From: Verrucomicrobiota bacterium | GTDB taxonomy: Bacteria; Verrucomicrobiota; Verrucomicrobiia; Verrucomicrobiales; DEV007 | Direction: 5' to 3' | Assembly: GCA_020630975.1 (NCBI GenBank) | Contig: JAHDID010000006.1 | Coordinates: 91,182 to 155,181 of the forward strand | Length of the DNA: 64,000 bases | Shown: positions 1 through 64,000 of the stretch, piece after piece | How the letters are laid out: the number at the start of each line of letters is the position of its first letter | How positions within the stretch are numbered: the first letter of the stretch is position 1 | Program-made: the position numbers and the translations under genes | The notes under the pieces: model-generated | What the model was told of the DNA's origin: nothing | The model's database searches: none | The model's input: only the letters and a program-made list of their open reading frames with translations

Positions 1-198
1 TTCATCGATCCTTATGATGATGAGCACCAGTCTGGTGGCGGCCCGCCCCATGGCACGGAGCTGGCAGAGCTAGAGAGCCGCTTCGTAGCGGGTTTAGGTT
101 TCACCGAAGCGCAGGCTTACACACCTGATGTGAGCTACCCTGGACGAGAGGGACGAGAGCGCCTAATCTGGTATCAGCAACAGCCCTCAGAGAGCTAA
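1..198 (+). CDS. 3' end of a probable thiopurine S-methyltransferase-like (SAM-dependent) protein, partial
   Basis: Frame 1 open from base 1 to TAA at 196-198: FIDPYDDEHQSGGGPPHGTELAELESRF...SYPGREGRERLIW. GGPP.G...EL and R.GRE.L resemble TPMT-family C-termini. Not in the ORF track. Confidence 0.5.
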   Translation, partial: FIDPYDDEHQSGGGPPHGTELAELESRFVAGLGFTEAQAYTPDVSYPGREGRERLIWYQQQPSES

Positions 199-201
199 AA
201 G

Positions 202-588
202 TTACCGCAGTGGCGAAAAGACCACACCTCTCCCCGCCTCGACCTGCTCCACTTTCGCGCCGGCCGCGTATTTGACCTGGCAATTCTCAGCTGGGTGATC
301 GAAGCCCTTAAAGCCTCCGCCATCCTCGATGCGGTACACATTGTTGGTGCCAGAGTGAGCCGTCATGCGGCCGCCGCTTTTTACGATGTAGCGGCAGTTG
401 TGCCCACAGGCACCGATGATCTCAGCCCCATCAGGTACGATATAGGTCTGGTCCGCATCGTCTGGGTAAAAGAGAGTCCCCTCCACCATGATCGGTGGAT
501 TCTTCTGCACGGCAGCCTCCTGTGTGGTCACGCACTGGCAGAGGACGACAGGCATCAAGCAGAGGAGTATGACTTTGAGATAAGGCAT
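202..588 (-). CDS. Hypothetical exported protein / lipoprotein
   Basis: 128 aa, hydrophobic N-terminus ending ...VLCQC, host-like codon usage; converges on the upstream gene with a 3-bp gap. Confidence 0.6.
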   Translation of the reverse strand: MPYLKVILLCLMPVVLCQCVTTQEAAVQKNPPIMVEGTLFYPDDADQTYIVPDGAEIIGACGHNCRYIVKSGGRMTAHSGTNNVYRIEDGGGFKGFDHPAENCQVKYAAGAKVEQVEAGRGVVFSPLR

Positions 589-665
589 AAGAGGGTAAGG
601 GTGGCCAACCTTAACAGACTGTCGTCTCAGGCACCACCATTTTTCAAGAACGCACGTCGTTCAGT

Positions 666-882
666 CTACATTGCAACCTCCATCATGGGGCGAACCTGAC
701 TAGAAGGTAGCGGACGGCCTGATGCTTTGAAATGTTCTATCACCTCTTCAACGACTTCAGTGAGCTCTCGAAACACACTCACAGGCATGAATACCAGTAA
801 TTAAATCTGGGCAATGCCCGATGTAAGTCTGATCTTCTCCTGACCATTCCACCCATTTATGATATTTATCACTTGTTTTCAT
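666..882 (-). pseudogene. hicB: HicB-family antitoxin, frameshifted
   Basis: ATG at 882: MKTSDKYHKWVEWSGEDQTYIGHCPDLITGIH, then frame change at about 786, then PVSVFRELTEVVEEVIEHFKASGRPLPSSQVRPMMEVAM-TAG(668-666). Start overlaps the end of the hicA remnant. Confidence 0.7.
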
Positions 883-1065
883 GGCTCAATGTTTCGATGG
901 CTTTTTCAACTTGCCGCTCTTGATAAGGCTTGGCATCCGCCCCATCCTTTCCACTTAAGGTAACCGCCCCGTGATACTTCACATGCACAAATTTAACGGT
1001 CAAAAAGTCCCCACATCACAAACATAGCCCCGCCTTAAACTCCTCTCGCACTTCATAATAGGCAC
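869..1065 (-). pseudogene. hicA: HicA-family toxin remnant
   Basis: 3' half reads KFVHVKYHGAVTLSGKDGADAKPYQERQVEKAIETLSHENK-TGA(871-869), matching the HicA C-terminal pattern. The 5' half is broken (in-frame TGA, GSH motif lost), so the 5' boundary is approximate. Confidence 0.65.
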
Positions 1066-1087
1066 CTCTATTATAATGGATACAAAG

Positions 1088-2119
1088 ATGAAAGCACTCA
1101 CCCTTACAGCCTACAACGAATTCGCCTATGGAGATGTCGACACTCCCGAGATCGCAGACAATGAGGTGCTAATCGCTGTGAAAGCCTGTGGGGTCTGTGG
1201 CTCCGATATCCATGGTATGGATGGCTCGTCCGGACGCCGGATCCCGCCGATCATCATGGGACACGAGGCATCTGGAGAGATCTCGCAGATCGGTGCGGCA
1301 GTCACCGGCTGGCAGGTGGGCGATCGAGTGACTTTCGACTCCACCGTCTACTGTGGGCAGTGCGAATCCTGCAAGAACGGCCAGATCAATCTCTGCCCCG
1401 AGCGCAATGTCCTAGGTGTCTCCTGCGGTGACTATCGCCGCCATGGCGCCTTTGCCGAGTATATCAAGGTGCCGCAGCACATCCTCTGCGCCCTACCCGA
1501 CTCCGTCTCTTACGAGCAGGCCGCATTCGCCGAGCCGATCACTATCGCTCTGCACGGGGTCAGCCGACTGCCGATCCAGCCGGGAGATTCAGCAGTGGTC
1601 GTCGGCGCTGGCCTGATCGGCCTACTCGTCGTGCAGGTGCTCAAGCTCAAAGGCGCTGGCACCGTGATCGCTGTGGATATCGATGAAAAGCGTCTGGAGA
1701 TCGCCAAGGAACTCGGCGCCGATCATGCCCTGCTTTCCAGCGACGAGGTGCCTGCGCAAGTCCGCGAGCTCGTCGGCAATGAAGACGGTGCCGACTGCTC
1801 GGTGGAGGTCGTAGGCTTTGGCCCCACCATAAATATCGCCATCGACTCCGTGAGAAAAGGCGGCAGTATCAGCTGTGTCGGCAACCTAAAGGCCGAAGTC
1901 CCCTTCCCGCTCCAGGCCGTGGTCACCCGCGAGCTATCTGTCTACGGCAGCTGTGCCTCTGCAGGCGAGTACGACGAGGCCATCGCCGCTATCGCAGCAG
2001 GCTCGATCCGCATCGAGCCACTGCTCTCAGCAGTCGGTGCACTAGCCGATGGGAGTGACTGGTTTCACCGCCTGTACAAAAATGACGAAGGCCTGATGAA
2101 GGTGATCCTCCAGCCTTAG
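1088..2119 (+). CDS. Zinc-dependent alcohol/polyol dehydrogenase (galactitol-1-phosphate / sorbitol dehydrogenase-like, MDR family)
   Basis: CGSD, GHE, CGQCESC...C structural zinc cluster, GAGLIG Rossmann motif. Start moved to ATG 1088. Confidence 0.9.
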   Translation: MKALTLTAYNEFAYGDVDTPEIADNEVLIAVKACGVCGSDIHGMDGSSGRRIPPIIMGHEASGEISQIGAAVTGWQVGDRVTFDSTVYCGQCESCKNGQINLCPERNVLGVSCGDYRRHGAFAEYIKVPQHILCALPDSVSYEQAAFAEPITIALHGVSRLPIQPGDSAVVVGAGLIGLLVVQVLKLKGAGTVIAVDIDEKRLEIAKELGADHALLSSDEVPAQVRELVGNEDGADCSVEVVGFGPTINIAIDSVRKGGSISCVGNLKAEVPFPLQAVVTRELSVYGSCASAGEYDEAIAAIAAGSIRIEPLLSAVGALADGSDWFHRLYKNDEGLMKVILQP

Positions 2120-2140
2120 TTCCATGCCCTAGCCAATCTG

Positions 2141-2169
2141 CTTTGCGCTCTTTGCGTCTTTGCGCGAGG
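2141..2169. repeat. Short tandem heptamer repeat (CTTTGCG x3), STRR-like
   Basis: CTTTGCG-CT-CTTTGCG-T-CTTTGCG-CGAG in the intergenic gap. Confidence 0.45.
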
Positions 2170-2265
2170 TACCAGCAATGTCCACAGCCTTCCACCAAAC
2201 TAGCTGGGAGCTTATGTTGAGTTCTGAAGATAGCCCCCTTCGCAGCCACGAAGCGTAGACTCTCC

Positions 2266-3783
2266 GTGCAGAGTTCTACGCCACAGTTAGTCTGGTTTAA
2301 AAAGGATCTACGTATCCACGATCACCGCCCACTGGTGGAGGCGGCTGCCCGTGGGCCTGTCATCGCGCTCTATGTGTATGAAGACGCTCTGATCACGGCT
2401 GCAGACTTCGCAGGTCGGCACTACCGCTTTCTCGATGGGTGCCTCACGTCGCTGGAGGTGGAGCTGCGGCAAATCGGCGGTGAACTCACTTATGGTCGTG
2501 GCCGCTTGCTAGATGTCATGCTCCAACTCTGGCGGGAAACTGGCTTTACCCATATCTGGTCGCATGAGGAAACAGGCAATGGCATCAGCTACCAGCGCGA
2601 TCTGGCTCTGGCCGAGTGGTGTGGACAGCACAATATCGCTTGGCGAGAGCTACCGCAGACTGGAGTCGTGCGGCGACTAGGCAATCGCGACGGCTGGGCA
2701 GGCAGATGGGCTGAGCGCATGGGCAAAGCCGTGCTACCACCGCCAGAGTCGATCACTTGGCAGCCGATCGAGTGGCATGGACACCGGCTAGAGATGGAGA
2801 CTTTTCCCACGCTGGAAAGAGCCGACGGTGCCGATATCCAAAAAGGCGGAAGAGAAGCAGCTCTGGCAACACAAGACTCTTTCCTCCGCCAGCGCGGAGC
2901 TCACTACCGAAAGGAGATGTCGAGCCCACTCACTGCATTCGATAGCTGTAGCCGTCTATCGCCCTACCTCACCTTCGGGTGCCTATCGATACGCGAGGCT
3001 TACCAAACGGCGAAGCAACAGCGCACAGATCTGTATGCCGCCAAAGCGAATGGAGAGAAGATCCCAGCCGGTTGGTTTGGCAGCCTGAAATCCTACCTCG
3101 GCAGACTGCGCTGGCACTGCCACTTCATGCAAAAGCTCGAAGACGAGCCCAACATCGAGTACCAAAACTTCGCCCGCGCCTACGACGGCATGCGCGAGTC
3201 GGAGTGGAATGAGGAGTGGCACCAGGCCTGGTGCGCTGGGCAGACCGGCTACCCCATCATCGATGCCGTGATGCGCTGCCTGCAACAGACGGGATGGATG
3301 AACTTTCGCATGCGTGCGATGACCATGTCTTTCTCCTCCTACCACTTGTGGAACCACTGGCGCGAGCCATCGCTACATCTGGCCCGGGTCTTCACTGACT
3401 ACGAGCCGGGTATCCACTACAGTCAGGCGCAGATGCAGAGCGGTGTGACCGGTATCAATACGATCCGTATCTATTCCCCTATCAAACAAACGCTCGATCA
3501 AGATCCCGAGGGCGAATTCATCAAACGCTGGGTCCCCGAGCTAGAAGGTGTGCCGACCGACATCATCGCCGAGCCGCATCAGATGACGCCCATGGAGCAA
3601 TCGCTATTCGGCTGCGTGATCGGCAAGGACTATCCCGCCCCTATCGTCGACCACGCCACTGCCTACAAATCAGCCCAAAGTCGGATGTTTGCCATGCGAG
3701 GCACTTCTGCTGCAAGGGCCGAAGCCAATCGCGTGCAGAAAAAACACGGTTCGCGCAAGCCTGCGAGCCGTCAGTGGCGCTAG
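2266..3783 (+). CDS. DNA photolyase / cryptochrome family protein
   Basis: LVWFKKDLRIHDH N-terminus; SRLSPYLTFG, GQTGYPIIDAVMR, GWMNFRMR and DPEGEFIKRWVPEL FAD-domain motifs. Confidence 0.92.
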   Translation: MQSSTPQLVWFKKDLRIHDHRPLVEAAARGPVIALYVYEDALITAADFAGRHYRFLDGCLTSLEVELRQIGGELTYGRGRLLDVMLQLWRETGFTHIWSHEETGNGISYQRDLALAEWCGQHNIAWRELPQTGVVRRLGNRDGWAGRWAERMGKAVLPPPESITWQPIEWHGHRLEMETFPTLERADGADIQKGGREAALATQDSFLRQRGAHYRKEMSSPLTAFDSCSRLSPYLTFGCLSIREAYQTAKQQRTDLYAAKANGEKIPAGWFGSLKSYLGRLRWHCHFMQKLEDEPNIEYQNFARAYDGMRESEWNEEWHQAWCAGQTGYPIIDAVMRCLQQTGWMNFRMRAMTMSFSSYHLWNHWREPSLHLARVFTDYEPGIHYSQAQMQSGVTGINTIRIYSPIKQTLDQDPEGEFIKRWVPELEGVPTDIIAEPHQMTPMEQSLFGCVIGKDYPAPIVDHATAYKSAQSRMFAMRGTSAARAEANRVQKKHGSRKPASRQWR

Positions 3784-3790
3784 CCAGATC

Positions 3791-3828
3791 ATTGTACCCT
3801 ATTGAATAAAAATTGTACCCTATTGAAT
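3791..3828 (+). repeat. Dispersed 21-bp-period repeat, locus 1 (2 copies)
   Basis: ATTGTACCCTATTGAAT at 3791-3807 and 3812-3828. Confidence 0.9.
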
Positions 3829-5157
3829 TTCGGCCGATTCGGCTGCTAGCTGGCCTCTACGCATATTTACTAGGGTCAAAACGAGGAAGCCACCTACGAG
3901 GAAAAAACCTGTGAGGATGATGAGCGATGGCACGGAGCCCAGCTGGTCCCTCACCAAGCCGAAGATAGGTAGACCGACCACTCCGGCGACTTTATATACC
4001 GTGCCCCACATGCCAAAAAACTCGGCCGTGCGCTCGGTAGGCGTCATCACTCCCACGGCTGCGCGTGTCGCCGTACCGATACCTCCCAGCCCGATACCGA
4101 TCCCAATCCCGACGACCCAAATCGGCCAACTCGGAAAGCTGGTAACATCTACGGTCTGAGCACGCAGATAGGATGTACCGGCCAATCCCGCAGCGACCAA
4201 TGTCCAAAAAATGAGATAGCCGATGAGCGTCACCTTGTGCCCGACTCGATCCTGCAGCAGCCCTACGCCGAAAGCACTAATCCCGGCAAATACCGTGACC
4301 ACTGCGGTGAAGATAACCAAATCGCCAGTCTGAAAACCAAAGTCCTCTCGAGCAATCTTGACCGCGAAGAAAATAATCACCTGCACACCCATGCCATACA
4401 CTAGGAAGCTCAGAAATAGCCTTGCCAGATCGCGAAATCGACCTAGCTCACCAAAGGTGATCTTTATCCGCCCAAACGCATCGCGTATCGGATGTGCAGC
4501 TGTTTCACTATTGCCTTTAGCAATTTCCGGTAGGAAGCGCCAAGTGGGTATCATGACGATAGCAAACCAAATACCCGCAAAGGCCAGCAAGGGACGCCAC
4601 TCGTGAGGCTGCTCCATGCCCAGCATCTTGGTAGGCACCATCATCAAAACTAACAAAATGAGAGCCCCGACATAGCCCATGGTCCAGCCGATAGACGAGA
4701 CCTTTCCCATAGTCTCTCTCGAAGAGATCTCTGGGAGGAATGATGCCAACAAATTCTCACCGAGATTGAAGGCTAAATTCGCCGGTACATAGATCAGAAA
4801 GGCGCATAGAATCGCAACCGTTGGGCCGTACTCAGCACTAGCTGGGAGGAAGGCCAAGCAAACCGTAAGCGTCGCACAGATCAGCCCAGAAGTGATGAGA
4901 AAGCGCTTCTTGCAACCTCGTGCATCGGCTAACGCCCCAACAAAGGGTCCCATGATCGCTGCCAAGCCAAGACTGATCGACCCCATCCAGCCCCACAAGC
5001 TATTGTCGGCAGAGGAATTAGGCAGGATGACCTCGCTGACGAATACCGCGAAGAACAACGTATTGATCAATAGCGTGAACGATTGATTCGCGAGGTCGAA
5101 ACACCCCCATGCGAACACCGTTCGCCAGTTTTTGATTTTTCCAGATGCTTGTTTCAT
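3820..5157 (-). CDS. MFS transporter (UMF1/ATG22-like)
   Basis: About 12 hydrophobic segments; W...D.ANQSF, G.LAD..G.KK, LP...S.E.MGKVS.IG and AEFFG motifs. Confidence 0.88.
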   Translation of the reverse strand: MKQASGKIKNWRTVFAWGCFDLANQSFTLLINTLFFAVFVSEVILPNSSADNSLWGWMGSISLGLAAIMGPFVGALADARGCKKRFLITSGLICATLTVCLAFLPASAEYGPTVAILCAFLIYVPANLAFNLGENLLASFLPEISSRETMGKVSSIGWTMGYVGALILLVLMMVPTKMLGMEQPHEWRPLLAFAGIWFAIVMIPTWRFLPEIAKGNSETAAHPIRDAFGRIKITFGELGRFRDLARLFLSFLVYGMGVQVIIFFAVKIAREDFGFQTGDLVIFTAVVTVFAGISAFGVGLLQDRVGHKVTLIGYLIFWTLVAAGLAGTSYLRAQTVDVTSFPSWPIWVVGIGIGIGLGGIGTATRAAVGVMTPTERTAEFFGMWGTVYKVAGVVGLPIFGLVRDQLGSVPSLIILTGFFLVGGFLVLTLVNMRRGQLAAESAEIQ

Positions 5158-6510
5158 CTATTTCTTTCTCAGATCGTAGCATAGCAAACGCGGCCCGCTG
5201 CCCCCCTCGATAAAGGGAAACTCGGCCTCGTGCTGCGATACATAAAGTCGCCCCTGGTAGAGGACCGGTAGCGACCAAGTCGACCGCGCGTGAAACAGCT
5301 GAGCACGACTGATCTCGCGATAGCCCTCGCGGTCGAGCTCCATCAGCGCCAGAGTGCCTAGCTCGCCGAGTATCCAGTATTTGCTATCAGCCGCCAATAT
5401 ACTGCCACGGAAATAACTGAGCCGATACGGACGCCCGCCGATATCCGTCGGCCAGATGATGTCTTTTTTCCAAAGCTCGCCACCCGTCTCGATATCGAAA
5501 GCCCCTAGATAGGCATCGGGCTCATTGCGACCGAGAAATCCATATAGCGTATCGCTATCCTGCACCGGGGTCATCCAGTGCAGATTGAAACCCGGGGCAT
5601 GCCAGAGCTGCTCCAGTTTCTTATCCGCTGTCAGGCGCAGCATCGTGCCGCCCTCTGAGTAGCACTCCGATATAAAGACCCGATCATCGCCGACTACGAT
5701 AGGCCCGCTGCTATTGACGCTCTCATACTTATCCGATCGCCATGGAAAGGTATCGTATATCTCGCCAGTCGCAGGGTCGATCGCCATCAGCCCACCAAAG
5801 GAAGGTCGACTCTCGCCACCGGCCAGCACGAGTAATACCGGCTCGCCTCCCAGTTTTTTCACCACAGGAGAGCTATAGCTCGCACGCCACTGGTGAGTGG
5901 TGCGCCAGACTTCCTCACCAGTCTGGCTATCGAGCGCTAGCACACACAGATCCTCTGCGGCACCTAGATTGATGATGATTTTGCCATCGAAAACAACTGG
6001 GCACGCCCCGTGACCAAAGAAGGAATCCGCCAACTGATAGTCAGCATCGAGATCGCGCTGCCAGATCTGTGCCCCATCCGCGACCGACAGACACGTCAGC
6101 ACACCTGTGACGCCGATGGTGTAGCACTTGCCCTCGGATAATACCGCGCTAGCCCTGGGACCATTATTGAAGCCGTAGCGGTCGGTGTACTCGACCGGGT
6201 AAGCCACCCGCCAGATCACCTCCCCTGTATCTGGCTGGAATGCCTCGACTACCTCCTCGTCGCCAAAGCGGTCGAACATCACCCCCACCCCATCGGCAAA
6301 AACTGGCGACGTGTAGCCAGAGCCTTTGGGGCGCTGCCAGCTGAGAGGTGGCCCCGTCTCGGGAAAACTATCGATCAACCCTGTCTCTGGGCTGGTGCAG
6401 TCGTCTGCAGGCCCGAGAAATCTCGGCCACCCTGCGGCGGTCTCTTCCCCCATGGCTGGGGTGAAAGCCAAAAACAGTAGGAACCCCAAAGATGTGATAG
6501 CTCGGCTCAT
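5158..6510 (-). CDS. Exported PQQ-binding-like beta-propeller protein
   Basis: Signal peptide then WPRFLGP, G.GY.SP, repeated TG..IW motifs. Start moved to ATG 6510. Confidence 0.82.
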   Translation of the reverse strand: MSRAITSLGFLLFLAFTPAMGEETAAGWPRFLGPADDCTSPETGLIDSFPETGPPLSWQRPKGSGYTSPVFADGVGVMFDRFGDEEVVEAFQPDTGEVIWRVAYPVEYTDRYGFNNGPRASAVLSEGKCYTIGVTGVLTCLSVADGAQIWQRDLDADYQLADSFFGHGACPVVFDGKIIINLGAAEDLCVLALDSQTGEEVWRTTHQWRASYSSPVVKKLGGEPVLLVLAGGESRPSFGGLMAIDPATGEIYDTFPWRSDKYESVNSSGPIVVGDDRVFISECYSEGGTMLRLTADKKLEQLWHAPGFNLHWMTPVQDSDTLYGFLGRNEPDAYLGAFDIETGGELWKKDIIWPTDIGGRPYRLSYFRGSILAADSKYWILGELGTLALMELDREGYREISRAQLFHARSTWSLPVLYQGRLYVSQHEAEFPFIEGGSGPRLLCYDLRKK

Positions 6511-6583
6511 AGACGACTGACAAGACGTTGGACGCACTCGATCGCTTAGCAATCGATTCTACAGGCATCAGCGCGCCGATTTT

Positions 6584-7414
6584 TCACTTCTGGCAGTCGG
6601 AGCAGAAGAAAGTCGAACGATTGCTCTGGACGATGCGCTTCACTGGGCTTTCGCAGCCACGGCAGGGCTCCCCCTCTCGATCGTAGACACGGAGCTCTTG
6701 TTTGAAGTAGCCGGCCTCGCCATCCGCATTCAGAAAGTCGCGCAAGGTGGTGCCCCCCATCTCGATCGCCTCGCCGAGCACCTGACGAATCGCCTCGACC
6801 AGTCTCTCGGTGCTGGCTCGCGTGACTCTACCCGCTGCACGCCGGGGTGAGATGCCTGAGAGATACAGTGCCTCGCAGGCGTAGATATTGCCCACACCCA
6901 CCACGACGTGGGAGTTCATGATCAGCTGCTTGATGGCGACCTTGCGGCCTTTCATGCAGGACCAGAGGTAATCGACATCAAAGTCATCGCTGAGCGGCTC
7001 GGGCCCCAGCTTGTGGAGTAGCTCGTGACTGTCCTCTGGGTGTTCCCCGGCTTTGCAATACAGCCAGCAGCCAAATCGCCTCGGGTCGTGGTAGCGCAGC
7101 TCTTTGCCCGATGCCAGCGAGATACCGATGTGATCGTGCTTGCGCCACTCGTCGCTATCGCCACTGAGGATGCGCAGGCTACCCGACATGCCGAGGTGGG
7201 TCAGGAGTGTGCCACCACCGCTGAGCTCGAGCAGGATGTATTTTCCCCGGCGGCGGCTGGATACGACGGTCTGGCCGACCAGCTTGCTGCCGATCTGGCT
7301 AGGCACCGGCCAGCGCAGCGAGCGCTGCCGCACCACGACATCTGAGATCGTCTCCCCATCCAGCCACGGCTGGATGCCGCGGAGGGTGGTTTCGACTTCG
7401 GGTAATTCTGGCAT
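6584..7414 (-). CDS. mutM: Formamidopyrimidine-DNA glycosylase
   Basis: MPELPEVE, RRGKY, HLGMSG, GVGNIY and C-terminal CxxC...CxxCQ zinc finger. Confidence 0.97.
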   Translation of the reverse strand: MPELPEVETTLRGIQPWLDGETISDVVVRQRSLRWPVPSQIGSKLVGQTVVSSRRRGKYILLELSGGGTLLTHLGMSGSLRILSGDSDEWRKHDHIGISLASGKELRYHDPRRFGCWLYCKAGEHPEDSHELLHKLGPEPLSDDFDVDYLWSCMKGRKVAIKQLIMNSHVVVGVGNIYACEALYLSGISPRRAAGRVTRASTERLVEAIRQVLGEAIEMGGTTLRDFLNADGEAGYFKQELRVYDREGEPCRGCESPVKRIVQSNRSTFFCSDCQK

Positions 7415-7426
7415 ACAGCCTCTACG

Positions 7427-9511
7427 TTAGCGCCTTTTTCCGACTGAGGTATTACGATTTGCCACGCTTTGCCCGCCGCCCGTGCTGGGTGAGAATTTCG
7501 GCACCGTTATCTTTGGCACCTTCAGATTGCCGAGACCAGGTTTCTCTTTCTTAAAGATCGAGCTACCGCTACTACGATCGACCACCTCCGCATCACGATG
7601 ACGCTGTGGCAGCTGCAGACTTGGCAGCTCCGGCTTGGGGATCAGCTCCTTGGTCTTTTGCACCATATTGCCTGGCACGCTGGCGAGACCACCGTCGCCC
7701 GAGAGATTGGGGCCTTTTAAGTTTGAGAAAGGCATCTTGACTCCTGGACCGTCACAGGTCTCAGTGGCTTCTTTGCAAAAGATCTGTGGGACCTTAAACA
7801 TTTTAGCATCTGCCTCATTCTCTTCAGCTTCTAGCTCCTTGGTTTTCTGCAGGCCATCGCTAGTCATCATCCAGCCTCTACTCTCTTCAGCAGGCTGGAT
7901 TCCGTTTTTCTTGGAGTATTCCCACTTCACACCTTTTTTGTTAGCCCGCTTTCTGTGCAGCGAGTTATCCACATCCCTGCCCAGTGAGAATAGCTTCGAG
8001 AGAGGCATATTCCCCGGCTGCTCGGTGACTTCGGGGATGGGTTCTGGCTCGTGAGATGGAACAGCTTTCAGGCCACCACCCACAGTCTCATAAAGAGCTA
8101 CTGTGGCCTTAGCCAAGGTGCTTTGAGAGAATAAAAGGACTTCAGCTGCGGCAAATCTCCGATCCTGCAGACGAACGAGGTTTGAGGCATCCACGAGGCC
8201 TTCTTTGAAACCACTGATGACATCGTCGGCGGATTTATTCCTGATCTCCAACTCCGCCTGCTGAGCTACCATCTGTTTTTTGGTGTAGTGGATCGTAGCC
8301 AGTGCGATCTCTACCTCCATGAGTGCCTGTCTGACAACGGCCTCGTACTCACGAATGGCAGTATCCAACTTTGCTTTTTGCTCATTCACACGCGCACGAT
8401 CTGCTCCACCGTGTCCAATCCTCTGTCGTAATCTTGGCCCTCCACCAATCGAGTGACGTAAAATGTCTTCCACACCATTTCGAAATAGGGACTCATAAGT
8501 GATCGCTCCCTTCAGATTGAAGTCGGGGTAATAATTTCCCATCGCCACACCGATATTAGACACCTGGACGGCTAGTTTTCTCTCAGCCACCTGAATATCA
8601 GGTCGGTTTCGCAACACCTGCATCGGCAGTGGTGCTGAAATACAACTTGGCATCTTGGGGATCACCGAGCTTTTGCCGCATCCCATAATCTCCTCGATCC
8701 TAGCTGGGGGTAAGGCGCAGATGCGACTCAGATTGTAGATCGCCTCTGCTCTACTCTGCTCAAAACGTGGAATATTCGCCTGCTCTTGGATCGTCCGCCC
8801 TCTGGCCTCATCTAGATTGATTCGACTAGCCAAACCTGATCTGACGAGCATCTCTGAAATATCTTCACCCTCCTTCAGTTTGGCTATCTTTTCCTCCGAC
8901 AATCGGATCCGTGCTTCCGCCACTCTCGCATTCACATAGTAGAGTGCCGTACTCGATGTGAAAAAGACGTAGCTATCTCGGTACCCCTCAACAACCGATT
9001 CCATGAATCGATCTGACGACTCGATCATCCTGTGCCTCTTTCCAAAGACGTCAAAACTCCAACCTTGGGAAATTTGTGCAAAATTATAAACTGGCTCACC
9101 CGGATCGAACTTCAAGCCATCGCTGAACCCTCCAAGTCCAATATCGTAATCGCCAAGAAAGTCATGGCCGGGGAAGTACCATCCCCTCAGGACATTTCGT
9201 TGTGCCCATGCCTCCTCGACACGTGACCTGCCTCGTAGAACCTTAGGATTTGCCTTCCGAGCCTGATCAATCAAGCAGCTCAAAGTGTCGTCTGTGAATT
9301 CATTCCACCATCTCTCTACAGCTTCGTCGGAATAATCTCGATTTGGGTTCTTCGGGTCGAAACCAGCTCTAGCGCCTTCCGGAACATGCCAATCATCTTG
9401 GATGTCCGTCATCACAGGTTTTTTATAATTCGGCCCGATCGTGACGCACGAGGTGAGCATGCCGCAGGCTAAAAATACGGCTATTAGTGGGAGTTGAGTG
9501 GGTGGTTTCAT
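7427..9511 (-). CDS. Outer-membrane efflux lipoprotein (TolC/NodT family) with a long low-complexity C-terminal tail
   Basis: Lipobox LTSC followed by VTIGPNY; P.QVLRNRPDIQVAER NodT motif; about 200 extra K/P-rich residues after the TolC core. Confidence 0.85.
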   Translation of the reverse strand: MKPPTQLPLIAVFLACGMLTSCVTIGPNYKKPVMTDIQDDWHVPEGARAGFDPKNPNRDYSDEAVERWWNEFTDDTLSCLIDQARKANPKVLRGRSRVEEAWAQRNVLRGWYFPGHDFLGDYDIGLGGFSDGLKFDPGEPVYNFAQISQGWSFDVFGKRHRMIESSDRFMESVVEGYRDSYVFFTSSTALYYVNARVAEARIRLSEEKIAKLKEGEDISEMLVRSGLASRINLDEARGRTIQEQANIPRFEQSRAEAIYNLSRICALPPARIEEIMGCGKSSVIPKMPSCISAPLPMQVLRNRPDIQVAERKLAVQVSNIGVAMGNYYPDFNLKGAITYESLFRNGVEDILRHSIGGGPRLRQRIGHGGADRARVNEQKAKLDTAIREYEAVVRQALMEVEIALATIHYTKKQMVAQQAELEIRNKSADDVISGFKEGLVDASNLVRLQDRRFAAAEVLLFSQSTLAKATVALYETVGGGLKAVPSHEPEPIPEVTEQPGNMPLSKLFSLGRDVDNSLHRKRANKKGVKWEYSKKNGIQPAEESRGWMMTSDGLQKTKELEAEENEADAKMFKVPQIFCKEATETCDGPGVKMPFSNLKGPNLSGDGGLASVPGNMVQKTKELIPKPELPSLQLPQRHRDAEVVDRSSGSSIFKKEKPGLGNLKVPKITVPKFSPSTGGGQSVANRNTSVGKRR

Positions 9512-9615
9512 AATAAAAAATCCGCACTAGATGGGAAAATTTAATATTTGCAAAAAAACCATATAATAACGTATAATAAAGTTAAAATTTTAATTTTGTT
9601 AAATTTTCTACTAAT

Positions 9616-11037
9616 TTGAAAAAAATCCTCCAACGGATCAAAGCCCTGCTCCTCGCTTTGCTCCTGTATAATCGGGGCTTGAGCATCGCCACGGTTGCCA
9701 TCGGCATTGCTGGGCTGGTCATTATGGCTGTGGTCGTAGCCCCAGCCTACATGTCTCCGAAAAGTCGGATGTACACCTCTTCCCTTGGCTATGGAGCGAT
9801 GAAGCGGAATCTGAATCTGCCATTCGACGTGAAATCTGCAGAGGTGAAGCGCAAGCGGGTGATCATCCCCTACCTCGGCGAGGGCATCGTATCTGGAGAG
9901 CCCATCCGTGTGCCTCTGATCCCCCTCGCTACCATCACTAAGGTCCATGTAAAAGAAGGCGACCAAGTGAAGAAGGGCGAGCTTTTACTCGAGCTAGAAG
10001 ATACCAAAGCTAGGCGAAATCTGGCAGCAGCAGAGCTAGCACTGGCGACCGTCGAGGCCGAGCTCAAACGAGTCGAGGGCGGATCCGCCTTCGTCTTGAT
10101 AGCCGAGCGCCCCGAACAGGATAAAATCGAACTCGAAGCAGCTAAAAAAGAGCTCATCGTGATCAACGATAAGCTTGCCTCTCTACAAGACCTGATCGAC
10201 AAAGGAATCGCTCCAGCCTTCCGCATCGCCGATATGAGGAAGGAGAAAGCTGCCGCGACCGCAAGGGTAGAGAGTGCTGAGCTATCTATCAAGCGCGCCG
10301 AATCCGGTGTCAGCCAAAGTCTGCTGATCGCCCAAAATGCGGTCGAGGATGCACGCCAAAATGTCGAGTATCGTAAGGTGGAACTCGAAGGGCACAAGAT
10401 TTACGCCCCCAGAGACGGTCTCATCTCCGCTGTTCTGGTAAGGGAGGGTGAATTTAACCAGGACCTCGGTAAACCTGCCTTTCTACTCACGGCAGGCCTA
10501 TGGTTCGAGGGCTTTTTCGATCAGGCCGTGCTCAGTCGGGTGAAGCCTGGTATGAAAGGCTCGATCTTTCTCGAAGCCTTTCCAGGTAGAGAATTCCCAG
10601 CTACCGTCGCTCAGATCATTCCTCAAGTCACCTTCGCGACAGGCGGTCCAGAGATCAATCGCCCAATGCGTCCTCGCGGAACAGGTGCGCCAGAGTGGGC
10701 TGCTACTTTCAGTGTCCGCTTCAGTCTAGATAATCCAGGCGAAGCGACACTGGGTATGACTGGCAATGTGAAGCTGATCGTAGATACCGAGGCCACCGTC
10801 ATCCATCGAAACGCCCTGCTATCCATAGCAGCCGGCCGAGCCATCGTCATCCAAGAAGACGAGATCGATGGCCAATGGCTCCGCATCCCGATCGAAACGG
10901 GCTACATCGGCCACAAATGGGCCGAGGTGAAAAATGGACTAAAGCCGGGTACCTTCGTGCTGGCAGACGGGCATCGCATCCTGCGGGAAGGCGATCAGAT
11001 AAGATCCACGGTGCTAGAGTGGAGCACTGGTGAGTGA
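9616..11037 (+). CDS. Periplasmic adaptor / membrane fusion protein (HlyD/RND-MFP family)
   Basis: N-terminal TM; VHVKEGDQVKKGELLLEL and IYAPRDGLISAVLVREGE lipoyl half-motifs around a coiled coil. Confidence 0.88.
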   Translation: MKKILQRIKALLLALLLYNRGLSIATVAIGIAGLVIMAVVVAPAYMSPKSRMYTSSLGYGAMKRNLNLPFDVKSAEVKRKRVIIPYLGEGIVSGEPIRVPLIPLATITKVHVKEGDQVKKGELLLELEDTKARRNLAAAELALATVEAELKRVEGGSAFVLIAERPEQDKIELEAAKKELIVINDKLASLQDLIDKGIAPAFRIADMRKEKAAATARVESAELSIKRAESGVSQSLLIAQNAVEDARQNVEYRKVELEGHKIYAPRDGLISAVLVREGEFNQDLGKPAFLLTAGLWFEGFFDQAVLSRVKPGMKGSIFLEAFPGREFPATVAQIIPQVTFATGGPEINRPMRPRGTGAPEWAATFSVRFSLDNPGEATLGMTGNVKLIVDTEATVIHRNALLSIAAGRAIVIQEDEIDGQWLRIPIETGYIGHKWAEVKNGLKPGTFVLADGHRILREGDQIRSTVLEWSTGE

Positions 11038-11182
11038 TGCCAGATACTTGCCAGTATTGGCACTACATCGATGAAGCGATGCTTGGTCTGATACCCATCC
11101 GCTCCTGCATCCCTTCATGTCGAAAGACTTAGCATCCTGAAGGAGGGGAGCCGATCAGCTACAAGTTGATCATTCTATCTAC

Positions 11183-11205
11183 GTAGGGTCAGCTTGCAGC
11201 TGACC
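11183..11205 (+). repeat. Single GTAG-headed REP-like hairpin
   Basis: GTAG + GGTCAGCT-TGC-AGCTGACC (perfect 8-bp stem). Only one copy seen. Confidence 0.3.
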
Positions 11206-11263
11206 GACAGGCTGAGGCGCTTAAACCGTAAGCTATATGGAAATCTGAGATTTCCCACAGGGC

Positions 11264-11298
11264 AAAAAAAATTGGAGGCAGTGAACTACCTCCAATTT
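11264..11298 (-). terminator. Intrinsic terminator of the methyltransferase gene
   Basis: Minus strand AAATTGGAGGTAG-TTCA-CTGCCTCCAATTT followed by a T run. Confidence 0.8.
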
Positions 11299-11331
11299 GG
11301 ATTTAGGTTAGAGTTTAGATCTTCTTAGTAT

Positions 11332-12195
11332 TTACACTGTAGCTGACTCTTGCTCTTCTTGAGCAGCAGCAGCGGTGTTGTCATTAGATTGCTCAGCCAC
11401 TTCGTGATGCTGAGTCGTGACTGCAGCTGGCTTTTTGCAGAAGTAAACGATCTCTTCCATCGGTAGCGCATGCTTCTTAGCACGCTCTTCTGGCATCTCC
11501 ATCACCCAGCGATCCTCGACCACTTCGAATCCTGCTTCTTCTAAGCGACGACCATAGTCCATACCGAAAAGGCGAACATGATCATCCTGCCAGAAGTGCT
11601 CCTCACGATCCTTGGGATCGGTGATGCTAGGATCTTCGTAAGTGTCTTCGCGGCTGTAGTCCTGCGGGCTCTGGATCAGTGCCCAGCCACCAGGACGCAG
11701 CACACGGCATAGCTCAGACATCGCTTTGATATCGTCGTCTACGTGCTCCATCACATGGTTACAGAAAGCCACGTCAAAACTATTGTCTCGGAAAGGCAAC
11801 TCATGAACATCACAATGTACGTCCGCTAAAGGGGAAATCAGGTCGGCAGTGACGTACTTGTCGTGAATCTCAAGGTTACGAAAACGGTCCAAAAAGCAAA
11901 ACTCAGGTGCAACGTGAAGAATCTGCTTGGAATCAGTGAAGAAGTCCGTCTTCTCCTGAAGGTAAAGCCACATCAGGCGGTGTCTCTCCAGTGCCAGACA
12001 CTTCGGACACAAGGCATTCTCTCTGGGTTTCAAGCGACCATAGGTCAGGAACTTTGCGTATTTCGCATCGCAGATCGGACACTCAACATCTTTGCCCCTA
12101 TGCATGAGACCAGCCAGGGGGAGTAATTTGTGAGCAAACTTCTGCAACACGTGACGGGGGATCTTCCTCAAAACGAGGCTAGTTATTTTTTTCAT
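11332..12195 (-). CDS. Class I SAM-dependent methyltransferase (type 11) with N-terminal CxxC...CxxC
   Basis: CPICD...CPKCLALERHR, ILHVAPE, LPFRDNSFDVAFCNHVMEHV, RVLRPGG. Start moved to ATG 12195. Confidence 0.88.
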   Translation of the reverse strand: MKKITSLVLRKIPRHVLQKFAHKLLPLAGLMHRGKDVECPICDAKYAKFLTYGRLKPRENALCPKCLALERHRLMWLYLQEKTDFFTDSKQILHVAPEFCFLDRFRNLEIHDKYVTADLISPLADVHCDVHELPFRDNSFDVAFCNHVMEHVDDDIKAMSELCRVLRPGGWALIQSPQDYSREDTYEDPSITDPKDREEHFWQDDHVRLFGMDYGRRLEEAGFEVVEDRWVMEMPEERAKKHALPMEEIVYFCKKPAAVTTQHHEVAEQSNDNTAAAAQEEQESATV

Positions 12196-12475
12196 GAATT
12201 TAAACAATACACCAAAGCTGTACTTCCTTCAATCTCGTTGTTATGGTTTTTATAAAAAATTCAAATATTTTCTCGATTTAAGGGTCTAAAACTTGATGAT
12301 ATTTAAATTTTAATGTAAAATTTTATTAAATTTATAAAAATCTTAATAACCTCGATAGCCCCATAATCCTCAGCCGTATGCCCTCTGGCCACACGCCCCT
12401 GACCTCTCTCCTGGTTCGACATCGAGTTCGATTCAGCGGTCCCGTGTTGTTAGCTTGCCATCCCAAATTCACGAA

Positions 12476-14227
12476 ATGGTCCAACGAGTAAAAGATTTCT
12501 TACTGCTCTGCTGGGCCGTGCTGATATGGCCGTGGCAGAAAGTCTACAATGTCACCATCTTTCTGGGACGACCGGTATACCGCCCCCTCTCCCGTATAGT
12601 AAAATGGGTGATCAGGCTGGGCATCGCTATAGTCAAAAGGCTGCTCAATACTCCTCTAGGTCGGAGAGTATGGGGAATCGCGAAGTCTCTCTGCCACTGG
12701 GCTATCAACTGCGAAGTCGGCCGCTGGCTCAGGCAGCACCTCATAACAGCCAATCCCAACATCCCTAAACTCGTTGGCGATGGGATCGGTGTGGTCGGCC
12801 TCTTGTTCCTCGCTGTCTCTCTCAAAGAAGACTGGTACATCGTCCCAGACCAGATCATAGAAAATGAAGATGGTGACTACATAGTGACCACTCTAAAGAG
12901 TGATTACGAGAAATACCTAAAGGCCATGCTAGCCGCAGCGGCGTTCTTTTTCATCACCGTGATGTTCATTACTCGTAAAGATGTCTTCAAGCGGACACGC
13001 TGGCTAGGCAACTTTGCCTGCCTAGTGTTTGTGACGACATTTCTGTTTTCACAGCTCGTCATTATCGATTCGGAACTCGGGCACCTCGCCGCCGTCCACA
13101 TCTCTCACCATGATAACCTCTGGTGGTATGGTGGCGACATCACCACTAGCCGAGGCCAGGAGGTGTATGGCTATGCTACCGACTATATCGCCAAGGACTT
13201 GCCATTTGCTGTCACAGCGATCCCCGTGCCCTATGCAGCTCAGTCACTAGCCAGCCTAGCAGACTACCTGTCGTGGACTGGTATGTGCCCGGCGTTTTGG
13301 TACTACTTTCAAAAAGGCTGGGGCATGCTCGGGCTTTCAGCGATCTTCTTACTGATCAGCTCGCTATGCGTGAGGCTCGATACCGACCAAAAAGGCCTAG
13401 CCAGCGATGTCGTGGCATGGACGATCAAGCGCGCAGGCAAGGTCATGATACTGTGGTTCTTCCTGATCTTCATCCGTACTCAGCTCTGTGCCCACTATAT
13501 CGAAGAAGCCCGTATAAGCTTCGAAAAGACCGAGATCAAACAAAGCCTCGCCCACCTCGAAACTGTCGGGAAAATCCTGCCCACCATGTACTGGAACAGC
13601 AACCTCACGTTCCAAAGAGGTATGCTAGAGCAACGGGCAGATATGAAGACTCCTGCTGCGGATCTGTACACCGCCTACAACCTCGAGGTCGCTGGCCGAA
13701 ACCAGGCGGCGATCAATATGTACAACGAACTCGTCGAGCAGGAAGTCGATCCCCAAGCTCAACTAGAGGCCTATCGCGGCTTGATGAGGATGGCGATCAT
13801 CGATTTCAACTCTTCTATCTACCCTCGGTATGAGAAATCCATGGCTAGGGTAGAAGAAAAGTACCCCACTCTGGCTAAAATGCTATGGCTCAGATTCATC
13901 ATGGCAGTGCGGAAGCACGACTACTACACCGCCCGTGAATACCAACGGCGGCTCTATGCCAGCGGCAATGCTCAAGCCATGCCTAACAAGCGCGCCTACC
14001 TAGCATCGTCGCACCAGTACATGCAGATGATGGCATTCGATATGGGCAAACCAGACCTCGCCTGGCAACAGAATATCTTCCGGATGGAGCTCCACCCCAA
14101 TGGAGCGAGGAGAGATGATATGCTAGAGGAGTACCCTTTCCTGATTACAGATATCGAGAGAACTCCCACTACAGATAACACCAAAGAGGTCGAAGCAAAA
14201 GCCGCAGAACAGGAGGGCGAAGGCTAG
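12476..14227 (+). CDS. Polytopic membrane protein with C-terminal helical-repeat (TPR-like) region
   Basis: Several hydrophobic segments, then amphipathic helices (e.g. GRNQAAINMYNELVEQ). First ATG is at 12476; ORF track starts at TTG 12455. Confidence 0.65.
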   Translation: MVQRVKDFLLLCWAVLIWPWQKVYNVTIFLGRPVYRPLSRIVKWVIRLGIAIVKRLLNTPLGRRVWGIAKSLCHWAINCEVGRWLRQHLITANPNIPKLVGDGIGVVGLLFLAVSLKEDWYIVPDQIIENEDGDYIVTTLKSDYEKYLKAMLAAAAFFFITVMFITRKDVFKRTRWLGNFACLVFVTTFLFSQLVIIDSELGHLAAVHISHHDNLWWYGGDITTSRGQEVYGYATDYIAKDLPFAVTAIPVPYAAQSLASLADYLSWTGMCPAFWYYFQKGWGMLGLSAIFLLISSLCVRLDTDQKGLASDVVAWTIKRAGKVMILWFFLIFIRTQLCAHYIEEARISFEKTEIKQSLAHLETVGKILPTMYWNSNLTFQRGMLEQRADMKTPAADLYTAYNLEVAGRNQAAINMYNELVEQEVDPQAQLEAYRGLMRMAIIDFNSSIYPRYEKSMARVEEKYPTLAKMLWLRFIMAVRKHDYYTAREYQRRLYASGNAQAMPNKRAYLASSHQYMQMMAFDMGKPDLAWQQNIFRMELHPNGARRDDMLEEYPFLITDIERTPTTDNTKEVEAKAAEQEGEG

Positions 14228-14232
14228 CCCCT

Positions 14233-17200
14233 ATGAGACCGCACCACTGGGTATGGAACAAAGTTGCAGTCACTTCCGTGTTTCTCGCTGCAGCGGCTAT
14301 TACTATGTTCGTATTCGAGTGCTACAGCATCATCAAGCCCCCCGATAAACGCATTTTCCCATTCACCTTCCCCGACGACGCACACTGGATTGTTTCCCAA
14401 GGCGATGAACAGGCTGGTGCCCACTACCGCATCGACTTCGAGATACCCGCTTCCGAGATCGAGATCGCTTGGGCAGCGATCAGCGCCGACAATGGTTTCG
14501 AGATCGTCACCAATGGCAGTCAGAGCGCCAAATGGGAGTTTTTCCGCGGTACACGCCCGTTCGGATCGGGCAATTCAGAGTTTGGCCAAAAGATGTATTA
14601 CGCATCTTCAGCACTAGCGTTGAACTTCCCCCGTGAGTACCAATGGAGTACCCACGCCAACTGGAAGACATCGGTATTTGTGGACCTGACAAAAGACTTC
14701 AAGGCCGGCTCCCACAATAGTATAACCGTACTCGCGCACTCTAGGCATGAGCGTCCCAGCTTCATCCTGACCGGCGAGATCAAACTCAAAAACGGCCAGG
14801 TCATACCACTCCGTAGTAACGATAGTTGGCGGGCCTGCTTCACCACACCCACACACACTAGGCAAGAGTGGATCATCCCGCAGATATCGGTCGACCACTG
14901 GGACTACTGCAAAATCCTAGACCACCTACCTAGGAAACAGTTCAGGCTGATACCTGATGGTATCTTCACAGAAACCTTCCGAGGCGCCTGGCTACCGAAA
15001 TCCGACTCCAAGAAATACCAAACCACATGGGATATCGATGATGTTGATGGCGAAGAGTGGGTCCGTGTGATGTCCACCGAGCCTTATATCCTGAGGATAA
15101 ACGACAAAAACGTTCGCCCAAACTGGGGCCGACGCAACCACTACGCCGAGGGCGGCTGGATGCTAAAAACGACCAATCGAAGCTTCCTACAGATCAAACC
15201 TGAAACCCTAGATACCGATGAGATATCGGATGTGTTTTCAGGAAAAGGCTATCTCAACCCCAAACACGGCCGCCCAAGCGAAAATGAGCCTATCTCCGGT
15301 GAGCGAGAGTACCTATCAGGTCGTGAGATGCAGGACAATCCCGCCTACGGCAACCTCATGAAACGAGCCAATGAGGAATTCCTCGAAAGGCCTTCTCAGG
15401 CTGACCCGATGAATGAAATGGTGAGCACACGTACACCTCCGAGTCTGACCAAAGCCTATCAAGCGCCCAACTACAGTGCTTTTCAGGTCGCGAAATACCT
15501 AAAAAAGGGACGTAATAAGATAGAACTGGAGCTCTACCCCACCTACCGAGAGAGCAAATTCTACGGCCTACAAGCCGAGCGAATCTCAATGGATGCGGGC
15601 GTCATCAATGAAGAAGGGCAGTGCGACTGGGGTATCGATGAATCTACCGAATGGATGACCGATGGCAAAAAGGTACTTGGCGGCCGGATGCCTCTCTCCA
15701 ACCAAAACAAACTCCGCTATTTCCAAACGTGGAAGGAACGAAACCTCTTTTTCCCATATGGCATAGGCACACTGATCGTTGCCTATATCCTGTTATTTTT
15801 AGCAAACGTTTCCAGCCGGAAAGTGCAGAGGTTCCTGAAGTATTATGAGCGCCCTTTTGCAGCCTTTGTGGTGATGCTACTTTGCCTAGGTCTGCTCAAG
15901 TCAGCAATGGCTGAGCGGAGCGAGATCATTTTCTTCGAAGCCAATCCGATGTGGCCGTGGATTCGATTTCTCTCCGCGTTAGGAGTCGCCCTGTGGCTGG
16001 CTTGGCTCCCCATCCAGAAGAAAGAGAAATGGTCAGAGCCCTCCATTTCGAATAAATGGGTCATCTTCGGTATCTTACTCGTGATCTTGACTGTCGCATT
16101 TTGCCTACGCGGCTACAAAATGCACATGCAACCTCTAGACGACGATGAATACGCGTCGGTTCAGGCATCTCTTTCCGTGGCTCGTAAAGGGCTACCCGAA
16201 CTATTTGATGGTATCTTCTACACTCGCGGTCCCCTTTTCCACTACGTTTCCGGAGCCTTAGCCAAGATTTTTGGCTCGACTATCGTGACGCTGCGTTTTT
16301 ACAGCATCGGCGTCGGCGTGCTCTGTATTCTATTCACCTACAACCTATGTTCTCGGGTGCTACAGAACCGTCGAATGGGCCTGGCGGTAGCCATTGTACT
16401 GGCGGTACACCCGTTCTGTGTCTTCACCTCTCATATTGCTCGATTCTATCAGCAACAACAGCTTTTCACCGTCTTAGTGGTACTATTTTTCATCCGAGGT
16501 TTCGTGTATGATGCGCCAAACTGGAAACGCTTCGCCGCCGTTATCTGCTTTGGCGCGGCTACGCTCAGCCAAGAGATCAGTCTGTTGCTCATTGTTCCCT
16601 TAGGGCTGAGTTATGCCACGATGTCGCAAAAACAGTCTTGGGCAAACGAACTGAAATTCGTTTACTGCGGTTGCCTAGTGGTAGCCTGCATCGGCATCAA
16701 TATGGTGATCTTCCAATTCCTATGTCTCACTCGGACGTCAGGAAAATCGGCCACTGTGGAGTCGACTTTGACTCCCCACTTCTGGGAGCCGATGAATGCA
16801 TTTAGCCAGTGGATCTGTTACTCGAGACTTCACATTTTCTTCGGCCTATTTTCATTCATCGGTATGGCAGTCGCGATGCGACGACGAGATATGGGTATCA
16901 TTGCTGTCACCTTTTTCCTAGTATTCGGAGTTCTTACCACGGTGATCCTCGTGACGGGCTTGGGATTTCGGTACCAGTATTCGTACACCCCACTATTCTT
17001 CGTGGTGGCAATCTATGGCATTCACTTTGTCTGCAGCTACGTGTCGGAGGGACGAGGCCGACAGGCGCGGATTGTCGTCTCTGGTCTCGTCGTGGGTATC
17101 GGTATACTCAGTTTCAGCCCATGGCGTATCTTCGACAGCTACGACGAGCGTATTTTGCCCGACTCCTCGAGTGCGACCAACTTTGTGAAAGCCAACTTCC

Positions 17201-17610
17201 GTCCTGGCGATAAGGTGGCTATCAATGAGCCTCATCCACATGCTGCCTTGATCGAGATAGGTCACTCCAACTACGATATCTGTCAGCCGATTCTCTATGA
17301 CTTTGTATTTCGCGAGAAAGACGGTCGCCTGATCGATCGCAACGGCGGTGCGGAGTCGGTGGGCCGAGTGAGCGTGATTCAGCGCATCATGGCTCAGCAC
17401 GATCGGATCTGGTTCATCCTAAACCGAGAGAAATTTAAGAACCGTGCCCGAAACCTGCGCTGGGAGTATCCCGGAGCTAGACTTGACCTGCTGGTGAGGA
17501 AGAACTGCCCTCTCATGTACCAGGCCTACTCCTGGGAGGTCTACCTATGGGACCGCGGAAATGGGCGTTTTCACCCATTCCGCATGGAACCCGAAGGCTT
17601 TAGCGAGTGA
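14233..17610 (+). CDS. GT-C fold glycosyltransferase (GT39/ArnT/PMT-like) with large extracytoplasmic N-terminal region
   Basis: 1125 aa; LDDDEY acidic loop after a TM, YTRGPLFHY, R.ARFYQ; many TMs; N-terminal jelly-roll-like segment AWAAISADNGFEIVTNG. Confidence 0.75.
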   Translation: MRPHHWVWNKVAVTSVFLAAAAITMFVFECYSIIKPPDKRIFPFTFPDDAHWIVSQGDEQAGAHYRIDFEIPASEIEIAWAAISADNGFEIVTNGSQSAKWEFFRGTRPFGSGNSEFGQKMYYASSALALNFPREYQWSTHANWKTSVFVDLTKDFKAGSHNSITVLAHSRHERPSFILTGEIKLKNGQVIPLRSNDSWRACFTTPTHTRQEWIIPQISVDHWDYCKILDHLPRKQFRLIPDGIFTETFRGAWLPKSDSKKYQTTWDIDDVDGEEWVRVMSTEPYILRINDKNVRPNWGRRNHYAEGGWMLKTTNRSFLQIKPETLDTDEISDVFSGKGYLNPKHGRPSENEPISGEREYLSGREMQDNPAYGNLMKRANEEFLERPSQADPMNEMVSTRTPPSLTKAYQAPNYSAFQVAKYLKKGRNKIELELYPTYRESKFYGLQAERISMDAGVINEEGQCDWGIDESTEWMTDGKKVLGGRMPLSNQNKLRYFQTWKERNLFFPYGIGTLIVAYILLFLANVSSRKVQRFLKYYERPFAAFVVMLLCLGLLKSAMAERSEIIFFEANPMWPWIRFLSALGVALWLAWLPIQKKEKWSEPSISNKWVIFGILLVILTVAFCLRGYKMHMQPLDDDEYASVQASLSVARKGLPELFDGIFYTRGPLFHYVSGALAKIFGSTIVTLRFYSIGVGVLCILFTYNLCSRVLQNRRMGLAVAIVLAVHPFCVFTSHIARFYQQQQLFTVLVVLFFIRGFVYDAPNWKRFAAVICFGAATLSQEISLLLIVPLGLSYATMSQKQSWANELKFVYCGCLVVACIGINMVIFQFLCLTRTSGKSATVESTLTPHFWEPMNAFSQWICYSRLHIFFGLFSFIGMAVAMRRRDMGIIAVTFFLVFGVLTTVILVTGLGFRYQYSYTPLFFVVAIYGIHFVCSYVSEGRGRQARIVVSGLVVGIGILSFSPWRIFDSYDERILPDSSSATNFVKANFRPGDKVAINEPHPHAALIEIGHSNYDICQPILYDFVFREKDGRLIDRNGGAESVGRVSVIQRIMAQHDRIWFILNREKFKNRARNLRWEYPGARLDLLVRKNCPLMYQAYSWEVYLWDRGNGRFHPFRMEPEGFSE

Positions 17611-18592
17611 CCTCAGCCTCGTTACTCGCTGGCTGCGACTCAGGCTCTTTACCCGAAAGGTATTGGCTAACCAGAATACCTGCTAAAGCAACCATCTCGA
17701 CAGCTAACTGCAAACCGCGCCAAAGGACGGCTGAAGCAGCCGCCACGGTGAGCAAACCAAGTGGCTGGAAAATCGCGGCCACTACACCCTCTCGTATCCC
17801 CATACCACCGGGTACACCGACTGCGACTAGACCGACGAGCCAACCTAAAGCATTCGCTCCAGCTGCTGGCAGAAATCCAATCGTCTCGTTACCGGCTAAA
17901 GCGAGAAAACAAAAGTAAAAGCCAAAGCTATATACCAGGTTTAGCACGATATACTCCACCAGCGCCTGTGTTATCTTTTTGGGATGCTTCACCTCTCCGA
18001 CTAGAGATACAAACAGGCCCTTAAACTTTTGCACAATCTTCAGTTTCGAATATTTGAGCACACAAAAAACCATCACCCCCGAACCAATAGCAAGGCTCGC
18101 GACAATGATTGCAAACGACAGGTAGTCAATATCTAGCTGATCGATCAAAGTCAGGATGAACCCTCCCGCGCACAAACCAAAGACAGCGATGACAGACCAC
18201 GAAATGACGGTCAAACTCAGCTCCAAAGTCAGGCTAAGACCGCCGATCACCTTGTTGCCGCCAAATTTACCCGCCTCCACAGCTCTGGAGGCGTAGCCCC
18301 AGAAACTGCCAGGCAGCCATCTGAGTGCCTCGCATTTCATCCAGGTCATCGCGGCCTCTCGCCTCTTCACTGGGACGCCAAACGACTGTAGCACCACACC
18401 CCATATCGAAGCATTTATCGGTAGGTAAACAATTGCCAACAAGAAAGCGGCAACCACCCATATCCAATTGGCCTCAGTGAGTAATTCCACTATCTTTTCG
18501 CGCATGCCATACAGCGCGACTCCCATCAGTACTAGGACGATGGGAAGAAAAAACGGCTTAATGACTGTGAACAGTTTCTTTAGCGCTTTCAT
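17600..18592 (-). CDS. Lysylphosphatidylglycerol synthase TM / UPF0104 putative flippase
   Basis: About 8 TMs; RWLPGSFW..ASR and VPGGMGIREG motifs. Confidence 0.82.
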   Translation of the reverse strand: MKALKKLFTVIKPFFLPIVLVLMGVALYGMREKIVELLTEANWIWVVAAFLLAIVYLPINASIWGVVLQSFGVPVKRREAAMTWMKCEALRWLPGSFWGYASRAVEAGKFGGNKVIGGLSLTLELSLTVISWSVIAVFGLCAGGFILTLIDQLDIDYLSFAIIVASLAIGSGVMVFCVLKYSKLKIVQKFKGLFVSLVGEVKHPKKITQALVEYIVLNLVYSFGFYFCFLALAGNETIGFLPAAGANALGWLVGLVAVGVPGGMGIREGVVAAIFQPLGLLTVAAASAVLWRGLQLAVEMVALAGILVSQYLSGKEPESQPASNEAEVTR

Positions 18593-19880
18593 AGTCTAGC
18601 GTTTTACTCGTAGCAGGCTGCACACTGTGGCTCACCATCTTAGGATGTTCGTCTGCCGCTGCCACTTCGTCTAAGATATCTGACAGGCGCAGGATGATAT
18701 TATCCCACGAAAAGAACTTCACTCCAAACTCGAAGCCACTCTGCCCCAGGGCTGCCGCTTCGTCTGGATTCGCCAGTAAGTACGTGATTTTATCAGCCAA
18801 TTGAGCCGGTTGCTTTTCATCGACTAACAAGCCACTGACACCCTCTTTGATCACATCGACGATACCGCCGACGGCAGAAGCCACGACAGGCTTTTTATTG
18901 GCCAGGGCCTCTACTAGCACCACGCCCAGACCTTCGGTGTCACCACGGCTGTCGATGATCGATGGGTGAACGTAGATGGTACAATTACGATACAGGTCAG
19001 ATAGCTCTTCGTTCGAGATGTACCCTGTCATCGTCACAGAGTCTTCGAGCTTCAGCTTCTTGATCCATTCTTCGCACTCGGCACGCTTATCGCCGTCGCT
19101 GGTGATCACCAGCTGCGCGTCTGGATAGACTTCTAGCACCTGTGGCATAGCCTGTATCAGATAGGGATACCCTTTTCTCTCGATCACCCGGCCACAAGAC
19201 AGCAGTAAAGGAGCCTTTGTCTCTGATTGAGTCAATTCGGCCTCTACCTCCTTGGCCTGATTCTGTACAGTAGACCCATAAGTCACGATCTCGATCGCCA
19301 AGTCTTCACACTTAGGCAGGCTACGAATTTGTGCTTCGGTATGCGAGCTGTTGCAATACACCAAGTCGGAATGACGCAAACACCAGCTGAGTACACGCTG
19401 CAAATGAGGTTTGTTTCGCACAATGCATAGCTCCGCGCCATGGCACACTGATACGATTTTAGTGCCGGCGATACGTGCTCCTGCCCAGGCCATCAGGCCG
19501 TGGGGAAATGGCCAGTGTACCTTGACGATGTCGGGTCGATTCTTGATCAAATACCGAGTGGTGTAGGCAAACCCTGCCACCAGGTACGGGATGGCTCTGA
19601 GCTTAGTCAGCGGGTGATTAATCTTGTTGGGCGCACCAGAATCATGCGTCAAATTCTCACTCCCTTTGGGTAGGTAGCGGTAGCGGTTCACCTTGATACC
19701 ATCGATAGAATGCGATTCTAGCCCCTCAAAGGCTGGTGCGATCACCTCTACCTGGTGACCCAAATCTTTGAGCCTTATATTCGTCTCCCGCATCCAGGGG
19801 ACTTGGGGATCGGTATCGTATCTGGCGTATGTCGAGGTGAGAACGGCTATCGATGGGAGTTTTTTGTACAGGGAGTTCAT
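18558..19880 (-). CDS. Glycosyltransferase family 4
   Basis: GRVIERKG, EGLGVVLVEALANKKPVVASAVGGI. Confidence 0.93.
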   Translation of the reverse strand: MNSLYKKLPSIAVLTSTYARYDTDPQVPWMRETNIRLKDLGHQVEVIAPAFEGLESHSIDGIKVNRYRYLPKGSENLTHDSGAPNKINHPLTKLRAIPYLVAGFAYTTRYLIKNRPDIVKVHWPFPHGLMAWAGARIAGTKIVSVCHGAELCIVRNKPHLQRVLSWCLRHSDLVYCNSSHTEAQIRSLPKCEDLAIEIVTYGSTVQNQAKEVEAELTQSETKAPLLLSCGRVIERKGYPYLIQAMPQVLEVYPDAQLVITSDGDKRAECEEWIKKLKLEDSVTMTGYISNEELSDLYRNCTIYVHPSIIDSRGDTEGLGVVLVEALANKKPVVASAVGGIVDVIKEGVSGLLVDEKQPAQLADKITYLLANPDEAAALGQSGFEFGVKFFSWDNIILRLSDILDEVAAADEHPKMVSHSVQPATSKTLDYESAKETVHSH

Positions 19881-19922
19881 TGTTTTGTTTTTGGGAGGAG
19901 GGAAAAAAGGAGGGAAAACAGT

Positions 19923-21251
19923 TTAGTTGAGAGCTTCGTTTGCCTGACCTATCAACTCTCGCCTTGCGACAGGTTTGGGCAGGAAGCAGGCGGCACCGGC
20001 CTCTCTGACCAGATCAGGTAATTCAGAACTCTTGTCGCCGGAGAAACTAACGAGCCGTGCACTAGGGGCACGTGTCTGCAGCTCTTTGAGCGCTGTGGAG
20101 TGGTCTCGCCCTGGCATGTGCACATCGACAAATGCGATCGAGATCTCCTCGTCGATTGCTTCGATTGCCTCATCTGCACTCTTGGCAGATACCACTTCCC
20201 AGTCCTCACGCTTGAGCATTTCGGTGATCAGACGATTCACGCGTGGATCATCATCTGCGACTAGCGCTTTTCTGCGCGAGCGGAATACGAATGGCTGTGT
20301 CGGAACATCATTTCGGCTTTCGACGACTTCACTATCACTTTCGGTGTCGACTTGCATCTGACTCCAGATGTTCAGCTCAGCTATGATGCCATTGAAAAAT
20401 AACAGCAGTCCACTGGTCAGTCCCGCAGTAGAAATTACCACGCCAGTGATCAATAGAAACCGTGGGACATCAAAGAATCCAACCAAGGCTGCAGTCAAAA
20501 TCGAGAACAAACCCAGAAGTAAACTCGCGGTAGCCATCACATGATTCGGACGTTCGCGGTACCGACGAATGAAACCAATCGTAATGATATCTGCGATACC
20601 GTGAAAAAATCGTCTGGTACCATACTTGCTTTTACCGTGCACCCGCGGGTGATGTCTTACTACTATCTCACCCGTCTCAAATCCAAAAATCCCAGCGATA
20701 GTCGGTACCATCCGGTGCATCCCACCATACATCGGCAGCACCTTCACGACCTCTCTTCGATAGCACTTGAAGCCACAGTTGTGATCATGCAATGATACCC
20801 CACCTACCCTGCTGATCAGTGAATTAAAAATCCGGCTAGGCAGTACCTTGTGCCAAGGATCGTTGCGTCGTTGCTTATGACCGGTCACGATATCCAGTTT
20901 GTCATCGACGATCTTCTGCAAAAAATTAGGGATCTCAGCCGGATCATCCTGTAGATCGGCATCCATGGTGAAGACAAAGTCTCCAGTCGCTCTTTTGTAA
21001 CCCGCAGCCAATGCATTGGCCTTGCCAAAATTGCGGCGCTTACGGATCAACTTCACTTCTTTGGGGTATTCCGCAGCGAGTTGCTCCATGCGGCTCCAGG
21101 ACTGGTCCGTACTGCCATCGTCGATGAAGATCACTTCGATCGCACTCGATACTGGCTCAGCATGGGCTTTGATGCCCTCAAATAATTCAACGATTGTCTC
21201 TTCTTCATTCATCGTGGGGACGATGAATGACAGGTAGGGTTTTTTGGTCAT
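19923..21251 (-). CDS. GT2 polyprenol-phosphate glycosyltransferase (ArnC/DPM-like) fused to a C-terminal receiver (REC) domain
   Basis: IVPTMNEE, FIDDGSTD, NFGKANAL, MDADLQDDP, DHNCGFK; 2 TMs; then LVADDD...VDVHMPG...SFSG...FLPKP. Confidence 0.9.
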   Translation of the reverse strand: MTKKPYLSFIVPTMNEEETIVELFEGIKAHAEPVSSAIEVIFIDDGSTDQSWSRMEQLAAEYPKEVKLIRKRRNFGKANALAAGYKRATGDFVFTMDADLQDDPAEIPNFLQKIVDDKLDIVTGHKQRRNDPWHKVLPSRIFNSLISRVGGVSLHDHNCGFKCYRREVVKVLPMYGGMHRMVPTIAGIFGFETGEIVVRHHPRVHGKSKYGTRRFFHGIADIITIGFIRRYRERPNHVMATASLLLGLFSILTAALVGFFDVPRFLLITGVVISTAGLTSGLLLFFNGIIAELNIWSQMQVDTESDSEVVESRNDVPTQPFVFRSRRKALVADDDPRVNRLITEMLKREDWEVVSAKSADEAIEAIDEEISIAFVDVHMPGRDHSTALKELQTRAPSARLVSFSGDKSSELPDLVREAGAACFLPKPVARRELIGQANEALN

Positions 21252-21385
21252 TCTTTAAAATCTGGTAGGTTTTATGAAATATAATTATCATAAATACCAT
21301 AGCAATTGATTTTTTGAAATCTTACCTCATCTACCCTGATAATTAAGGTTTCTTAATGAGACCACTGGGCCTCGTCTGAAATTCG

Positions 21386-22840
21386 CTATTCCGCCTGGCT
21401 CACTTCGGGGAATGGCGAGATCAACTCTAGCCCACTGGGCACGCTATCTGGCACCCAATGATCCAGCTCAGTCGCGCTAGGGCTAGTGAGCGCATGGAGA
21501 AAGGCGACCAACTGATCGACCTGTTTGTCGGTCAGGTAGCGCGGCATCTTCAGCTCCATCGGCATGGTCGACTTCACGTCTTTGATGGTCCGGCGATCAT
21601 TGTGCACCGCTCCACGGAATTCCGGCTCGAGTTGATCGACATCATAGTTCTCCAGTGAGTGCACAGGATTCAAGTGATGGCGCACCGCATCCTCCAGACT
21701 ATCGTAGCATCCATTGTGCATGTATGGGGCCGTCAGTGCCACATTGCGCAGCGGTGGTGTGCGGAAGTGGTATTTGAGGTCCAGTCCTGCATTGCTACGG
21801 TGTGCGACGCCGTAGTCCGCATCCTCCTCCATATCTGGGCCTGGGCCGATCGGCACAATGCCGATGTTGTGCATTTTCTGGTCGGTCATCAGTCGACCAC
21901 CATGACAGTCGGAGCACTTGGCTTTGCCGTAAAATAGATGGGCCCCCGCCAACTGAGCGTCCGTCAAAGCCTCATCATCGCCCGCCAGAAATTGATCCCA
22001 AGGGCTATCTCGCAGTGTGAATGCAGTGGTCTCAAACGCCGCTATGGCATTGCCCACCGCTGAGAACTTGATCTCTTCCAGCGACTTATCTGGGAAGGCT
22101 TTGGAGAAAAGCTCGCGGTAACCCTCGATGCCCATCAGACGTTCCATCAGTGTTTCCCAGATCTGGTGCTCGTTGTGGCCGAGGATCTGGCCCACCTCAT
22201 TGTGCCCACCCGTGGCACCCTGTTGCCCCTTGGTACCGCGCATCTCATCGCTGGATAGCACTGGCACCATAGCCTGAGCCGCTAGCAGCCCATCCACCTC
22301 CTCGGGCATACGCACCTGGTATAGCCCCTCAGACTGGGTGAGCCGCATCGAATTGAGCGCGAATTTCCCCGGCTCATACTCATGCACACGCCCATCCCAG
22401 AACATATTTTTCCAAGCCGAATCACCTCGGTTGAAGATCTCTGGAGAATTGCGCGGGGTGAAGGGGTGCGCCGCTCGATTGAGGTCAAACCCCACCAGCA
22501 CCGGCTCTCGCCCCTGGACCTCCATCAGCCGTAGTCCCTCCGGCATACGCTTGCCGGCAGCGCTATCCACATACGCCTTTGTGCCGACCGCACGCGAGCG
22601 TCCATCGGCCGTGGCAGTGCTGGGGTGGTGACACGTCGCACAGGAGACATCCTGATTGCCCCCTAGCACAGGATCGAAAAACAACGCCTGCCCCAGCTTT
22701 ACCTGCGCCTCAGGAAACTCCCGAGGTGCCTCCAGAGGCGTCACAGCGTGCTCCACCAATAGCTCTCGCAGCGATGCCGCGTCCTCAGCGCTAGCTATAC
22801 GACTCAAACAAACCAGTGCGATCAGGGTCCAGTGCCTCAT
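21386..22840 (-). CDS. Di-heme cytochrome c peroxidase / MauG family protein
   Basis: Signal peptide; LGQALFFDP..G...SCATCHH, CSDCHGG, FRTPPLRNV.LT.PYMHNG. Start moved to ATG 22840. Confidence 0.9.
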   Translation of the reverse strand: MRHWTLIALVCLSRIASAEDAASLRELLVEHAVTPLEAPREFPEAQVKLGQALFFDPVLGGNQDVSCATCHHPSTATADGRSRAVGTKAYVDSAAGKRMPEGLRLMEVQGREPVLVGFDLNRAAHPFTPRNSPEIFNRGDSAWKNMFWDGRVHEYEPGKFALNSMRLTQSEGLYQVRMPEEVDGLLAAQAMVPVLSSDEMRGTKGQQGATGGHNEVGQILGHNEHQIWETLMERLMGIEGYRELFSKAFPDKSLEEIKFSAVGNAIAAFETTAFTLRDSPWDQFLAGDDEALTDAQLAGAHLFYGKAKCSDCHGGRLMTDQKMHNIGIVPIGPGPDMEEDADYGVAHRSNAGLDLKYHFRTPPLRNVALTAPYMHNGCYDSLEDAVRHHLNPVHSLENYDVDQLEPEFRGAVHNDRRTIKDVKSTMPMELKMPRYLTDKQVDQLVAFLHALTSPSATELDHWVPDSVPSGLELISPFPEVSQAE

Positions 22841-22877
22841 TTCAATAGGGTACAAAAATTATTCAATAGGGTACAAT
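22840..22877 (-). repeat. Dispersed 21-bp-period repeat, locus 2 (2 copies)
   Basis: TTCAATAGGGTACAA starts at 22841 and 22862 (reverse complement of the consensus). Confidence 0.9.
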
Positions 22878-22912
22878 CCTAAAATTCGGTTTCTTATCTT
22901 ACGCCTCAGCTG

Positions 22913-22941
22913 AAAAAAGGTCGCACCGAGAGTGCGCCTTT
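22913..22941 (-). terminator. Terminator-like hairpin upstream of the peroxidase gene
   Basis: Minus strand AAAGGCGCAC-TCTCG-GTGCG(A)CCTTT followed by more Ts. Confidence 0.45.
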
Positions 22942-23039
22942 CTCCCAAACGGGTTTGTCGTCTCACCATCGCACTGTGACAACTCGCTGGCTAGCTTTGA
23001 GCTGTGCAACGCCCGATTTTTGTGTCTGAATCAAACATC

Positions 23040-23675
23040 ATGAAATATTTTTTGATCCCAGCAGTGACGCTGAGCCTCGCCTGCTTCTGCATCGCATTCT
23101 TCAGCGCCCAGCCTAAGTCTGAAGCGGAGACCACCGACGCCTCTGAAAGCGCCGCGACTCCGGCCAAAGTAAACCAGCCAAAGGCACCCGAGGATATCAC
23201 AGCCTCAGAGCTGGCCGATCTGCTAGATGTCAGCCGTGCCGTGATCACTCTCCCTGGGACCGCAGACGACCTATACGACGATATCGGGCTGATCGTGGAG
23301 TACGGGGATCGTAGCCCTACCAAAAACTACGGCTCCTACGGCCCCGTGCCTGGTGGGACTATGGTAACTGTGCTGCTGCAGGATAAAGGCGAGAAGCTAA
23401 AATACTCTCTGCGAGTCTATGGCGCCATCCCCCGCCCCGGCCTGAATGTCGATAAATCTTATGGAGGCATCAGCCAAACCATTGACGACCCTTTCGTAGA
23501 CCATGGCAATCTGATGCGAGTTTCAGACGACAGAGACTACAACGAAAACCATTACCTCATCAAATGCTCCACCGACCCAAACGCTGCGCTGCAAAGCAAT
23601 ACAGCCCTAACTGCAAAGGAAATCGGCTTGAGGCTATCCGCGACCAAGCTGGAGTCCGAACCACTGCCCGAGTAG
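23040..23675 (+). CDS. Hypothetical exported protein
   Basis: MKYFLIPAVTLSLACFCIAFFSA signal-like start at ATG 23040; no recognised motif. Confidence 0.65.
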   Translation: MKYFLIPAVTLSLACFCIAFFSAQPKSEAETTDASESAATPAKVNQPKAPEDITASELADLLDVSRAVITLPGTADDLYDDIGLIVEYGDRSPTKNYGSYGPVPGGTMVTVLLQDKGEKLKYSLRVYGAIPRPGLNVDKSYGGISQTIDDPFVDHGNLMRVSDDRDYNENHYLIKCSTDPNAALQSNTALTAKEIGLRLSATKLESEPLPE

Positions 23676-23683
23676 AGACTGTC

Positions 23684-25321
23684 TCAAAGCAGAAAAGACA
23701 ACTTCTCAATGATATAATCCATCAACCTATCCCACCGAGATATTATTTCTTGGTTCACATCCAGCTTCATTTGGCCGGGCGTGTAGCGAGCGTAAGACTC
23801 TGGCGTGTTTTTCAGATACCACTCCAGCAGCTGTCTCGGTGTGCGATCGATAAAAGTCCGGTCGGAGGGGAAATCGCTGGGGAGATCTTCCCACAGTTCG
23901 GCCAAGTCCCACTCCGTCTCACTCGCCACGCTGAGGATACCGATCAAATCACTCTCTGCTTTTTCTACCCCTTCACCTAAGGTGAGCCGCGGTATACGCA
24001 CATCGAAAAGGTCAGTCGTGCTCCTCGGGTTGGGCGCATCGGGCAGACCACCGATGGTGAACTCCATCTCGACGACGTGAGGCAGAAAGACAAATTTCAA
24101 AGGCTCATCGACAGGCACGTGATGATTGAGACGAGCCAACTCAATCGCCTCCTCAGATGACTCCCTAGACCATTGCCACGATAGATTTCCCTCGGTATCA
24201 TAGTGCCCACAGTGATTCCTCGAGTAGTAATAGCTACTGCTCCTGAGCAGAGTGTATTCACCCACATCCTCAGGGTCTAGCTGATACTCTTGGCGAGTCA
24301 TGTTGGCGTGAGTGTTTTCGATCTCCTTCCGGGCAGCTAGATCTTTCTCATCGGCATAGTAGCTCGCTAATTCGCCATCGCTAGCTGAGGAATCTGGTGC
24401 AAAGGAGTTTGTGGATTTCTTATGCAGATCATTGCCATATTGCTTGAGGTACTGTAGGCGCAGTTTGTCCGCAAAAACCACCTGTGCTCCCATAGCTTGG
24501 TCCAGTTCTGCTACGATAGGCTCACCAGTCAATACCTGTGCTAAAAACCTGATAGGCGTATCGTGCCACACCAGTAGGGCCGTATCCAGCCGAGTCCACT
24601 CCCCTTCACTACTGAAGCTAGGCTCCTCTGTCCCCCAAGAGCCTAGCTGGTAGGTGACTACCGATTCCGTCCGAGTGTCGGCACCCTCAATCCGTTTGAA
24701 TGCAACATATTCCATACCCGAAGTTTTGAACAGAAGCCGCAGCTTCCCTGTCGGGTATCTCTTCGGAGGCGGCATACTCAGAAAGGCTTCTGGCACCCCC
24801 ATCGCCATCAGCGCCTCTGTACTCAAGGGAGCTAATGTCTCAGCATCATAAAAATTGGGAGAGATACTGAAGTCAGGATTGTTAAAGTCATCTCCAGCTT
24901 GTGGCACCCAAGAGGCAAATGCCACGAGCTCGATACTGTCGTCCCCTACCAATTGGTCGACCCACGGATCAGGACGCAGAACAGCCTCGGCACCTGCGGC
25001 CTCCTCTCCCCAATCCAGCAAAAAATCGTCATTAGCGCCGGGTATATCGACTGGTAGCGCCATTGGCACCCCTGCGGGCCGATCATCGTCTAGCTCTCTA
25101 TCATCCGGTTTTAATATACCAATCGATCCTTTCACGTACTCGGGCACATCTCGACTCTCCGTAGGCGAACTAGCTAGATTAGCTGGCACGAGACTACCTA
25201 GAGACAACTGCCAGACCACGAAGCCCGCGTAAGCGAGTATCAGCAGCATGGTCACCGCCGTTAACAGGATTTTTGGTAGCGGAGATTTCTGCTTTTCTTG
25301 TTCAGAGAGGGAATCTTCCAT
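23684..25321 (-). CDS. Hypothetical membrane-anchored acidic protein
   Basis: 545-aa ORF with a single N-terminal TM; no recognised motif. Confidence 0.7.
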   Translation of the reverse strand: MEDSLSEQEKQKSPLPKILLTAVTMLLILAYAGFVVWQLSLGSLVPANLASSPTESRDVPEYVKGSIGILKPDDRELDDDRPAGVPMALPVDIPGANDDFLLDWGEEAAGAEAVLRPDPWVDQLVGDDSIELVAFASWVPQAGDDFNNPDFSISPNFYDAETLAPLSTEALMAMGVPEAFLSMPPPKRYPTGKLRLLFKTSGMEYVAFKRIEGADTRTESVVTYQLGSWGTEEPSFSSEGEWTRLDTALLVWHDTPIRFLAQVLTGEPIVAELDQAMGAQVVFADKLRLQYLKQYGNDLHKKSTNSFAPDSSASDGELASYYADEKDLAARKEIENTHANMTRQEYQLDPEDVGEYTLLRSSSYYYSRNHCGHYDTEGNLSWQWSRESSEEAIELARLNHHVPVDEPLKFVFLPHVVEMEFTIGGLPDAPNPRSTTDLFDVRIPRLTLGEGVEKAESDLIGILSVASETEWDLAELWEDLPSDFPSDRTFIDRTPRQLLEWYLKNTPESYARYTPGQMKLDVNQEIISRWDRLMDYIIEKLSFLL

Positions 25322-25581
25322 GCTTGCACTTTGCAGAAATTGATTGCCTCAATCAAGCTTTTCTACGCAAGCAAAGATTTCTAGAATCTCGCCGGTAGGA
25401 GCCTCACGAACGCTACTTCATCCCCGTACCACAAGGTGAGGCGGGCGGGCGGATCGAGGTCTAGGAGCCTGCCCCACGCAGCTTGGCAAACCAGGAAGAC
25501 AGCCTGCCGACAGCACATTAGTGCAAAGGGCACCCGCTCTCTCCTGGTGGGCCGATCGAGACCGGAGCCGATTAATTCTAG

Positions 25582-25653
25582 ATTGATAGGAATTTGCTTT
25601 TTAAAGGGCGATCTGATGTGGAGCCGTCGGTCCGGTGGGGTGGATGGGGTTAA
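25582..25653 (+). repeat. Direct repeat A (72 bp), left of the selenoprotein-type gene
   Basis: 61 of 72 aligned positions identical to 26657-26726 (hand alignment, one 2-nt indel). Confidence 0.85.
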
Positions 25654-25946
25654 TTTCGCGAGACGAAAGAATCGTTTCTTGAACAAGGGTGCATGCCATT
25701 CCCGTTGATGATGCCTGCGCCAGAATCTCTTGGACGAATCAACTTTTTACGATAGTCTGTTTGCTTATGAGGGTTTTTTACTTTTGCCTATTGACGCTTG
25801 CTGCGTCTATGTCTGTCTCATAGGCCGGTATCGATATCCCGCGTTCGGTGTTCACCATGGATGAGTTGGATGAAGCAAAGGCTAAGGCGGCCAAGGACGA
25901 GGAGCCACTAATCTTTGTCTACACCGACCCTTCAACTAACTGAGGA

Positions 25947-25980
25947 CCTTGCATAGCTGCCAGTTCGGCAGCCTTCAAGG
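25947..25980 (+). promoter_or_regulatory. Bacterial SECIS-like hairpin
   Basis: Lower stem CCTTG(25947-51)/CAAGG(25976-80); upper stem GCTGCC(25956-61)/GGCAGC(25967-72); apical loop AGTTC with G at position 2 followed by T; loop begins 18 nt after the TGA. Confidence 0.78.
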
Positions 25981-26038
25981 AGTTTCGCAGTCGGGGTGTC
26001 GTGGTATTCGCTAGTACCCAGTCGGATCGGAGCAAGTT

Positions 26039-26045
26039 CCCAAAG
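26039..26045 (+). other. Candidate -1 frameshift heptamer C_CCA_AAG
   Basis: X_XXY_YYZ phased to the upstream codons TTC CCA AAG; zero-frame TAG follows at 26049; the -1 frame is the 26057..26428 ORF. Confidence 0.45.
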
Positions 26046-26656
26046 GGGTAGAAGATGTGCGCAGCCAATCCGGACAATATATCCCCAAAGTTTTCGTGAC
26101 CACGGCTGATGGTTCTAAAGGGATCGAAGCGATCACCTATGAAAAGCTTAAGGCCGATGCTAGAGGTGCCGCTAGGGAGTTGCGAAAGAAGCTGGAAGAG
26201 GTCGAGAATATTTTGGGAGAAGAAGCTGAGGAAGAGGTCGAAGAGCCAACTCTATTAGCTGAGACCCAGGAATGGACAAACTCTGAGGGGACCAAGATCA
26301 CAGCGGCGATAAAGAAAATAGACGGCAGCAATGTGATTTTTTTGATCAACAACCAGGAGGTTCCCTATCAGGTTTCGAAATTATCCGAGGCTAGTCAGAG
26401 GCAGATTAAAGAGCTTCTCAATCGATAAGGGTAATGCTCTTTTGGGTTTTGAGCCCCCCCTGTAACAAGTCAAAGGGCTCAATCGCTTTAGCGATGAACG
26501 AAAGACTGGTGCGAGGAAGATGCGCGGGGCTAACTGGGGCAATCTTCATGTTCTAACAGACCTTCAAGCCTTATGAGGCCTCTAGCCGGCCAACAGTAAA
26601 AGGCATCCCTCGAAATTGACTGTGTTCAAATTCTGCCGCTCCCGCATTAGCGTATT

Positions 26657-26726
26657 ATTGATAGGAGTTTGCTTATTCAAGGGCGATCTGCTTGAGGCGT
26701 CGGTCCGCTGGGTTGGATGGAGTTAA
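26657..26726 (+). repeat. Direct repeat B (70 bp), right of the selenoprotein-type gene
   Basis: Partner of 25582-25653. Confidence 0.85.
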
Positions 26727-26986
26727 GGTGACCGTTAGGGAACGTAACCCGGGTAGTCAAATTGCGGCCAAGAAGCGGCTCTACCCTCGCGGAAAATCTA
26801 TAGGTAAATATAGCGAAAATCATTCCTTTGCCTGGCCAGAGAATCACATTGTTATTTTCGATATCACCCCACCTAACCCCAACGGACGGGAGGAATGATA
26901 AATCCGTCCTGCCTTTTACGCGGAAATATAAAAACGGCAGAATCCGGACCGCCCTAAGATATGGTTGTCAAACTTTTCTGATCTCT

Positions 26987-28669
26987 ATGAATTGCATTCT
27001 CCTTCAGACACTTTCGACACGGTCTCTCCAGATCGTTGCTGCGATCTTTCTTTCGCTGTCAGCTTCCGCCGCCGACCGGCCAAACATTCTGTTCATCGTT
27101 TCCGACGATCATGGCTGGGGTGATTTGCCGTCGAATTGGGACGAGACCGAAGTGCAGATGCCGACTCTCGATAGACTGGCTGCCGGTGGGGTGCGGTTTA
27201 CCAACTACCACACAGTCCCGCTCTGCGCACCGTCTCGCGCCTGTATGTTCACCGGCCAAAACTCATCCGAAAACGGTATGTGGCGGGGGCCGGGAGGCGT
27301 TCCCGGCGAGCATGGTTACAAAGGCATTAAACGAAATGTCACCATGCTGTCGGAGCACCTTTCGAAGGCTGGTTACCAAACCGGGGGATTCGGCAAATGG
27401 CACATGGGCTCGATCGAAGGCGAAGCGCCCAATGACCGGGGTTTCGATGAATATCGCGGCTTCATGAGTGGGACTCATGGGTATTGGGTTACCGAAAAAC
27501 GGTCAAAGATTCTGCATAATGGAAAACCGGATGATGCCACCGGTCACACCACCGAGTTATTCACCGAATGGGCTGAGCAATTCATTCGCCAGAGCGCCGA
27601 CGATGAAGAACCGTTTTTCTGTTACCTCGGTTACAACGCAGTGCACGGTCCGATCCGGACTGACGAATCGAAACCTGCTTCCGCACCGGAAGAGTGGGTG
27701 AACAAAGCCCTTGACCGGGGTGTCAGTTTTTTGCGCAGCGACTATGTCGCCATTCTCGAACACATGGATCACCACATCGGTCAGCTGATCGACCTACTGG
27801 ATGAACTGGAGATCGCCGAGAATACGCTGGTCGTCTTTGTCAGTGATAACGGTGGCTGCGTGATGGAGGGTGATGCACCGGGTGGCAGATACCCCGCCAA
27901 CAACGGACCACTGCGCGGCAGTAAGGCATCGACCTGGCAGGGCGGTCTGAATGTCCCGTTCCTTATGCATTGGAAAGGCCACATTCCCAAAGGTACCGTC
28001 TCCAGCGCACAAGTGATGCACGCAGACATCTTTGCGACCCTGCTGGACGCAGCCTCAATTCCGGTTCCGAAGATGAATGGAAATAATCCCGTGCGCGGAT
28101 TGTCGCTGATGCCACACATGCTTTCGGCCGGTAAACAATCAATCCCTGCGCGCACCATGATCTTCGATCTATGGGGAAATATCGGACTGCGGAAAGGCAA
28201 CTACAAACTCTGGGCCGATGCCGGGCGAGACGCGACTCCGGATTGGCAAGCGCTCATCGCTGATATCAAAGCCACAGATCTGGCACTCTACGATCTCAGT
28301 CAGGATGTTGGAGAGGAGAACGATCTTCGAACCAAAAAACCGGAACTCTACACTTCGCTCAAGGCTGAACTGATCGACTACTTCTCCGGGATCGACGATG
28401 AGTATCCCATTCCGGAAACTATAGGGGAAGCCGAAAAGAAAAGCCCGCCCGCAAAGCCGAAGACCGAAGCGCCCAAGTCAAAATCACGGTCAATCAATCC
28501 CGAGAAGTTCCTCAAGTCCCGCGACAAGGATGGCGATGGAGCGCTGTCCCTGATAGAGTATACCCAGAAACCGATAGAGGCAGCACCCGCTCGAACCAAA
28601 ATTTTTCAGGGCCTTGATACCGACAGCAATGGCAAGCTAACGCTGGAGGAACTGAAGAAATCTCTATAA
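26987..28669 (+). CDS. Exported formylglycine-dependent sulfatase (S1) with C-terminal EF-hand pair
   Basis: RPNILFIVSDDHGWGD, CAPSR, GKWHMG; DKDGDGALSLIEY and DTDSNGKLTLEEL loops. Start moved to ATG 26987. Confidence 0.92.
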   Translation: MNCILLQTLSTRSLQIVAAIFLSLSASAADRPNILFIVSDDHGWGDLPSNWDETEVQMPTLDRLAAGGVRFTNYHTVPLCAPSRACMFTGQNSSENGMWRGPGGVPGEHGYKGIKRNVTMLSEHLSKAGYQTGGFGKWHMGSIEGEAPNDRGFDEYRGFMSGTHGYWVTEKRSKILHNGKPDDATGHTTELFTEWAEQFIRQSADDEEPFFCYLGYNAVHGPIRTDESKPASAPEEWVNKALDRGVSFLRSDYVAILEHMDHHIGQLIDLLDELEIAENTLVVFVSDNGGCVMEGDAPGGRYPANNGPLRGSKASTWQGGLNVPFLMHWKGHIPKGTVSSAQVMHADIFATLLDAASIPVPKMNGNNPVRGLSLMPHMLSAGKQSIPARTMIFDLWGNIGLRKGNYKLWADAGRDATPDWQALIADIKATDLALYDLSQDVGEENDLRTKKPELYTSLKAELIDYFSGIDDEYPIPETIGEAEKKSPPAKPKTEAPKSKSRSINPEKFLKSRDKDGDGALSLIEYTQKPIEAAPARTKIFQGLDTDSNGKLTLEELKKSL

Positions 28670-28904
28670 AAAAATTTCAGGATCAATCGATACAGCCATG
28701 ATGAAGCGTATCATTCTTCTCCAACTCCTGATCCTAGTCATTCATAGTGACAGGCGAATTGAAGAGAAAATATTTCCAGCACGTTAGCCCAGCCGGGTCC
28801 GTGTGCTACCACAATCTGTCTTGTGATCCCCCTTTCTAGACGTCACATATCCCAACCGAATAACGGGACCTCTCTTACACATCCCAAAACGACAGACTCG
28901 GGCA

Positions 28905-28942
28905 ATTGCACCCTATTCAGTCAAAACAGTACCCTATTGAAT
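28905..28942 (+). repeat. Dispersed 21-bp-period repeat, locus 3 (2 degenerate copies)
   Basis: ATTGCACCCTATTCAGT and CAGTACCCTATTGAAT; CCCTATT cores at 28911 and 28932. Confidence 0.8.
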
Positions 28943-28999
28943 TTGCCCTGCACACGACTCACCCGCTCTGGCTAAGGCATTTGAGGGAGATTATTTCTA

Positions 29000-29123
29000 G
29001 CAGATCAAGGTCGGCGCCGTCAAGCCCTCACCCGCTCCGTGTTGACATCGCCAAGTTTAGGGCCACTCTACACATGTAATCTGGCCTCAGCCCACAAGGG
29101 CTGACAGGCCTTTCACGTTCGGT
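29000..29123 (+). mobile_element. attC-like integron cassette recombination site 1 (degenerate R'' box)
   Basis: GCAGATC-N6-GGC[G]CCGTCA[A]GCCCT ... AGGGC TGACAG GCC-N6-GTTCGGT; two extra bases on the left arm; ATG 5 nt downstream. Confidence 0.68.
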
Positions 29124-29128
29124 CGGAA

Positions 29129-29401
29129 ATGAGGAGATATATACTGTTGGCGGCACTTTGTGGAGGGATGTTTGGATTGTGCCTCAGCAAGGTGGGTGAG
29201 AGCCAAAGGCGATCCAACCGAATCATTGAATTACAAGAAGCGATTCTTGCCAACCCAGATGATAATGACAGTCGGGAATTGCTTGAAAGCTACGATTCGA
29301 GAAGGCCATATTCTATGCATACAGTTGTATTGTTTTTTGCTGCTGGTTCAGCGTTTCTTGTCGGGTGTCAATACTTCGGTGCGAAGTATAAGTCCAACTG
29401 A
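29129..29401 (+). CDS. Small cassette-like membrane protein
   Basis: 90 aa with 2 hydrophobic segments, AT-richer codons, lies between two attC-like sites. Confidence 0.6.
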   Translation: MRRYILLAALCGGMFGLCLSKVGESQRRSNRIIELQEAILANPDDNDSRELLESYDSRRPYSMHTVVLFFAAGSAFLVGCQYFGAKYKSN

Positions 29402-29416
29402 TGGTGCCTATCTTGC

Positions 29417-29545
29417 AGAAGACCAAACCGCGTCTGGTAAGGACTATATTTTCGGAGTTTGAACGTGACTTTACCTCGGTTTCGTCTACTCTTCGGGAGA
29501 GCGTTTCGGCCCGGTGGCCGTCCTACCAGCGCTCAGACGTTAGTC
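29417..29545 (+). mobile_element. attC-like site 2 (degenerate R'' box)
   Basis: AGAAGAC-N6-GCG[T]CTGGTA[A]GGAC ... GTCC TACCAG CGC-N6-GTTAGTC; same geometry as site 1. Confidence 0.68.
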
Positions 29546-29556
29546 CAAAAAATTGC

Positions 29557-29976
29557 ATGGCATCGCGCCTGAACACAAAGACACCGATCGTGCGATTCAT
29601 GGCCGAGTATCTTTCCGAATTTAAATTCGACACCGTATCTAAACCAAATCTGGTTTTTAGAGAACCGCAGGCGACTGGACTTTTCAGATGCATCGCGATC
29701 GGTCGTTCCTCTAATCCCTACGGGATCTACCCGAATTTTGCCGTGACGTACAACCGAGGTTGGGGAGGCGGGCCGGCATCGCCACTCGGGCGGGACGCCG
29801 GCATTGCAAACCTTAAATTAGATTCCCATGCAGTTCCCGCGAGCGACCAATGGATTACCTTCGAGCCGAATTCCGAAGGCCTCACTCCAGCACTGAACTC
29901 GTTCTACGAGATTTACCGCGAGCTTGTGGTGCCTGTCGCGCGTTACCCTTTGTGCTTTCATGCTATTGCCACATGA
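29557..29976 (+). CDS. Cassette-like hypothetical protein (possibly 3'-truncated)
   Basis: ATG 11 nt after attC-like site 2; the 5' extension in the ORF track is just the attC sequence. Confidence 0.55.
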   Translation: MASRLNTKTPIVRFMAEYLSEFKFDTVSKPNLVFREPQATGLFRCIAIGRSSNPYGIYPNFAVTYNRGWGGGPASPLGRDAGIANLKLDSHAVPASDQWITFEPNSEGLTPALNSFYEIYRELVVPVARYPLCFHAIAT

Positions 29977-30277
29977 ATAGATGCCCCAACTGTCGGAAAA
30001 CCTGCGATCCTATGCTATTATTAATCTGCTCGGGTTGGTCCTCTTACCTTTGTAAACATTGTGGCGCGTTGTCAGCATTTAACCGTATGCAGATGAGCAT
30101 TCTGGGAGGAATTGGAGGAGGTTTGGCTGAAAAATTAAGTTGCCTCACCTGTGTCGTCATGAAGGATGGCTGGCGGTGATCATTGTAGCCGTATCGCTCT
30201 TCGTAATCGTGACACTAGGTATGCTGCTGCTGCTCCCTTTAACCCTTAACGAGAAAACAGAGCACACCGACGCTTAG
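29973..30277 (+). pseudogene. Zinc-ribbon membrane protein, frameshifted
   Basis: MNRCPNC...CKHCG, hydrophobic GGIGGGL, then a frame change to LPHLCRHEGWLAVIIVAVSLFVIVTLGMLLLLPLTLNEKTEHTDA-TAG. Confidence 0.5.
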
Positions 30278-30373
30278 CAGCCTGTTTGCCCTTCGTAGGT
30301 CGGCATAAGGATCTAATGGCTAGCGGTCTAGTATTCGCTCGACCGCTATGCTCATTAACTTCGAAAGATCGTC

Positions 30374-30931
30374 CTAATCTTCTCGTTGGGGACGATGTCG
30401 ATCAAAGGTCAAGTGGCCGACAATGGTAGCCTCGCGCTCTACCTTTGAGAACCCACAGCGCTGAATGCAGGCGAGTGAGCGATGATTGCCGGGATGGATA
30501 TCGGCGTATAATACCTGAAATCCTGCGGTATCGGCCAAGTGAGTGACCGCTCTTGCGGCATTGGTCATGATACCCCGGTGACTCGCACTCGACCAATACC
30601 CCATCTCAGCCCGATCGAGATGGGCGCTCTTGATGTCGCAGGCTGCAGCGACTTCGCCGTAGGCATCGGTGATGATGTAGACGAAATGGGTACCCAGCCG
30701 CCACCCCTCAGAGGCAGATGCTATCCAATCCACGGCCATCTCAGGTGGATAAGGGTCTCCTTTACAAAGGGACTGAAAGCACCAGCGATACACTAATGCC
30801 TCATTACAGATCGCGGCGATCTGACAACAAACTTCAGGGGTAGACTGTATATCGCTGATCGGTTGAAGACGATACTCGGCACCGGTGAGCGCATTCTCTA
30901 TGACCAGCTGTTTTTTGAGATGCTCGATCAT
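30374..30931 (-). CDS. GNAT N-acetyltransferase (RimJ/RimL-like)
   Basis: AEMGYW....HRGIMT.A, N.RS...IQRCGF. Confidence 0.8.
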   Translation of the reverse strand: MIEHLKKQLVIENALTGAEYRLQPISDIQSTPEVCCQIAAICNEALVYRWCFQSLCKGDPYPPEMAVDWIASASEGWRLGTHFVYIITDAYGEVAAACDIKSAHLDRAEMGYWSSASHRGIMTNAARAVTHLADTAGFQVLYADIHPGNHRSLACIQRCGFSKVEREATIVGHLTFDRHRPQRED

Positions 30932-31181
30932 GCTCTGAGGTCGATAAAAAGGGCAAAGCTGAGAAATGTAGAGAGGGATAATCGTTTCATTTATAAGCTG
31001 AGGTTGTTGCCGACAACGGCCCCTCTGTTACTAAGATAGTTATGGACTAGCTAACGAATTCTACAACTATCCTCTCACGATGAAACTCCACTCGCTGACG
31101 CTCGCTGCCACATACCTCCAGCTTTCTATACTAAAGAAACATCACAACAGCAGGCTCGATAGAATCTCATAAAGGTCCCAC

Positions 31182-33080
31182 CTATTTGTTCTTCTTGGCC
31201 TTTACGGGTTCTTTTTTCTTCTTCTTTTTCGGTGGAAATAGGTCTTCGCCTTTTAGGTAGGGCACGCGACGTGGGATGTCGGCGCCTTCTGCCTGAGGTG
31301 CGAGAGCTGCGGCGTCGAAATCCTTACCAGATGGGTGGCAATCGACAAAGTAGACTAGAGAATTGAGGGCTTCGGTAGCGACGACTGCATCCGCTGTGGA
31401 ATTGATCAGCTCGACGATGGGGGTGATGGCATCGCCACCAGCGCATAGGCCGACTGCCTCTGCGGCCCTGAGACGGACGACCTCGGACTCGTCTGAAAGT
31501 AGGCCCTCAGCCATCGGTGCCAGCGCCGCAGCCTGCTCGCCAAAGCTACTGCATACCATGCAACCCCAGTAGCGGGCGATGGCATCGGTAGAGGTGAGGG
31601 CTGCCTGTAGGCCGGCTTTGGCCTCGGCAAAGGGGCGTGTCGCGAGATCGGCTATGTCGACATAGCGGGCGATCGCTGCCTTGTGCTTTTGGCCGTAGGC
31701 CACGGGATCTGCCATGGCCTGTGAGACTAGCTGACTCTCTGGGTAGAAGCTGAGATCTGGCAGTGCTTTCACCCTAGTATTTAGCCGCTGGCGCATGATC
31801 GCCAGGGTCTCGGCGTGGGCAGGATCGTCGGCGAGATTTTTCACCTCATGGGGATCGGCCTCGATGTCGAAGAGCAGCTCGACAGGCTTGCCGCGATGAA
31901 ACTGAGAGCGCACCTCATCCAATTCGCCTGCCTGATAGAGCTGGCGCCACTCCTCGTAGGCCAGCATCTTGTAGCGGTAGTTATTCTGCAAGCCATCTGG
32001 CAGCCAGTTTTGGTAGCAGCGCAGGTAGTGGTATTTACCTTTGTGCAGACTGCGGATCAGATCATACTTTTCGTCAAATCGATCGGCGTAGCAAAAGACC
32101 TCGTCGCGAGCATTCACTTGCTCCATGGTGATGCCATCGCCTAGGAATGGTGTACCATCGACGGCGGAGGAACCAGGTACGCCTGCCAGATGAAGCACGG
32201 TAGGTCCAAAGTCGATGAAGCTGACATAACCACCGACACGATCGCCGCGCTGCCCATCGACTAGGTGTTTGAAATTCTCTGGGATACGCACGACCAGCGG
32301 CACATGTACACCCGACTCGTAGGGGTAGCCTTTGCCACGTGGCAGGACACCACCATGATCGCCAAAGTAGAAGACAAAGGTATCCTCCAGCACGCCATCT
32401 GCCTCGAGCTGGGCGACGGTATTGGCGACGATGCCATCGATGGTCAGCATGCAGTCGAGATAGCGAGCATGGGTGTAGCGAAATAAATCGGTATCGGGGA
32501 AATAGTCGGCCAGCTGAACCTCTGCGGGATCGTGAGTGGTCTTATCGCTCTCGTAACTCTCCTGGCTGAAGTGCAGGCGGCCCTCGTGGGAATCGCCATG
32601 GGAGGCCATGTGGAAAAACGGCTGCCCCTCTGCCCGGTCGCGCCAGTGAGCATCGCCCGCCGACTTGTCCCACCCGGTGACGGGCTCGACATTGTAGTCC
32701 TGCTTGGATCGATTGGTGGTGTGGTAGCCCGCCTGCTGGAGATAGGTGTGCCAGAGTTTCACGTCGGCAGGGAGCTGGGCTTTCTCATAGCGACGATGGT
32801 ATTGGGTGCCAATGCGGGGTCCATAGCAGCCTGTCGCCAGTGTGGTGCGAGCTGTCGAGCAGACTGGAGCATTGGAGTAAGCGCGATCAAAGGTGAGCCC
32901 CTGAGCTGCTAGTGCCTCGATAGCGGGAGTCTTTGCCCCGCCTGGAAAGAAATGATCGAGGTAGTGGATGGAATTATCCTCAGAGACGATGAATACAAAA
33001 TTGGGCCGATCGGCACTGTGAGCGAAACTGCCTATGAATAGTAGGCACAGCCAGAGTGTGAGTTTATGTGGGTGACGCAT
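31182..33080 (-). CDS. Exported sulfatase with C-terminal HEAT-like repeats
   Basis: RPNFVFIVSEDNS, PVCSTAR, YFGDHG; RYWG...VVRLRAAEA HEAT pattern. Start moved to ATG 33080. Confidence 0.88.
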   Translation of the reverse strand: MRHPHKLTLWLCLLFIGSFAHSADRPNFVFIVSEDNSIHYLDHFFPGGAKTPAIEALAAQGLTFDRAYSNAPVCSTARTTLATGCYGPRIGTQYHRRYEKAQLPADVKLWHTYLQQAGYHTTNRSKQDYNVEPVTGWDKSAGDAHWRDRAEGQPFFHMASHGDSHEGRLHFSQESYESDKTTHDPAEVQLADYFPDTDLFRYTHARYLDCMLTIDGIVANTVAQLEADGVLEDTFVFYFGDHGGVLPRGKGYPYESGVHVPLVVRIPENFKHLVDGQRGDRVGGYVSFIDFGPTVLHLAGVPGSSAVDGTPFLGDGITMEQVNARDEVFCYADRFDEKYDLIRSLHKGKYHYLRCYQNWLPDGLQNNYRYKMLAYEEWRQLYQAGELDEVRSQFHRGKPVELLFDIEADPHEVKNLADDPAHAETLAIMRQRLNTRVKALPDLSFYPESQLVSQAMADPVAYGQKHKAAIARYVDIADLATRPFAEAKAGLQAALTSTDAIARYWGCMVCSSFGEQAAALAPMAEGLLSDESEVVRLRAAEAVGLCAGGDAITPIVELINSTADAVVATEALNSLVYFVDCHPSGKDFDAAALAPQAEGADIPRRVPYLKGEDLFPPKKKKKKEPVKAKKNK

Positions 33081-33134
33081 AGGGAGACTGTAGAGAAAAG
33101 CCCCCCACCCCGTCAAATCGCACAAATGGCACGT

Positions 33135-35039
33135 CTAGGGCGCTGAAGATGACTGGACACGGTAATAACGCTGATCAGCACTGTCCGGATGAGCCGAGAT
33201 ATCGACGGTATCGGTACCTATCAAACTGGGGACTAGGTCTACCCAAGTCGATTGATCCGCACTGTATTGTATCTTAAAGCTCGATGTCGACGGCTGTAGC
33301 CGGTAGTCCAGTTGGAGATTGGGACTGGTCTGGATCTCGATGTAAGAGGGATCGTCCGGCAGAGCTGCTTCGACTAAATCCAAGGCAACAGCAGGGCCTA
33401 TCAGCCCGCCAGAGCCACCCTGGGCATGGCCGAATCTCTTGAAATACTGGCGCATCTCGATGGGCGTAAAGACACTTTGGTAAGTCGCCTTGGCATAAGA
33501 CTGAAACAGAGTGGCGAGACCGCCGACACAGGCGGAGGCACTGCTCGTGCCACTGAATCGGCTATAGGTCTGCAGATCGTCACTGCCATAGTTGGCATAG
33601 CCGCCGTAGCCTGTGGTCAGCACACTTTGCCCCCATGCCTGCACATCGACTCGCGAGCCAAAGGTGCTGTAGCTCAGGCGGCTATGAGTGGTGTTTGAAG
33701 AACCTGCGCCTACGATGATCGCACCACTATCGCCTCTGTCACGATAGGCCTGATACTCGGCACTATCCATATCCTCGCCGCCATTGCCGGCAGCAGCGAC
33801 TACGATGATGCCCGAGTCGGTCGCAGTTTTAGTGAGATTCCAGACGGAAGAACTGTATTCGGCTGGCCCAAAGCCTCCCTGTCCACCAGTGGCCTGCATC
33901 TCGAGTAAGATCACATCGCCATCCTGAGACTGAGCGATCGCCCGACTGATAGCAGAGGAGCGATTGTAGCCATTCACAGTCCACTCCGAGGAAAACTGAA
34001 TCGTCGCATCCGGAGCTATACCATTGACTCCATAGCCATTGTGACCTGCACATGTGATCCCCAGAGCAGCCGTCCCATGGTCGTCCCAGCCATTGGCTGC
34101 CACCTCTGGTTCGATCGCAGCAGGCGAAAGATCAGTGATGCCCGAGTCGACGAGATCCTCATGATTGGGGTGATAGCCATACTCGCAGTCCGTGAACTTC
34201 ACCCCGGCGCCCTTCACACCCAGATTCCAGATATGCTCTACCCCGAAGCCTGGGTTTGAGCCGAGATGTGTCTGATTCGCTACCAGATCCGGTGTGGTGG
34301 GTGCGATATCAGCTGGCGGCGGCGGTGGCATGTCCAAAGACAAAATATCAACCGACTCGATCAGCGCCGAGGCCTGCAGTAGCTGGGCCACCTCGAGGAC
34401 TGTCTGCCCCTGCACACCGCTGACTCGCATGGTCGCATTCAGATCGGCCTGCATATTGCCACTTTTGCGTGCAGCGCGCTCGCGGATCATCTCGATGGAG
34501 TCTGGATCGTCGAAATTTCTCTCAATACTCAGGCCATTCTGCACCGCGAGATCTGTGATCGCCTGGATGGCCTCGCGATCGCCACTATTCAGAGCGACCT
34601 GATTGTCGGCTTCAACTCGTGCCGACACCTCGTCGATAAATTTGATCTGAATCTCGTGAACCTCGCCGGGTGGTAGATGCAGAGGTGCCGGTGGGTGAGC
34701 CTGGCGAGGTGTCAGTGCTAAGCTCAGACCGAGTAGTGGATCGGCAAAGTCGCCCTCAGCCCTCGGCAAGATGGAAAAACCTGTAGCAGCACCCTCCCCG
34801 TCTGCCCGCGGAGTCGAGAGAACCGTCTGTGCGGCGGCTTTTGGAGCCAACTCGCCCTCTGGCTGAGTATGCGCTATAGGAGACGTGACAGCCTCCGCAG
34901 CGGTCGCGGCAGGCGTCTCAGCTACAGAGGCACCACCTCCGGTCGAGGAAGGCTCTGGGCCAGGGTAGAATCGCCAAGCGATCCAAGCCACGCAGAGCAC
35001 AGCCACCAGGGTGAAGACTAGCTTGATGTTTGCTTTCAT
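33135..35039 (-). CDS. S8 subtilisin-like serine peptidase, membrane-anchored/exported
   Basis: Catalytic triad contexts TDCEYG, DHGTAAL, FSGTSSAS; VAAAGNGG oxyanion Asn. Confidence 0.9.
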   Translation of the reverse strand: MKANIKLVFTLVAVLCVAWIAWRFYPGPEPSSTGGGASVAETPAATAAEAVTSPIAHTQPEGELAPKAAAQTVLSTPRADGEGAATGFSILPRAEGDFADPLLGLSLALTPRQAHPPAPLHLPPGEVHEIQIKFIDEVSARVEADNQVALNSGDREAIQAITDLAVQNGLSIERNFDDPDSIEMIRERAARKSGNMQADLNATMRVSGVQGQTVLEVAQLLQASALIESVDILSLDMPPPPPADIAPTTPDLVANQTHLGSNPGFGVEHIWNLGVKGAGVKFTDCEYGYHPNHEDLVDSGITDLSPAAIEPEVAANGWDDHGTAALGITCAGHNGYGVNGIAPDATIQFSSEWTVNGYNRSSAISRAIAQSQDGDVILLEMQATGGQGGFGPAEYSSSVWNLTKTATDSGIIVVAAAGNGGEDMDSAEYQAYRDRGDSGAIIVGAGSSNTTHSRLSYSTFGSRVDVQAWGQSVLTTGYGGYANYGSDDLQTYSRFSGTSSASACVGGLATLFQSYAKATYQSVFTPIEMRQYFKRFGHAQGGSGGLIGPAVALDLVEAALPDDPSYIEIQTSPNLQLDYRLQPSTSSFKIQYSADQSTWVDLVPSLIGTDTVDISAHPDSADQRYYRVQSSSAP

Positions 35040-35221
35040 AAGGTAACCAAGACCAACAACTTAACTCTTACTCAGTATTTAGTCGATATATTACCTATAA
35101 TTCAGCAAGAGGTCCGCGAAACTTGGTAACCCTAGGTAGATAGGCCGAGCGGTCGTCTAGAGCGCCCTCAAGCTTCACTCACAAAAAGCAGGTAAAAAGA
35201 AAAAGTAACTAGCTCTAGCCG

Positions 35222-35893
35222 CTAGTCCTGCCCATGCCAGCTGGTGAAACCCTCCACCGGCTCGCGCTCAGTCCGGTAGCTATTCACTGGGTCGTCCCAG
35301 TCGGCGTAGCCCATGGCAATGCCGCAGACCAGCTTCTGATGCTCGGGCAGCTCCAAAGCCTGACGCACGATGGGCGCATAGTCGGCAAAGGCTGCCTGCG
35401 CACAGGTCTCGAGATCGTGCCCACGAGCCGCGAGTAAGATGTTTTGGATAAACATGCCCACATCGACCCAGGAGCCTTTCTCCATACGGCCGTCTATGAA
35501 GATATAGAGCTGCACCGGCGCATCGAAGCCTCGATAATTCTTCACCCACTGCTCGCGGCGACGCTCACGATCGCTGCGCTCGATACCGAGAGCCTCATAC
35601 AGAGCCATGCCACAGGTCACCCGGCGATTTTGAAAGGGCTCAGCAAATTGTTTGGGGTAGTACTGGTAGTCGGCAGCCGACTCATAGCCATCCTGAAATG
35701 CCGCTACGATCTGCTCGGCGAGCTGTTGTTTTTTCTCCCCCACTACGACAGCCACACTCCATGGCTGAGTGTTGGTGCCAGAGGGTGCCCAGCGTGCTGT
35801 CTCTAGGACCGACTCAATCGTCTCTCTGGTAACTGGTTTGTCCAGAAACGCTCGGACTGATGCCCGATCTCGGATGCCATCTAAAATTTCCAT
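35222..35893 (-). CDS. Nitroreductase family protein
   Basis: R.SVRAF, APSGTNTQPW, D.GMFIQN..LAA...L.TC. Start moved to ATG 35893. Confidence 0.92.
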   Translation of the reverse strand: MEILDGIRDRASVRAFLDKPVTRETIESVLETARWAPSGTNTQPWSVAVVVGEKKQQLAEQIVAAFQDGYESAADYQYYPKQFAEPFQNRRVTCGMALYEALGIERSDRERRREQWVKNYRGFDAPVQLYIFIDGRMEKGSWVDVGMFIQNILLAARGHDLETCAQAAFADYAPIVRQALELPEHQKLVCGIAMGYADWDDPVNSYRTEREPVEGFTSWHGQD

Positions 35894-35907
35894 TTCAGCA
35901 AATAGGC

Positions 35908-36942
35908 TCACGCATTGCGCCAACCCTGCTCAGCCTCCATCAGGTGCTTGGAGGCGATTGGCTGCCAGTTCTCCTTCAGCGGGCTGGGTTTGGGCTCGCT
36001 CTGCGCTTGGGTCGTGGCGGCATCGATCTCTGCTACGATCGACTCTGCTAGTTCGGTGATCTGATGTTCGATCATCCAGCCTTTGGCGACGAGCTGCTCT
36101 TTGGCCACCTCGATACAGTCTCGGCCATGGTGCTCGTGCTTGGCGGTATCGGCTACATATTTGGCATCGTCGTGCTCACCATGCCCAGCTAGGCGCAGGA
36201 GTTTGCCGACGACCATCTGCGGCCCTTCGCCACGACGGGCTTTAGCGATCGCTTCGCGAAATGTTTCCACACAAGCCATCGGATCGGTCGCATCGATCGA
36301 GTAGCCTGCTACCCCATAGCCGACAGCTCGGTCTACCAGATCCTCGCAGGCAAACTGCCGATCAGCAGCCGTGGAGTAGGCATACTGGTTGTTGGCCACA
36401 GCCATCACCAATGGCAATTTCTCGATAGCCGCCTGATTCAGTGCTTCGTGAAAAGCCCCAGTCGAGGTGCCACCATCGCCGATGGTAGCAGCCCCCACAC
36501 AATCCGTCTCGCCACGGTGGCGTTTGGCGATGAGCGTGCCATTGACCACTGAGATCAGAGAGCCGAGATGCGAAATCATAGCAGGCATGCCCTGTGCCGG
36601 TAGGCCTCGGTGGATATTGCCATCGCGGCCTTTCATCGGACCTTTGACCGATCCCAAATAAGTACGCGCCGAGTCGATCAAATCCTCGCCGAAAGCCATG
36701 CGCCCCGCTTGATCACGAATCAGGCCAGCGAACACATCGCCCCCCGATTGATCCAACTGAGCTCCCATCGCTGCACTAAATGCCTCCTGGCCACGGCCGA
36801 GGTAGACCCCACCGACGATTTTTCCTGCGCGATAGAGCGCTGCGATCTTGTCTTCGAAGAAGCGACCGTATAACATCCATTTGAAGGTGTCTAGGTAGGC
36901 GTCTTTTAGCGATAGACCCGTATTGTCTTTGGCTGCCGTCAT
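35908..36942 (-). CDS. TPP-dependent 2-oxoacid dehydrogenase E1 alpha subunit
   Basis: GDGGTSTGAFHEALN...NNQYA TPP motif, GHGEHDD loop. Start moved to ATG 36942. Confidence 0.9.
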   Translation of the reverse strand: MTAAKDNTGLSLKDAYLDTFKWMLYGRFFEDKIAALYRAGKIVGGVYLGRGQEAFSAAMGAQLDQSGGDVFAGLIRDQAGRMAFGEDLIDSARTYLGSVKGPMKGRDGNIHRGLPAQGMPAMISHLGSLISVVNGTLIAKRHRGETDCVGAATIGDGGTSTGAFHEALNQAAIEKLPLVMAVANNQYAYSTAADRQFACEDLVDRAVGYGVAGYSIDATDPMACVETFREAIAKARRGEGPQMVVGKLLRLAGHGEHDDAKYVADTAKHEHHGRDCIEVAKEQLVAKGWMIEHQITELAESIVAEIDAATTQAQSEPKPSPLKENWQPIASKHLMEAEQGWRNA

Positions 36943-37059
36943 CTCGTAGTCTGTGACTGCGCATCTTAGAGCAGGAAAAAGCCAGGGCCAACGTTCTTTC
37001 GCGAAAGATTTCAAAAACCCGTGCGGTGAATCCACCAAAACTAATGTAAATTCCCATAG

Positions 37060-39105
37060 ATGAACGTCCCTTTTCGCAGCAAAGAAACCAGTTGGCTATC
37101 CTTCAATGACCGAGTGCTACAGGAGGCAGCCGACCCTACGGTGCCACTGCTCGAGCGGGTCAAGTTCCTCGGGATCTACAGTAATAACCTAGATGAATTC
37201 TTCCGCGTGCGTGTGGCTACCCTCAATCGTCTGATCTCTCTGGGCGACAAATGGAAAAAGCTCGGCATCCCTGATCCGAAGCTGACTCTGCGTAAGGTGA
37301 ACAAGCTGGTGGCCCTGCAGGCTACGGAATTCAATGCCACCTACGATCAGGTCTTCGCCGATCTCGCCAAAGAGGGCATCCGTCTGATCGATCAGACCCA
37401 AGTCCCACGCGGCCAATCGAGCTTTCTCAAAAAATACTTTCGAGAGACGGTGAGCCCTCATGTGCACCCGATCATACTCAAATCGTCTGCCAAGCTGCCC
37501 CAACTAGCAGATATGCCGATGTACCTCGCTGTGCGCTTGAGCAAAGATACAGGTCGCCCGATGCATGCGCTGATCGAGATCCCGCAGACGCTGCCACGCT
37601 TTATCCCCCTGCCCAAGACCGGCGACACCCAGCTGGTGATGTATCTAGACGACATCATCCGCTTTGCGCTGCCCGAGATCTTTCACACTTTCAGCTACGA
37701 CACCTTTGAGTCGTTTGCCATCAAGTTCACTCGCGATGCTGAGCTGGCATTCGACGATGACATCACGGAAAGTTACTTCGACCAGCTGTCAGACAGCCTC
37801 AAAGCTCGTGAGGTCGGTCTACCGGTGCGAGCCAACTACGACTCCAATACCCCCAAACCACTGCTCAACCTGGTGCTGAGAAAACTCAATCTCAGTGCCT
37901 CGGAGTCGCTCTACGGCGGTGCCCGCTATCACAATCGTCGCGACCTACTGTCTTTTCCCAGCTTTGACCGCAACGACCTGAAGAATGAGAAGAGCCGAGT
38001 GATCCCGCTGAAGGGCTTCAAGAAAAACTCTGCTAAAGGGCTTTTCCCTGCCATGCGAAAACGGGATCTTCTGATCCATACGCCGTATCACTCCTTCAAT
38101 CATCTGATCCACCTGATCCAGGAAGCAGCTATCGACCCGCTGGTGCGCTCGATCCGGCTCACTCAGTATCGCATAGCGAAAAACTCCTGCGTGGCTCGCG
38201 CCCTACAGTCTGCCGCGCGCAATGGCAAAAAGGTGACGGTACTGGTAGAGCCTCAAGCTCGATTCGACGAAGAAGCCAATATCAACTGGGCTGAGCGCTA
38301 CCAAGACGCCGGGGTAAACGTGACGCTCGGTGTACAAGGGCTGAAGGTCCACGCCAAACTGGTGCTCATCGAACGCGCTGAGTCTGGAGCATCGCGCTAC
38401 TACTCCGTGCTTGGCACTGGCAACTTCAATGAGGATACCGCCTCGATCTTTGCCGACCACATGTTGTTCACCTATAATCAGGAGCTGGGCAAAGATGTCG
38501 CTGCGATCTTCGATTTCTTCCAAAAACCTTATCACCCACCTACGCTAGAGCTCGTCAATGTAGCTCCGTGGGGGTTGCGCACCTTCATCCGCGCCAAGGT
38601 ACAGCGCGAGATCGATCTCGCCAAAGCCGGTGAGCACGCCGAGATCTGCCTGAAGATGAACAACTTCTCCGACCCAGAGATGGTCGAGCTGATCTCGCAG
38701 GCCGCCAAAGCCGGTGTCCAATTCCGCCTGATCGTGCGCAGTATGTTCTCGCTGATCATCGATGACAAGCAGCCCAATATCAAAGCCATCAGCATCGTCG
38801 ATAAGTACCTCGAGCACTCGCGGATGATGATCTTTGGCAATGATGGCAATCCCGAGGTCTATCTATCGTCTGCTGACTTCCTGCCTCGCAACTTCGACAC
38901 GAGGATCGAAGCGATGTTCCCAGTGCTCGATAAGAAGCTCTCCAGTCAGCTCATCCACTACTTTGAGCTGCAGTGGTCCGACAATACCAAGGCTCGGATC
39001 CTAGATGAAGACCTGAGCAACGACCAACGCCAGCCAGGAGCACCGGGCTCGGAGCCAGTCCGCAGTCAGGAGGAGATACAAAAATACCTGCGCTCTCTGG
39101 TGTGA
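37060..39105 (+). CDS. ppk1: Polyphosphate kinase 1
   Basis: SWLSFNDRVLQEA, NLDEFFRVRV, ARFDEEAN, LKVHAK, YLEHSR. Confidence 0.96.
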   Translation: MNVPFRSKETSWLSFNDRVLQEAADPTVPLLERVKFLGIYSNNLDEFFRVRVATLNRLISLGDKWKKLGIPDPKLTLRKVNKLVALQATEFNATYDQVFADLAKEGIRLIDQTQVPRGQSSFLKKYFRETVSPHVHPIILKSSAKLPQLADMPMYLAVRLSKDTGRPMHALIEIPQTLPRFIPLPKTGDTQLVMYLDDIIRFALPEIFHTFSYDTFESFAIKFTRDAELAFDDDITESYFDQLSDSLKAREVGLPVRANYDSNTPKPLLNLVLRKLNLSASESLYGGARYHNRRDLLSFPSFDRNDLKNEKSRVIPLKGFKKNSAKGLFPAMRKRDLLIHTPYHSFNHLIHLIQEAAIDPLVRSIRLTQYRIAKNSCVARALQSAARNGKKVTVLVEPQARFDEEANINWAERYQDAGVNVTLGVQGLKVHAKLVLIERAESGASRYYSVLGTGNFNEDTASIFADHMLFTYNQELGKDVAAIFDFFQKPYHPPTLELVNVAPWGLRTFIRAKVQREIDLAKAGEHAEICLKMNNFSDPEMVELISQAAKAGVQFRLIVRSMFSLIIDDKQPNIKAISIVDKYLEHSRMMIFGNDGNPEVYLSSADFLPRNFDTRIEAMFPVLDKKLSSQLIHYFELQWSDNTKARILDEDLSNDQRQPGAPGSEPVRSQEEIQKYLRSLV

Positions 39106-39162
39106 GGCGCAGGTATTTCTAACTACTACTGTTTAGATTATGATCGGGGCTGGATCAGTGCG

Positions 39163-39822
39163 TTACCACTGAACCTCATCGAGTTCTGAATATTGCTCCA
39201 GATAAGCATCGCAGCAGCCGCTCAGGACGATGGCGTCGCCCTGTTTGGTGGCTGAGATTGGGGAAAGTGCACGGACGATTTGACCGCCCACGGCTAAAAG
39301 AAGTCCAGGAATAAGGGTGACGATACTGAGGGTGACGGCACCCACTAGCACCATGAGTATCCCTAGGCCAGATAGAGTCCACCCTAGAGCCGTCTGCACT
39401 TTGTGGTTCTCGTTGGCTTTATTGCTCAAACCCAGCTCAACGACAACTGCAGGCTTCAGCCAAGAGACTGGATTGGTCGGAGAGCTCAGTCCTACGGACT
39501 TGGTGACCTTCGACTTACGGCCGGTCTTGGGGCACTGGTGAGTGTGCGGCATGGCTCCATTCTCAAAAAAGAGCTTTTTACCCGCTCGATAAGCTGTCGG
39601 CTGGGCAGCTGGCTGTGGAGCCTGCTCGACCGCCTGAGGCACTACCGCCTGGGGCTCGTCTGATGGCACAGGCAGCACATCCATATGGCCCTGCGCCGGC
39701 GGCACGGGCTGCTGTTGTGCTGGCGGCACCGGCTGGGCTACCTGTGCTGGTGGCACCGGCTGAGGCTGCGCTGGCGGCACCGGCTCAGGGGTCGGTGGGA
39801 GAGGTTGGGTTGACTGGGTCAT
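39163..39822 (-). CDS. Membrane protein with Pro/Gln-rich N-terminal repeats
   Basis: PVPPAQ repeated four times; CPKTG motif; two C-terminal TMs. Confidence 0.72.
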   Translation of the reverse strand: MTQSTQPLPPTPEPVPPAQPQPVPPAQVAQPVPPAQQQPVPPAQGHMDVLPVPSDEPQAVVPQAVEQAPQPAAQPTAYRAGKKLFFENGAMPHTHQCPKTGRKSKVTKSVGLSSPTNPVSWLKPAVVVELGLSNKANENHKVQTALGWTLSGLGILMVLVGAVTLSIVTLIPGLLLAVGGQIVRALSPISATKQGDAIVLSGCCDAYLEQYSELDEVQW

Positions 39823-40149
39823 TATTCTATCTGGTTGGATTTGGTTTATTTGTTGTAAAAAGCGTGTGGACCGGCGTTACCTTTTGCAGACTGCTATATT
39901 TCGCTCAATCCTTGGAAATTGTGACAAAAAAATTCTGAAATTCCTGTTACAATTGATGGGGATTTTATAGGGTTCGTAATCTTCAGTGTCGTTCTTTCAA
40001 AAAAACGTCCCTTTAGCGGAGGTTTTGTAGCAAGTAAAGTGCCAGTCACTCACAAAAAAACATGAGACAACACCACTGACGATTCCGTTGCAGATTTATT
40101 GCTTTTTTATAATCGTGACGTCTGCCCACATGTGGCTATGGTCGAATGC

Positions 40150-41325
40150 ATGTCGCCATCGTGGAAAACCCATATAAACGTCTGCTTTGCCCTCATCCTA
40201 CTAGCACTCGGTGTCTGGATGGCCTGGGACGACGCCACCTACCCCGGCGACATCGTGTTTCAAAGCTCTCTGGCACCGCTGTTTATCAGCCTAGTCACAG
40301 GAGCTTGGCTACTACTCGCACTGCTGCTGGCCATCTTCCCCAAGCGCTACCTTTTCCCGATTTTGGTGCTTTCCACCTGTCGCATGTCGCTGGGCTACCC
40401 GCTGAGTCACATCACCGATAGCAAGACCGCCTGCATCATCGTATCCATCGGCGTAGCAGTGCTGGCAGCCGTGTATCTGGCGATGGTACTGATCAGCCGC
40501 AAACACACTGCCGAGCGCCCATGGTTCCGCGTGGGCCACACCATCGCTGCGGTAGCCTTCTTTCTCCTGCTCGGCATCGCCTCTATCCCTCTGGGTATCG
40601 GCGGACTGGTCAAAGGTGCCAAGAGCCTGCTGGGCGATTACACCCAATTTTCCATGAAAGCCATCTCCATGGTCGAGCGCGGCTTCCAGAAAGATGGCAA
40701 AACCGTCTATCTGATCGGGATGATGCACATCGGCGATCAGAAATTCTACAAAGCTATCGATTATCGCATCCAGTCAGAAGTCTCTGGCACTCGAGTCGTG
40801 CTGACTGAGGGAGTCTCAGATGAAAAAGGCATCCTGCCCAAGTCATTTGCCTCCGGAGGGACCTACAAAAAATGGGCCGAGCGCTTCGGGCTGAAGATGC
40901 AAGACGCTGAGCGCCATGAAATGTCCAAAGCAGAGCGCAAAGCGCAGATGGAGGAATGGCAATCGCGAGGAGTCGAGATGATCAATGCCGATATCGACGT
41001 CTCGGAGCTATCCCCCGATCACCAGGAGCAACTCGTGGAGATCCTCTCAGCACTGGACACAGACAACATCGCCGAACTGCTAAAAGGCCCAGACATCACT
41101 GGTGAAGAGCTGGAATATCTGATGAAAGATGGCCTGATCGGCCAGCGCAATGACCACCTGATGGAACACATCGACGCAGCTATGAAACGCTCGGAAGTGG
41201 GCGAAATCCTAGTGCCATGGGGTGCTGCACACCTGCCCGATATCGAAAAAAGGCTATTATCACAAGGTTTTGAAAAAATAACCGAAGAAATCCGTCCCGT
41301 GGTGCGTTTCTGGAAAGGGAAATAA
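40150..41325 (+). CDS. Membrane protein with C-terminal TraB-like domain
   Basis: 5 TMs, then VYLIGMMHIGD..FY, VLTEGV, RN..L, WGAAHLP. Start uncertain (40099-40150). Confidence 0.65.
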   Translation: MSPSWKTHINVCFALILLALGVWMAWDDATYPGDIVFQSSLAPLFISLVTGAWLLLALLLAIFPKRYLFPILVLSTCRMSLGYPLSHITDSKTACIIVSIGVAVLAAVYLAMVLISRKHTAERPWFRVGHTIAAVAFFLLLGIASIPLGIGGLVKGAKSLLGDYTQFSMKAISMVERGFQKDGKTVYLIGMMHIGDQKFYKAIDYRIQSEVSGTRVVLTEGVSDEKGILPKSFASGGTYKKWAERFGLKMQDAERHEMSKAERKAQMEEWQSRGVEMINADIDVSELSPDHQEQLVEILSALDTDNIAELLKGPDITGEELEYLMKDGLIGQRNDHLMEHIDAAMKRSEVGEILVPWGAAHLPDIEKRLLSQGFEKITEEIRPVVRFWKGK

Positions 41326-41437
41326 GAAGTTCAGGAGAGCTGACTAAAAACGTTCAAAAATTTTTGCCGGAAGCTTAAAATTTTGAATAGCGTCGATCCA
41401 ATTCGATGTTATAATTTCCATAACACACCACACAGAC

Positions 41438-42616
41438 ATGTTAAAACCTTTTGTGACGCTAGGGGCGGCTCTCATAGTGGCCGTCTTTACTTTAGCAGCA
41501 TCTATCCAGGCGAAACTGGGTGGAAAAGGGCTGCCTTTCTCCAATAGCACTCCAGCGATGGACCAGGAGTTTCGCGACTCCTTCCGCCGTGATTTCTTGA
41601 TGCATACCAATATCATGCGCAATGAATTCACCGTGGCATCTCTGAAGAATGATCCGGAAATCGAAGCCTTCATCACCCAGATGGTGGCTACCGATGAGAA
41701 CCCAGAGAATATCGACCTGCATACCGTCTTCGACGCTCTGCAGCAAGAGTTCCCAGGAGCTCAGTACCTCGCCGCCAACCTCGTGTCGGCCGGCACTCGT
41801 GAGAGTCTGCTCGAACAGCTCTCAGCTTGGGACGAGCTCGCGCACCCAGAATTCCACGAGGTAAGCACAGCTCTCGTACCTGCTGGCCGCAAGTTGGTGG
41901 CTATGAGTGTGTTATCTCGCCGTATCCCACAGTTCTCAGTAGAAGCCGCTAATAATGGCGGTGGGCGCTTCTTCAACCGCTGTCCACACTGCAAGAGCGT
42001 GCATGCTCTGGACCTCGATCGGAAGAACAAAACACTCATCCTGAGCTGTCCCGACTGCGAGCGCCCTTACGATGTGCTGGCAGCCGACTCACAGGGCAAT
42101 ATGCGCCGTGCCTACGATTTCTTCACAGGATTCGAAATCCCATCGGAGACAGCTGTATCAGGGTCTAAAGAAGCCGTGCTAGCGCTCTGGCGCCAGGTAG
42201 CAGACCGCTGCACCTACGAGCATGACCAGACCAACTTCAATGAATCCGAGGTATGGAAACTCTCCGACGATACTTGGCGTGAGAAGATGGGTGACTGCGA
42301 AGACACTTCTATCCTACTCGTCGATGCGCTGATCACAGCTGGCTTCAACGCTCGTGTGGCGATCGGCTGGAATGGTAACATCGGTCAGCACGCTTGGGTC
42401 GTGGTAGATATCGAGGGCGAACAATTCGTCATCGAATCAACCATCCAAGAGAATCCGACTCTAGAAGACATGGTCCCAGTGCACGAAGCCTCGCCTTTCT
42501 ACCGCCCAGAGCAACTCTTCGACCGCGAGAGCCTCTACTTTCAGAACGCTAGCCCAGAGCATGTCTCCAGCGATTACTTCGGCGACCAACTCTGGACTCA
42601 GGTCTCGAAAAGCTAG
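41438..42616 (+). CDS. Exported transglutaminase-like cysteine protease with internal zinc ribbon and CAP-like N-terminal domain
   Basis: GDCEDTSIL and GQHAWVVV catalytic motifs; CPHC...CPDC. Confidence 0.78.
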   Translation: MLKPFVTLGAALIVAVFTLAASIQAKLGGKGLPFSNSTPAMDQEFRDSFRRDFLMHTNIMRNEFTVASLKNDPEIEAFITQMVATDENPENIDLHTVFDALQQEFPGAQYLAANLVSAGTRESLLEQLSAWDELAHPEFHEVSTALVPAGRKLVAMSVLSRRIPQFSVEAANNGGGRFFNRCPHCKSVHALDLDRKNKTLILSCPDCERPYDVLAADSQGNMRRAYDFFTGFEIPSETAVSGSKEAVLALWRQVADRCTYEHDQTNFNESEVWKLSDDTWREKMGDCEDTSILLVDALITAGFNARVAIGWNGNIGQHAWVVVDIEGEQFVIESTIQENPTLEDMVPVHEASPFYRPEQLFDRESLYFQNASPEHVSSDYFGDQLWTQVSKS

Positions 42617-42628
42617 ATCCCTGCCCAA

Positions 42629-42718
42629 ATTCAATAGGGTATAAAAATCATTCAATAGGGTACAGTAAAAATTCAATAGGGTACAGCGCGAGATTGCTCG
42701 TAAAGTACCCTATAGAAT
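42629..42718. repeat. Dispersed 21-bp-period repeat, locus 4 (3 reverse copies plus 1 inverted copy)
   Basis: TTCAATAGGGTA at 42630, 42651, 42672; GTACCCTATAGAAT at 42705-42718. Confidence 0.92.
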
Positions 42719-42979
42719 ATGGACCCTGTGAATCTAGTAGACCTCGACTTCATGGATGCCCGGGCACGGCTGCTCGATGTGGCATCCTTCCTCGATCGTG
42801 TGGAGCGCGCCGACCAGATGGACGACTACCGAGTCCAAGCGCTGATCTCCGCCGTGAGCCACCTACAGCAGAGTGGCCCCGACCGAGCCGAGGCGATCCT
42901 GCTATCACTCAGCGATCCATCCACAGAGCCGATCCCTGCCGCCCACACCAAAGGCGCTGCGGGCGCATTTGAATCGTAA
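42719..42979 (+). CDS. Small hypothetical protein
   Basis: 86 aa, host-like codons, FMDARARLLDVASFLDRVER; 16 nt upstream of the TatD-like gene. Confidence 0.75.
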   Translation: MDPVNLVDLDFMDARARLLDVASFLDRVERADQMDDYRVQALISAVSHLQQSGPDRAEAILLSLSDPSTEPIPAAHTKGAAGAFES

Positions 42980-42995
42980 CCGAGGATTTATCGCC

Positions 42996-43799
42996 ATGAG
43001 ATATATCGAACCACACGCGCACATGGTCAGCCGTACCACGGCAGACTACGAGGCCATGGCCATCGCCGGCTGCGAAGTCATCTCCGAGCCTGCATTCTGG
43101 GCGGGCTACGACCGCAGCACCGAGCAGGGCTTTTACGACTACTTCTCGCTGCTCACCGGCTTTGAGCCCCAGCGGGCGGCGAAATTTGGCATCCAGCACT
43201 ACACCTGGATGTGCATCAATCCCAAAGAAGCGGAAGACATCGGTCTCGGACAAGCTGTGATCGATCTGATCCCAGAATTCCTCACCAAAGATAATGTGCT
43301 CGGCATCGGCGAGATCGGGCTGAATAAAAACAGCAAAAACGAGCTGGAGATCATGGAGCGCCACATCGCTCTAGCCGATGAGCACGATCAACTGATCTTG
43401 GTGCACACACCCCACCTCGAGGATAAGCTCAAAGGCACCAAACTCATCATCGACGCGCTGAAAAACTTCTCCAATCTCAAGGAGGAGCGCGTCATCATCG
43501 ATCACGTCGAGGAGCACACTGTGGGCCTGGTGAAAGATGCCGGCTACTGGGCTGGCATGACACTCTATCCCGAGAGCAAGCTCACCGCTCGCCGCGGCAT
43601 CGATATCGTCGAAAAATTTGGCTCCGACCAGATCTGGATGAACTGCGCCTGCGACTGGGGTGTGAGCGAGCCGATGGCCACACCCAAAGCCGCCCAGATG
43701 ATGCGCCAGCGCGGCCATAGCGCGGAGGAGATCGACAAAGTCTTTTACCAAAATCCGAAGAGCTTCATGGCCCAAAGCCCAAAGTTTAAGCTCGGCTAA
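42996..43799 (+). CDS. TatD-family metallohydrolase (EboB-like)
   Basis: EPHAHMVSRTT.DYEAM, EPAFW.G, NPKE, IGEIGL, VHTPH, IDH.EE. Start moved to ATG 42996. Confidence 0.85.
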   Translation: MRYIEPHAHMVSRTTADYEAMAIAGCEVISEPAFWAGYDRSTEQGFYDYFSLLTGFEPQRAAKFGIQHYTWMCINPKEAEDIGLGQAVIDLIPEFLTKDNVLGIGEIGLNKNSKNELEIMERHIALADEHDQLILVHTPHLEDKLKGTKLIIDALKNFSNLKEERVIIDHVEEHTVGLVKDAGYWAGMTLYPESKLTARRGIDIVEKFGSDQIWMNCACDWGVSEPMATPKAAQMMRQRGHSAEEIDKVFYQNPKSFMAQSPKFKLG

Positions 43800-43876
43800 T
43801 CCAAGCAAACTAGCGTCTATAGGCCGGTTATTTTCGATTCAGCGACTCGATCGCTGCTGCCATGTTGTATACCATT

Positions 43877-45223
43877 ATGGGTATGGATACTTCGAGACGA
43901 GCATTTACCAAATCGATAGCAGGTGCAGCAGCCATCGGCTTCCCCTACATCGGCTGGAAGACCACTGGCGGTGCCGCCCCATCGAATCATGTGCGCTTTG
44001 CCAACTTCGGCGCTGCGGGTCGAGCCGGGGCAAATATCAATGAAATGCTCGCCGTGCCGAATACCTCGCTGGTCGCGGCAGCGGAGATCGATACAGCTCG
44101 CCTGAAGAAGAGCCAGGAGGCTCGCCCAGACACTCGATTCTACCAAGACTGGCGGGAACTACTCGATAAAGAAGCTGACAATATCGATGCCGTGATCGTC
44201 GCAACTCCTGATCACATGCACGCACCGATCGCGATGAGCGCCATGCAGCTGGGCAAACACGCTTACTGCGAAAAGCCGCTGACTCGCACCCTAGACGAGT
44301 GCCGCACGCTTCAGACCTACGCCGCGGAGAAAGGCCTGATCACCCAGATGGGCAATCAAGTCGGCTCAGCGATGAGCAATCGCTCCGCTGTGCAGTCGCT
44401 ACGCGACGGCCTAATCGGCAAAGTCAAAGAAGTGCACAGCATGGTGCCCAAATCGTGGGGAGCGATGAAGCCTCTCCCCGACAGAACCGATCCTGTCCCC
44501 GATACACTAGACTGGGATGGCTGGCTCGGTGTCGGCCGACAGCGCGACTACATCAGTGGCGAGTTTCACCCCGGGCAGTGGCGCAAGCGACTCGACTACG
44601 GCACGGGTACGCTGGGAGACATGGGCTGTCACATCTATCACCCCTGGTTTCTCGGCCTAGACCAGCCAGTCCCTCTCGCCATCACATCGCATGGCCCCGG
44701 CCCAGTCGATACCGATAGCTGGCCGCTAAATGGCCGCGTGGTATACCACATGCAAGGCACAGAATACACTGATGGAGACTTTGAGTTTACCTGGTATGAC
44801 GGCCAGGCACGCCCTGATGAAAGGATAGCCAAAGCCGTAGGCGGTGCCGACAAAATCCCTCCAGCAGGTAGCGTGATCATCGGCACCGAGGGCACGATGG
44901 TGATTTTTCACTCCTTTGATGGGGTGCCACTCTTTTATCATGAAGGCGAGCGGGTCAGAATCCGCCCCAGCGTAGTGCCATCTGTCTCACACCACGGAGA
45001 GTGGGTCGCCAATATCCGTGGCGATGCTGAAGACAAACCTGTATCGCACTGGGACTACGCCGGGCCGATGACCGAAGCCGTACTACTCGGCTGCATCGCC
45101 CAGCGACTACCTGGCAAGATGCTGAACTGGGACGCGAAGAATCTGCGCTTCAGTAACTCCGACGCGGCCAATGAACTGGTAAAGGAGGAATATCGCTCTG
45201 GCTGGGAGATCGAGGGACTGTAG
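43877..45223 (+). CDS. Tat-exported Gfo/Idh/MocA oxidoreductase
   Basis: SRRAF twin-arginine signal; [23 protein letters not shown]. Confidence 0.92.
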
Positions 45224-45287
45224 GTGATAAGCTCACATTTCCCGTTGACCCCTGCACACCTTATCCTAACAGTGGCGCCACTAAATT

Positions 45288-45797
45288 ATGAGCGAAGAAA
45301 AAAGCGATCTACCTAAGGTGTATTTTGATATGACGGCAGACGAGGAGCCTCTCGGCCGCATCGTCATGGAGCTGCGCTCCGATGTCGTGCCCAAGACAGC
45401 AGAGAACTTCCGCTGCCTCTGCACCGGCGAAAAAGGCATCGGCTACAAGGGCAGCACCTTTCACCGTGTGATTCCCGATTTCATGTGTCAGGGTGGCGAC
45501 TTCACCAATCACGACGGCACTGGTGGCCAGTCCATCTACGGTCGCGAGTTCGACGATGAGAATTTTGAGCTGAAGCACGTCGGCGAAGGTATCCTCTCCA
45601 TGGCCAATGCCGGTCCTAATAGCAATGGTTCTCAGTTTTTCATCTGCACAGTCGAGACAGACTGGCTGGATGGAGCTCACGTGGTATTCGGCAAAGTCGT
45701 CGAAGGCATGGACGTCGTGAAAGAGATCGAAGGCTTTGGCAGCCGCAAAGGCCGCACCTCTAAAGTCATCAAGATCAACGACTGCGGCGAGCTCTAA
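45288..45797 (+). CDS. Cyclophilin-type peptidyl-prolyl cis-trans isomerase
   Basis: [48 protein letters not shown]. Confidence 0.96.
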
Positions 45798-45886
45798 GTG
45801 CTCGCCCTCCCCCGCCCCAAAAAAACCTGTTAATTTGTACGTTATTATTCGCCCTGGTGTGGATAATTTGTTGCGCTGCCAAACTG

Positions 45887-45908
45887 TATGGGTAACCATA
45901 TAACCATA
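45887..45908 (+). promoter_or_regulatory. Probable autoregulatory operator of the TA operon
   Basis: TATGG-N4-CCATA dyad (45887-45900) plus tandem TAACCATA x2 running into the antitoxin ATG. Confidence 0.5.
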
Positions 45909-46201
45909 TGAAAACTACGATAGAACTGCCCGATGCCCTGCTACGTGCAGCAAAGATGCAGGCTATCGATGAGGGGACTACGCTCAGAGAGCTAGTCATC
46001 TCTGGTCTACAGATGCGGCTTTTCGGTGGCTCCGCATCAGCCTCCGACAGTACCGTCATGGTGAATGAGTCTCCCACCTCAACAAAAGACCTGCAGCACT
46101 TTGATCAGGCTGGCTGGCCTATCGTAGAGCGCCAAGCAGGCGACACCACAGAAGTGACAGACGCGATGGTAGATGACCTGCGCGCAGAGCTAGGGGTATG
46201 A
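45908..46201 (+). CDS. Antitoxin, ribbon-helix-helix (VapB-like)
   Basis: MKTTIELPDALLRAAK..A...G.TLRELV..GL; ATGA overlap with the PIN gene. Confidence 0.85.
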   Translation: MKTTIELPDALLRAAKMQAIDEGTTLRELVISGLQMRLFGGSASASDSTVMVNESPTSTKDLQHFDQAGWPIVERQAGDTTEVTDAMVDDLRAELGV

Positions 46202-46647
46202 GCTACCTGATCGACGTCAATGTACTGATCGCTAGATCGGATCAGAGGCACCAGTATCATGCGGCTGCTTTTCAGTGGTTCGCATCGATAGGTGACCAGC
46301 CATTCTTCACCTGCCCGATCGTGGAAAATGGGTTTGTGCGCATCTTTGGCAATCCAAACTACCCCGGCGGGCCAGGCAATGTCGAAGCCGCCTGCCAGAT
46401 CCTGCGCCTGATTCGCTCCATGCCAGGGCACTGCTTTCTACCCGATGGCCTGTCGATAGCAGATCGTAGTCACTTTCCTGACCTAGGAAACGCCAACGTC
46501 AAAGCTCTGACCGATGTCTACCTACTCGGTCTGGCTGTGGATATGGGTCTGAAATTTGCGACCTTTGACAGTAAGATCAAAGCCCAAACGGTGAAGGGAG
46601 GCGCTCCGGCGCTGGAAGTCATCCTAACGCCAGAGCCGAAACAATAA
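46198..46647 (+). CDS. vapC: PIN-domain ribonuclease toxin
   Basis: LIDVNVLIA, E.GFVRI, TD.YLL.LA, ATFD. Confidence 0.9.
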   Translation: MSYLIDVNVLIARSDQRHQYHAAAFQWFASIGDQPFFTCPIVENGFVRIFGNPNYPGGPGNVEAACQILRLIRSMPGHCFLPDGLSIADRSHFPDLGNANVKALTDVYLLGLAVDMGLKFATFDSKIKAQTVKGGAPALEVILTPEPKQ

Positions 46648-46660
46648 GCCTTGCTAAGAA

Positions 46661-48118
46661 TCAATACTCGCGATCGGTCTTGATACCTGGCTCTGGGATC
46701 GGGTAGCGACCATTCTCATCTGGCATCAGCGGTGAGTCGGAGTCGATCGTGAGATTCTCCACACCTTCACCCATGTTGTGCTCGCAGTTGAGCATCTGAT
46801 CGTAAGTGATCTCCTGCCCAGTATGAGCTGCCATGCGTCCCATCGATGTGGTCACACTCGCGGCGACGCCACGCTCGACTTCATTGAACTCCTCGCCCTC
46901 GCGGATCGCTGTGAGCAGTGCCTCCCACTCGTGGTCGTAGGGACTCCCCTCCAGACTGCGACCGCGATCGCCTGTAGGGAATGCCCACAGCAGGTTCTCA
47001 GGCTTGCCACGCCAGTTTTTGTCGATCTTTTGGTCGCTGAACATCCGCGAACGAGCCGGTACGTGCCCTGCAGAGGAGATCACTGCAGATCCCTTGGTGC
47101 CGTGAGCATAGGCGGCGAACTCTTGGTAGCAGTTCTTCACATTGCGCCCATCAAAGATGGCTTTGGCACCATCCTCGAAGGTGTACTCCACAGAGTAGCT
47201 ATCGAAGTTCTGATCCACCGCATCGACCATCTCGCCATTTTTCTCGATCTGCTTGTAGTGTCGACCACCGTAAGCCGTTGCTTTCACTGGGAAGGCGTTT
47301 TTGATCATGCACATCTCATCGATACCGTGGATGAAGAAATCGCTAAATGAGCCCCCACTGAGCCAGAGGAAACTGTGGAAATTGCGGATCTGATACATCA
47401 GCTCGCTCATATCGGTCGTATTCGGAGCGGTGAAACAGGAGCCGATCGGGCCCTGCAGACGGTAGGAGCGCAATAGGTGGATATCGCCGATCTCACCATC
47501 ATCGATGCGCTTCTTCAGTTCATTACGCGACTTGCAGTGGCGGCACATCAGACCCACGCCCACCTTTAGGCCTTTGGCCTTGGCTTTGATGTTCGTCTCG
47601 AGGATCTTTCGCGCCGAGTAGCCATCCGCGATCACAGGCTTCTCCATGAACACGTTCAAACCACGCTCCACAGCGTAGTCGAACATCGGCCAACGAAAGG
47701 CACAAGGCGTCGTCAGGATAGCGATATCGCCTGGATTCATCGCGTCCATCGCATTTTTGTACCCGTCAAATCCGAGGAATCGCCTTTCTTTTGGCACGTC
47801 GATTTTATCGACTAGATCCTCCTGCTTGCTCAGCGTTTGGTAACTGCGGTCGAGCTTGTCCTCGAACACATCAGCCATCGCATGCAACTTCAGAGGGCCT
47901 AGCGAGCCCGATACCGAGAGCGCATTTTTCACTGCACCAGTGCCCCTGCCCCCGCAGCCGACGAGCGCTATTTTCACCTCATCATTACTCTGAGCGTGCA
48001 CATGCGGCAATGCGATACCGGATAGGACAGAAGCTGCAGCCCCGGCCTTGACCACCGAGCGACGGTCGATCGAGGACTTATCAGAAATGGAATCAATGAA
48101 GTTGTTGTCTTGGCTCAT
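46661..48118 (-). CDS. Tat-exported Gfo/Idh/MocA oxidoreductase
   Basis: DRRSVVK signal; ALVGCGGRGTGA, FMEKPV. Start moved to ATG 48118. Confidence 0.92.
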   Translation of the reverse strand: MSQDNNFIDSISDKSSIDRRSVVKAGAAASVLSGIALPHVHAQSNDEVKIALVGCGGRGTGAVKNALSVSGSLGPLKLHAMADVFEDKLDRSYQTLSKQEDLVDKIDVPKERRFLGFDGYKNAMDAMNPGDIAILTTPCAFRWPMFDYAVERGLNVFMEKPVIADGYSARKILETNIKAKAKGLKVGVGLMCRHCKSRNELKKRIDDGEIGDIHLLRSYRLQGPIGSCFTAPNTTDMSELMYQIRNFHSFLWLSGGSFSDFFIHGIDEMCMIKNAFPVKATAYGGRHYKQIEKNGEMVDAVDQNFDSYSVEYTFEDGAKAIFDGRNVKNCYQEFAAYAHGTKGSAVISSAGHVPARSRMFSDQKIDKNWRGKPENLLWAFPTGDRGRSLEGSPYDHEWEALLTAIREGEEFNEVERGVAASVTTSMGRMAAHTGQEITYDQMLNCEHNMGEGVENLTIDSDSPLMPDENGRYPIPEPGIKTDREY

Positions 48119-48308
48119 ATTTGGCAAGCTCTCAATGGGTAGCCCATGTTGCAACGGCGCATCTAAGGCAAAACTAATCCGGCCAATCAGCTTGATTCTA
48201 AATTTGGTGAGGGAACCAAATAATTTTTGAAAAGAACACAAACATCATTGACAACGATTGCACCACTGTCTAAAAAGATGGGTTAGACCAGCTTGACCAT
48301 TTTATTAG

Positions 48309-50618
48309 ATGAAAGTTTCCCAAAAATTTCTACTCGCTCTAAGTTGCGGACTTTTTATAAGTCTCAGTTCCGCTCAGGAGCCCTCTGTCGAAGTGAAGCC
48401 TGTCTCTGGGAAGCCTGCTGCTAATAAGTCAACGCCTCTCAAAAACGCAGTTTCCAAGGTCAAGTCGTCGCTCAACAGTTCGACCAAGACAGCAGACGAT
48501 TTGCCTCCTCTCCCAGAGCTACCATCTCTGCCAGTCGTAGATCCTGTAGTGCCTGCTAGCTCTCAGATGGAGGCGACTCCGCTGCCAGATCCTGTCAATT
48601 CCTTTGAGCAAGGTCCGCCTCTACTAGGTGATACTCAGAATGTAGCCACTATCCCATCTTCTCCCGTCCCAGGGTCTGTCTCAGGTGGTCAGCCAGTCGA
48701 GGCCGAGGTCAAGTCTCGCGGCAACTGGCTGCAGAACATGCGCTTCAAGTCATCACCACTTCCAGATGAGAGCGAGCAGGGCTCCACAGGTGTTTACCAG
48801 AAAGATGTGAGAAAATCTGCCAAGGTAGAAGATTTCACCGCCATCGATGATCTTGAGATCAGCTCGGATCCGATCAATCGCTTCCCTTTCATCGATCTGC
48901 CATACGTCGAGAAGTCGATCGCAGAGCAGAATGTGGAATGGCTGACTAGCGAAGTCGCCCGCGAGTATTCCAAGAATCTGGCTGCGATTAATGCAGACAC
49001 CAGCGCGATCACTGCTTCTGATCTTCCATCTGTTCCTGGCAACATGAAGGCCAACTGGTCCACCAAGATCTACCAGCGCGTATGGAGAGAGCACGGTGCT
49101 CTGCGTCGCACAGTGCGCGACACCTTTGGCGAGGCGCTTCAGCACTCTCACCAGATCAAGAGCTTTTCAGAAATCCCAGTCATCCGTGAGACAGGTGTCC
49201 AGGAGGCTTATGGGGCTTTCGACATGTCTGTGTTTATCGATTCTCGCTACACACGGACGAATGAGCCGACTTCTAGCCAGCTGACAGCAGGACAGGGTAT
49301 CAACCGCTTCCAGCAGGATCTGCACGAGACTGAAGCAGGTCTTCGTAAACGCCTGATGAACGGTACTGAGGTATCCGTTTCCAACCGTGTGTCCGCGCTT
49401 CACAGCAATTCGACATTTCTCGACCCCAACCCACAGTCGGGTTCAGAAGTGGTTCTCTCTGTTTCTCACCCTCTACTTCGTGGTGGTGGCTATCACTACA
49501 ACACTGCAGGCATCAAGATCGCCATGCTAGACTCCAAGATGGGTGTGGCAGAGTATGTCCGTCAGCTTGAGCAGTATCTCCTCGAAATCAGCCGCACCTA
49601 TTGGGGTGTCTATCTCGCTCGCGCAAACTTCGTGCAAAAGCGTGCTGCTGTTGAGACCACCAAAAGGATCGTTGATCAGCTCGAAGATCGCCGTGAAGTC
49701 GATGACACAGCAAACGAGTCGGAGCTGCTTCGTGCACGCTCTTCTGTAGCCCAGCGCCAAGCCGCTTTGGTTCGTGCAGAAATGTCGATCCGCCTCGCAG
49801 AAGAGAGACTTCGCACACTAGTGAGCGGCCCTAATTTCGCGCTTGGTAAAACAACTGAGATCATTCCTTGCAGCCGCCCTATCCTAGCAGCTCCAAACGA
49901 AGATGTTCGCGAAGTAGCTCGTGCGGCTATCACCAACCGCCCAGAGCTTCTCGAGGCGTTCTATCAGACACAGGCTGCTGGCATCCGCCGCGACCTTAGC
50001 AAGAACGAACTTCTACCCCAGCTCAACCTGATCCTCGAGCTTTCTACCTCTGGTGTGGGCGGCAATGGTATCAATGGAGCTCCTGGCACTTTGCAGTTCA
50101 ACGATGCCTACCTTGACCAGTTCAACCACGATCCAGGTGGTCTTGCCGGACTCAGCTTCGAGATGCCTCTCGAGCGCAACTACGCAAAGGCTCGCTACCA
50201 GCGCCGTCGCCACGAGCTGCGCCAGCAGATGCACAATCTCAAGTCGACTATCGACAACATCGCTCTCGAAGCCATCGTAGCTTACCGCGAGCTGGAGACC
50301 GCTTACCGCGATATGCAGGGCAAATACCTCGCAGCCCTCGCAACACGCGAAGAAGTGAAGGCTCTTGAGAATCGTCTGAATATTGATGCTTCCGGTGGTC
50401 GTTCCGTCGGTGATCAGCTGCAGCTCATCCTCGATGCTGTCGATCGCAACATCGCAGCGGAAGAGGCATTCCTAGTCAGTGTTGTCACTTACAACGTCGC
50501 TTTCACCTCTCTCGATAAGGCACGTGGTTCACTGCTCAAGCGACACGATGTGGGAGTCTTCCGCACTCAAGAAGATGGCCTAGAAACCATCCGCGCAGGC
50601 TACCCAGGCGGTAAGTAA
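48309..50618 (+). CDS. TolC-family outer-membrane protein with long Pro/Ser-rich N-terminal extension
   Basis: Signal peptide, about 250 low-complexity residues, then TolC core (HPLLRGGG, AITNRPEL, NELLPQLNL). Confidence 0.82.
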   Translation: MKVSQKFLLALSCGLFISLSSAQEPSVEVKPVSGKPAANKSTPLKNAVSKVKSSLNSSTKTADDLPPLPELPSLPVVDPVVPASSQMEATPLPDPVNSFEQGPPLLGDTQNVATIPSSPVPGSVSGGQPVEAEVKSRGNWLQNMRFKSSPLPDESEQGSTGVYQKDVRKSAKVEDFTAIDDLEISSDPINRFPFIDLPYVEKSIAEQNVEWLTSEVAREYSKNLAAINADTSAITASDLPSVPGNMKANWSTKIYQRVWREHGALRRTVRDTFGEALQHSHQIKSFSEIPVIRETGVQEAYGAFDMSVFIDSRYTRTNEPTSSQLTAGQGINRFQQDLHETEAGLRKRLMNGTEVSVSNRVSALHSNSTFLDPNPQSGSEVVLSVSHPLLRGGGYHYNTAGIKIAMLDSKMGVAEYVRQLEQYLLEISRTYWGVYLARANFVQKRAAVETTKRIVDQLEDRREVDDTANESELLRARSSVAQRQAALVRAEMSIRLAEERLRTLVSGPNFALGKTTEIIPCSRPILAAPNEDVREVARAAITNRPELLEAFYQTQAAGIRRDLSKNELLPQLNLILELSTSGVGGNGINGAPGTLQFNDAYLDQFNHDPGGLAGLSFEMPLERNYAKARYQRRRHELRQQMHNLKSTIDNIALEAIVAYRELETAYRDMQGKYLAALATREEVKALENRLNIDASGGRSVGDQLQLILDAVDRNIAAEEAFLVSVVTYNVAFTSLDKARGSLLKRHDVGVFRTQEDGLETIRAGYPGGK

Positions 50619-50662
50619 TCGCCAGCCTCTAGCTGCTCTCTTTGAGCCTGACTTTATTCTAG

Positions 50663-50694
50663 CACCCAGCGGTCTTACCCCTGGGTGTTTTTTT
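50663..50694 (+). terminator. Intrinsic terminator
   Basis: CACCCAG...CTGGGTG followed by T7. Confidence 0.75.
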
Positions 50695-50886
50695 GCCCCT
50701 TACACTAGCTTTAGCGACTTAGTATTCAGAGGTTTAAAAAACTTATTACTCTTGACTGTAAGGAGCACTTCGCTTAACTGGCAAACCGCTCTTTTTCTAG
50801 CGCCCAGTCATAGGCTTCGGTCACTATAGGTGAATGCAGTGAGAGTGGAACCTCGACACACATCTCAACACTTTCACCAAACAGAC

Positions 50887-52413
50887 ATGCCTGATTCTGC
50901 CAATCCATCTCAGCAGCCTTACATCGACCCTGCCGGGCAGTCTCACCATCAAGAGCCGTACAATGACTCCTTAAAGTCGGGACCTAAATGGAAAGACAAG
51001 GGCGGTAAAAAAGGCGGTAAAGACAAATATCAGCCTGGTAGCCCAGACGATGTGCTACGCTCGATGCCCGTAGATGCAGATGCGGAGCGCGCAGTCCTGA
51101 GCTGTATGCTCAAAGACCCGACCAACATCGTTCCCGAAGCTGTTACTGAGACCAATCCCGAATTCTTCTACATCCCCGCGCACCGCATCATCTACGAGAT
51201 GATCGTGCACCTCTACCAGACCAAGCCCAACGGTAAGCTCGATGTGATCCTGCTGAATAGCGAACTGGCCGATAAAGAACAGCTCGACCGAGTCGGTGGC
51301 CCTAAGTTCGTAGCCGACCTAGTCGACGATGTCCCGACTACAGCGATGTTCAGCCCCTACGTGGAAGTGCTGAAGAAAAAGTTTATTCTCCGCCGTGTGA
51401 TCGCCGATTGCACCAACTGTGCTGCCGAGGCCTATGAGCACCCAGAAGACGCGGCCGTGTTCCTCGATAGTGTGGAGAAAAAGATCCTCAAGATTCGTGA
51501 TCAGACCGAAAACGAGAAAGAGATCAAGAGCATGAAAACCAGTGTCTGCAATGTGGTGCAGTCGCTGGAGGAGATCATCAGCGGCGGAGCCTCGCTAGGT
51601 CTCATGACAGGTTTCAAAGATATCGATAAAATGACCAACGGCCTTCACGGTGGCGAGATGATCGTCGTGGCGGCTCGTCCTGCGATGGGTAAGACCTCGT
51701 TCGTCATGAACATCGTCGAGAACATCTCCATCGAGCGCGAAAAGAAAGTACCCAGTGCGATCTTCAGCCTGGAGATGAGCGCCGAATCACTAGTCCAGCG
51801 TGTTCTTTGTAGCCGTGCGCAGGTGCATATGTCCAAACTCCGTGGTGGTTTCCTAGGCAAACAAGACTTCCCCAAGCTGATGAAAGTCGCCGGTGAAATG
51901 GCCGAGGCTCCCATCTGGATCGACGATACCCCGGGCCTATCCATCAACGAGCTGCGAGCCAAGGCCCGCCGTCTCAAGCAGCAGCACGATATCGGATTCA
52001 TCGCGATCGACTACCTGCAGCTCCTCAAAGCACCCGACACCGCAGCCCGCGACGGTCGTGAGAAAGAGGTCGCAGAGATCTCAGGCGGTATCAAAGGTAT
52101 CGCCAAGGAGTTGGATATCCCAATCATCGTTCTGGCACAGCTTAACCGCCAACCAGACTCTCGAGGAGGTAAGCCCAAGATGAGTGACCTGCGTGAGTCT
52201 GGCTCGATCGAGCAGGATGCTGACTTGGTCGGCCTGCTGATGCGACCCGAGTACTACGCCGAGGACCAAGAGGACCGCGATGAAAAGACCGGCGAAGCCG
52301 AATTCATCATCGCTAAACAACGTAACGGCGGCACCGGCGAGATCCCGCTGCAGTTCACCAAAGAGTTCATGCGTTTCAGCGATCGGGCCTATCAGGACGA
52401 CGACGATATGTAA
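50887..52413 (+). CDS. dnaB: Replicative DNA helicase
   Basis: AERAVL, AARPAMGKT Walker A, FSLEMS, IDYLQL, LAQLNR, DLRESGSIEQDAD, KQRNG. Start moved to ATG 50887. Confidence 0.97.
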   Translation: MPDSANPSQQPYIDPAGQSHHQEPYNDSLKSGPKWKDKGGKKGGKDKYQPGSPDDVLRSMPVDADAERAVLSCMLKDPTNIVPEAVTETNPEFFYIPAHRIIYEMIVHLYQTKPNGKLDVILLNSELADKEQLDRVGGPKFVADLVDDVPTTAMFSPYVEVLKKKFILRRVIADCTNCAAEAYEHPEDAAVFLDSVEKKILKIRDQTENEKEIKSMKTSVCNVVQSLEEIISGGASLGLMTGFKDIDKMTNGLHGGEMIVVAARPAMGKTSFVMNIVENISIEREKKVPSAIFSLEMSAESLVQRVLCSRAQVHMSKLRGGFLGKQDFPKLMKVAGEMAEAPIWIDDTPGLSINELRAKARRLKQQHDIGFIAIDYLQLLKAPDTAARDGREKEVAEISGGIKGIAKELDIPIIVLAQLNRQPDSRGGKPKMSDLRESGSIEQDADLVGLLMRPEYYAEDQEDRDEKTGEAEFIIAKQRNGGTGEIPLQFTKEFMRFSDRAYQDDDDM

Positions 52414-52437
52414 ATCCGCTTTGCGCGTCGTGGCGGC

Positions 52438-52809
52438 ATGAAATATCTCGCCTTTCTCCCCATAGTCGTCGCCTTAGCGGTGTGGATTTTTCTGCTAACC
52501 GCAGAATACGCCTACTCATTTTCTTTCTCTATCGCCGAGAGACATTGCACAGTCGGATCCGGCCTAGGCTCGGTCGGAATGACGATACGGCACCTCCCGG
52601 ACCTATCTTTTACCCCTAGAGTGAACCGTGCTCCCCTGCCCCTTATCGACGGTACAGATTGGAAATTTCGCTTATTGGCAGGTAAAAGGATCGTCCGAAG
52701 CGGCGACTCATTCCTCCTTGTCCCTTTCTACCTCATCTTTATCGCAGTGGCTGTGCTAAACCTCGCCATTCTTTTCGTAGGTTACAGATTGAGAAAACGG
52801 CGAGAATAA
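52438..52809 (+). CDS. Small two-TM hypothetical protein
   Basis: 123 aa, terminal hydrophobic segments, AT-richer codons than neighbours. Confidence 0.6.
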   Translation: MKYLAFLPIVVALAVWIFLLTAEYAYSFSFSIAERHCTVGSGLGSVGMTIRHLPDLSFTPRVNRAPLPLIDGTDWKFRLLAGKRIVRSGDSFLLVPFYLIFIAVAVLNLAILFVGYRLRKRRE

Positions 52810-52853
52810 CCCTTGGCTTTGCCTCGTGCCCCTCGCGTTTGTTCAGCTCCGCG

Positions 52854-52900
52854 ATTGTACCCTATTGAATAAATATTGAACCCTATTGAATCCTATTCAA
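52854..52900 (+). repeat. Dispersed 21-bp-period repeat, locus 5 (2 copies plus partial)
   Basis: ATTGTACCCTATTGAAT 52854-70, ATTGAACCCTATTGAAT 52875-91, CCTATTCAA 52892-900. Confidence 0.9.
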
Positions 52901-52910
52901 AGTGCTCTGT

Positions 52911-53789
52911 ATGAGAACATCGATCGCGAAATTTTGGATCTGCACCAGTCTACTGGCAGCCGTTTCCCTCTGGTCTCTCGATGCGGAGGACGATCTCGTC
53001 ACCCCCACCATGACCGACGATGCCCCCGCCCCCGGCAAGCGAGTCCGCCAGACCGCTCCCGAGTATGAAGGCACACAGGTTTACCACGCGCTCTACCTAC
53101 CCTCCGACTGGCAGCCAGGAGGCAACTACCCTGTGATCGTCGAATACACTGGCAACTACTTCCCCCCCTGTGGCTCGACTGGCGAGGTAAAGGATGCCAA
53201 CCTCGGCTATGGCCTGAGTGGTGGCTCTGGCTACATCTGGGTATCGATGCCCTACATTGAAGTCGGCAGAGAGAAAAACGCCATCACCTGGTGGGGCGAT
53301 ACCGAAGCCACCATCGACTACTGCAAAGTCAATCTGCCACGCATCTGTGAGCAATTCGGCGGCGATCCTGAGCGTTGCATCATCTGCGGATTCTCACGTG
53401 GCGCCATCGGCTCCAGCTACATCGGTCTGGCCGATGATGAGATCGCCAGTCTATGGTGCGGCATGTTTACCCATGACCACTTCGACGGGCAGAAATCCTG
53501 GAAATACCCAGCCAGTGATCGCCAATCAGCCCTCGCACGACTGGCGCGTCTAAAAGGCCGCCCAGTGATGGTTAGCGGCCAGGGCTCCCACCGGGTACGC
53601 GATGACTATCTGGCAAATCACCTCGATCTGGCCGAGTTCAATTTCCTGCAGGTAAATGTGAAAGAGATATTCAACATACCTGATTGCCCTGTCGTCCACA
53701 CCCACACCGACTGCTGGATGCATCGCGACAGCCCCTACCGTCAGCAGGCCCGAAGATGGCTAAATGAACTTTGCCAGATGTCCCAGTAG
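52911..53789 (+). CDS. Exported alpha/beta-hydrolase-like protein
   Basis: Signal peptide; YPVIVEYTGN, GFSRGA nucleophile elbow, HTHTD. Confidence 0.75.
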   Translation: MRTSIAKFWICTSLLAAVSLWSLDAEDDLVTPTMTDDAPAPGKRVRQTAPEYEGTQVYHALYLPSDWQPGGNYPVIVEYTGNYFPPCGSTGEVKDANLGYGLSGGSGYIWVSMPYIEVGREKNAITWWGDTEATIDYCKVNLPRICEQFGGDPERCIICGFSRGAIGSSYIGLADDEIASLWCGMFTHDHFDGQKSWKYPASDRQSALARLARLKGRPVMVSGQGSHRVRDDYLANHLDLAEFNFLQVNVKEIFNIPDCPVVHTHTDCWMHRDSPYRQQARRWLNELCQMSQ

Positions 53790-53910
53790 CCTGAGTGTAT
53801 CGATGTAGAAACTACTATGCGGATAGTAACCAACTCACACCTGATCAGGTACGCCAGCCCCTCGATTACCTCCCTTGAGGAATGCTGAAACCTGCCTCAA
53901 GGTCGGCTGC

Positions 53911-55818
53911 ATGAGAGTTTTTCTGTCCATCCTCTGCTGCCTATTATGCCTCTGGGTCATCAGTGACGCCCATGCCGCCGACCGCCCGAATGTGGTGCTA
54001 ATCTTCATCGATGATATGGGCTACGGCGATGTCGGCTTCAATGGCGCGACCGGACCTAAGACACCACACCTCGACCAGATGGCACGCGAGGGCATGCGTT
54101 TCGACCACTTCTACGTCGGCTGCTCAGTCTGCACTGGCTCGCGCACTGCTCTACTGACAGGCTGCCACTACGAGCGCCTCAGTATGCGATCGGTGCTTTT
54201 CCCCAATAGTAACGAGGGCCTACACCCAGACGAGGTGACCCTAGCCGACATGCTGGGCGACAGCGGCTACCGCACTGCCTGTGTGGGCAAATGGCATCTA
54301 GGCCACCTGCCCCCCTGCTTGCCGACTTATCAGGGCTTCGACAGCTACTACGGCATCCCCTACTCAAATGACATGTGGATCGACCCGGCCAATACCCTAG
54401 CTGACGACATCCTGATCCGCGAGGGCCTGACCCTAGAGGAAGTCAAAGCAGGCCACAAAAAGCGCAACCTAGTGCCCCTGATGCGCGACGAAGAAGTGAT
54501 CGACTACCCTGCTGACCAGGCCACTGTCACCAAGCGGTTCACCGAAGAGTCGATCCGCTTCATCACAGACCATAAAGATGAGCCATTCTTCCTCTACCTA
54601 CCCCACACCATGGTCCACGTGCCCCTCGCTGTGTCAGAGGACTTCGCTGATCGTCATGACAAACTGATCTGGAATGCCATCGAGGAGGTCGATTGGTCAG
54701 TCGGGCAGATCCTCGATACCCTGCGTGATCTGGGCCTGTCTGAAAAGACGCTAGTCATCTTCACCAGTGACAATGGTGCCGCAGTCGGCTCATCCCAGCC
54801 TCTGCGCGCCAAAAAATTCAGTGTCTACGAGGGCGGCGTACGCGAGCCTACCGTCATGTGGTGGCCTGGCCAGATCCCTGCCGACAGCGTCTGCACCGAG
54901 GTCGCCGCCACCATCGATATCCTACCGACGCTAGCCCAGCTCTGTGCCGCAGATCTACCTGAGCAGCCGATCGATGGCCACGACATCTCGCCCCTACTGA
55001 GAGGTACCGAGGGTGCCAAGTCTCCACACCAGTACTACACCCTGATGCACCAAAAAGGCGCGGTAAGATCCGGGCCATGGAAATACTACCCCTGGCCAGA
55101 AACCGCAGACAAGCGCAACCAAAACACTCCTGACAGACCACTCTCCACCGACCCCGTGCAGCTCTACCATGTGCTCGATGATATCTCGGAGCAAAACAAC
55201 ATCGCTGCCAAACACCCGGACATCGTAAAAGAGCTACATGCCGCCTACGAAGCCCATGTCGACAAGATCAAATCCAACCTGCGTCCGACAGCTCCTCTAG
55301 TGCGACCAGAAGGTGCCTTGTCCGCCGACAGACCCGGCGGCCCGAAAAAGCCCAAACCAGCCAAACCTATCGATTGGGACAAAACTCGCATCGGCGATGT
55401 GATCCCTGCTAGTCAGGCTCCCAATGTCTCGGGACGTGCCTTCACCCTCAGCGCTACGATCGACTCTGCCGATGCCGCAGGCGTCCTGATCTCTCACGGT
55501 GGATCCGCCATCGGCTACAGTCTCTACATCACCGCCGAAAAGCGAGCCGTGTTCGCCATACGTAGCGGCAAAGAGGGCGTGTCGCGACTACAGGTCCCTC
55601 TAAAGGGAGAGGCGATCCGACTGACCTGCGGTATCGATAAAGAGGGTAAAATGTTTCTCCAAACTAACGACGACAAAGCCATCACCATAGCCAGCCGCTT
55701 TCTCTCCCGCCACCCATCAGAGGCGATGAGCATCGGGCACGACGAGGCCAATGCCGTCGACACCCAAAGCCCTGAGGCCTATTACCCCGGTAAATTGAGC
55801 GACCTCCGGCTCGAGTAG
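53911..55818 (+). CDS. Exported sulfatase with C-terminal beta-sandwich (LamG-like) domain
   Basis: RPNVVLIFIDDMGYGD, VCTGSR, GKWHLG, SDNG, YEGGVREP. Start moved to ATG 53911. Confidence 0.92.
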   Translation: MRVFLSILCCLLCLWVISDAHAADRPNVVLIFIDDMGYGDVGFNGATGPKTPHLDQMAREGMRFDHFYVGCSVCTGSRTALLTGCHYERLSMRSVLFPNSNEGLHPDEVTLADMLGDSGYRTACVGKWHLGHLPPCLPTYQGFDSYYGIPYSNDMWIDPANTLADDILIREGLTLEEVKAGHKKRNLVPLMRDEEVIDYPADQATVTKRFTEESIRFITDHKDEPFFLYLPHTMVHVPLAVSEDFADRHDKLIWNAIEEVDWSVGQILDTLRDLGLSEKTLVIFTSDNGAAVGSSQPLRAKKFSVYEGGVREPTVMWWPGQIPADSVCTEVAATIDILPTLAQLCAADLPEQPIDGHDISPLLRGTEGAKSPHQYYTLMHQKGAVRSGPWKYYPWPETADKRNQNTPDRPLSTDPVQLYHVLDDISEQNNIAAKHPDIVKELHAAYEAHVDKIKSNLRPTAPLVRPEGALSADRPGGPKKPKPAKPIDWDKTRIGDVIPASQAPNVSGRAFTLSATIDSADAAGVLISHGGSAIGYSLYITAEKRAVFAIRSGKEGVSRLQVPLKGEAIRLTCGIDKEGKMFLQTNDDKAITIASRFLSRHPSEAMSIGHDEANAVDTQSPEAYYPGKLSDLRLE

Positions 55819-55821
55819 ACA

Positions 55822-56355
55822 CTACGGCCGCTCGCCCATCATCCGTCGTAGAGATCCCGGCTCGTAGTTCCAGACATCGGCTGGGATCGACTCATTTTCG
55901 ATGGCTATCACCTGCCAGCTACCCGGCCAGAGACTCTGCTTCTCCCACTGGAAGACAAACGGACCTTTCAGCCCATTGATGCGCTGTTTGATCATACTCC
56001 CACCTGCGCCCAATACAGAGCCACCCACCTCTAACTCCACCTGGTAGCTAGCCACACCCGACTCGATATCCAGCTCCGCGGCGCCAGCCTCTTTGAGAGC
56101 TAGGGCCAGAAACTGGCTGCGCATATCTAGCGCCACCTCGACCACATCGTCAGCCGAGTAGTCTCGTGAATCCTGATAGTCATCGGCTATCAGCTTGCGC
56201 AGCTTCTCCCCGTGATACGTCTCGATCGCCCTCTCAAATGCCGCCTGATGGCGAAGGACCGTCCGCCCTGGCAGCCAGTAGATGATCTGTCCGATCAAAA
56301 TCGCCAAAATTAGGATCAAAATGCCCCCTGCTATCACAAGTCGTACCTTCATCAC
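55822..56355 (-). CDS. Hypothetical membrane-anchored protein, NTF2-like pattern
   Basis: N-terminal TM; KLRKLIADDYQD, ...W.V..I end. Confidence 0.6.
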   Translation of the reverse strand: MMKVRLVIAGGILILILAILIGQIIYWLPGRTVLRHQAAFERAIETYHGEKLRKLIADDYQDSRDYSADDVVEVALDMRSQFLALALKEAGAAELDIESGVASYQVELEVGGSVLGAGGSMIKQRINGLKGPFVFQWEKQSLWPGSWQVIAIENESIPADVWNYEPGSLRRMMGERP

Positions 56356-56421
56356 ATCAGCTTGCGATAAATCCGAACCGATGGAAAGTCTGACAGATAT
56401 TTTTCACTCACTCAGTTACCT

Positions 56422-56880
56422 ATGGGCATTTATCGACCAAATGTGGCCGCCATCCTCAGAAAACCGAAATCTGGCAAGATCCTGATCTGCCAGAGAGCTG
56501 ATCACCCAGACTGTTGGCAGTTTCCGCAAGGCGGGGTGGACGAGGGCGAAGACCTGATCGGTGCCGTCTACCGCGAGGTGGAGGAAGAGATCGGGCTGCA
56601 CCGATCGACCTACACGCTGGAGGCCTGCCGCACAGGCTATCGCTACAACTTCCCCGACGGGCACCTCAAAAAAGGCCTCTACTGCGGGCAGGAGCAGACC
56701 TACTTTCTCTGCGACTTTCTCGGCAAAAAGAAAGACATCTACTTCGACACCACGTCCCATGTGGAGTTCAGCGCAGCGAACTGGATCGCTCCTGAAGAAT
56801 TTTCCCTCAAGTGGGTCCCGAAATTCAAACGCGACGTCTTCCGCCAAGTATTCTATGACTTTTTCCAAGTCTCTCTATAG
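56422..56880 (+). CDS. NUDIX hydrolase (RppH-like)
   Basis: YRPNVAAI, WQFPQGGVDEGE...AVYREVEEEIGL, GQEQTYF. Confidence 0.9.
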   Translation: MGIYRPNVAAILRKPKSGKILICQRADHPDCWQFPQGGVDEGEDLIGAVYREVEEEIGLHRSTYTLEACRTGYRYNFPDGHLKKGLYCGQEQTYFLCDFLGKKKDIYFDTTSHVEFSAANWIAPEEFSLKWVPKFKRDVFRQVFYDFFQVSL

Positions 56881-56889
56881 TGCCAGCCT

Positions 56890-57375
56890 ATGAAAACCCT
56901 CATCGCTATGCGCCATGCCAATGCCGGCTGGGGTAGTCCCGGCATGGACGACCACGATCGCCCGCTGGATGCCAAAGGGCTATCCGATATCCCTCCCATG
57001 GCACAGCGTCTGCTCGCTGGTGGCTGGGTACCGCAGACTATCCTGTGCAGCTCTGCCACGCGCACCCAGACCACAGCTATCAATCTCGCTACTGAGCTGG
57101 GCTGTCGAGACTGTATCCGCATCAGCCGAGAAGCCTACTTGGCCCCGCCCGAGATACTGCTACAGCTCACCCAGCAGCTCGATGAAGAAGCCGATGTCGG
57201 TCTGATAGTGGCTCACAATCCCGGTATGCATCAGTTCGCCTGTGAATTGATCGGCAATCAGCAAGAAGTGAACCACTTTCCCCCGCTATCTGCAGCCGTC
57301 ATAAGCCTACAGATCGACTACTGGGGAGAAATCGACCGTGCGTCTGGTTCTTTGATCCAGCACCTCTACCCGTGA
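56890..57375 (+). CDS. sixA: SixA-like histidine phosphatase
   Basis: MRHANA, DHDRPL...G, SSATRTQTT, AHNPG. Confidence 0.85.
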   Translation: MKTLIAMRHANAGWGSPGMDDHDRPLDAKGLSDIPPMAQRLLAGGWVPQTILCSSATRTQTTAINLATELGCRDCIRISREAYLAPPEILLQLTQQLDEEADVGLIVAHNPGMHQFACELIGNQQEVNHFPPLSAAVISLQIDYWGEIDRASGSLIQHLYP

Positions 57376-57478
57376 TCGCCGCACGGGGGGCTGTGATGCG
57401 GCGCTTCTGGGAGAAAGGGTATTTATTGTATTTACCATAAACTTAGGCGATGTTTCGGACGAAACACGACCCAAACCC

Positions 57479-58160
57479 ATGAAAGACCTCTGCAGCAGCT
57501 ATCGCATCTCCGCGAAGCTCCCCTCGGCTACCAGTCATCGCCTCAATCAACCCCAGTGCACCGATGCGAAAAAGAAACACTGGCTCGACAAACGGCTACA
57601 AAATTTAGAATTTAGCGACGTGCAGATGGAACTCCGAGTTCATCGAGCGAGTACAAGACCTCACCCTATATCTGAAAACCTCTGGGCAGCGGAGCGAAAT
57701 CAACGTCAAACTCATCCGAGAAGCCGAGCAGCAGGGCATCGTCGATCGCCCAGATCGCGGTCTCTACGGCTATCGACAGGTCCTACAGGTCCTGATGCTG
57801 GAGCTGCTTACCGATCTGGATTCCCATCTATCGCAGTCAGACATCGCCACACGGCTCACCGACCTAGCGGACGACACTTACCGACAAATCTTGATCGGCG
57901 ACCAGCGGCAGGCGCTGAGCTATATCGATCAGCTGAAGACTAAACCCACCCGCGCTCTCTCGACCGCTAAGAAAGTGCGCCAGATTGAAAAACTTTCTCC
58001 TAGCAGATATACCCAGCCCACCCTGAGCACCCGCGTGCCTGTAGTCGACGGACTGGAGCTCCTCGTAGACGAAAACTTCACACTTCCCGAAGAGCCTCTG
58101 GCACTCCAGGATCTTTTGCGGCAGTTCCAATCATCACTACGAACTGTAAAATCAGATTAA
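57479..58160 (+). pseudogene. MerR-like HTH regulator split by a frameshift near 57630
   Basis: The frame of ORF 57795..58160 is open from 57609 and reads EFIERVQDL...EINVKLIREAEQQGIVDRPDRGLYGYRQVLQVLMLELL, but has no in-frame ATG before 57795; ATG 57626 and ORF 57479 are in another frame. Confidence 0.5.
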
Positions 58161-58256
58161 CAGTCATAGCCTGCCGCTACTGATCATGAAATAAGATCGA
58201 GGATCTCTCACAAGAATGCCTCGCGAATGCTCATAGAATATTTTTATTGTTTTTAT

Positions 58257-58299
58257 TAATATTATGGTTATATTAAATTTATATAACCCCATAATATTA
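58257..58299. promoter_or_regulatory. Long AT-rich imperfect palindrome, candidate operator
   Basis: TAATATTATGGTTATAT-N7-ATATAACC(CC)ATAATATTA; 17-bp arms with one 2-nt bulge; ends 3 nt before ATG 58303. Confidence 0.55.
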
Positions 58300-58302
58300 C
58301 AC

Positions 58303-58818
58303 ATGAGACATTCACTAAGCACTAAATCATCCCGCCCGACCTTTTCTGAAAACCTGAGAAACATCGGTAGAGAATGGCGTTCCAAGACTTCTAAGGCCGG
58401 AATCGACTTTCACGCTGATATCCCGAGCCAACTCAAGTGCGAAGCCAATTTGCAACAAGTGACTGAGACAGTGAATCACCTCATCGATATCCATCATAAT
58501 GCATTGGCCGCCAATCCATCGAGCGCTCTGAAGCATCCCCGAGTGGATCTGAATGTAACCGACGAAGGTGATCAGATCGCGATTTCGGTGTCCAATAACT
58601 TAGCCGTGCTCGATGCTCAATCTGCGGATATAGCCTCAGACCCAGGCGATCAGGACTTTTTGTTTGAGTTCGATTCGAATGTCGGCAATCGACTGACCGT
58701 CTGCTATCCGACCGGTGTCACACTTCACCAAAAGGCAGCCGACCAGCTACGCGCCTTCTTTCGCGCCAACCGTAGCGTGAAAGAACAAAAGCCACAGCTG
58801 GAAGCGGCCAACGTCTAA
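58303..58818 (+). CDS. Hypothetical protein with degenerate HATPase-like pattern
   Basis: LQQVTETVNHLID..HNAL...VDLNVTDEGDQIAISVSNN; no DxG/GxG boxes. Confidence 0.6.
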   Translation: MRHSLSTKSSRPTFSENLRNIGREWRSKTSKAGIDFHADIPSQLKCEANLQQVTETVNHLIDIHHNALAANPSSALKHPRVDLNVTDEGDQIAISVSNNLAVLDAQSADIASDPGDQDFLFEFDSNVGNRLTVCYPTGVTLHQKAADQLRAFFRANRSVKEQKPQLEAANV

Positions 58819-58848
58819 AGCGAACTTTGGGTGAAATGCAGGCTAGCC

Positions 58849-59703
58849 CTATCGCGAAGTGGCATTGAGCGCATCGACTGCCGCCGGCTCCCGCCATCTA
58901 TGGTGCTCCTGCATCCACCTGAGCAGGTCCTGGCGGGCGTGGTGCACGGCTTCCTTTATCTCATAGCCTCTAGCCAGATACGCCGCTATAGCAGCAGACA
59001 GGGTACACCCTGTACCGTGTAGGTCGGGCACTTCCAAGCGCTCAGCCCGATATACCTGCCCTGCGCCACCCGGGGACCGCAGCACATCGCAGATCTCCCC
59101 GCCACGAGCCTCCATGTGCCCTCCCTTCACCAGGATCGGGACACCTATCGTGTCTGCTAGAGCTTCTGCTAGCTCCTGCTGAGCAGCTACGGAAGAGATC
59201 CCTGCCACGCCAGTGCTTACCGCACATCCACACAATTCGCTCATCGCTATCGCCTCCGATAGATTGGGCGTGATCAGTGCCGCCCTGGGAAATAACTGGT
59301 CCGCGAGAGCCCTATAGACGGTGTGCCCCGCCAGTGGCTCGTCGCCGGCAGTCGCACGAGCGACCGGATCGATCACTATGGGCACCTCGCCATCCATATC
59401 CCAAGACTGCAGCCACTCTGCCACACACTGGACGATCTCGATCGCTCCCATCATACCGATTTTGATAGCAGCGATCGGGTATGACGCCCCATACAGTGCC
59501 AGCTGGTCAGCCAACTGCCTCTCATTTACCGGATTGAGCGAGAGAAACTTCCCCGGCCGCTGCACGGTGAGGGCGGTAGGTGCGGCTATGCCATACACCC
59601 CAAGCCGCTCAAAAGTCCGGCAATCAGCCAACACACCGGCTCCAGCAGAGCCATCGAAGCCTGCCACTGTCAGTGCCACCGGTACTTCTCGATCTTTCGA
59701 CAT
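58849..59703 (-). CDS. thiD: Hydroxymethylpyrimidine/phosphomethylpyrimidine kinase
   Basis: LTVAGFDGSAGAGVLAD, IKIGMM, VIDPV, ITPNLSEA, KGGH, HGTGCTLSAAIA. Confidence 0.93.
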   Translation of the reverse strand: MSKDREVPVALTVAGFDGSAGAGVLADCRTFERLGVYGIAAPTALTVQRPGKFLSLNPVNERQLADQLALYGASYPIAAIKIGMMGAIEIVQCVAEWLQSWDMDGEVPIVIDPVARATAGDEPLAGHTVYRALADQLFPRAALITPNLSEAIAMSELCGCAVSTGVAGISSVAAQQELAEALADTIGVPILVKGGHMEARGGEICDVLRSPGGAGQVYRAERLEVPDLHGTGCTLSAAIAAYLARGYEIKEAVHHARQDLLRWMQEHHRWREPAAVDALNATSR

Positions 59704-59720
59704 CGCTTATCTCTAGACAC

Positions 59721-59751
59721 AAAAAAGGGGTGTCGCGAGAGCGAAACCCCT
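59721..59751 (-). terminator. Intrinsic terminator after the lipoprotein gene
   Basis: Minus strand AGGGGTTTCGC-TCTC-GCGACACCCCT followed by a T run. Confidence 0.72.
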
Positions 59752-59800
59752 ATTTGGTTAATCGTTATGTTTCGCTGAGCTTGTTGCCCAGAGTTGTCAT

Positions 59801-60226
59801 TTAGCCAGACACCTTCACAGCAGAAGGATTGCCATCCTCGCCGTTGATGTAAGACATCTTCAGATTCCAGTGGTCTGCGATCACCTTCAGAAGCTCTCGA
59901 CGCGAGATATTCGCAGACTCGTAGCTGAAAGTCGGAGCAGAGGCTGGAAGCCCTTCTGTCTGGTAATGAATGTCATTCAGGGGAACTTGATCGAAGATCA
60001 ACTCAGGCGTCATAGCCCTGTATTTGACCTCGAATCTTTCCTCCATCCAGTTGTCTAGAGGCTCATAGGCTGTCTGGAGGAAACCTGATGTGTTTGGTGG
60101 GGTGGTTGTGCCAGCTGGGGCACCTGAGTCCACTACGGCGTTTCCTGCCTGATTGGTCGATTGACAGCCGATAGCCGCCAGTGCGAATGCCAGGCATGAA
60201 ATTGTGAGGAACGTGCGTATGCTCAT
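59801..60226 (-). CDS. Hypothetical lipoprotein
   Basis: Lipobox AIGC after a hydrophobic leader. Confidence 0.75.
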   Translation of the reverse strand: MSIRTFLTISCLAFALAAIGCQSTNQAGNAVVDSGAPAGTTTPPNTSGFLQTAYEPLDNWMEERFEVKYRAMTPELIFDQVPLNDIHYQTEGLPASAPTFSYESANISRRELLKVIADHWNLKMSYINGEDGNPSAVKVSG

Positions 60227-60416
60227 ATCTTTCTCAAATGTACCAAACTTCGTATTTTTGTCTCCTAAAAATCACTATTTCTTTGAACTAGCCTCTGGAG
60301 TGGGAAACAAGTCTGGTAGAACTCTTACTGTGTGTCGTATTCATGGCCTATCCCACTGATTGCCACCGACTACTAAAACGCGCGAAGTTTAGATTTATTA
60401 TAACAAACCAACCAGC

Positions 60417-60893
60417 ATGAGAACCGTCATCTACCCTGGAAGTTTCGATCCTGTGCACCACGGTCACCTGGAAGTGATCGAAAGAGCCTCGCGCCTCTGC
60501 GATGAAGTCGTCGTCGCCGTCGCTTCCAATTCCGAGAAAAACGCCCTATTCACCAGCGCAGAGAGAGTGGCACTGCTCGAGGAGACCACCACTCATATCA
60601 GCAATTGCAAGATCACCTCTTTCCAAGGGCTACTGGTCGACTTCTTTCGGCAAACAGAGGCCAATGCCGTAGTCCGCGGCCTGCGGGCTGTATCCGATTT
60701 TGAGTACGAATTCCAAATGGCCCTGATGAACCGCAGCCTGAATATCGACCTGGAAACCATCTTCCTCGTCCCCAGCCAAGAAAGAATCTTCCTCAGCAGT
60801 CGGATCATCAAGGAAGTCGCTAGGCTGGAAGGCGATATCTCAGAACTGGTCCCCGCCGTCGTAAAGGATGCGGTCTGGAAAAAATTTCATTGA
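60417..60893 (+). CDS. coaD: Phosphopantetheine adenylyltransferase
   Basis: YPGSFDPVHHGH, RGLRAVSDFEYE, LSSRIIKE. Confidence 0.97.
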   Translation: MRTVIYPGSFDPVHHGHLEVIERASRLCDEVVVAVASNSEKNALFTSAERVALLEETTTHISNCKITSFQGLLVDFFRQTEANAVVRGLRAVSDFEYEFQMALMNRSLNIDLETIFLVPSQERIFLSSRIIKEVARLEGDISELVPAVVKDAVWKKFH

Positions 60894-61007
60894 TCCATAC
60901 AACTAATTTTTCAGAGCCGATCCAATCCTTGAATTCTTTTCTCATTTCTGATAAGTCACGTTTGACACTGGAACTATTCTGTTGCAAACCTGTGGCCGTT
61001 TTCACCC

Positions 61008-61508
61008 ATGCGTTGTTTCAAGTGCAATAGCCTGGAGGACCGTGTCATCGATTCCCGCACCGCCAAAGATGGATTTTCCATCCGCCGACGGCGTGAGTGT
61101 CTCGCCTGCGGTTCTCGTTTCACCACCTATGAGCAGGTGGAGAGAGAGCATGTGCTTGTGATCAAGCGCGATGGCACACGCGAGTCATTCAAACCTGAAA
61201 AACTATTGGCAGGTCTGATCAAAGCCTGTGAAAAGCGCCCAGTATCCATCGAGACGCTGGAAGCCACAGTCGACTCAGTGTACATGGAGCTAGTGGCCGA
61301 GGAAGTGAAAGAAGTGCCCGCGCGCACTGTAGGTCTAAAGGTAATGAACCAACTGCGTCATATCGACCCAGTCGCCTTTGTACGATACGCCTCTGTCTAC
61401 CGCCAGTTCCAAGAAGTGGGTGAATTCAACGAAGTGATCGAGTCTCTCGAGCACTCCCCACCAGATACACAATCCCAACCTGAACTGACCGGCACCCTAT
61501 CAGAATAA
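61008..61508 (+). CDS. nrdR: Transcriptional repressor NrdR
   Basis: CxxC...RRRRECxxC..RFTTYE plus ATP cone, VAFVRYASVYR. Confidence 0.97.
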   Translation: MRCFKCNSLEDRVIDSRTAKDGFSIRRRRECLACGSRFTTYEQVEREHVLVIKRDGTRESFKPEKLLAGLIKACEKRPVSIETLEATVDSVYMELVAEEVKEVPARTVGLKVMNQLRHIDPVAFVRYASVYRQFQEVGEFNEVIESLEHSPPDTQSQPELTGTLSE

Positions 61509-61587
61509 CCCCACCAAGTTCATACTTCGGTAAGATTTCTGAGCCATCAGTCCATAGAAACACACAAGAAACACAAATACCACCACC

Positions 61588-62154
61588 ATGATATCACTAC
61601 CTCATCACCTCCCCCTTGTCCGCGTCGGCAGCAATTGCCTGGCTGTATGCGACGACGATTGGCTCGAGGACAAAATCCTCGATGCAGCTGAAGGGACCGA
61701 CCTGCCACAGTGGAAAGTCGAAGCCATCTCTAAAGGGGTGTACCGCTTCCTCAGCAAGTCTTACAAAGGCACCGTCATCGAGAGCGATGAACTCATCGCC
61801 CTCATCGCCAGACTCCTCGAATCCACAGGGCTCGGCCATGTCGCTGCTCGCATCGACAATAGCCCTCCGACTGTGCGTATATCTCTATCAGACCTCGCAC
61901 GCCGTGCAGGCTCGACCCACGATCTGGCTTTTTTCCAGCTCCTCGAAGACAAATGCAGAGAAGTACTCGAGAGCGGCGCATCGAGTGTGATTTGCTCAGG
62001 CATGGAGAGGTGTATCGCCACTCTGCGCAGCAATCGTCGCTGGAATATGTCCGACGAATCCCTGCAACAGGAGATCGAGTCGCGCATCGACGAATTTCGC
62101 TACATGGGCGAGCTCAATAGCCCTGTGTTTAACGTAGCCGTAGCGGTGGAATGA
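61588..62154 (+). CDS. Hypothetical protein
   Basis: 188 aa, host-like codons, ATGA overlap with the HIT gene. Confidence 0.72.
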   Translation: MISLPHHLPLVRVGSNCLAVCDDDWLEDKILDAAEGTDLPQWKVEAISKGVYRFLSKSYKGTVIESDELIALIARLLESTGLGHVAARIDNSPPTVRISLSDLARRAGSTHDLAFFQLLEDKCREVLESGASSVICSGMERCIATLRSNRRWNMSDESLQQEIESRIDEFRYMGELNSPVFNVAVAVE

Positions 62155-62495
62155 CCCTTTTCGAGAAAATAATCGCCCGGGAAATACCCGCAGACATCGT
62201 CCACGAAGACGATGTCTGCATCGCATTTCACGATATCGCGCCTCAGGCACCGATCCACATTCTGATCGTACCGAAGAAAGTGATCCCCAGAGTCGGCGAA
62301 GCCACGGAGGAAGATCAGTCCATTCTCGGTCATCTACTCCTGACTGCGGGCCAGATCGCTAGCGAGCTGGGAGTAAATAATACGGAAAAAGGCTTCCGTA
62401 TCGCAATAAACCACGGTAAAAACGGCGGTGAAACAGTGCCACACCTGCACGTGCATATGCTCTCTGGTAGACCTCTAGAATGGCCTCCGGGTTAG
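62151..62495 (+). CDS. Histidine triad (HIT) nucleotide-binding protein
   Basis: TLFEKII..EIP, DIAPQAP.H, HLHVHML. Confidence 0.96.
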   Translation: MTLFEKIIAREIPADIVHEDDVCIAFHDIAPQAPIHILIVPKKVIPRVGEATEEDQSILGHLLLTAGQIASELGVNNTEKGFRIAINHGKNGGETVPHLHVHMLSGRPLEWPPG

Positions 62496-62618
62496 CAACT
62501 CGCGATTTTGTGACATTTTTCACCCACCGTTAGGTGACGTTTCTGCGCACGCCTTGTTACTTGAATCAAGAGCGCGATCGGGTAATCGTAACTTAACGCG
62601 TCCACCATCGTTCAAAAT

Positions 62619-64000
62619 ATGTCCGACCAGATTAGCACTCTCCAATCCACTCTAGCCTCCTCCCCTAACAATTGGGAAGCCAGATTTGGCCTGATCTCAG
62701 CCCTGCACCAGGAGGCGCGGACAGATGAAGCCGTCGAGCTGCTGAGCGAGATCACCGAGCTGCCAACCGACGACAAATCAATTGTTTACGCAGCGCAGTG
62801 TTACCAAGTTTTAGGAGCCAGTGCTCAAGCACAGAGCGTGTATGAGACAGCTCTCGGGCTAAACGCCAACAACGAAGCCGCCAAAGCCGGTTTGCGCTCC
62901 CTAGGAGTCGAGCCCGATGCCCCGGTAGCCGCAGTAGCCGTGATCCCAGATGACGAGCCCCCTGCAGCCGCGGTGGTAGTGGCAGAGCCTGCTGACGAGC
63001 CCGTCGCAGCAGTAGCCGTCGAACCAATCGTAGCCAAGGCAACACCAGCTCCCACCGATGGTAGCCAGACAGTTTCCCTCGCCAGCGCAGCCTCGGTGGC
63101 TCCAGCAGCAGCCATAGCTGCCCAGCCCAAAATAGCTCAGCCCACTCACGCAGCTCCCACCATCACCCGCGATGATACAAACGAGTATGATCCTGAGACT
63201 GCAGAACTGATCGACCACATCGCACTAGCGGAGGAAGAATCCAAGCGCCGCCACCAGGCAGCCATCGCGCGCGACCGGATCAATTCTGTCGTCGTCACCA
63301 TCCTAGTTCACGTGGCAGTCATCTTCCTGCTCGGCTTGGTGATTCAGAAAGTGCCACGCCGGACTCCGCCTCAGATCGTAGCTAGCTCGTCGGCAGAGAC
63401 CAATGAGCCAGCTCTAGAAAAGCAAGTGCTCAAGAAAAACAGCCTAAAGGCTGAGCAGGCTACCGATACCTCGGCCGCCGACATTCTTTCTGTCCCATCT
63501 ATCTCAGCGATCTCCATGTCATCCATGGATTCGTTCACTGGTGCCGACATCCCAGTCGAGACAGGTATGACTTTCCAGCCATCCATGTCGATGGGCATGC
63601 CCTCCTCCTCTCAGTCGATGATGATGTTTGGCCAGCCACTCGAGGGTGAGACGCTAGGCGTGATCCTAGACGTATCCGGATCGATGGCGGAGTATCTGCC
63701 TCTGGTCATTCGTGAGGTGGACAAAAACTTCAAGGACGCACCGATCGTCTATGTACGGAATGCCCGCATCCAGCCCGAGAAACGCGAAGTGAATATCCGC
63801 CCTATCGTGAAGGAAGAGGTGGTTCCACGTCGCGCTAATGGCACTCATAGTCCTTTTTGGTTTCTCTGGGGCGATCTGCCGAGAAAGGCACCACAGCGTT
63901 CCGTCGACCGTCTGATCGAGACATTCAAAACTCGCCCTAACCAGTTCCTAGCCGTCGGCGAGGATGGGCATTGGCATGGCGGCGATCGTGTCGGCGAAGC
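62619..64000 (+). CDS. TPR + Ala/Pro linker + TM + vWA-domain protein, runs off the window (partial)
   Basis: Open frame from ATG 62619 to the window end: helical repeats, PVAAVAV linker, TM, ILDVSGSM MIDAS motif. Absent from the ORF track because there is no stop. Confidence 0.8.
   Translation, partial: MSDQISTLQSTLASSPNNWEARFGLISALHQEARTDEAVELLSEITELPTDDKSIVYAAQCYQVLGASAQAQSVYETALGLNANNEAAKAGLRSLGVEPDAPVAAVAVIPDDEPPAAAVVVAEPADEPVAAVAVEPIVAKATPAPTDGSQTVSLASAASVAPAAAIAAQPKIAQPTHAAPTITRDDTNEYDPETAELIDHIALAEEESKRRHQAAIARDRINSVVVTILVHVAVIFLLGLVIQKVPRRTPPQIVASSSAETNEPALEKQVLKKNSLKAEQATDTSAADILSVPSISAISMSSMDSFTGADIPVETGMTFQPSMSMGMPSSSQSMMMFGQPLEGETLGVILDVSGSMAEYLPLVIREVDKNFKDAPIVYVRNARIQPEKREVNIRPIVKEEVVPRRANGTHSPFWFLWGDLPRKAPQRSVDRLIETFKTRPNQFLAVGEDGHWHGGDRVGE

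Follow-up and report, generated by a model that had tools for sequence, protein, structure and literature searches.

Evenly spaced, helically phased repeat arrays between the genes of a Verrucomicrobiales bacterium

The iterons of plasmids such as R6K, pPS10, F and RK2 are direct repeats of 17-22 bp with a period of about 22 bp, which are read as duplex by dimeric or monomeric initiator proteins. Cluster A mycobacteriophages carry stoperators, which are single sites oriented with transcription in the phage genome and bound by a known repressor, and paired phased operators are known from the ARG boxes and the lambda operators. In bacterial chromosomes, gyrase, IHF and Pol I dock at REP elements and BIMEs (reviewed in PMC5861425 and PMC2817692), and one end of REPs and REPINs carries a conserved tag, GTAG or CGTC (PMC3733652). 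The cyanobacterial repeat HIP1 is present in Ca. Atelocyanobacterium thalassa as 37 regularly placed copies about 39 kb apart (PMC5861425). Interspersed intergenic repeats are already known; what is unusual in the arrays described here is the loss of hairpin potential with the distribution kept, together with an evenness of spacing in three species of two genera.

Repeat arrays in the window and across the genome

The window is the whole stretch of DNA that was analysed, 64,000 nt in length. It contains 12 copies of the unit ATTGTACCCTATTGAAT with 0-3 mismatches each, where shuffled sequences predict 0.06 (Table 1). The five loci, 12 copies and one partial copy listed in the initial annotation were all recovered at their coordinates, and both orientations occur, as had been described. 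The strict 21-bp period that had been claimed holds for every pair of same-strand neighbours (a 17-bp unit followed by a 4-nt linker, mostly A/T) but not for the copy at 42702, which is inverted and off the lattice. That no copies lie inside genes is approximately right, the exception being unit 2 of array 1, which contains the stop codon of the MFS/Atg22-like transporter ORF (3820-3822, minus strand). Convergent, divergent and co-directional contexts had been reported; one convergent and four co-directional cases were found, but no clear divergent case is present in the window. No Rfam family matched within the window.

Table 1. Repeat arrays and adjoining features in the window
Feature	Position	Strand	Copy starts	Units	Context
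Array 1	3791..3828	+	3791, 3812	2 exact consensus units ATTGTACCCTATTGAAT, AAAA linker	Flanking genes convergent: photolyase (+), MFS/Atg22-like transporter (-)
Array 2	22840..22877	-	22840, 22861	2 units, mismatches 0 and 2	Upstream of di-haem cytochrome c peroxidase gene (-)
Terminator-like hairpin	22922-22936	-			Array 2 sits downstream of the hairpin
Array 3	28905..28942	+	28905, 28926	2 degenerate units, mismatches 3 and 2	About 235 nt downstream of sulfatase gene (+)
Array 4	42629..42687	-	42629, 42650, 42671	3 units, mismatches 2, 1 and 2	Begins 13 nt past stop of transglutaminase-like gene (+); upstream of TatD-like gene
Lone inverted unit	42702..42718	+	42702	1 degenerate unit, 3 mismatches	31 bp from array 4, off the 21-bp lattice
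Array 5	52854..52902	+	52854, 52875	2 units, mismatches 0 and 1, then partial third unit CCTATTCAAAG (about 52892-52902)	Flanked by 2 co-directional ORFs, both without Pfam match

Many further copies had been anticipated, and the genome of this Verrucomicrobiales bacterium (labelled G000; a 7.1-Mb draft in 158 contigs) holds 754 intergenic copies in 372 arrays, distributed across all large contigs. The arrays comprise 264 dimers, 53 singles, 48 trimers, six tetramers and one pentamer, and the repeat accounts for the most abundant 12-mer of the genome. They are direct, head-to-tail repeats: 379 of the 382 neighbour spacings are 21 bp and inverted neighbour pairs are exceptional (2/382). ACCCTAT, with a period of 21 bp, is the only form of the core in G000: 421 pairs lie 21 bp apart and three lie 22 bp apart. 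The copies are divided into 334 on the plus strand and 420 on the minus strand; the strand bias that the initial annotation had proposed to look for was absent relative to local GC skew.

Coding DNA of G000 is nearly free of arrays. Convergent spacers are enriched (87 vs 61 expected) and divergent spacers depleted (49 vs 80 expected; p = 1e-5), and the most frequent array position is 0-20 nt past a stop codon; the gene calls are crude, being longest ORFs, which makes distances to start codons unreliable. Orientation of the motif is not linked to gene direction (108 vs 86), and arrays are neither enriched at synteny breakpoints nor associated with intrinsic terminators (14% vs 17%). The flanking genes are functionally unrelated housekeeping genes. 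A search for a partner-protein gene by neighbourhood gave no candidate, as the largest arrays, the conserved arrays and the array-bearing island of G043 adjoin ordinary metabolic or metal-resistance genes. G043 is an array-poor genome.

The dimer of G000 has a predicted fold of only -0.3 kcal/mol, and 178-184 of 200 shuffled sequences fold at least as well, whereas its relatives have palindromic consensus units with predicted folds of -12 to -14 kcal/mol. Even in a relative, compensatory changes were missing: in 99 units of G050, the arms paired just as expected from shuffling, whether within a unit or across a junction. In G000, unit positions 2 and 16 vary independently, without covariation. 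The genome is thereby a natural experiment, with a family devoid of any hairpin potential and otherwise unchanged in abundance, phase and distribution. Since copy number, strict phase and distribution are kept, duplex reading by a protein can be separated from hairpin mobilisation.

Even spacing, dialects and turnover

Arrays in G000 are spaced far more evenly than expected. At a density of about one per 15 kb and a distance mode of 10-18 kb, distances between neighbours have a coefficient of variation (CV) of 0.56, compared with 1.04±0.06 under a class-matched null, and 5.8% of distances are shorter than 5 kb as opposed to 33% under the null; the 158-contig draft censors long distances, and the null models were built on identical contigs. 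Three control repeats within the same genome gave CVs of 1.2-1.6. In G015 the CV is 0.47, which was reached in none of 2000 simulations, and in G114, from another genus, it is 0.57 (none of 5000), so that even spacing of about 13-17 kb is shared by three species from two genera. Where long stretches lack arrays, GC tends to be low, which is suggestive of foreign DNA. The only earlier reports of such evenness known to us concern uptake sequences and, in a single genome, HIP1.

The repeat family is present in three genera of one Verrucomicrobiales family. Units of the relatives (consensus GAYTGTACCCTGTTGARTC) have an invariant ACCCTGT core with quasi-palindromic arms and are placed on a 22-bp lattice in any relative orientation. 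The arrays of G000, with the core ACCCTAT, a period of 21 bp and the hairpin potential gone, are a species-specific dialect of this wider interspersed family. Species, congeners included, differ in copy number from about 0 to 978, and no more than 10 pairs are present in five genomes that are fairly complete (77-95%). For Verrucomicrobiales MAGs, the dialects distinguish species sharply. A metagenome scan with the dimer pattern gave no match, a scan with the single unit gave 53 matches, mostly by chance, with an inverted pair on three estuarine contigs, and all 48 matches of a viral scan were unrelated repeats. In the literature, no description of the motif or of a 22-bp Verrucomicrobia repeat was found.

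The majority of array positions turn over from one species to another: for 26 gene ends next to an array in G015, the G000 orthologue also has an array in four cases, vs a background of 18/220. A few sites persist genus-wide, each in the local dialect. One of them lies 3-10 nt past the stop codon of pgk in 13 species, each with its own dialect, and the cores at this site are intact although the intergenic DNA around them has diverged; further retained sites adjoin pckG, dnaG and sdhC-sdhA. Such conserved sites could be retained functional sites or, alternatively, insertion hot spots.

Possible roles of the arrays

The arrays are tentatively read as phased duplex docking arrays for a putative protein, BIME-like in populations and belonging, as a dialect, to the family of three genera; we consider the chance of this combined reading to fall somewhat short of even. 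Binding by a protein is suggested by the anatomy of the units, and the protein-binding lattice put forward in the initial annotation fits the strict two-turn phase, the missing hairpin in G000, the lack of arm covariation in a relative and the even spacing. Each unit has an invariant, asymmetric core (ACCCTGT in the relatives, ACCCTAT in G000) with a weakly specified, quasi-palindromic arm on either side. In double-stranded form, the core would be recognised by a sequence-specific protein, probably as one dimer per unit. As the two to four units are separated by exactly two turns of the DNA (21 bp in G000, 22 bp in relatives), bound proteins would share one face of the helix and could therefore bind cooperatively. 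A copying or gene-conversion process may write arrays into gene-free DNA, often less than 20 nt from a stop codon, and keep them uniform within a species, orthologous sites included, while a distance-dependent effect would hold neighbouring arrays apart at about one per 15 kb. Like BIMEs, the family behaves in populations as a dispensable element whose copy number varies from about 0 to 1000 between congeners and whose positions turn over. Several congeners have almost no copies, which argues against an essential host role. If a protein reads the sites, they would represent undescribed chromosome marking or partitioning in PVC (Planctomycetes-Verrucomicrobia-Chlamydiae) bacteria and would also imply that some mechanism changes hundreds of sites in parallel.

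A bolder form of this reading, which is doubtful at present, is that the arrays form a chromosomal ruler, in which docking arrays of one sequence-specific protein every 13-17 kb mark off regular chromosome segments (as loop anchors, supercoil barriers or roadblocks) and are maintained by a dedicated write-and-homogenise mechanism; if true, such sites would be the bacterial equivalent of insulators. It is unlikely that the arrays are host chromosome-architecture sites whose spacing is itself the selected trait, with even anchors for a nucleoid protein or topoisomerase acting as supercoil-domain barriers, loop anchors or transcription roadblocks. The spacing is of the order of the topological domains of E. 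coli (about 10 kb, as cited in PMC5861425), and the long-retained pgk site, the helical phasing and the location at gene 3' ends and in convergent spacers also agree with such a role. However, copy number collapses to at most 10 pairs in the five genomes mentioned above, most G015 positions are not conserved in G000, intrinsic terminators are not associated with arrays, and near-identical copies within a species call for a copying process as well as selection. Transformation, with a surface receptor that prefers array-bearing fragments, would carry the arrays through the population, homogenise them and set their spacing, and would make them a new class of paired DNA-uptake signals outside Proteobacteria, comparable to DUS and USS. 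A conserved core with lineage dialects, similar numbers in both orientations, duplex recognition, orthologous sites rewritten in the local dialect and the low-GC tendency of long gaps are in line with this, and Haemophilus uptake sequences are significantly evenly spaced according to Karlin et al. (as cited in PMC1939737). ComEC is encoded in G000, but equally in array-free genomes; being nearly universal in the family, it is uninformative on uptake. Array density is about 15 times below that of known uptake sequences, of which 35-65% are intragenic whereas arrays are nearly absent from coding DNA. A strict tandem lattice has no precedent among uptake signals. Although point mutation cannot create a near-perfect array of 38 bp at a new site, the majority of sites differ from species to species. 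An uptake role is quite improbable.

Spread as a REP element by a RAYT-type HUH nuclease, the other candidate of the initial annotation, was rejected. As classical REPs or REPINs, the arrays would be hairpin-forming single-strand substrates mobilised by RAYT, a Y1 HUH transposase. The family has the intergenic, high-copy distribution biased to gene 3' ends and convergent pairs, its relatives' units fold well, G000 encodes 16 Y1_Tnp (PF01797) matches, and the verrucomicrobium Opitutus terrae is reported to be rich in GTAG-type REPs (PMC3733652). However, units that do not fold have reached 754 copies in G000, arms lack compensatory variation, and neither a GTAG nor a CGTC tag is present in the G000 consensus or in that of the relatives. 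In G000, the motif does not flank any Y1-transposase gene, of the RAYT or IS200/IS605 TnpA kind that had been suggested as a sign; arrays lie 1.6 kb or more from each of 14 Y1_Tnp loci. The 355-aa Y1 genes, which are present in several copies, are part of a 1.49-kb element that is unrelated and has its own inverted ends. Across 134 genomes, Y1_Tnp presence is discordant with repeat presence, as array-free genera have it in abundance and G007, G063 and G019, which bear arrays, lack it. Target-site duplications were not apparent: flanking k-mers of 2-3 bp were at shuffle level (24 vs 22 and 10 vs 6), with a small excess at 4 bp (6 vs 1.9). With neither covariation, duplication nor a Y1 link by position or presence, RAYT mobilisation is very improbable. 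Transposon ends of the Tn7/Mu/Tn5053 type are known for 22-bp transposase sites and target immunity, and would call for a TnsB/MuA-type transposase together with a TnsC/MuB/TniB-type regulator. For such Tn7/Mu-type machinery, TniB gave no matches with controls that were detected, and Mu-transpos_C gave none with controls that were silent. Operator or promoter boxes of a large regulon under one transcription factor are hardly credible. Tandem phased sites resemble paired operators, and some arrays, such as array 2, are located upstream of genes, but arrays are depleted in promoter-rich divergent spacers and enriched in convergent ones, their orientation is independent of gene direction, the flanking genes share no function and positions turn over between species.

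Comparison with known systems

Compared with the REPs and BIMEs of Enterobacteria and Pseudomonas, the docking arrays proposed here are similarly short, high-copy, strictly extragenic and grouped in small arrays with fixed internal spacing. Both prefer gene 3' ends and convergent pairs, and both have species-specific sequence types with copy numbers that vary widely between relatives. In contrast, the arrays of G000 have no stem-loop, compensatory changes are missing in a relative, and there is neither a GTAG/CGTC tag nor a RAYT association. Units alternate in REPs but are head-to-tail in G000, and across the family a single 22/21-bp lattice is kept regardless of unit orientation. We know of no description of chromosome-scale even spacing for REPs. 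MITEs differ in having terminal inverted repeats and a target-site duplication, whereas the arrays of G000 are direct repeats.

The label iteron-like, given in the initial annotation, applies to the local architecture, namely direct repeats in duplex with a period of 21 bp (G000) or 22 bp (relatives), but not to the distribution: iterons are located at one replication origin beside a rep gene, while the arrays occupy about 370 chromosomal loci without an adjacent cognate gene. The DUS of Neisseria and the USS of Pasteurellaceae are also hyper-abundant, evenly spaced, present in both orientations and in lineage dialects, and depleted in foreign DNA. They are, however, single 9-12-bp motifs at about one per kb and often intragenic, whereas the arrays have paired 17-19-bp units on a lattice, occur once per 15 kb and hardly ever lie in genes. 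HIP1 shares the hyper-abundance and, in at least one genome, the regular spacing, but is an 8-bp perfect palindrome that is mostly found within genes and not in phased arrays. Stoperators likewise place many copies of one asymmetric repressor site across short intergenic gaps; they differ from the arrays in being single, transcription-oriented and phage-borne sites of a known repressor.

Arrays in the window and across the genome

The five loci that had been flagged from the sequence alone hold all 12 copies of ATTGTACCCTATTGAAT in the window (0-3 mismatches; 0.06 expected). Same-strand neighbours always lie exactly 21 bp apart, a 17-bp unit and a 4-nt linker making up each period, which bears out the strict spacing, and the partial unit was also recovered, following the last array. 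The initial annotation had in addition placed no array inside genes and had described convergent, divergent and co-directional contexts. The former holds mostly, the exception being a unit that contains the stop codon of an MFS transporter (3820-3822, minus strand); one convergent and four co-directional contexts were found, and no clear divergent one. The copy at 42702 is present, but it is inverted, degenerate and off the 21-bp lattice. The inverted doublet in the window is real, and inverted neighbours are exceptional in the genome (2 of 382 neighbour pairs). Approximately 18 arrays genome-wide overlap a stop-codon region; units therefore sometimes supply the stop codon.

Features of the window, of the studied genome (G000) and of one further genome (G043), with their coordinates
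Feature	Location	Description
Unit containing the stop and last two codons of an MFS/Atg22-like transporter	window 3812-3828	ORF 3820..5157, minus strand
24-bp tandem repeat CTGTGCTGGCGGCACCGGCTGCTG	window 39691-39785	3.8 copies, 75% matches; overlaps ORF 39163..39822, minus strand; probably encodes a repetitive peptide
Stretch with 21-bp period	window 42627-42686	detected by Tandem Repeats Finder (window)
Inverted doublet	window 42671-42718	pair off the 21-bp lattice
Stretch with 10-bp sub-period	window 52854-52897	reported by Tandem Repeats Finder, because ATTG recurs every 10-11 bp
Longest array-free gap in G000	C33:8269-83941, immediately upstream of the window	75.7 kb, 49.5% GC vs 53.8% for the genome
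1.49-kb IS-like element (outside the window)	C25:37300-38790, C131:18490-19980, C15:92420-93910, C3:19840-21330	at least 4 copies, ~90% identical; encodes a 355-aa Y1 (HUH) transposase-like protein
Heavy-metal resistance island of G043	C50:240559-261095	three intact arrays ~10 kb apart (L244, L245)

In the draft assembly of the studied bacterium (7.14 Mb, 158 contigs, 53.8% GC), where the window spans C33:91182-155181, 754 copies were counted at no more than 3 mismatches, 271 of which are exact, and 12-mers taken from the repeat unit outnumber all others in the genome. The copies are organized in 372 arrays (264 dimers, 53 singles, 48 trimers, 6 tetramers and 1 pentamer), with neighbours spaced 21 bp apart on the same strand in 379 of 382 cases. 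The unit hardly varies at positions 3-13 and 15, and outside the arrays flank conservation is limited to a preceding G and a following T. About 92% of the arrays lie outside crude ORF calls, which are longest-ORF approximations of genes, and those inside are mostly near ORF ends or degenerate single hits. Relative to the full set of spacers no shorter than 60 bp, convergent spacers are enriched in arrays (87 vs 61 expected) and divergent spacers are depleted (49 vs 80 expected; context test chi-square p = 1e-5). A stop codon is found within 20 nt of nearly half of the arrays, and the largest arrays adjoin the 3' side of housekeeping genes, read as fabF, leuC and proS from N-terminal sequences. 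Motif orientation is tied neither to gene direction (108 vs 86 in co-directional spacers) nor to local GC skew in this genome, and intrinsic-terminator-like hairpins are neither commoner nor rarer beside arrays (14% vs 17%). This distribution matches the one known for REP-type repeats, and it effectively rules out that the units are the boxes of a promoter or operator regulon.

Even spacing of the arrays

The main new result is the even spacing of the arrays. Within contigs of G000, neighbouring arrays are on average 16.8 kb apart (median 15.2 kb, CV 0.56), and the distance histogram peaks at 10-18 kb. As a null, the same number of arrays was placed in class-matched, length-weighted spacers of the same contigs, resulting in a CV of 1.04±0.06; the lowest value reached over 500 runs was 0.88. 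Distances shorter than 5 kb make up 5.8% of those observed vs 33% in the null, and strong deficits are seen at both ends of the histogram, below 8 kb (35 vs ~100 expected) as well as beyond 40 kb (6 vs 23). No near-consensus arrays are closer together than 5.1 kb, and degenerate copies account for most of the rare close pairs. Arrays are also evenly spaced in the relative G015 (mean 16.4 kb, CV 0.47; reached by 0 of 2000 simulations) and in G114, from another genus (mean 13.2 kb, CV 0.57; 0 of 5000). Uptake sequences of Haemophilus have been reported to be evenly spaced (PMC1939737), as has HIP1 in one cyanobacterium (PMC5861425).

Three other words are over-represented in G000, namely CAAGGAGGGGC (109 loci), GGCAGGCTGAGC (67) and GCGACGAGACG (66), and may represent further repeat families; used as control words, they proved clustered (CV 1.2-1.6). 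Low GC content is seen in several of the longest array-free gaps in G000, and the longest may be foreign DNA, such as an island that was acquired, or else a series of giant genes.

Dialects, retained sites and transfer

The exact 15-mer has no match among 40 relatives. With mismatches allowed, ATTGTACCCTGTTGAAT is present in hundreds of copies with a 22-bp period in two congeners, and the palindromic form TGTACCCTGTACA in about 800 copies in a third. In public records, the G-type motif (core ACCCTGT) is found in Verrucomicrobiales MAGs. A generic signature of two ACCCTRT cores 21-22 bp apart has been observed in 53 of the genus's 57 other species, two further genera carry it in every species (3/3 and 6/6), and the remaining genera of the family show background levels; pairs in any orientation range from about 0 to 978 per genome. 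Array-rich genomes are G000, G015, G050, G052, G060, G113-G115 and G118-G123, and array-poor ones are G014, G022, G043, G044 and G071. In the relatives, which were sampled via one 400-kb contig and pattern listings, a 19-bp quasi-palindrome followed by a 3-bp linker makes up the unit (consensus roughly GAYYnAAC-CCT-GTTnRRTC), of which the asymmetric centre reads CCT or AGG, and the 22-bp register between neighbours is kept regardless of the direction of each unit. The G000 repeat is a derived dialect with an ACCCTAT core and a 21-bp period, and no older 22-bp layer is left in this genome (421 pairs at 21 bp vs 3 at 22 bp). No description of the repeat family was found in the open-access literature.

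Three metagenome contigs with related Ga sample identifiers (L136, L137 and L144; Ga0208899_1004153, Ga0075478_10009536 and Ga0208645_1000175) share one locus, in which the exact G000 17-mer and a ACTGTACCCTGTTGAGT unit form an inverted pair. At E ≤ 1e-20, blastn matches none of these contigs to G000, and they therefore derive from an organism or element that is related but has not been sampled. Small viral contigs from IMG/VR (L176, L186, L190, L192, L201, L206, L211, L219 and L221) have in common a conserved pair, TAGACCCTGTTTTCAAACCATGTAGACCCTGTTTTT, directly upstream of an ATG; this pair is unrelated to the repeat family and might serve that phage group as an iteron or operator.

The 400-kb stretch of G015 contains 27 arrays. 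Array-adjacent gene ends of G015 with a G000 orthologue carry an array at the same end in 4 of 26 cases vs a background of 18 of 220, which is not significant, and synteny breaks are not marked by arrays. Among seven syntenic spacers with arrays in G-type MAGs, two carry an array in G000 too. Some array sites are old. At the pgk site, the array begins 3-10 nt past the stop codon in 13 species and lies further downstream in three more, one from another genus. The first unit has a constant orientation relative to pgk, and the downstream gene is aspS or tpiA, depending on the species. This site carries each species' own dialect, in G000 as two perfect consensus copies, and is a decayed relic in one array-poor species. 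Further retained sites are located beside pckG, beside dnaG and between sdhC and sdhA. Gene conversion, re-insertion or a drive is required to bring an inherited site to the local consensus; point mutation under binding selection would not yield 36% exact 17-mers. In the array-poor G043, the island that contains intact arrays encodes a multicopper oxidase, CDF and RND efflux systems and a CopZ/MerT-like protein. These arrays probably arrived by horizontal transfer from an array-rich donor and look like hitch-hikers on the transferred DNA, with no further spread.

Proposed duplex reading, transposases and comparison with known systems

As single-stranded DNA, the G000 dimer folds at -0.3 kcal/mol, worse than most shuffles; values of -14.1 kcal/mol and -12.2 kcal/mol were obtained for the G015 consensus and for the inverted pair at pgk in the relative G007, respectively. 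G000 keeps 754 copies on a strict lattice without a fold, and the family can therefore persist and multiply in the absence of folding. Unit arms are highly variable in the relative G050, where arm pairing, within the unit or across the junction, is at each position what shuffling predicts. The palindrome thus exists only at the consensus level, which is expected from a symmetric protein reading duplex DNA and not from a selected stem. In G000, positions 2 and 16, the two commonest variable positions, vary independently.

A RAYT flanked by the motif, which the initial annotation proposed to look for, was not found among the 16 Y1_Tnp matches in G000, the nearest array being at least 1.6 kb away. 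Across the 134 surveyed genomes, Y1_Tnp is abundant in array-free genera and is lacking in the array-bearing G007, G063 and G019. In addition, the GTAG and CGTC tags, which mark the two REP super-families (PMC3733652), are absent from the repeat unit. Spread by a RAYT in the classical REP manner fails on flanking Y1 genes, co-occurrence, tag and fold, and is highly improbable. Target-site duplications were not found at the arrays, TniB gave no match, and in a Mu-transposase search the controls gave no signal. The multi-copy 355-aa Y1 genes reside in the 1.49-kb element, which has its own inverted ends AAATGGGGACAGGCGAA/TTCGCCTGTCCCCATTT and short tandem units CCCCATTTAC(A/C)C immediately outside one end, and which is similar to the TIR-associated tyrosine transposases that PMC3733652 names.

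DNA-uptake-signal arrays would account for the even spacing as well as for the dialects and their homogenisation, but the origin of 38-bp arrays at new sites and their avoidance of genes are left unexplained; ComEC is uninformative in this respect, and we consider this origin rather improbable. Spacing selected by the host is a less probable alternative to the reading favoured below. We tentatively favour the arrays being putative phased duplex docking arrays for a sequence-specific protein, with BIME-like population behaviour. A process acting over 5-10 kb would separate neighbouring docking arrays, and the spacing would fit a selfish 'write with exclusion zone' process as well as selection by the host. 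The BIME-like behaviour of the arrays lies in their being dispensable, in their expansion in some lineages, in their turnover and in their concerted evolution.

Follow-up and report, generated by a model that had tools for sequence, protein, structure and literature searches.

The gene at the head of a conserved locus in a Verrucomicrobiota genome encodes a 442-aa protein made of four parts: a family 2 glycosyltransferase (GT2) of the ArnC/GtrB/DPMS type, two transmembrane (TM) helices, a disordered linker, and a canonical response regulator receiver (REC) domain. The locus lies in the 64,000-nucleotide stretch of DNA that we analyzed (the window) and continues with a GT4 glycosyltransferase, an MprF-like flippase candidate, a GT-C glycosyltransferase, a membrane protein, an MFP adaptor, and an OEP channel. 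From comparisons of genes and proteins, we give slightly better than an even chance to the proposal that a His-Asp phosphorelay acts posttranslationally on the supply of lipid-linked sugar via this fusion, which we call GT2-REC. The narrower claim that a REC-Hpt protein is the phosphodonor of the window copy specifically carries a little under half of that confidence.

The original prediction described a GT2 domain, two TM segments, and an intact receiver in one protein, and the ORF, Pfam, hydropathy, and a codon check all agreed with it (Table 1). Pfam assigned Glycos_transf_2 (PF00535) to residues 8 to 170 (E = 2e-33) and Response_reg to residues 330 to 435 (E = 2.7e-15), the latter against a gathering cutoff of 30.2 bits, and the receiver falls where it had been placed, at about 19923 to 20270. 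The GT-A residues D44/D45, D97-A-D99 (the DXD motif), and D156 are invariant across an alignment of 37 homologs. In the NCBIfam ranking, ArnC (NF007986) came first and PgfS second. However, the ArnC score was 145.8 bits versus an equivalog cutoff of 529, which makes the protein one of the ArnC/GtrB type and not an ArnC ortholog. Orthology to the undecaprenyl-phosphate L-Ara4FN transferase ArnC was thus ruled out by this score, and the locus holds no arn genes. Together, homology and strict co-occurrence with the GT-C predict that GT2-REC is a polyisoprenyl-phosphate glycosyltransferase of the GtrB/ArnC/DPMS type.

Table 1. Features of the GT2-REC gene and its locus, in window coordinates
Feature	Position	Strand	Basis
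Outer membrane efflux protein (OEP/TolC-like), left edge of locus	7427..9511	(-)	Pfam; syntenic in L007, L019, L100, L105, L107
HlyD/MFP periplasmic adaptor	9616..11037	(+)	Pfam; syntenic in L003, L007, L018, L019, L100, L105, L107
SAM methyltransferase, probable locus member	11332..12207	(-)	Pfam; L003 locus also ends with a methyltransferase
590-aa protein without Pfam family, conserved locus member	12455..14227	(+)	Syntenic weak homologs upstream of GT-C in L003, L007, L018, L019, L100, L105, L107
1125-aa GT-C (PMT_2/ArnT-like), convergent with the triad; presumed user of lipid-linked sugar	14233..17610	(+)	Pfam PMT_2
Flippase-like membrane protein (LPG_synthase_TM/UPF0104); start overlaps GT4 stop	17600..18592	(-)	Pfam; NCBIfam TIGR00374; conserved third gene of triad
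GT4 glycosyltransferase, 42 bp downstream of GT2-REC	18558..19880	(-)	Pfam; follows GT2(-REC) in L002, L003, L004, L006, L097, L107, L018, L019
GT2-REC gene (442 aa + stop)	19923..21251	(-)	ATG start; single uninterrupted frame; Pfam GT2 + Response_reg; >100 full-length homologs
REC domain, canonical, predicted cytoplasmic (residues 326-442)	19926..20276	(-)	Pfam, 56.9 bits; pLDDT 93-97; D334, D335, D376, S404, F423, K426
Codon of predicted phospho-acceptor Asp376 (GAT)	20124..20126	(-)	Codon check; Asp aligned in 95/108 homologs
Acidic, poorly conserved linker (residues 302-325)	20277..20348	(-)	pLDDT <50 for 299-309 and 312-324; length varies in alignment
Two TM helices (residues 235-301), very short outer loop between	20349..20549	(-)	Hydropathy; AF2 helices; GtrB-like layout
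GT-A catalytic domain, predicted cytoplasmic, + juxtamembrane helices (residues 1-231)	20559..21251	(-)	PDB sequence matches; Foldseek; invariant columns; codon check
Sigma-70-like -35/-10 (TTGCTA-16-TATATT) in AT-rich 134-bp upstream gap	21278..21305	(-)	Weak; number of such sites not above chance

By PDB sequence search, the closest solved structures were ArnC (1.5e-37), GtrB (3e-23), and DPMS (1e-19), and the REC part matched CpxR, RpfC, and CheY-type receivers. Foldseek returned the same three glycosyltransferases as top matches to the model, with a probability of 1.00. The model, an AF2 monomer built on 37 homologs, had a mean pLDDT of 84 and a pTM of 0.60. It showed a confident GT-A domain, helices at residues 212 to 231, 235 to 259, and 264 to 301, disorder at 299 to 324, and a (beta/alpha)5 receiver at 328 to 441, and hydropathy placed hydrophobic segments at residues ∼237 to 260 and 265 to 291. 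Since the linker is disordered and the pTM is 0.60, we set aside the interdomain geometry as unusable and drew no interface and no structural mechanism from the model.

GT-A domains use cytoplasmic nucleotide sugars as substrates, and the two TM helices bring the chain back to that side of the membrane, so that by topology the receiver is predicted to be cytoplasmic, as the original prediction had required. The orientation is taken from GtrB, in which the chain returns to the cytoplasm after two TM helices and the C terminus is cytoplasmic (PMC4728340); on this precedent and the topology together, we rejected a periplasmic REC. With the GtrB layout (PMC4728340), the added receiver would sit at the subunit interface on the cytoplasmic side. 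From its attachment site, where the chain meets the neighboring subunit, it could plausibly act on the tetramer or on the active site.

The triad formed by GT2(-REC), the GT4, and the flippase candidate was seen again in eight related loci (L002, L003, L004, L006, L097, L107, L018, and L019). A larger set with the adaptor, the 590-aa protein, and the GT-C recurred in L003, L007, L018, L019, and L107, and partial sets were found in L100 and L105. In a sample of 201 Verrucomicrobiales genomes, the GT-C and the GT2 family have an identical phyletic profile, both occurring in exactly 7 genomes, which are the same for the two. The flippase candidate belongs to the LPG_synthase_TM family, and its substrate could instead be a glycolipid made by the GT4. 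The locus is accessory in the source genus. Neither the GT2 family nor the GT-C had a match, at the thresholds used, in the 27 congeners of our order-level sample (which overlaps with a genus-level sample of 30), and five congeners searched at E ≤ 1e-20 yielded at best 28 to 35% generic GT2 matches, or none. The GC content of positions 7427 to 21251 is 0.511, compared with 0.567 and 0.539 in the flanks. In an empty-site comparison, made to see whether the locus is an island, the closest congeners were too fragmented or too diverged to display Fpg beside CCP.

We collected homologs of the fusion as the best 120 clusters at 90% identity from NCBI, JGI, ENA, and Logan; 108 of these are 420 to 500 aa long and align end to end. 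The fusion therefore occurs in more than 100 homologs, complete genomes among the sources, and the concern raised with the original prediction, that it might be absent from homologs or reads, was not realized. Every named homolog among the 108 is from Verrucomicrobiota (Roseibacillus, Rubritalea, Akkermansiaceae, and Verrucomicrobiaceae). At 50% identity, the fused proteins reduce to fewer than 10 representatives, indicating a compact family. A contig scan gave, among the matches listed, mostly unfused Planctomycetota homologs. Within the named homologs and the contig matches listed, the fusion was thus not found outside Verrucomicrobiota, which is consistent with, and does not prove, a restriction to this phylum.

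We then placed 193 GT2 sequences (residues 5 to 236) in a midpoint-rooted FastTree phylogeny (LG+gamma), leaving out duplicates (L017 and L098), truncated sequences (L024, L081, and L099), and twelve proteins of ∼620 to 640 aa. All fused proteins fell in one clade, which excluded ∼75 unfused homologs belonging to Planctomycetota and other phyla. The basal node of the fused clade was weakly supported (0.57), and a single origin of the fusion is likely, not proven. A small unfused subclade is nested within the fused clade (support, 0.94) as sister (0.84) to the group of the window protein, suggesting a secondary loss of REC.

The codon check confirmed all the catalytic motifs claimed for the receiver, namely, ADDD (D334/D335), VDVHMPG (D376), SFSG (S404), and LPKP (K426). 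The aromatic switch residue F423 is present too, and the Lys is followed by Pro (K426-P427). Across the family, the full canonical signature was found in 52 of the 108 full-length homologs, whereas the other 56 deviate at the acid pocket, the Thr/Ser, the aromatic, or the phospho-Asp position, with 12 lacking the phospho-Asp. Most degenerate receivers belong to two large clades, the QDDFAK type and the DKDP type, in which the acid pocket, Thr/Ser, and aromatic residues are replaced; both clades still retain the REC domain and the locus. With about half of the family degenerate, the fused domain can be useful without phosphorylation. In contrast, the clade of the window protein (P0001 to P0005; support, 1.00) is canonical in all five members, with the signature DDDSFK, and keeps the six receiver positions among proteins that are 53 to 59% identical. 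Phosphorylation thus appears dispensable for retaining the fusion family-wide, and these comparisons hold nothing against it in the window clade.

The statement that no histidine kinase lies in the window held: none of the 40 HisKA and 51 HATPase_c matches of the genome falls inside it, on contig C33 at 91182 to 155181, and a genome-wide domain search placed no kinase, Hpt, or H-NOX gene within the 64 kb around the window copy. Co-occurring kinases, proposed at the outset as a check, were found beside other copies: REC-Hpt, PAS hybrid kinase, and H-NOX genes adjoin GT2-REC elsewhere and its own paralog, but none is near the window copy. This paralog, 53% identical to the window copy, is on another contig (C88) of the source genome. 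There, a gene for a PAS-HisKA-HATPase-REC-REC kinase lies divergently beside a gene for a 266-aa REC-Hpt protein, which the GT2-REC paralog directly follows. Hpt was matched only once in the source genome, in this REC-Hpt protein, against 76 matches to REC and 40 to HisKA; of the HisKA matches, at least 20 are in hybrid kinases, which need an Hpt. The receivers of the two paralogs are mutual best matches (39% identity, 1e-26), and the other ∼74 RECs of the genome match at 5e-9 or worse; the two receivers form a private subfamily within the genome. Beside the C88 kinase, an orphan 167-aa gene occupies the place of H-NOX, and the genome encodes three H-NOX proteins at other sites. We rejected the 167-aa gene as a diverged H-NOX, as it has no H-NOX similarity, no Pfam family, and no homolog in the fetched loci.

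Other genomes carry fuller versions of this arrangement. In L005, an H-NOX gene and a kinase gene (60% identical to the C88 kinase at the protein level) are followed by REC-Hpt and then GT2-REC. G178 represents another genus within the family. There, a single stretch of 10 kb contains REC-Hpt, H-NOX with a hybrid kinase, a PA14 protein, GT2-REC, GT4, the flippase, and an NtrC-type regulator, and a second GT2-REC copy lies inside an OEP-to-GT4 locus. In G251, GT2-REC is accompanied by GT4, the flippase, MFP, an unknown protein, GT-C, and OEP, and the locus ends with a REC-Hpt gene whose product retains the HxxKG histidine. REC-Hpt thus adjoins GT2-REC systems in four genomes (the source genome, L005, G178, and G251), which, as related genomes, do not provide independent evidence; the full set of an H-NOX gene by a hybrid kinase, a separate Hpt, and a nearby receiver occurs in L005 and G178. 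The unfused-GT2 loci L019 and L100 contain H-NOX, a PAS hybrid kinase, and an NtrC-type sigma-54 regulator (incomplete at the end of the L100 stretch), and a hybrid kinase stands alongside unfused GT2 in L105. We found no signaling genes within ±10 kb in the two degenerate-clade loci examined (L003 and L018) and no stand-alone REC-Hpt at E ≤ 1e-25 in Akkermansiaceae with canonical RECs (G297, G300, and G303). The window copy would therefore be tied to the relay through its paralog and the other genomes. A sigma-54 promoter for the window operon, which would have matched the NtrC-type regulators of the relatives, was rejected, since positions 21252 to 21385, upstream of the operon, contain no -24/-12 motif.

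These neighborhoods are most simply explained if an H-NOX/PAS hybrid-kinase phosphorelay has the glycosylation and export system among its outputs. In the mechanism that we propose, GT2-REC would synthesize a polyprenyl-phosphate-monosaccharide at the membrane's inner face, and the co-inherited 1125-aa GT-C would use this lipid-linked sugar as its donor at the outer face, both enzymes serving a conserved envelope glycosylation and export locus with the GT4, the MprF-like flippase, the membrane protein, the MFP adaptor, and the OEP channel. Asp376 would receive its phosphate through a His-Asp phosphorelay, in which the genome's single REC-Hpt protein, fed by the PAS hybrid histidine kinase, is the likeliest donor; in the relatives, the equivalent kinase is paired with an H-NOX heme gas sensor. 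Phosphorylation may alter catalytic output by changing how REC packs on the GT-A domain or through REC dimerization acting on the tetramer. Signaling would probably switch the enzyme directly, not through gene expression. Phosphotransfer, the identity of the donor, whether the effect is positive or negative, and the sugar with its acceptor belong to the inferred part of this account. One Verrucomicrobial branch would thereby have hard-wired part of the control by fusing the terminal receiver to the lipid-linked-donor synthase.

Four other explanations bear on the same data. The receiver may be a phosphorylation-independent pseudoreceiver, an oligomerization or docking module for the tetramer or for partners such as the GT4 and the flippase, its canonical residues being ancestral leftovers. 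The 56 deviating homologs, the two degenerate clades that keep both domain and locus, and the lack of signaling genes near L003 and L018 all suit such a module, but the window clade keeps all six positions despite its sequence divergence, and REC-Hpt is encoded directly upstream of two members (the C88 paralog and L005). Moreover, the relay persists in L019, the sole locus seen in full with both an exclusively unfused copy and an NtrC-type regulator, which argues for a tie between signaling and the glycosylation system. We therefore regard the pseudoreceiver as unlikely, though it is the alternative to be taken most seriously. An assembly or gene-calling artifact, for which we found no supporting point, has a vanishingly small probability: the gene is one frame, the more than 100 clusters include complete genomes such as that of Roseibacillus persicicus (CP151838), and the same genome has a second copy. 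A chimera, misassembly, or two-gene read-through is ruled out on these grounds.

The remaining two explanations accept a working receiver, and we consider both improbable to the same degree. In one, REC is phosphorylated but serves as a phosphate sink or tether that tunes flow to a transcriptional regulator, e.g., of the NtrC type, and the enzyme is not regulated. A single Hpt for many hybrid kinases, NtrC-type sigma-54 regulators in the same neighborhoods, and the presence of two GT2-REC paralogs each in G000 and G178 could be read this way. However, there is no positive evidence for such a sink, the window operon has no sigma-54 promoter motif upstream, and control of the enzyme is the simpler explanation for the fusion to the committed-donor enzyme and for its perfect co-occurrence with the GT-C. 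In the other, the receiver does control the enzyme and takes its phosphate from an unlinked orphan kinase or a small molecule instead of from the REC-Hpt/H-NOX relay. The window without relay genes, the Akkermansiaceae members without a detectable stand-alone REC-Hpt, and the ∼40 HisKA kinases of the genome speak for a donor of this kind; against it stand the REC-Hpt adjacency in four genomes, one of them with a locus of the window's own type (G251), and the private subfamily formed by the paralogous RECs.

Enzymatic output domains are familiar among response regulators. For bacterial surface glycans, most of the known regulation is transcriptional or relies on c-di-GMP to act on processive synthases. 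CheV and PhyR are response regulators in which a C-terminal REC follows the effector domain; unlike GT2-REC, both are soluble and have nonenzymatic effector domains. GT2-REC shares with GtrB (Synechocystis sll0501, 5EKP), ArnC (9HWJ/9BHC/8VXH), and the archaeal DPMS (5MLZ) a GT-A domain with DXD, juxtamembrane helices, two C-terminal TM helices, and a cytoplasmic C terminus, but these enzymes have no receiver or other signaling domain. In full-text literature searches (the 2006 bacterial census lying outside this scope), we found no description or characterized example of a lipid-carrier sugar synthase with a receiver and no description of direct signaling control of carrier-charging enzymes (GtrB, ArnC, and DPMS relatives). 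Within these searches, the architecture was thus not already well described. The only cataloged REC/GT2 fusions, the uncharacterized REC + BcsA-like GT2 proteins of Methanobacteriaceae (MTH_548) in a census of archaeal two-component systems, likewise join a receiver covalently to a family 2 glycosyltransferase, but they are archaeal and carry one or two N-terminal REC copies ahead of a processive cellulose-synthase-like output (PF13641) (PMC5847659), whereas in GT2-REC the receiver is C-terminal to a lipid-carrier sugar synthase, behind two TM helices.

Two kinds of system resemble the larger arrangement. In Vibrio fischeri, HnoX-HahK signals to SypF(Hpt) and on to SypG, a sigma-54 regulator, and SypE, which control the syp polysaccharide locus (PMC12369376), and Vibrio H-NOX/HqsK signals to LuxU (PMC6759604). 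The syp system shares H-NOX with an Hpt-requiring hybrid kinase, an NtrC-type regulator nearby, and a surface polysaccharide target; however, the Vibrio outputs are transcriptional, partner switching, or c-di-GMP, whereas here one proposed output of the relay is the glycosyltransferase itself. The three-component systems GtrA/GtrB/GtrC, ArnC/ArnEF/ArnT, and CsbB/GtcA/YfhO likewise combine a polyprenyl-phosphate-sugar GT2, a membrane flippase candidate, and an outer-face GT-C. The present locus differs in that its flippase candidate resembles MprF (LPG_synthase_TM) instead of GtrA or ArnEF, that the GT4, the MFP adaptor, and the OEP channel are fixed in it, and that its GT-C is very large (1125 aa).

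Tentatively, and with somewhat less than even confidence, GT2-REC may be the first response regulator with a membrane lipid-carrier sugar synthase as its output, in which an H-NOX (NO or other gas) His-Asp-His-Asp relay would gate polyprenyl-phosphate sugar within seconds and without transcription, feeding an undescribed Verrucomicrobial glycosylation and export machine (GT4, MprF-like flippase, giant GT-C, and MFP/OEP). The family offers a hard-wired, genetically compact case with a clear predicted phosphosite and a candidate donor protein. Cultured relatives exist (Roseibacillus), and canonical, degenerate, and REC-less versions of one enzyme in the same conserved locus provide natural comparison groups. 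Roseibacillus persicicus has both a fused copy, accompanied by GT4 and the flippase, and an unfused copy whose locus is flanked by H-NOX and kinase genes. By gene neighborhood, the family connects envelope glycosylation with gas sensing by H-NOX in a phylum that is abundant in the environment, and it draws attention to a conserved GT4/flippase/GT-C/MFP/OEP system. Automated annotation already calls some family members "glycosyltransferase/CheY-like."

Among 108 homologs of the window GT2-REC protein, a GT2 glycosyltransferase with a C-terminal receiver (REC), the alignment revealed two large clades that no longer have the acid pocket or the Thr/Ser, and 12 proteins that lack the phospho-Asp. 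All of these degenerate homologs still retain the REC domain. The receiver has decayed repeatedly across the family, and its versions form a naturally occurring series on a single enzyme that runs from receiver to pseudo-receiver. In a set of high-scoring GT2 relatives of about 620 to 640 aa (P0008, P0010-P0017, and P0121), one of them named Desulfobulbaceae, a different long C-terminal extension replaces REC; this enzyme core has apparently gained other tail domains as well.

The source genome carries a second GT2-REC, on contig C88, with 53% identity to the window copy. This paralog belongs to a module that also contains the sole REC-Hpt protein of the genome and a PAS hybrid kinase, and an orphan gene of 167 aa occupies the place held by H-NOX in the modules of relatives. 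The product of this gene matched no Pfam family, and none of the loci compared contained a homolog. Genome-wide, we counted 40 HisKA matches and 76 REC matches; hybrid kinases number at least 20, but Pfam detected a single Hpt domain. Either one carrier serves many of the kinases or diverged Hpt domains were missed. Three H-NOX genes were found (contigs C158, C48, and C40), each adjoined by a kinase.

The 14-kb window locus looks like an island, with a GC content of 0.511 versus 0.567 and 0.539 in its flanks. Neither its GT2 nor its GT-C gene was detected in the 27 congeners of an order-level sample, and the GT2 was likewise absent from the hits in five further congeners searched with a laxer threshold. 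A complete locus, L019, was present on a contig binned to Bacteroidota, in a metagenome-assembled genome labelled Crocinitomicaceae. As its GT2 groups within the Verrucomicrobial clade, this occurrence points to horizontal transfer or mis-binning.

In mycobacterial PIM/LM synthesis, a GT4 makes a glycolipid inside the cell, which is flipped and then extended by a GT-C from polyprenyl-P-sugar. The window locus resembles this logic, combining a GT4, an MprF-like lipid flippase, a polyprenyl-P-sugar synthase, and a GT-C. By this analogy, and speculatively, the locus may therefore produce a glycolipid, with the MFP/OEP pair as its exporter.

Elsewhere in the window, we noted a single sigma-54 site with zero mismatches.

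Locations of the loci and sites discussed
Feature	Location	Strand	Content or context
Putative island	window 7427-21251
PIM/LM-like gene set	window 14233-19880, plus GT2-REC
GT2-REC paralog module	contig C88, L016:4615-9745		outside the window
L019	JBLHPP010000008.1		NtrC-type regulator, H-NOX, hybrid kinase, OEP, unfused GT2, GT4, flippase, MFP, 590-aa homolog, GT-C
Sigma-54 -24/-12 consensus, perfect match	window 40029-40044	-	TGGCACTTTACTTGCT; just upstream of ORF 39163-39822(-)

Follow-up and report, generated by a model that had tools for sequence, protein, structure and literature searches.

Bacterial selenoproteins that carry a U-x-x-C motif on a thioredoxin fold include thioredoxins (PF00085), thiol:disulfide interchange proteins (PF13098), and DsbA-like, DsbG-like, thiol-disulfide isomerase-like and redoxin proteins (PMC13188914, Table 1). 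The family to which the locus described here belongs resembles them in its thioredoxin fold, with selenocysteine (Sec) as the first residue of U-x-x-C at the N-terminus of helix 1, in the existence of Cys homologues and in a SECIS hairpin located directly past the UGA codon, and several of the known families are also exported. It differs from them in matching none of their Pfam or NCBIfam models, in the addition of a C-terminal SHD1-like domain, and in having orthologues that were recovered only from marine Verrucomicrobiales, while the copy found in the DNA analysed here is broken. Thioredoxin_7-type proteins (PF13899), such as ERp19 (1sen), AGR2/AGR3 and a disulfide isomerase of Xylella (3fk8), are secreted or ER-lumenal single-domain oxidoreductases which are among the best structural matches to the family and provide its sole, weak Pfam match, but they make use of Cys, and by sequence the family remains under the Pfam threshold. 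The C-terminal domain is modelled as a small SH3-like barrel with a helix, as in the SHD1 domain of yeast Sla1 (PF03983; 2hbp). Unlike the latter it is bacterial and extracytoplasmic, and it does not match PF03983 at E <= 1. The hairpin is comparable to the fdhF-type SECIS of Escherichia coli in that it starts ~11-12 nt past the UGA, presents G-U in the apical loop and has an unpaired or mismatched upper-stem position in most orthologues, whereas its loop comprises five bases (AGUUC/AGUUU) rather than the GGUC of fdhF, and its SelB site is a predicted one.

The window, a stretch of 64,000 nucleotides, derives from a draft genome of 7.14 Mb in 158 contigs (95.8% complete). With translation table 11, a 123-aa ORF (GTG 26057 to TAA 26428) is the only one recognized at the locus, as the earlier note had observed in reporting that the ORF track was limited to the last 123 aa. 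That note proposed a single hidden selenoprotein gene at 25767-26428 with an N-terminal signal peptide. The frame starting at ATG 25767 does begin with a signal-peptide-like sequence (MRVFYFCLLTLAASMSVS), but a TAG at codon 19 (25821-25823) cuts this signal peptide. Past this codon, and with the TGA taken as Sec, the frame reads AGIDIPRSVFTMDELDEAKAKAAKDEEPLIFVYTDPSTN-U(25941-25943)-GPCIAASSAAFKEFRSRGVVVFASTQSDRSKFPKG before it is closed by a second TAG (26049-26051). The TGA is directly preceded by EEPLIFVYTDPSTN and directly followed by GPC, and the positions that had been given for the TGA, for GPC and for the AGTTC hairpin loop 18 nt after the TGA are exact. The region is nevertheless not one gene as proposed, as it contains two in-frame TAG codons and its 123-aa C-terminal part lies in the -1 frame relative to that of ATG 25767. 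The -1 frame is closed on its upstream side by a stop at 26012-26014, and as such the change of frame must occur somewhere in 26015-26048, within TTC CCA AAG GGG TAG; beyond this site the -1 frame reads CCC AAA GGG GTA GAA. The second half of the thioredoxin fold contains a cis-Pro motif (YIPKVFVTTADG). A scan of the locus for promoters and terminators returned none above chance. The features of the locus are summarized in Table 1.

Table 1. Features of the selenoprotein-type locus, in window coordinates, with the basis of each assignment.
Feature	Coordinates	Strand	Basis
Signal-peptide coding remnant (MRVFYFCLLTLAASMSVS), with in-frame TAG 25821-25823 at its end	25767..25823	+	Alignment with intact orthologues
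N-terminal half of the thioredoxin-fold domain in the ATG 25767 frame, including the U-G-P-C active site	25824..26048	+	Colinear with orthologues
TGA, selenocysteine codon of the family, first position of U-x-x-C	25941..25943	+	Column conservation; Cys in distant homologues
SECIS-type hairpin	25947..25980	+	Pairing and covariation
Frameshift site: C_CCA_AAG heptamer and G run, followed by zero-frame TAG 26049-51	26039..26051	+	Orthologue alignment
C-terminal half: rest of the thioredoxin fold, acidic linker and SHD1-like SH3-fold domain	26048..26428	+	Alignment, model
~72-nt repeat, upstream copy (ATTGATAGGAATTTGCTT...GGATGGGGTTAA)	25582..25654	+	86% identical to the 26657-26726 copy
~72-nt repeat, downstream copy, upstream of the sulfatase gene	26657..26726	+	Repeat comparison

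When 101 genomes from the same GTDB family were searched in six frames, 11 full-length matches (48-60% identity) were obtained, each in a single frame with exactly one TGA, while a scan of all GTDB species genomes identified 26 loci, all of which belong to marine Verrucomicrobiales (Rubritalea, Roseibacillus, Oceaniferula and Akkermansiaceae MAGs). Twenty-four of the 26 loci encode a signal peptide and a single TGA at the aligned column (U-G/A/R-P/S/T-C) and are otherwise uninterrupted; these comprise 23 complete proteins of 210-237 aa and one shortened by a contig end. The 25th orthologue has lost its N-terminus at a contig end, with its TGA still visible. A single TGA at this column within one open frame is thus present in 25/25 orthologues, and a signal peptide in 24/24 with a complete N-terminus. 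A profile search against 1.84 billion representative sequences furthermore recovered 1107 matches, many of which are full-length with C-x-x-C in the place of Sec (e.g. P0013, P0018, P0023 and P0050), the variants at this column including TSCGLC (P0013), TECHHC, TDCPLC and SSCPKC, among others. Redox-dead forms also occur in this set, as does a single Trp form, the full-length homologue P0039 (S-T-W-G-L-C). The Trp codon TGG is one base removed from TGA, and the Trp of P0039 may therefore represent a fixed Sec codon. The closest homologues in the public protein databases include C-terminal fragments of 120-169 aa, the products of genes cut at the UGA, as had been anticipated for standard gene callers. 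Homologues that end at the TGA position, residues other than Cys in this place and an unconserved hairpin had been named in the earlier note as outcomes contrary to its proposal; all were looked for, and the comparison returned instead the TGA in every orthologue, CxxC in the distant homologues and a conserved hairpin. Taken together, the comparison strongly supports a genuine Sec-dependent selenoprotein family of marine Verrucomicrobia, which is secreted, thioredoxin-like and thus far unannotated. A text search for the family in the table of a 2026 selenoproteome review, in deep-Sep and in BSepDB found no trace of it.

The machinery for Sec insertion, the presence of which had been put forward as a check, was located in full. 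SelA (411 bits) and SelD (301 bits) are encoded in the genome with scores above the curated cut-offs, as is SelB (272.6 bits for its best stretch; 296.5 bits with its neighbours in frame), together with a tRNA-Sec (58.6 bits; anticodon tca in ARAGORN). Among the open frames of 300 codons or more, 1225 are closed by TAG, 1002 by TAA and 753 by TGA, making TAG the commonest stop in the genome and TGA the stop of 25% of long open frames. TGA is therefore an ordinary stop elsewhere in this genome, and a global reassignment of TGA to Trp, or of TAG, is ruled out by this usage.

The SECIS-type hairpin is composed of a lower stem (CCTTG 25947-51 / CAAGG 25976-80), an upper stem (GCTGCC 25956-61 / GGCAGC 25967-72) and an apical loop, AGTTC (AGUUC; 25962-66), which starts exactly 18 nt past the TGA. 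Folded alone, the window sequence exceeds chance by a modest margin only (-18.3 kcal/mol; z -1.37; 19/200 shuffles equally good), so that the case for the hairpin is made by the comparison of orthologues. Across 23 distinct orthologous sequences, with the upper helix taken as window positions 25955-61 with 25967-73, the upper helix is 85% paired and the lower helix is weaker at 71%. Overall, 79% of the cells are paired and 17 cells are changed on both sides, with compensatory changes at four pairs of the upper helix. One covarying pair joins the third bases of two codons, an Ala codon and the one that lies five further along, and in the 20 sequences in which it is paired it occurs as C-G (11), U-A (7), A-U (1) and G-U (1). 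The loop AGUU is invariant among the orthologues, despite lying in Ser codons that are free to vary. Neither the observed pairing nor the observed covariation score was reached in any of 500 shuffles, and controls slid along the alignment were 19-49% paired. Hairpins at an equal distance, with G-U in the loop, are also found in four paralogues in the same genome. The fold proposed earlier is consequently unremarkable in the window alone but well borne out by covariation. No matching model for the hairpin RNA was found in Rfam.

The AlphaFold2 model of the closest intact orthologue (L065; mean pLDDT 88) comprises, in order, a signal helix, a thioredoxin fold (beta-alpha-beta-alpha-beta-beta-alpha), a disordered acidic linker and a five-stranded barrel with a helix. 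Helix 60-75 has Sec 59 (U59) at its N-terminus, and an I-P loop (106-107) is placed just before strand 108-112. Foldseek matched the first domain to thioredoxins and Thioredoxin_7-type isomerases (E 1.7e-4 and higher), and the last domain to the SHD1 domain of Sla1 (2hbp; TM 0.70 by target length; rmsd 1.4 A; probability 1.00; 23% identity over 53 columns). At the level of sequence, the best Pfam match is Thioredoxin_7 (E 0.027, in 3/9 members), below the threshold for a thioredoxin-family HMM, and none of the NCBIfam selenoprotein models, which cover families such as SaoT (NF040730), HUIPC (NF047660), VPGUxxT (NF041383) and GOS_C (NF045500), matched any of 20 orthologues at E <= 0.1. The family is outside every Pfam and NCBIfam model. 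The descriptions "consensus SECIS" and "SHD1-like" that had been applied to the locus are upheld by covariation and structure, but neither has a curated counterpart in Pfam, NCBIfam or Rfam. Judged by its fold and motif, the intact protein is most likely an extracytoplasmic selenol/thiol-disulfide oxidoreductase, in which the SHD1-like module would most likely serve as a putative binder of a partner or substrate. The exported Sec-dependent redoxin with an SHD1-like module that had been proposed is thus well founded at the level of the family, given the TGA in 25/25 orthologues, the CxxC homologues, the covariation and the folds, but does not hold for the broken copy in the window.

This copy is colinear with its orthologues (48-59% identity), without gaps in the N-terminal half, and has kept 33/33 columns that are invariant among 20 intact orthologues. 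It carries two lesions, both of which are absent from the orthologues (0/25 carry either). The orthologues have Q (CAG), K (AAG) or L (TTG) at the codon aligned with the TAG (25821-25823), close to where the signal peptide is cleaved, and the TAG is one base removed from each of these codons. At the point where the frame changes, the orthologues read (F/L)-P-(K/A)-G-(V/A) in a single frame, and one base is missing from the CCC-AAA-GGGG run (26039-26048) of the window. We suggest, with a probability of roughly 0.7 and on the strength of these sequence comparisons, that the window copy is a recently inactivated pseudogene of a real selenoprotein gene. The intact gene would have encoded a protein of ~220 aa, in which a Sec-type signal peptide precedes the thioredoxin-fold domain and an acidic linker leads from there to the C-terminal SHD1-like SH3-fold domain, and the UGA of its Sec-Gly-Pro-Cys motif would have been read by SelB and tRNA-Sec, guided by the hairpin 12 nt downstream. 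A point change may then have created the TAG at codon 19, through which translation from the native start would end inside the signal peptide, while the loss of one base from the CCC-AAA-GGGG run would have shifted the 127 terminal codons, which begin with GTA 26048, into the -1 frame. All of the invariant residues are still present, as are the SECIS hairpin and the Sec codon, suggesting that the inactivation was recent. Relatives with more than ~60% identity to the window copy were not found among the same-family genomes, the GTDB species genomes and the protein databases, while a metagenome scan gave a single match (48%); synonymous sites are saturated at 50-60% protein identity. With no relative closer than ~60%, the lesions are not datable.

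The invariant residues, the perfect SECIS and the in-phase heptamer would also, however, be expected of a functional recoded gene. In such a gene, translation would start past the first TAG at ATG 25858 (Met 30), insert Sec at UGA 25941 and shift by -1 at C_CCA_AAG, two events on one mRNA ~100 nt apart, to produce the full thioredoxin-SHD1 protein without its signal peptide, a cytoplasmic version of a normally secreted selenoprotein. The heptamer C_CCA_AAG (26039-26045) is situated right at the frame junction and is correctly phased as X_XXY_YYZ; a GGAG precedes it by 6 nt (26029-32), the zero-frame TAG comes just after it, and a tandem -1 slip would yield the orthologue-like ...FPKGVEDVR... 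at the right length. An in-phase X_XXY_YYZ ending in A_AAG, an upstream GGAG and a zero-frame stop are also characteristic of programmed -1 sites, such as those of dnaX (A_AAA_AAG) and the IS3-family transposases. Unlike these, the window site lacks a stimulator and conservation among orthologues, follows an upstream nonsense codon and resembles a homopolymer deletion. No stimulatory structure of the kind expected 5-9 nt downstream is apparent, with positions 26020-26120 reaching -18 kcal/mol where shuffled sequences average -23.7 (z +1.9), worse than shuffles over the 60-80 nt beyond the site, and 0/25 orthologues shift, the codons at this place in the latter not being slippery. One-base deletions typically arise in homopolymer runs, and the overlap of the deletion site with a slippery run is therefore not independent evidence. 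Furthermore, the TAG removes a signal peptide that is otherwise universal among the complete orthologues, no later export signal replaces it, and Met 30 is a conserved internal residue rather than a start. Double recoding is thus poorly supported and we consider it improbable.

It is likewise improbable that the organism has an intact gene and that both lesions reflect minority alleles or errors of sequencing or assembly. Such a reading would fit a draft genome in 158 contigs, an indel within homopolymer runs and a gene that is otherwise undegraded. However, two independent single-run assemblies (SRR14415274 and SRR14415273), found by an exact look-up of the 123-aa ORF and possibly sharing a sample series with the window genome, match the window at every one of their 4079 and 3415 aligned bases, respectively, both lesions included, and a substitution that creates a TAG is atypical of homopolymer error. 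The flanking genes are also long, intact, densely packed and free of frameshifts, which indicates that the assembly is not generally error-ridden and, with the two identical assemblies, makes an assembly error unlikely. Also improbable is the view that the 123-aa ORF functions alone, as a stand-alone SHD1 protein with half a thioredoxin fold: the frame is open from its GTG, and SHD1-like modules occur in many other proteins of the genome, but the product would begin halfway through the thioredoxin fold and lack a signal peptide, and its GTG is the first in-frame start past the frameshift and not a domain border. That the TGA is a plain stop between two or three unrelated small ORFs, or is read as Trp, would agree with the ends assigned by gene callers and databases and with the Trp of P0039, yet it appears very improbable in view of the one-frame conservation across the TGA in 25 genomes, the prevalence of Cys over Trp at this column in homologues, the covariation of the SECIS, the presence of the Sec machinery and the frequency with which TGA closes long open frames in this genome.

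Additional paralogues of the family can be observed. One of these (G000:C31:101825-102442; locus L023, from position 1387) has the same signal peptide, thioredoxin fold and SHD1 architecture, with two active-site Sec codons (U-G-N-U). A second open frame in L023 (from ~2326; G000 C31, ~102.6 kb) codes for two heavy-metal-associated-like repeats with the motif GMK-U-G-x-x-C, in which a TGA replaces the first Cys of the GMxCxxC metal-binding motif, and a hairpin is found ~22 nt downstream of each TGA. A U-R-P-C paralogue without the SHD1 domain (G000 C40:159655-160020) has a hairpin identical to that of the window, while a U-G-S-C paralogue (G000 C79:171051-171392) is part of a 336-aa open frame and a U-G-A-C paralogue (G000 C137:46803-46988) represents a short form. 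A redox-dead paralogue (G000 C116:18744-19385; P0063) has neither Cys nor Sec at the site. Tandem U-H-A-C paralogues with a second in-frame TGA adjoin the orthologue in two genomes (G070:C1:2039918-2040346 and G098:C6:31380-31814), and a paralogue of the same U-H-A-C kind is present at G047:C5:190559-190984 (L045), with no adjoining orthologue among the loci listed.

The putative pseudogene is bracketed by a ~72-nt repeat (ATTGATAGGAATTTGCTTTTTCAAGGGCGATCTGCTTGAGCCGTCGGTCCGGTGGGTTGGATGGGGTTAA), of which approximately eight copies exist in the genome, all intergenic and with 80-92% identity. The other copies are located in G000 C120 (508, 1485 and 2181), C141 (2697-2773, minus strand), C115 (4499) and C25 (35913). 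The repeat has no Rfam match and contains GGAAT-N15-CGAT, resembling an ECF-sigma promoter, and the genes downstream of its copies are mutually unrelated. In the window, the downstream gene (26828-28669) encodes a sulfatase (PF00884; E 1.7e-58) with an EF-hand-like calcium-binding motif at its end (residues 591-611), and its true start is likely the ATG giving MNCILLQTL..., ~260 nt past the repeat. Another extracytoplasmic redox enzyme, a di-haem cytochrome c peroxidase (CCP_MauG; E 1.9e-38), is encoded 3 kb upstream of the locus (21386-22855, minus strand). By synteny, the window neighbours, namely a 545-aa and a 223-aa protein of unknown family and the sulfatase, are absent within 3 kb of every orthologue.

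The family described here extends the bacterial selenoproteome by an uncurated selenoprotein, which is secreted and combines a thioredoxin fold with an SHD1-like module. The Sec-containing members of this family, as retrieved from the public protein databases, are C-terminal fragments cut at the UGA. The locus also calls for caution, in that a conserved Sec codon and a perfect SECIS do not prove a gene to be intact, and read-through of the TGA alone would have led to a false "hidden gene" annotation here. Should double recoding prove true, the locus would represent an early stage of a gene that has newly come to depend on frameshifting. Several selenoprotein paralogues of this kind occur in marine Verrucomicrobiales, and the locus illustrates the turnover of these paralogues through gain and loss.

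Follow-up and report, generated by a model that had tools for sequence, protein, structure and literature searches.

The window, by which we mean the whole 64-kb stretch of DNA analysed here (G000:C33:91182-155181, on the 193-kb contig C33), carries between two sulfatase genes a short run of features that consists, in order, of a truncated attC remnant, a 304-bp cassette that lacks an open reading frame (ORF), a 422-bp cassette encoding a 90-aa protein, and species-specific ORFs that no closing attC follows (Table 1). The two full attC sites, site 1 and site 2, lie on the same strand with 292 nt between them, placing two attC within 4 kb. A sequence-only reading of this DNA had described two attC-like sites of identical architecture, and every feature that it listed is found in the sequence. 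Both have a bulged L''/L' inverted repeat with the extrahelical bases on the '' arm, and spacers of 5-6 nt to the R boxes. The L arms pair at 13/13 positions in site 2; in site 1 they pair at 12/13, with a bottom-strand G-T as the remaining pair, and neither site has lost an extrahelical base. Six nucleotides separate L' from the GTT in each case (TTTCAC before 29117-29119 in site 1, with the crossover G↓TT after 29117; TCAGAC before 29539-29541 in site 2), and an ATG follows at 29129, 5 nt past the 7-nt R' of site 1, and at 29557, 11 nt past the R' of site 2. Set against the consensus inverse cores (R'' RYYYAAC, R' GTTRRRY), R' starts with GTT in both sites and each R'' is one middle-base change away from AAC. 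The earlier reading had correctly noted one change from AAC in each R'', but it took AGAAGAC (GAC, 6-nt spacer) as the R'' of site 2, where the covariance model described below and homologous sites point instead to GAAGACC (ACC, 5-nt spacer). Its inventory was also short by one: both of its sites are real, but a third, truncated attC at 28771-28819 had been overlooked.

Table 1. Features of the cassette cluster and its flanks (window coordinates; the arrow marks the crossover point)
Feature	Position	Strand	Description
Sulfatase, left flank	26828-28669		
Truncated attC remnant (site 0)	28771-28819	+	3' ~49 nt of a ~132-nt attC; 5' half missing
Cassette 1	28814-29117	+	304 bp, ORF-less; from ↓ATCTGT to TTTCACG↓; contains site 1 and the REP-like doublet
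REP-like doublet	28904-28943	+	Two ACCCTATT motifs 21 nt apart, direct, inside cassette 1
attC site 1	29000-29123	+	124 bp; R'' GCAGATC 29000-29006; R' GTTCGGT 29117-29123
Site 1 L'' arm	29013-29027	+	GGC-G-CCGTCA-A-GCCC; extra bases G and A
Site 1 L' arm	29098-29110	+	GGGC-TGACAG-GCC
Cassette 2	29118-29539	+	422 bp, between the two G↓TT points; ORF and site 2
Cassette 2 ORF	29129-29401	+	90 aa; hydrophobic stretches at both ends; cassette orientation
attC site 2	29418-29545 (29417/8 start)	+	R'' GAAGACC 29418-29424; R' GTTAGTC 29539-29545
Site 2 L'' arm	29430-29444	+	GCG-T-CTGGTA-A-GGAC; extra bases T and A
Site 2 L' arm	29520-29532	+	GTCC-TACCAG-CGC
Trailing accessory ORFs	29540-30277	+	Cassette orientation; no closing attC
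ORF	29557-29976	+	139 aa; starts 11 nt after site 2 R'
ORF	29973-30179	+	68 aa, Cys-rich (CxxC ... CxxC); start overlaps the preceding stop (ATGA)
GNAT acetyltransferase, right flank	30374-30931	-	
Second sulfatase, right flank	31182-33125	-	Beyond the GNAT gene

The truncated remnant belongs to a family of sites that have R'' GCATACC and, further on, GGGTCCGTGTGC TACCAC. Positions 28771-28812 are identical to the 3' part of the attC at C143:15838 and C158:73088, and the sequence upstream is unrelated (alignment A2). The R'-like heptamer AATCTGT occupies 28813-28819, where the crossover base has gone from G to A and A↓AT stands at 28813-28815 in place of G↓TT. A short ORF at 28699-28785, which has a signal-peptide-like start, MMKRIILLQLLILVIH, and reads on into the truncated attC, may represent what is left of the 5' part of a gene after the same deletion that shortened the site.

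Cassette 1 is the most repeated cassette of the genome, with at least five copies (in the window, twice on C143, on C131 and on C49; alignment A3), and it lies directly upstream of the protein-coding cassette 2. The copies become homologous at the base that follows the terminal G of the attC upstream (an A in the window), a different attC tail in each of the five, reading (G or A)↓ATCTG, and their homology stops exactly at TTTCACG↓, the G of G↓NT, beyond which the sequences differ. Exact boundaries of this kind behind five attC tails are what a mobile cassette looks like. The short ORFs inside cassette 1 do not keep their frame among the copies. The REP-like repeat that it contains is dispersed throughout the genome, with hundreds of blastn matches on both strands; its motif is (G/C)TACCCTATT, and TACCCTATT occurs 743 times.

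The 90-aa product of cassette 2 has neither a Pfam match nor a paralogue in the genome. Pfam searches with the 139-aa and 68-aa ORFs to its right likewise returned no match, and the 139-aa ORF had no homologue among the 57 further genomes of the genus that were compared. A hydrophobic segment in another frame continues from the 68-aa ORF to 30277, and from its sequence the stretch 29973-30277 may represent a frameshifted zinc-ribbon membrane protein. Between the GNAT and second sulfatase genes, a stretch of ~104 nt (31063-31166) has an 84% identical copy at C84 16688-16793 and short matches of 89-93% in another species of the genus; by sequence, it looks like a small dispersed repeat.

Identity of the attC sites

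We aligned 21 attC sites of this genome, zero of them from the window (alignment A1), and used them for a covariance model with 22 base pairs (R1). With R''/R' and L''/L' paired, 79.7% of the alignment cells are paired, compared with 61.9% in shuffles, and 16 of the 22 pairs show compensatory changes. The covariation score of 0.456 compares with 0.159 for shuffled alignments, 0/500 of which reach the observed value, and with at most 0.113 when the pairing partners are slid. Run over the 64-kb window with filters off, R1 returned only two significant matches, both on the + strand: site 1 at 28998-29124 (99.4 bits, E 7.5e-22) and site 2 at 29416-29546 (59.8 bits, E 1.9e-12), the next best having an E of 0.82. 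The score of site 1 is comparable to those of sites in arrays, and that of site 2 is below most of them. To the left of site 1 the model found the truncated remnant only, as a weak match at 28763-28820 (6.2 bits); in a search for a closing attC to the right of site 2, over 29900-31250, its best match was a weak one at 30255-30344 (9.3 bits).

Homology agrees with the model. Site 1 is ~90% identical by blastn to C49:39585-39712, a site ~2.4 kb from an integron integrase gene (intI) within the array linked to it, and further copies lie on C31, C131, C143 and C158. Site 2 has an 85% identical relative at L025 2632-2762 in G015, which is a different species of the genus; there R'' reads GGAGAAC and R' reads GTTGTGC. 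Sites of this type adjoin intI in that species (intI at C54:241489-242430, site at ~243131), and same-family sites at C87:38843 and C87:128881 of the present genome both carry AAC. A scan of both strands of the 7.14-Mb genome for arms of 3+1+6+1+4 bp, with bulges on the left arm, at most one mismatch and a loop of 40-140, gave 1253 matches, 52 of which, sites 1 and 2 among them, have a GTT 5-7 nt downstream. About half of these 52 are attC in cassette arrays, with the common pattern "extra G or T ... extra A ... ACGTT".

Several searches failed to recover the sites. Rfam gave no attC match over the window at the gathering threshold and nothing relevant at E<=10 over 28600-30200, and generic repeat finding across the region did not detect the bulged arms. 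When both strands of the sites were folded as DNA, the z-scores were -1.8, -0.2, -1.3 and +0.1, of which those of the bottom strands (-1.8 and -0.2) are no better than shuffles. The minimum-energy folds of the window bottom strands, which the sequence-only reading had put forward as a check on its sites, lack the attC hairpin that the C49 homologue of site 1 forms. From these z-scores and folds, energy alone neither supports nor refutes the two sites. The absence of an Rfam match, the non-significant folding and the presence of a REP-like repeat 60 nt upstream of site 1 might together suggest chance imperfect inverted repeats or members of a REP or MITE family rather than attC. Such an origin is highly improbable, given that a model trained on other sites assigns E-values of 7.5e-22 and 1.9e-12, that homologous sites separate small same-strand ORFs beside intI, that the cassette boundary rule described below holds, and that the REP-like repeat differs in sequence from the sites; on the model E-values, the intI-linked homologues and the boundary rule, we consider it contradicted. 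The sequence-only reading would have given up its attC call had there been neither covariance-model support nor relatives with intact AAC/GTT; both kinds of support were found, alongside homology to sites in the intI-linked array. Both window sites are real integron attC sites.

The central loop is usually the variable part of an attC. In this genome it is strongly conserved across several attC families (window 29037-29078; columns ~50-95 of A1), reading GTGTTGACA ... CTA(C/T)ACATGTAATC, and it is invariant in seven copies of the site 1 family. It includes a perfect TTGACA, without a -10 element at 16-18 nt. A promoter was considered both in the conserved attC core from TTGACA to CATGTAAT and in the ORF-less cassette, and was not supported: a consensus scan returned no sigma-70-like site that satisfied its criteria in either.

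Integrase and cassette arrays of the genome

No integron integrase was found on the 193-kb contig C33 in a six-frame search with TIGR02249, read through stops at E<=0.001, not even as a pseudogene frame. The earlier statement that an integrase is absent is thus true of the window and of its contig but not of the genome, which carries one full-length and apparently intact intI, recovered by the genome-wide search that the same reading had proposed. This gene (C49:36260-37198, minus strand) scores 334.9 bits against the NCBIfam model TIGR02249, for which the cut-off is 265, and contains no stops. Its product aligns over the full length with VchIntIA (PDB 2a3v; 7e-63), including the stretch aligned to residues ~190-245, which we take to be the integron-specific extra segment. 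Downstream of this intI lie about twelve small same-strand ORFs split by repeats of ~95-134 nt that begin with GCAGAAC or GCCTAAC and end with GTTCTGC or GTTAGGC, and R1 finds 13 same-strand attC sites there (L007 12387-17805). By its sequence, this is a classical cassette array beside an apparently intact intI. A 538-aa ORF comes directly after the final attC of this array, close to where the contig ends (L007 18191-19807; C49 44421-46037).

Genome-wide, where the sequence-only reading had suggested looking for further copies of the arms, R1 matched 61 sites at E<=0.01. Thirteen are those on C49 and 36 lie in contig-end arrays (C131, C132, C143, C158 and C87), which may belong to a single large array that assembly broke up; the remainder form small mid-contig clusters (C33, C31, C25, C57 and C84) or stand singly. 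Integron integrases above the curated cut-off occur in 24/41 genomes sampled from the genus. In one near-complete relative (G033), a search of 40 kb to one side of intI found no array.

Crossover triplets and cassette boundaries

Triplets were tabulated for 57 of the 61 R1 matches, four partial or short ones being left out. The R'' triplet is AAC in 29, ATC in 16 and ACC in 6, and the R' triplet is GTT in 31, GAT in 14 and GGT in 6. The ATC and ACC variants of R'' together account for 22/57 sites, including 4/13 in the intI-linked array. The first bases of an integrated cassette derive from its own circular attC. At 27/41 junctions between consecutive sites, the 6 nt after the G of R' of one site are the exact complement of R'' of the next, whereas permuting the partners 20000 times yielded 3.0 perfect junctions on average and never more than 11. 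In the intI-linked array, 11/11 junctions are perfect. GAT is followed by ATC at 10/11 junctions and GGT by ACC at 3/4, while the middle base of R' agrees with that of the R'' in its own site at only 15/41, with six sites of the C49 array mismatched. This complementarity places the crossover at G↓NT and assigns the middle base to the downstream cassette. Because a cassette takes its middle base with it, the ATC and ACC triplets are best regarded as cassette-borne variants carried through recombination, not as marks of decay. The ATC-bearing ORF-less cassette, moreover, is found behind the attC of AAC-type cassettes, which implies that unlike triplet classes have recombined together.

We give about even chances to the reading that G↓TT, G↓AT and G↓GT form a natural crossover polymorphism, in which the 5' end and the R'' of a cassette share one variant and cassettes of unlike class stand next to one another. 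In the arrays beside intI of two other species (G010 and G015), R'' is AAC in 15/16 sites and AGC in one, and R' is GTT save for one GGT and one box misread through an alignment shift; the polymorphism may be recent and lineage-specific. An enzyme change was considered as the cause of the variant triplets and is not supported at the one residue position checked: the C49 integrase conserves the lysine in contact with the middle base (K160 in VchIntIA; the K160-G161 equivalent). In experiments with IntI1, any base change at position 2 of GTT was tolerated, and a match to the partner site was not required there (Frumerie et al., PMC2811028). The situation here is similar in that the attC position 2 that could be changed there without loss of recombination is the one that varies, with G↓AT and G↓GT cassettes adjoining G↓TT cassettes, but differs in that the earlier work concerned engineered sites and IntI1, whereas the present variants are natural, frequent (22/57 R'') and cassette-borne.

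The altered triplets had led the sequence-only reading to propose that the window sites can probably no longer recombine. That argument is unsupported, as the same ATC and ACC occur in the intI-linked array, where they are matched by GAT and GGT at the preceding junction. Some erosion of the cluster is nevertheless plain: the left site is truncated and has an A at its crossover, and the 5' boundary of cassette 2 is mismatched, its first bases (TTCGGT) matching the complement of its own R'' at only 2/6 positions. In the integrated state, the R''/R' middle bases are mismatched in both window sites (ATC against GTT in site 1, ACC against GTT in site 2). It is possible that the cluster is partly frozen. 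A stronger proposal, to which we give well under even odds, is that both sites are attC by descent, have lost the ability to recombine, and form a dead array remnant. The truncated left site with its A↓AT junction, the failure of cassette 2 to follow the junction rule, the last ORFs without a closing attC, the middle-base mismatch in both sites, window folds that lack the hairpin formed by the C49 homologue of site 1, and the score of only 59.8 bits for site 2 all fit with a frozen relic. Against this, mismatched middle bases are common genome-wide, including in the intI-linked array; the ATC-bearing cassette has spread with exact boundaries to at least five contexts; the L arms and the two extrahelical bases of each site are preserved; site 1 scores like array sites; and IntI1 tolerates changes at position 2 of GTT (PMC2811028).

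Discussion

The window locus is an element of a known kind, a cluster of attC sites lacking integron integrases (CALIN). At least two attC lie within 4 kb of each other, and no integrase or integrase pseudogene was found within 4-10 kb or anywhere else on C33; the locus is not a complete integron, in which intI, attI and Pc lie beside the array, as intI is on C49 and the neighbours of the window array are a sulfatase gene to the left and GNAT and sulfatase genes to the right. With high confidence, we interpret the sequence from 28771 to 29545 as a small cassette cluster without a neighbouring integrase, a CALIN, whose attC belong to the same families as those of the C49 array. The CALIN-like label of the sequence-only reading is supported. 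Like the CALINs described by Cury et al. (2016; PMC4889954), the cluster has at least two attC on one strand that are closer than 4 kb to each other, neither intI nor a recognisable pseudogene of it in the vicinity, an integrase elsewhere in the genome, as is the case for about half of the published CALINs, and a cargo of unknown function. It differs from them in being very small, with two full sites and a half site, and in having a left border that is visibly a truncated attC, which points to an origin by deletion or rearrangement.

Resemblances to other integron systems are partial. As with the VCR repeats of the Vibrio cholerae superintegron, a sedentary chromosomal integron, the attC of this genome are long (~125-134 nt) and alike, including in their central part, and as in integrons of that type there are many sites in one genome (61 model matches) and integrases are common in the genus; unlike in those integrons, several sequence families coexist here and the middle base of the triplet is polymorphic. 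Cassette 1 recalls the gene-less cassettes with promoter activity (PMC11014356; PMC6557892) in that it lacks a conserved ORF, is the most repeated cassette and lies upstream of a coding cassette, but it differs in having no sigma-70-like promoter in the consensus scan and in carrying a REP-like doublet.

If the sites behave as other attC do, the bottom strand of each would fold into a hairpin in which R''/R' and L''/L' are paired and two extrahelical bases project from the '' arm, and IntI would cut between the G and the next base of R'. The C49 integrase could act in trans on the window sites, in which case recombination between site 1 and site 2 would excise cassette 2 as a circle. In this genome the middle base (AAC, ATC or ACC) is a heritable cassette property rather than a lesion, and the cluster itself is most likely a piece of an array, cut off or shortened by a deletion whose end lies within an attC, in which erosion has begun.

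Such a fragment of a separated or truncated array is the most likely origin of the cluster, and the break-up of arrays by deletion or rearrangement is one of the proposed origins of CALINs (PMC4889954). A half attC at the left border favours an array cut in this way and argues against a clean insertion at a secondary site. Instead of array break-up, IntI might have inserted cassettes at a secondary genomic site, in an attG-type event. Experiments have shown that IntI can insert cassettes off-site (bioRxiv 10.1101/2022.09.11.507474), isolated attC or small clusters are found mid-contig at C31, C25, C57, C87:38843, C34, C39 and C79, and the window locus lies between unrelated sulfatase genes. 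We nonetheless consider this origin unlikely, as the left border is a half attC and not a genomic G followed by the 5' end of a cassette, which a clean insertion would not leave; the right side, too, lacks a closing attC, and no empty site was recovered in relatives. A search for an empty site or for synteny in 30 relatives found none: only individual sulfatase genes match (65-86% identity), and their neighbours differ. The failure to recover an empty site is explained by the loss of synteny beyond single sulfatase genes.

In conclusion, the CALIN in the window is an ordinary one, and little is gained from it other than its correct annotation. It does bear out that this sulfatase-rich genus regularly has integrons whose attC families are large and homogeneous and which are accompanied by many satellite clusters. 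The five-copy ORF-less cassette, with its exact boundaries, is a convenient candidate for probing the role of gene-less cassettes. The genome-wide triplet polymorphism is the more interesting by-product: nature supplies here a set of sites whose AAC/GTT middle base varies and goes with the cassette, which is relevant to the stringency with which integron integrases recognise their cleavage site, as well as to how attC detection tools and calls of "decay" should treat non-canonical triplets. If the polymorphism is what it appears to be, integrase recombination in the wild would proceed with non-GTT triplets and between unlike triplets, as a natural, array-scale counterpart of the relaxed requirement of IntI1 known from engineered sites.
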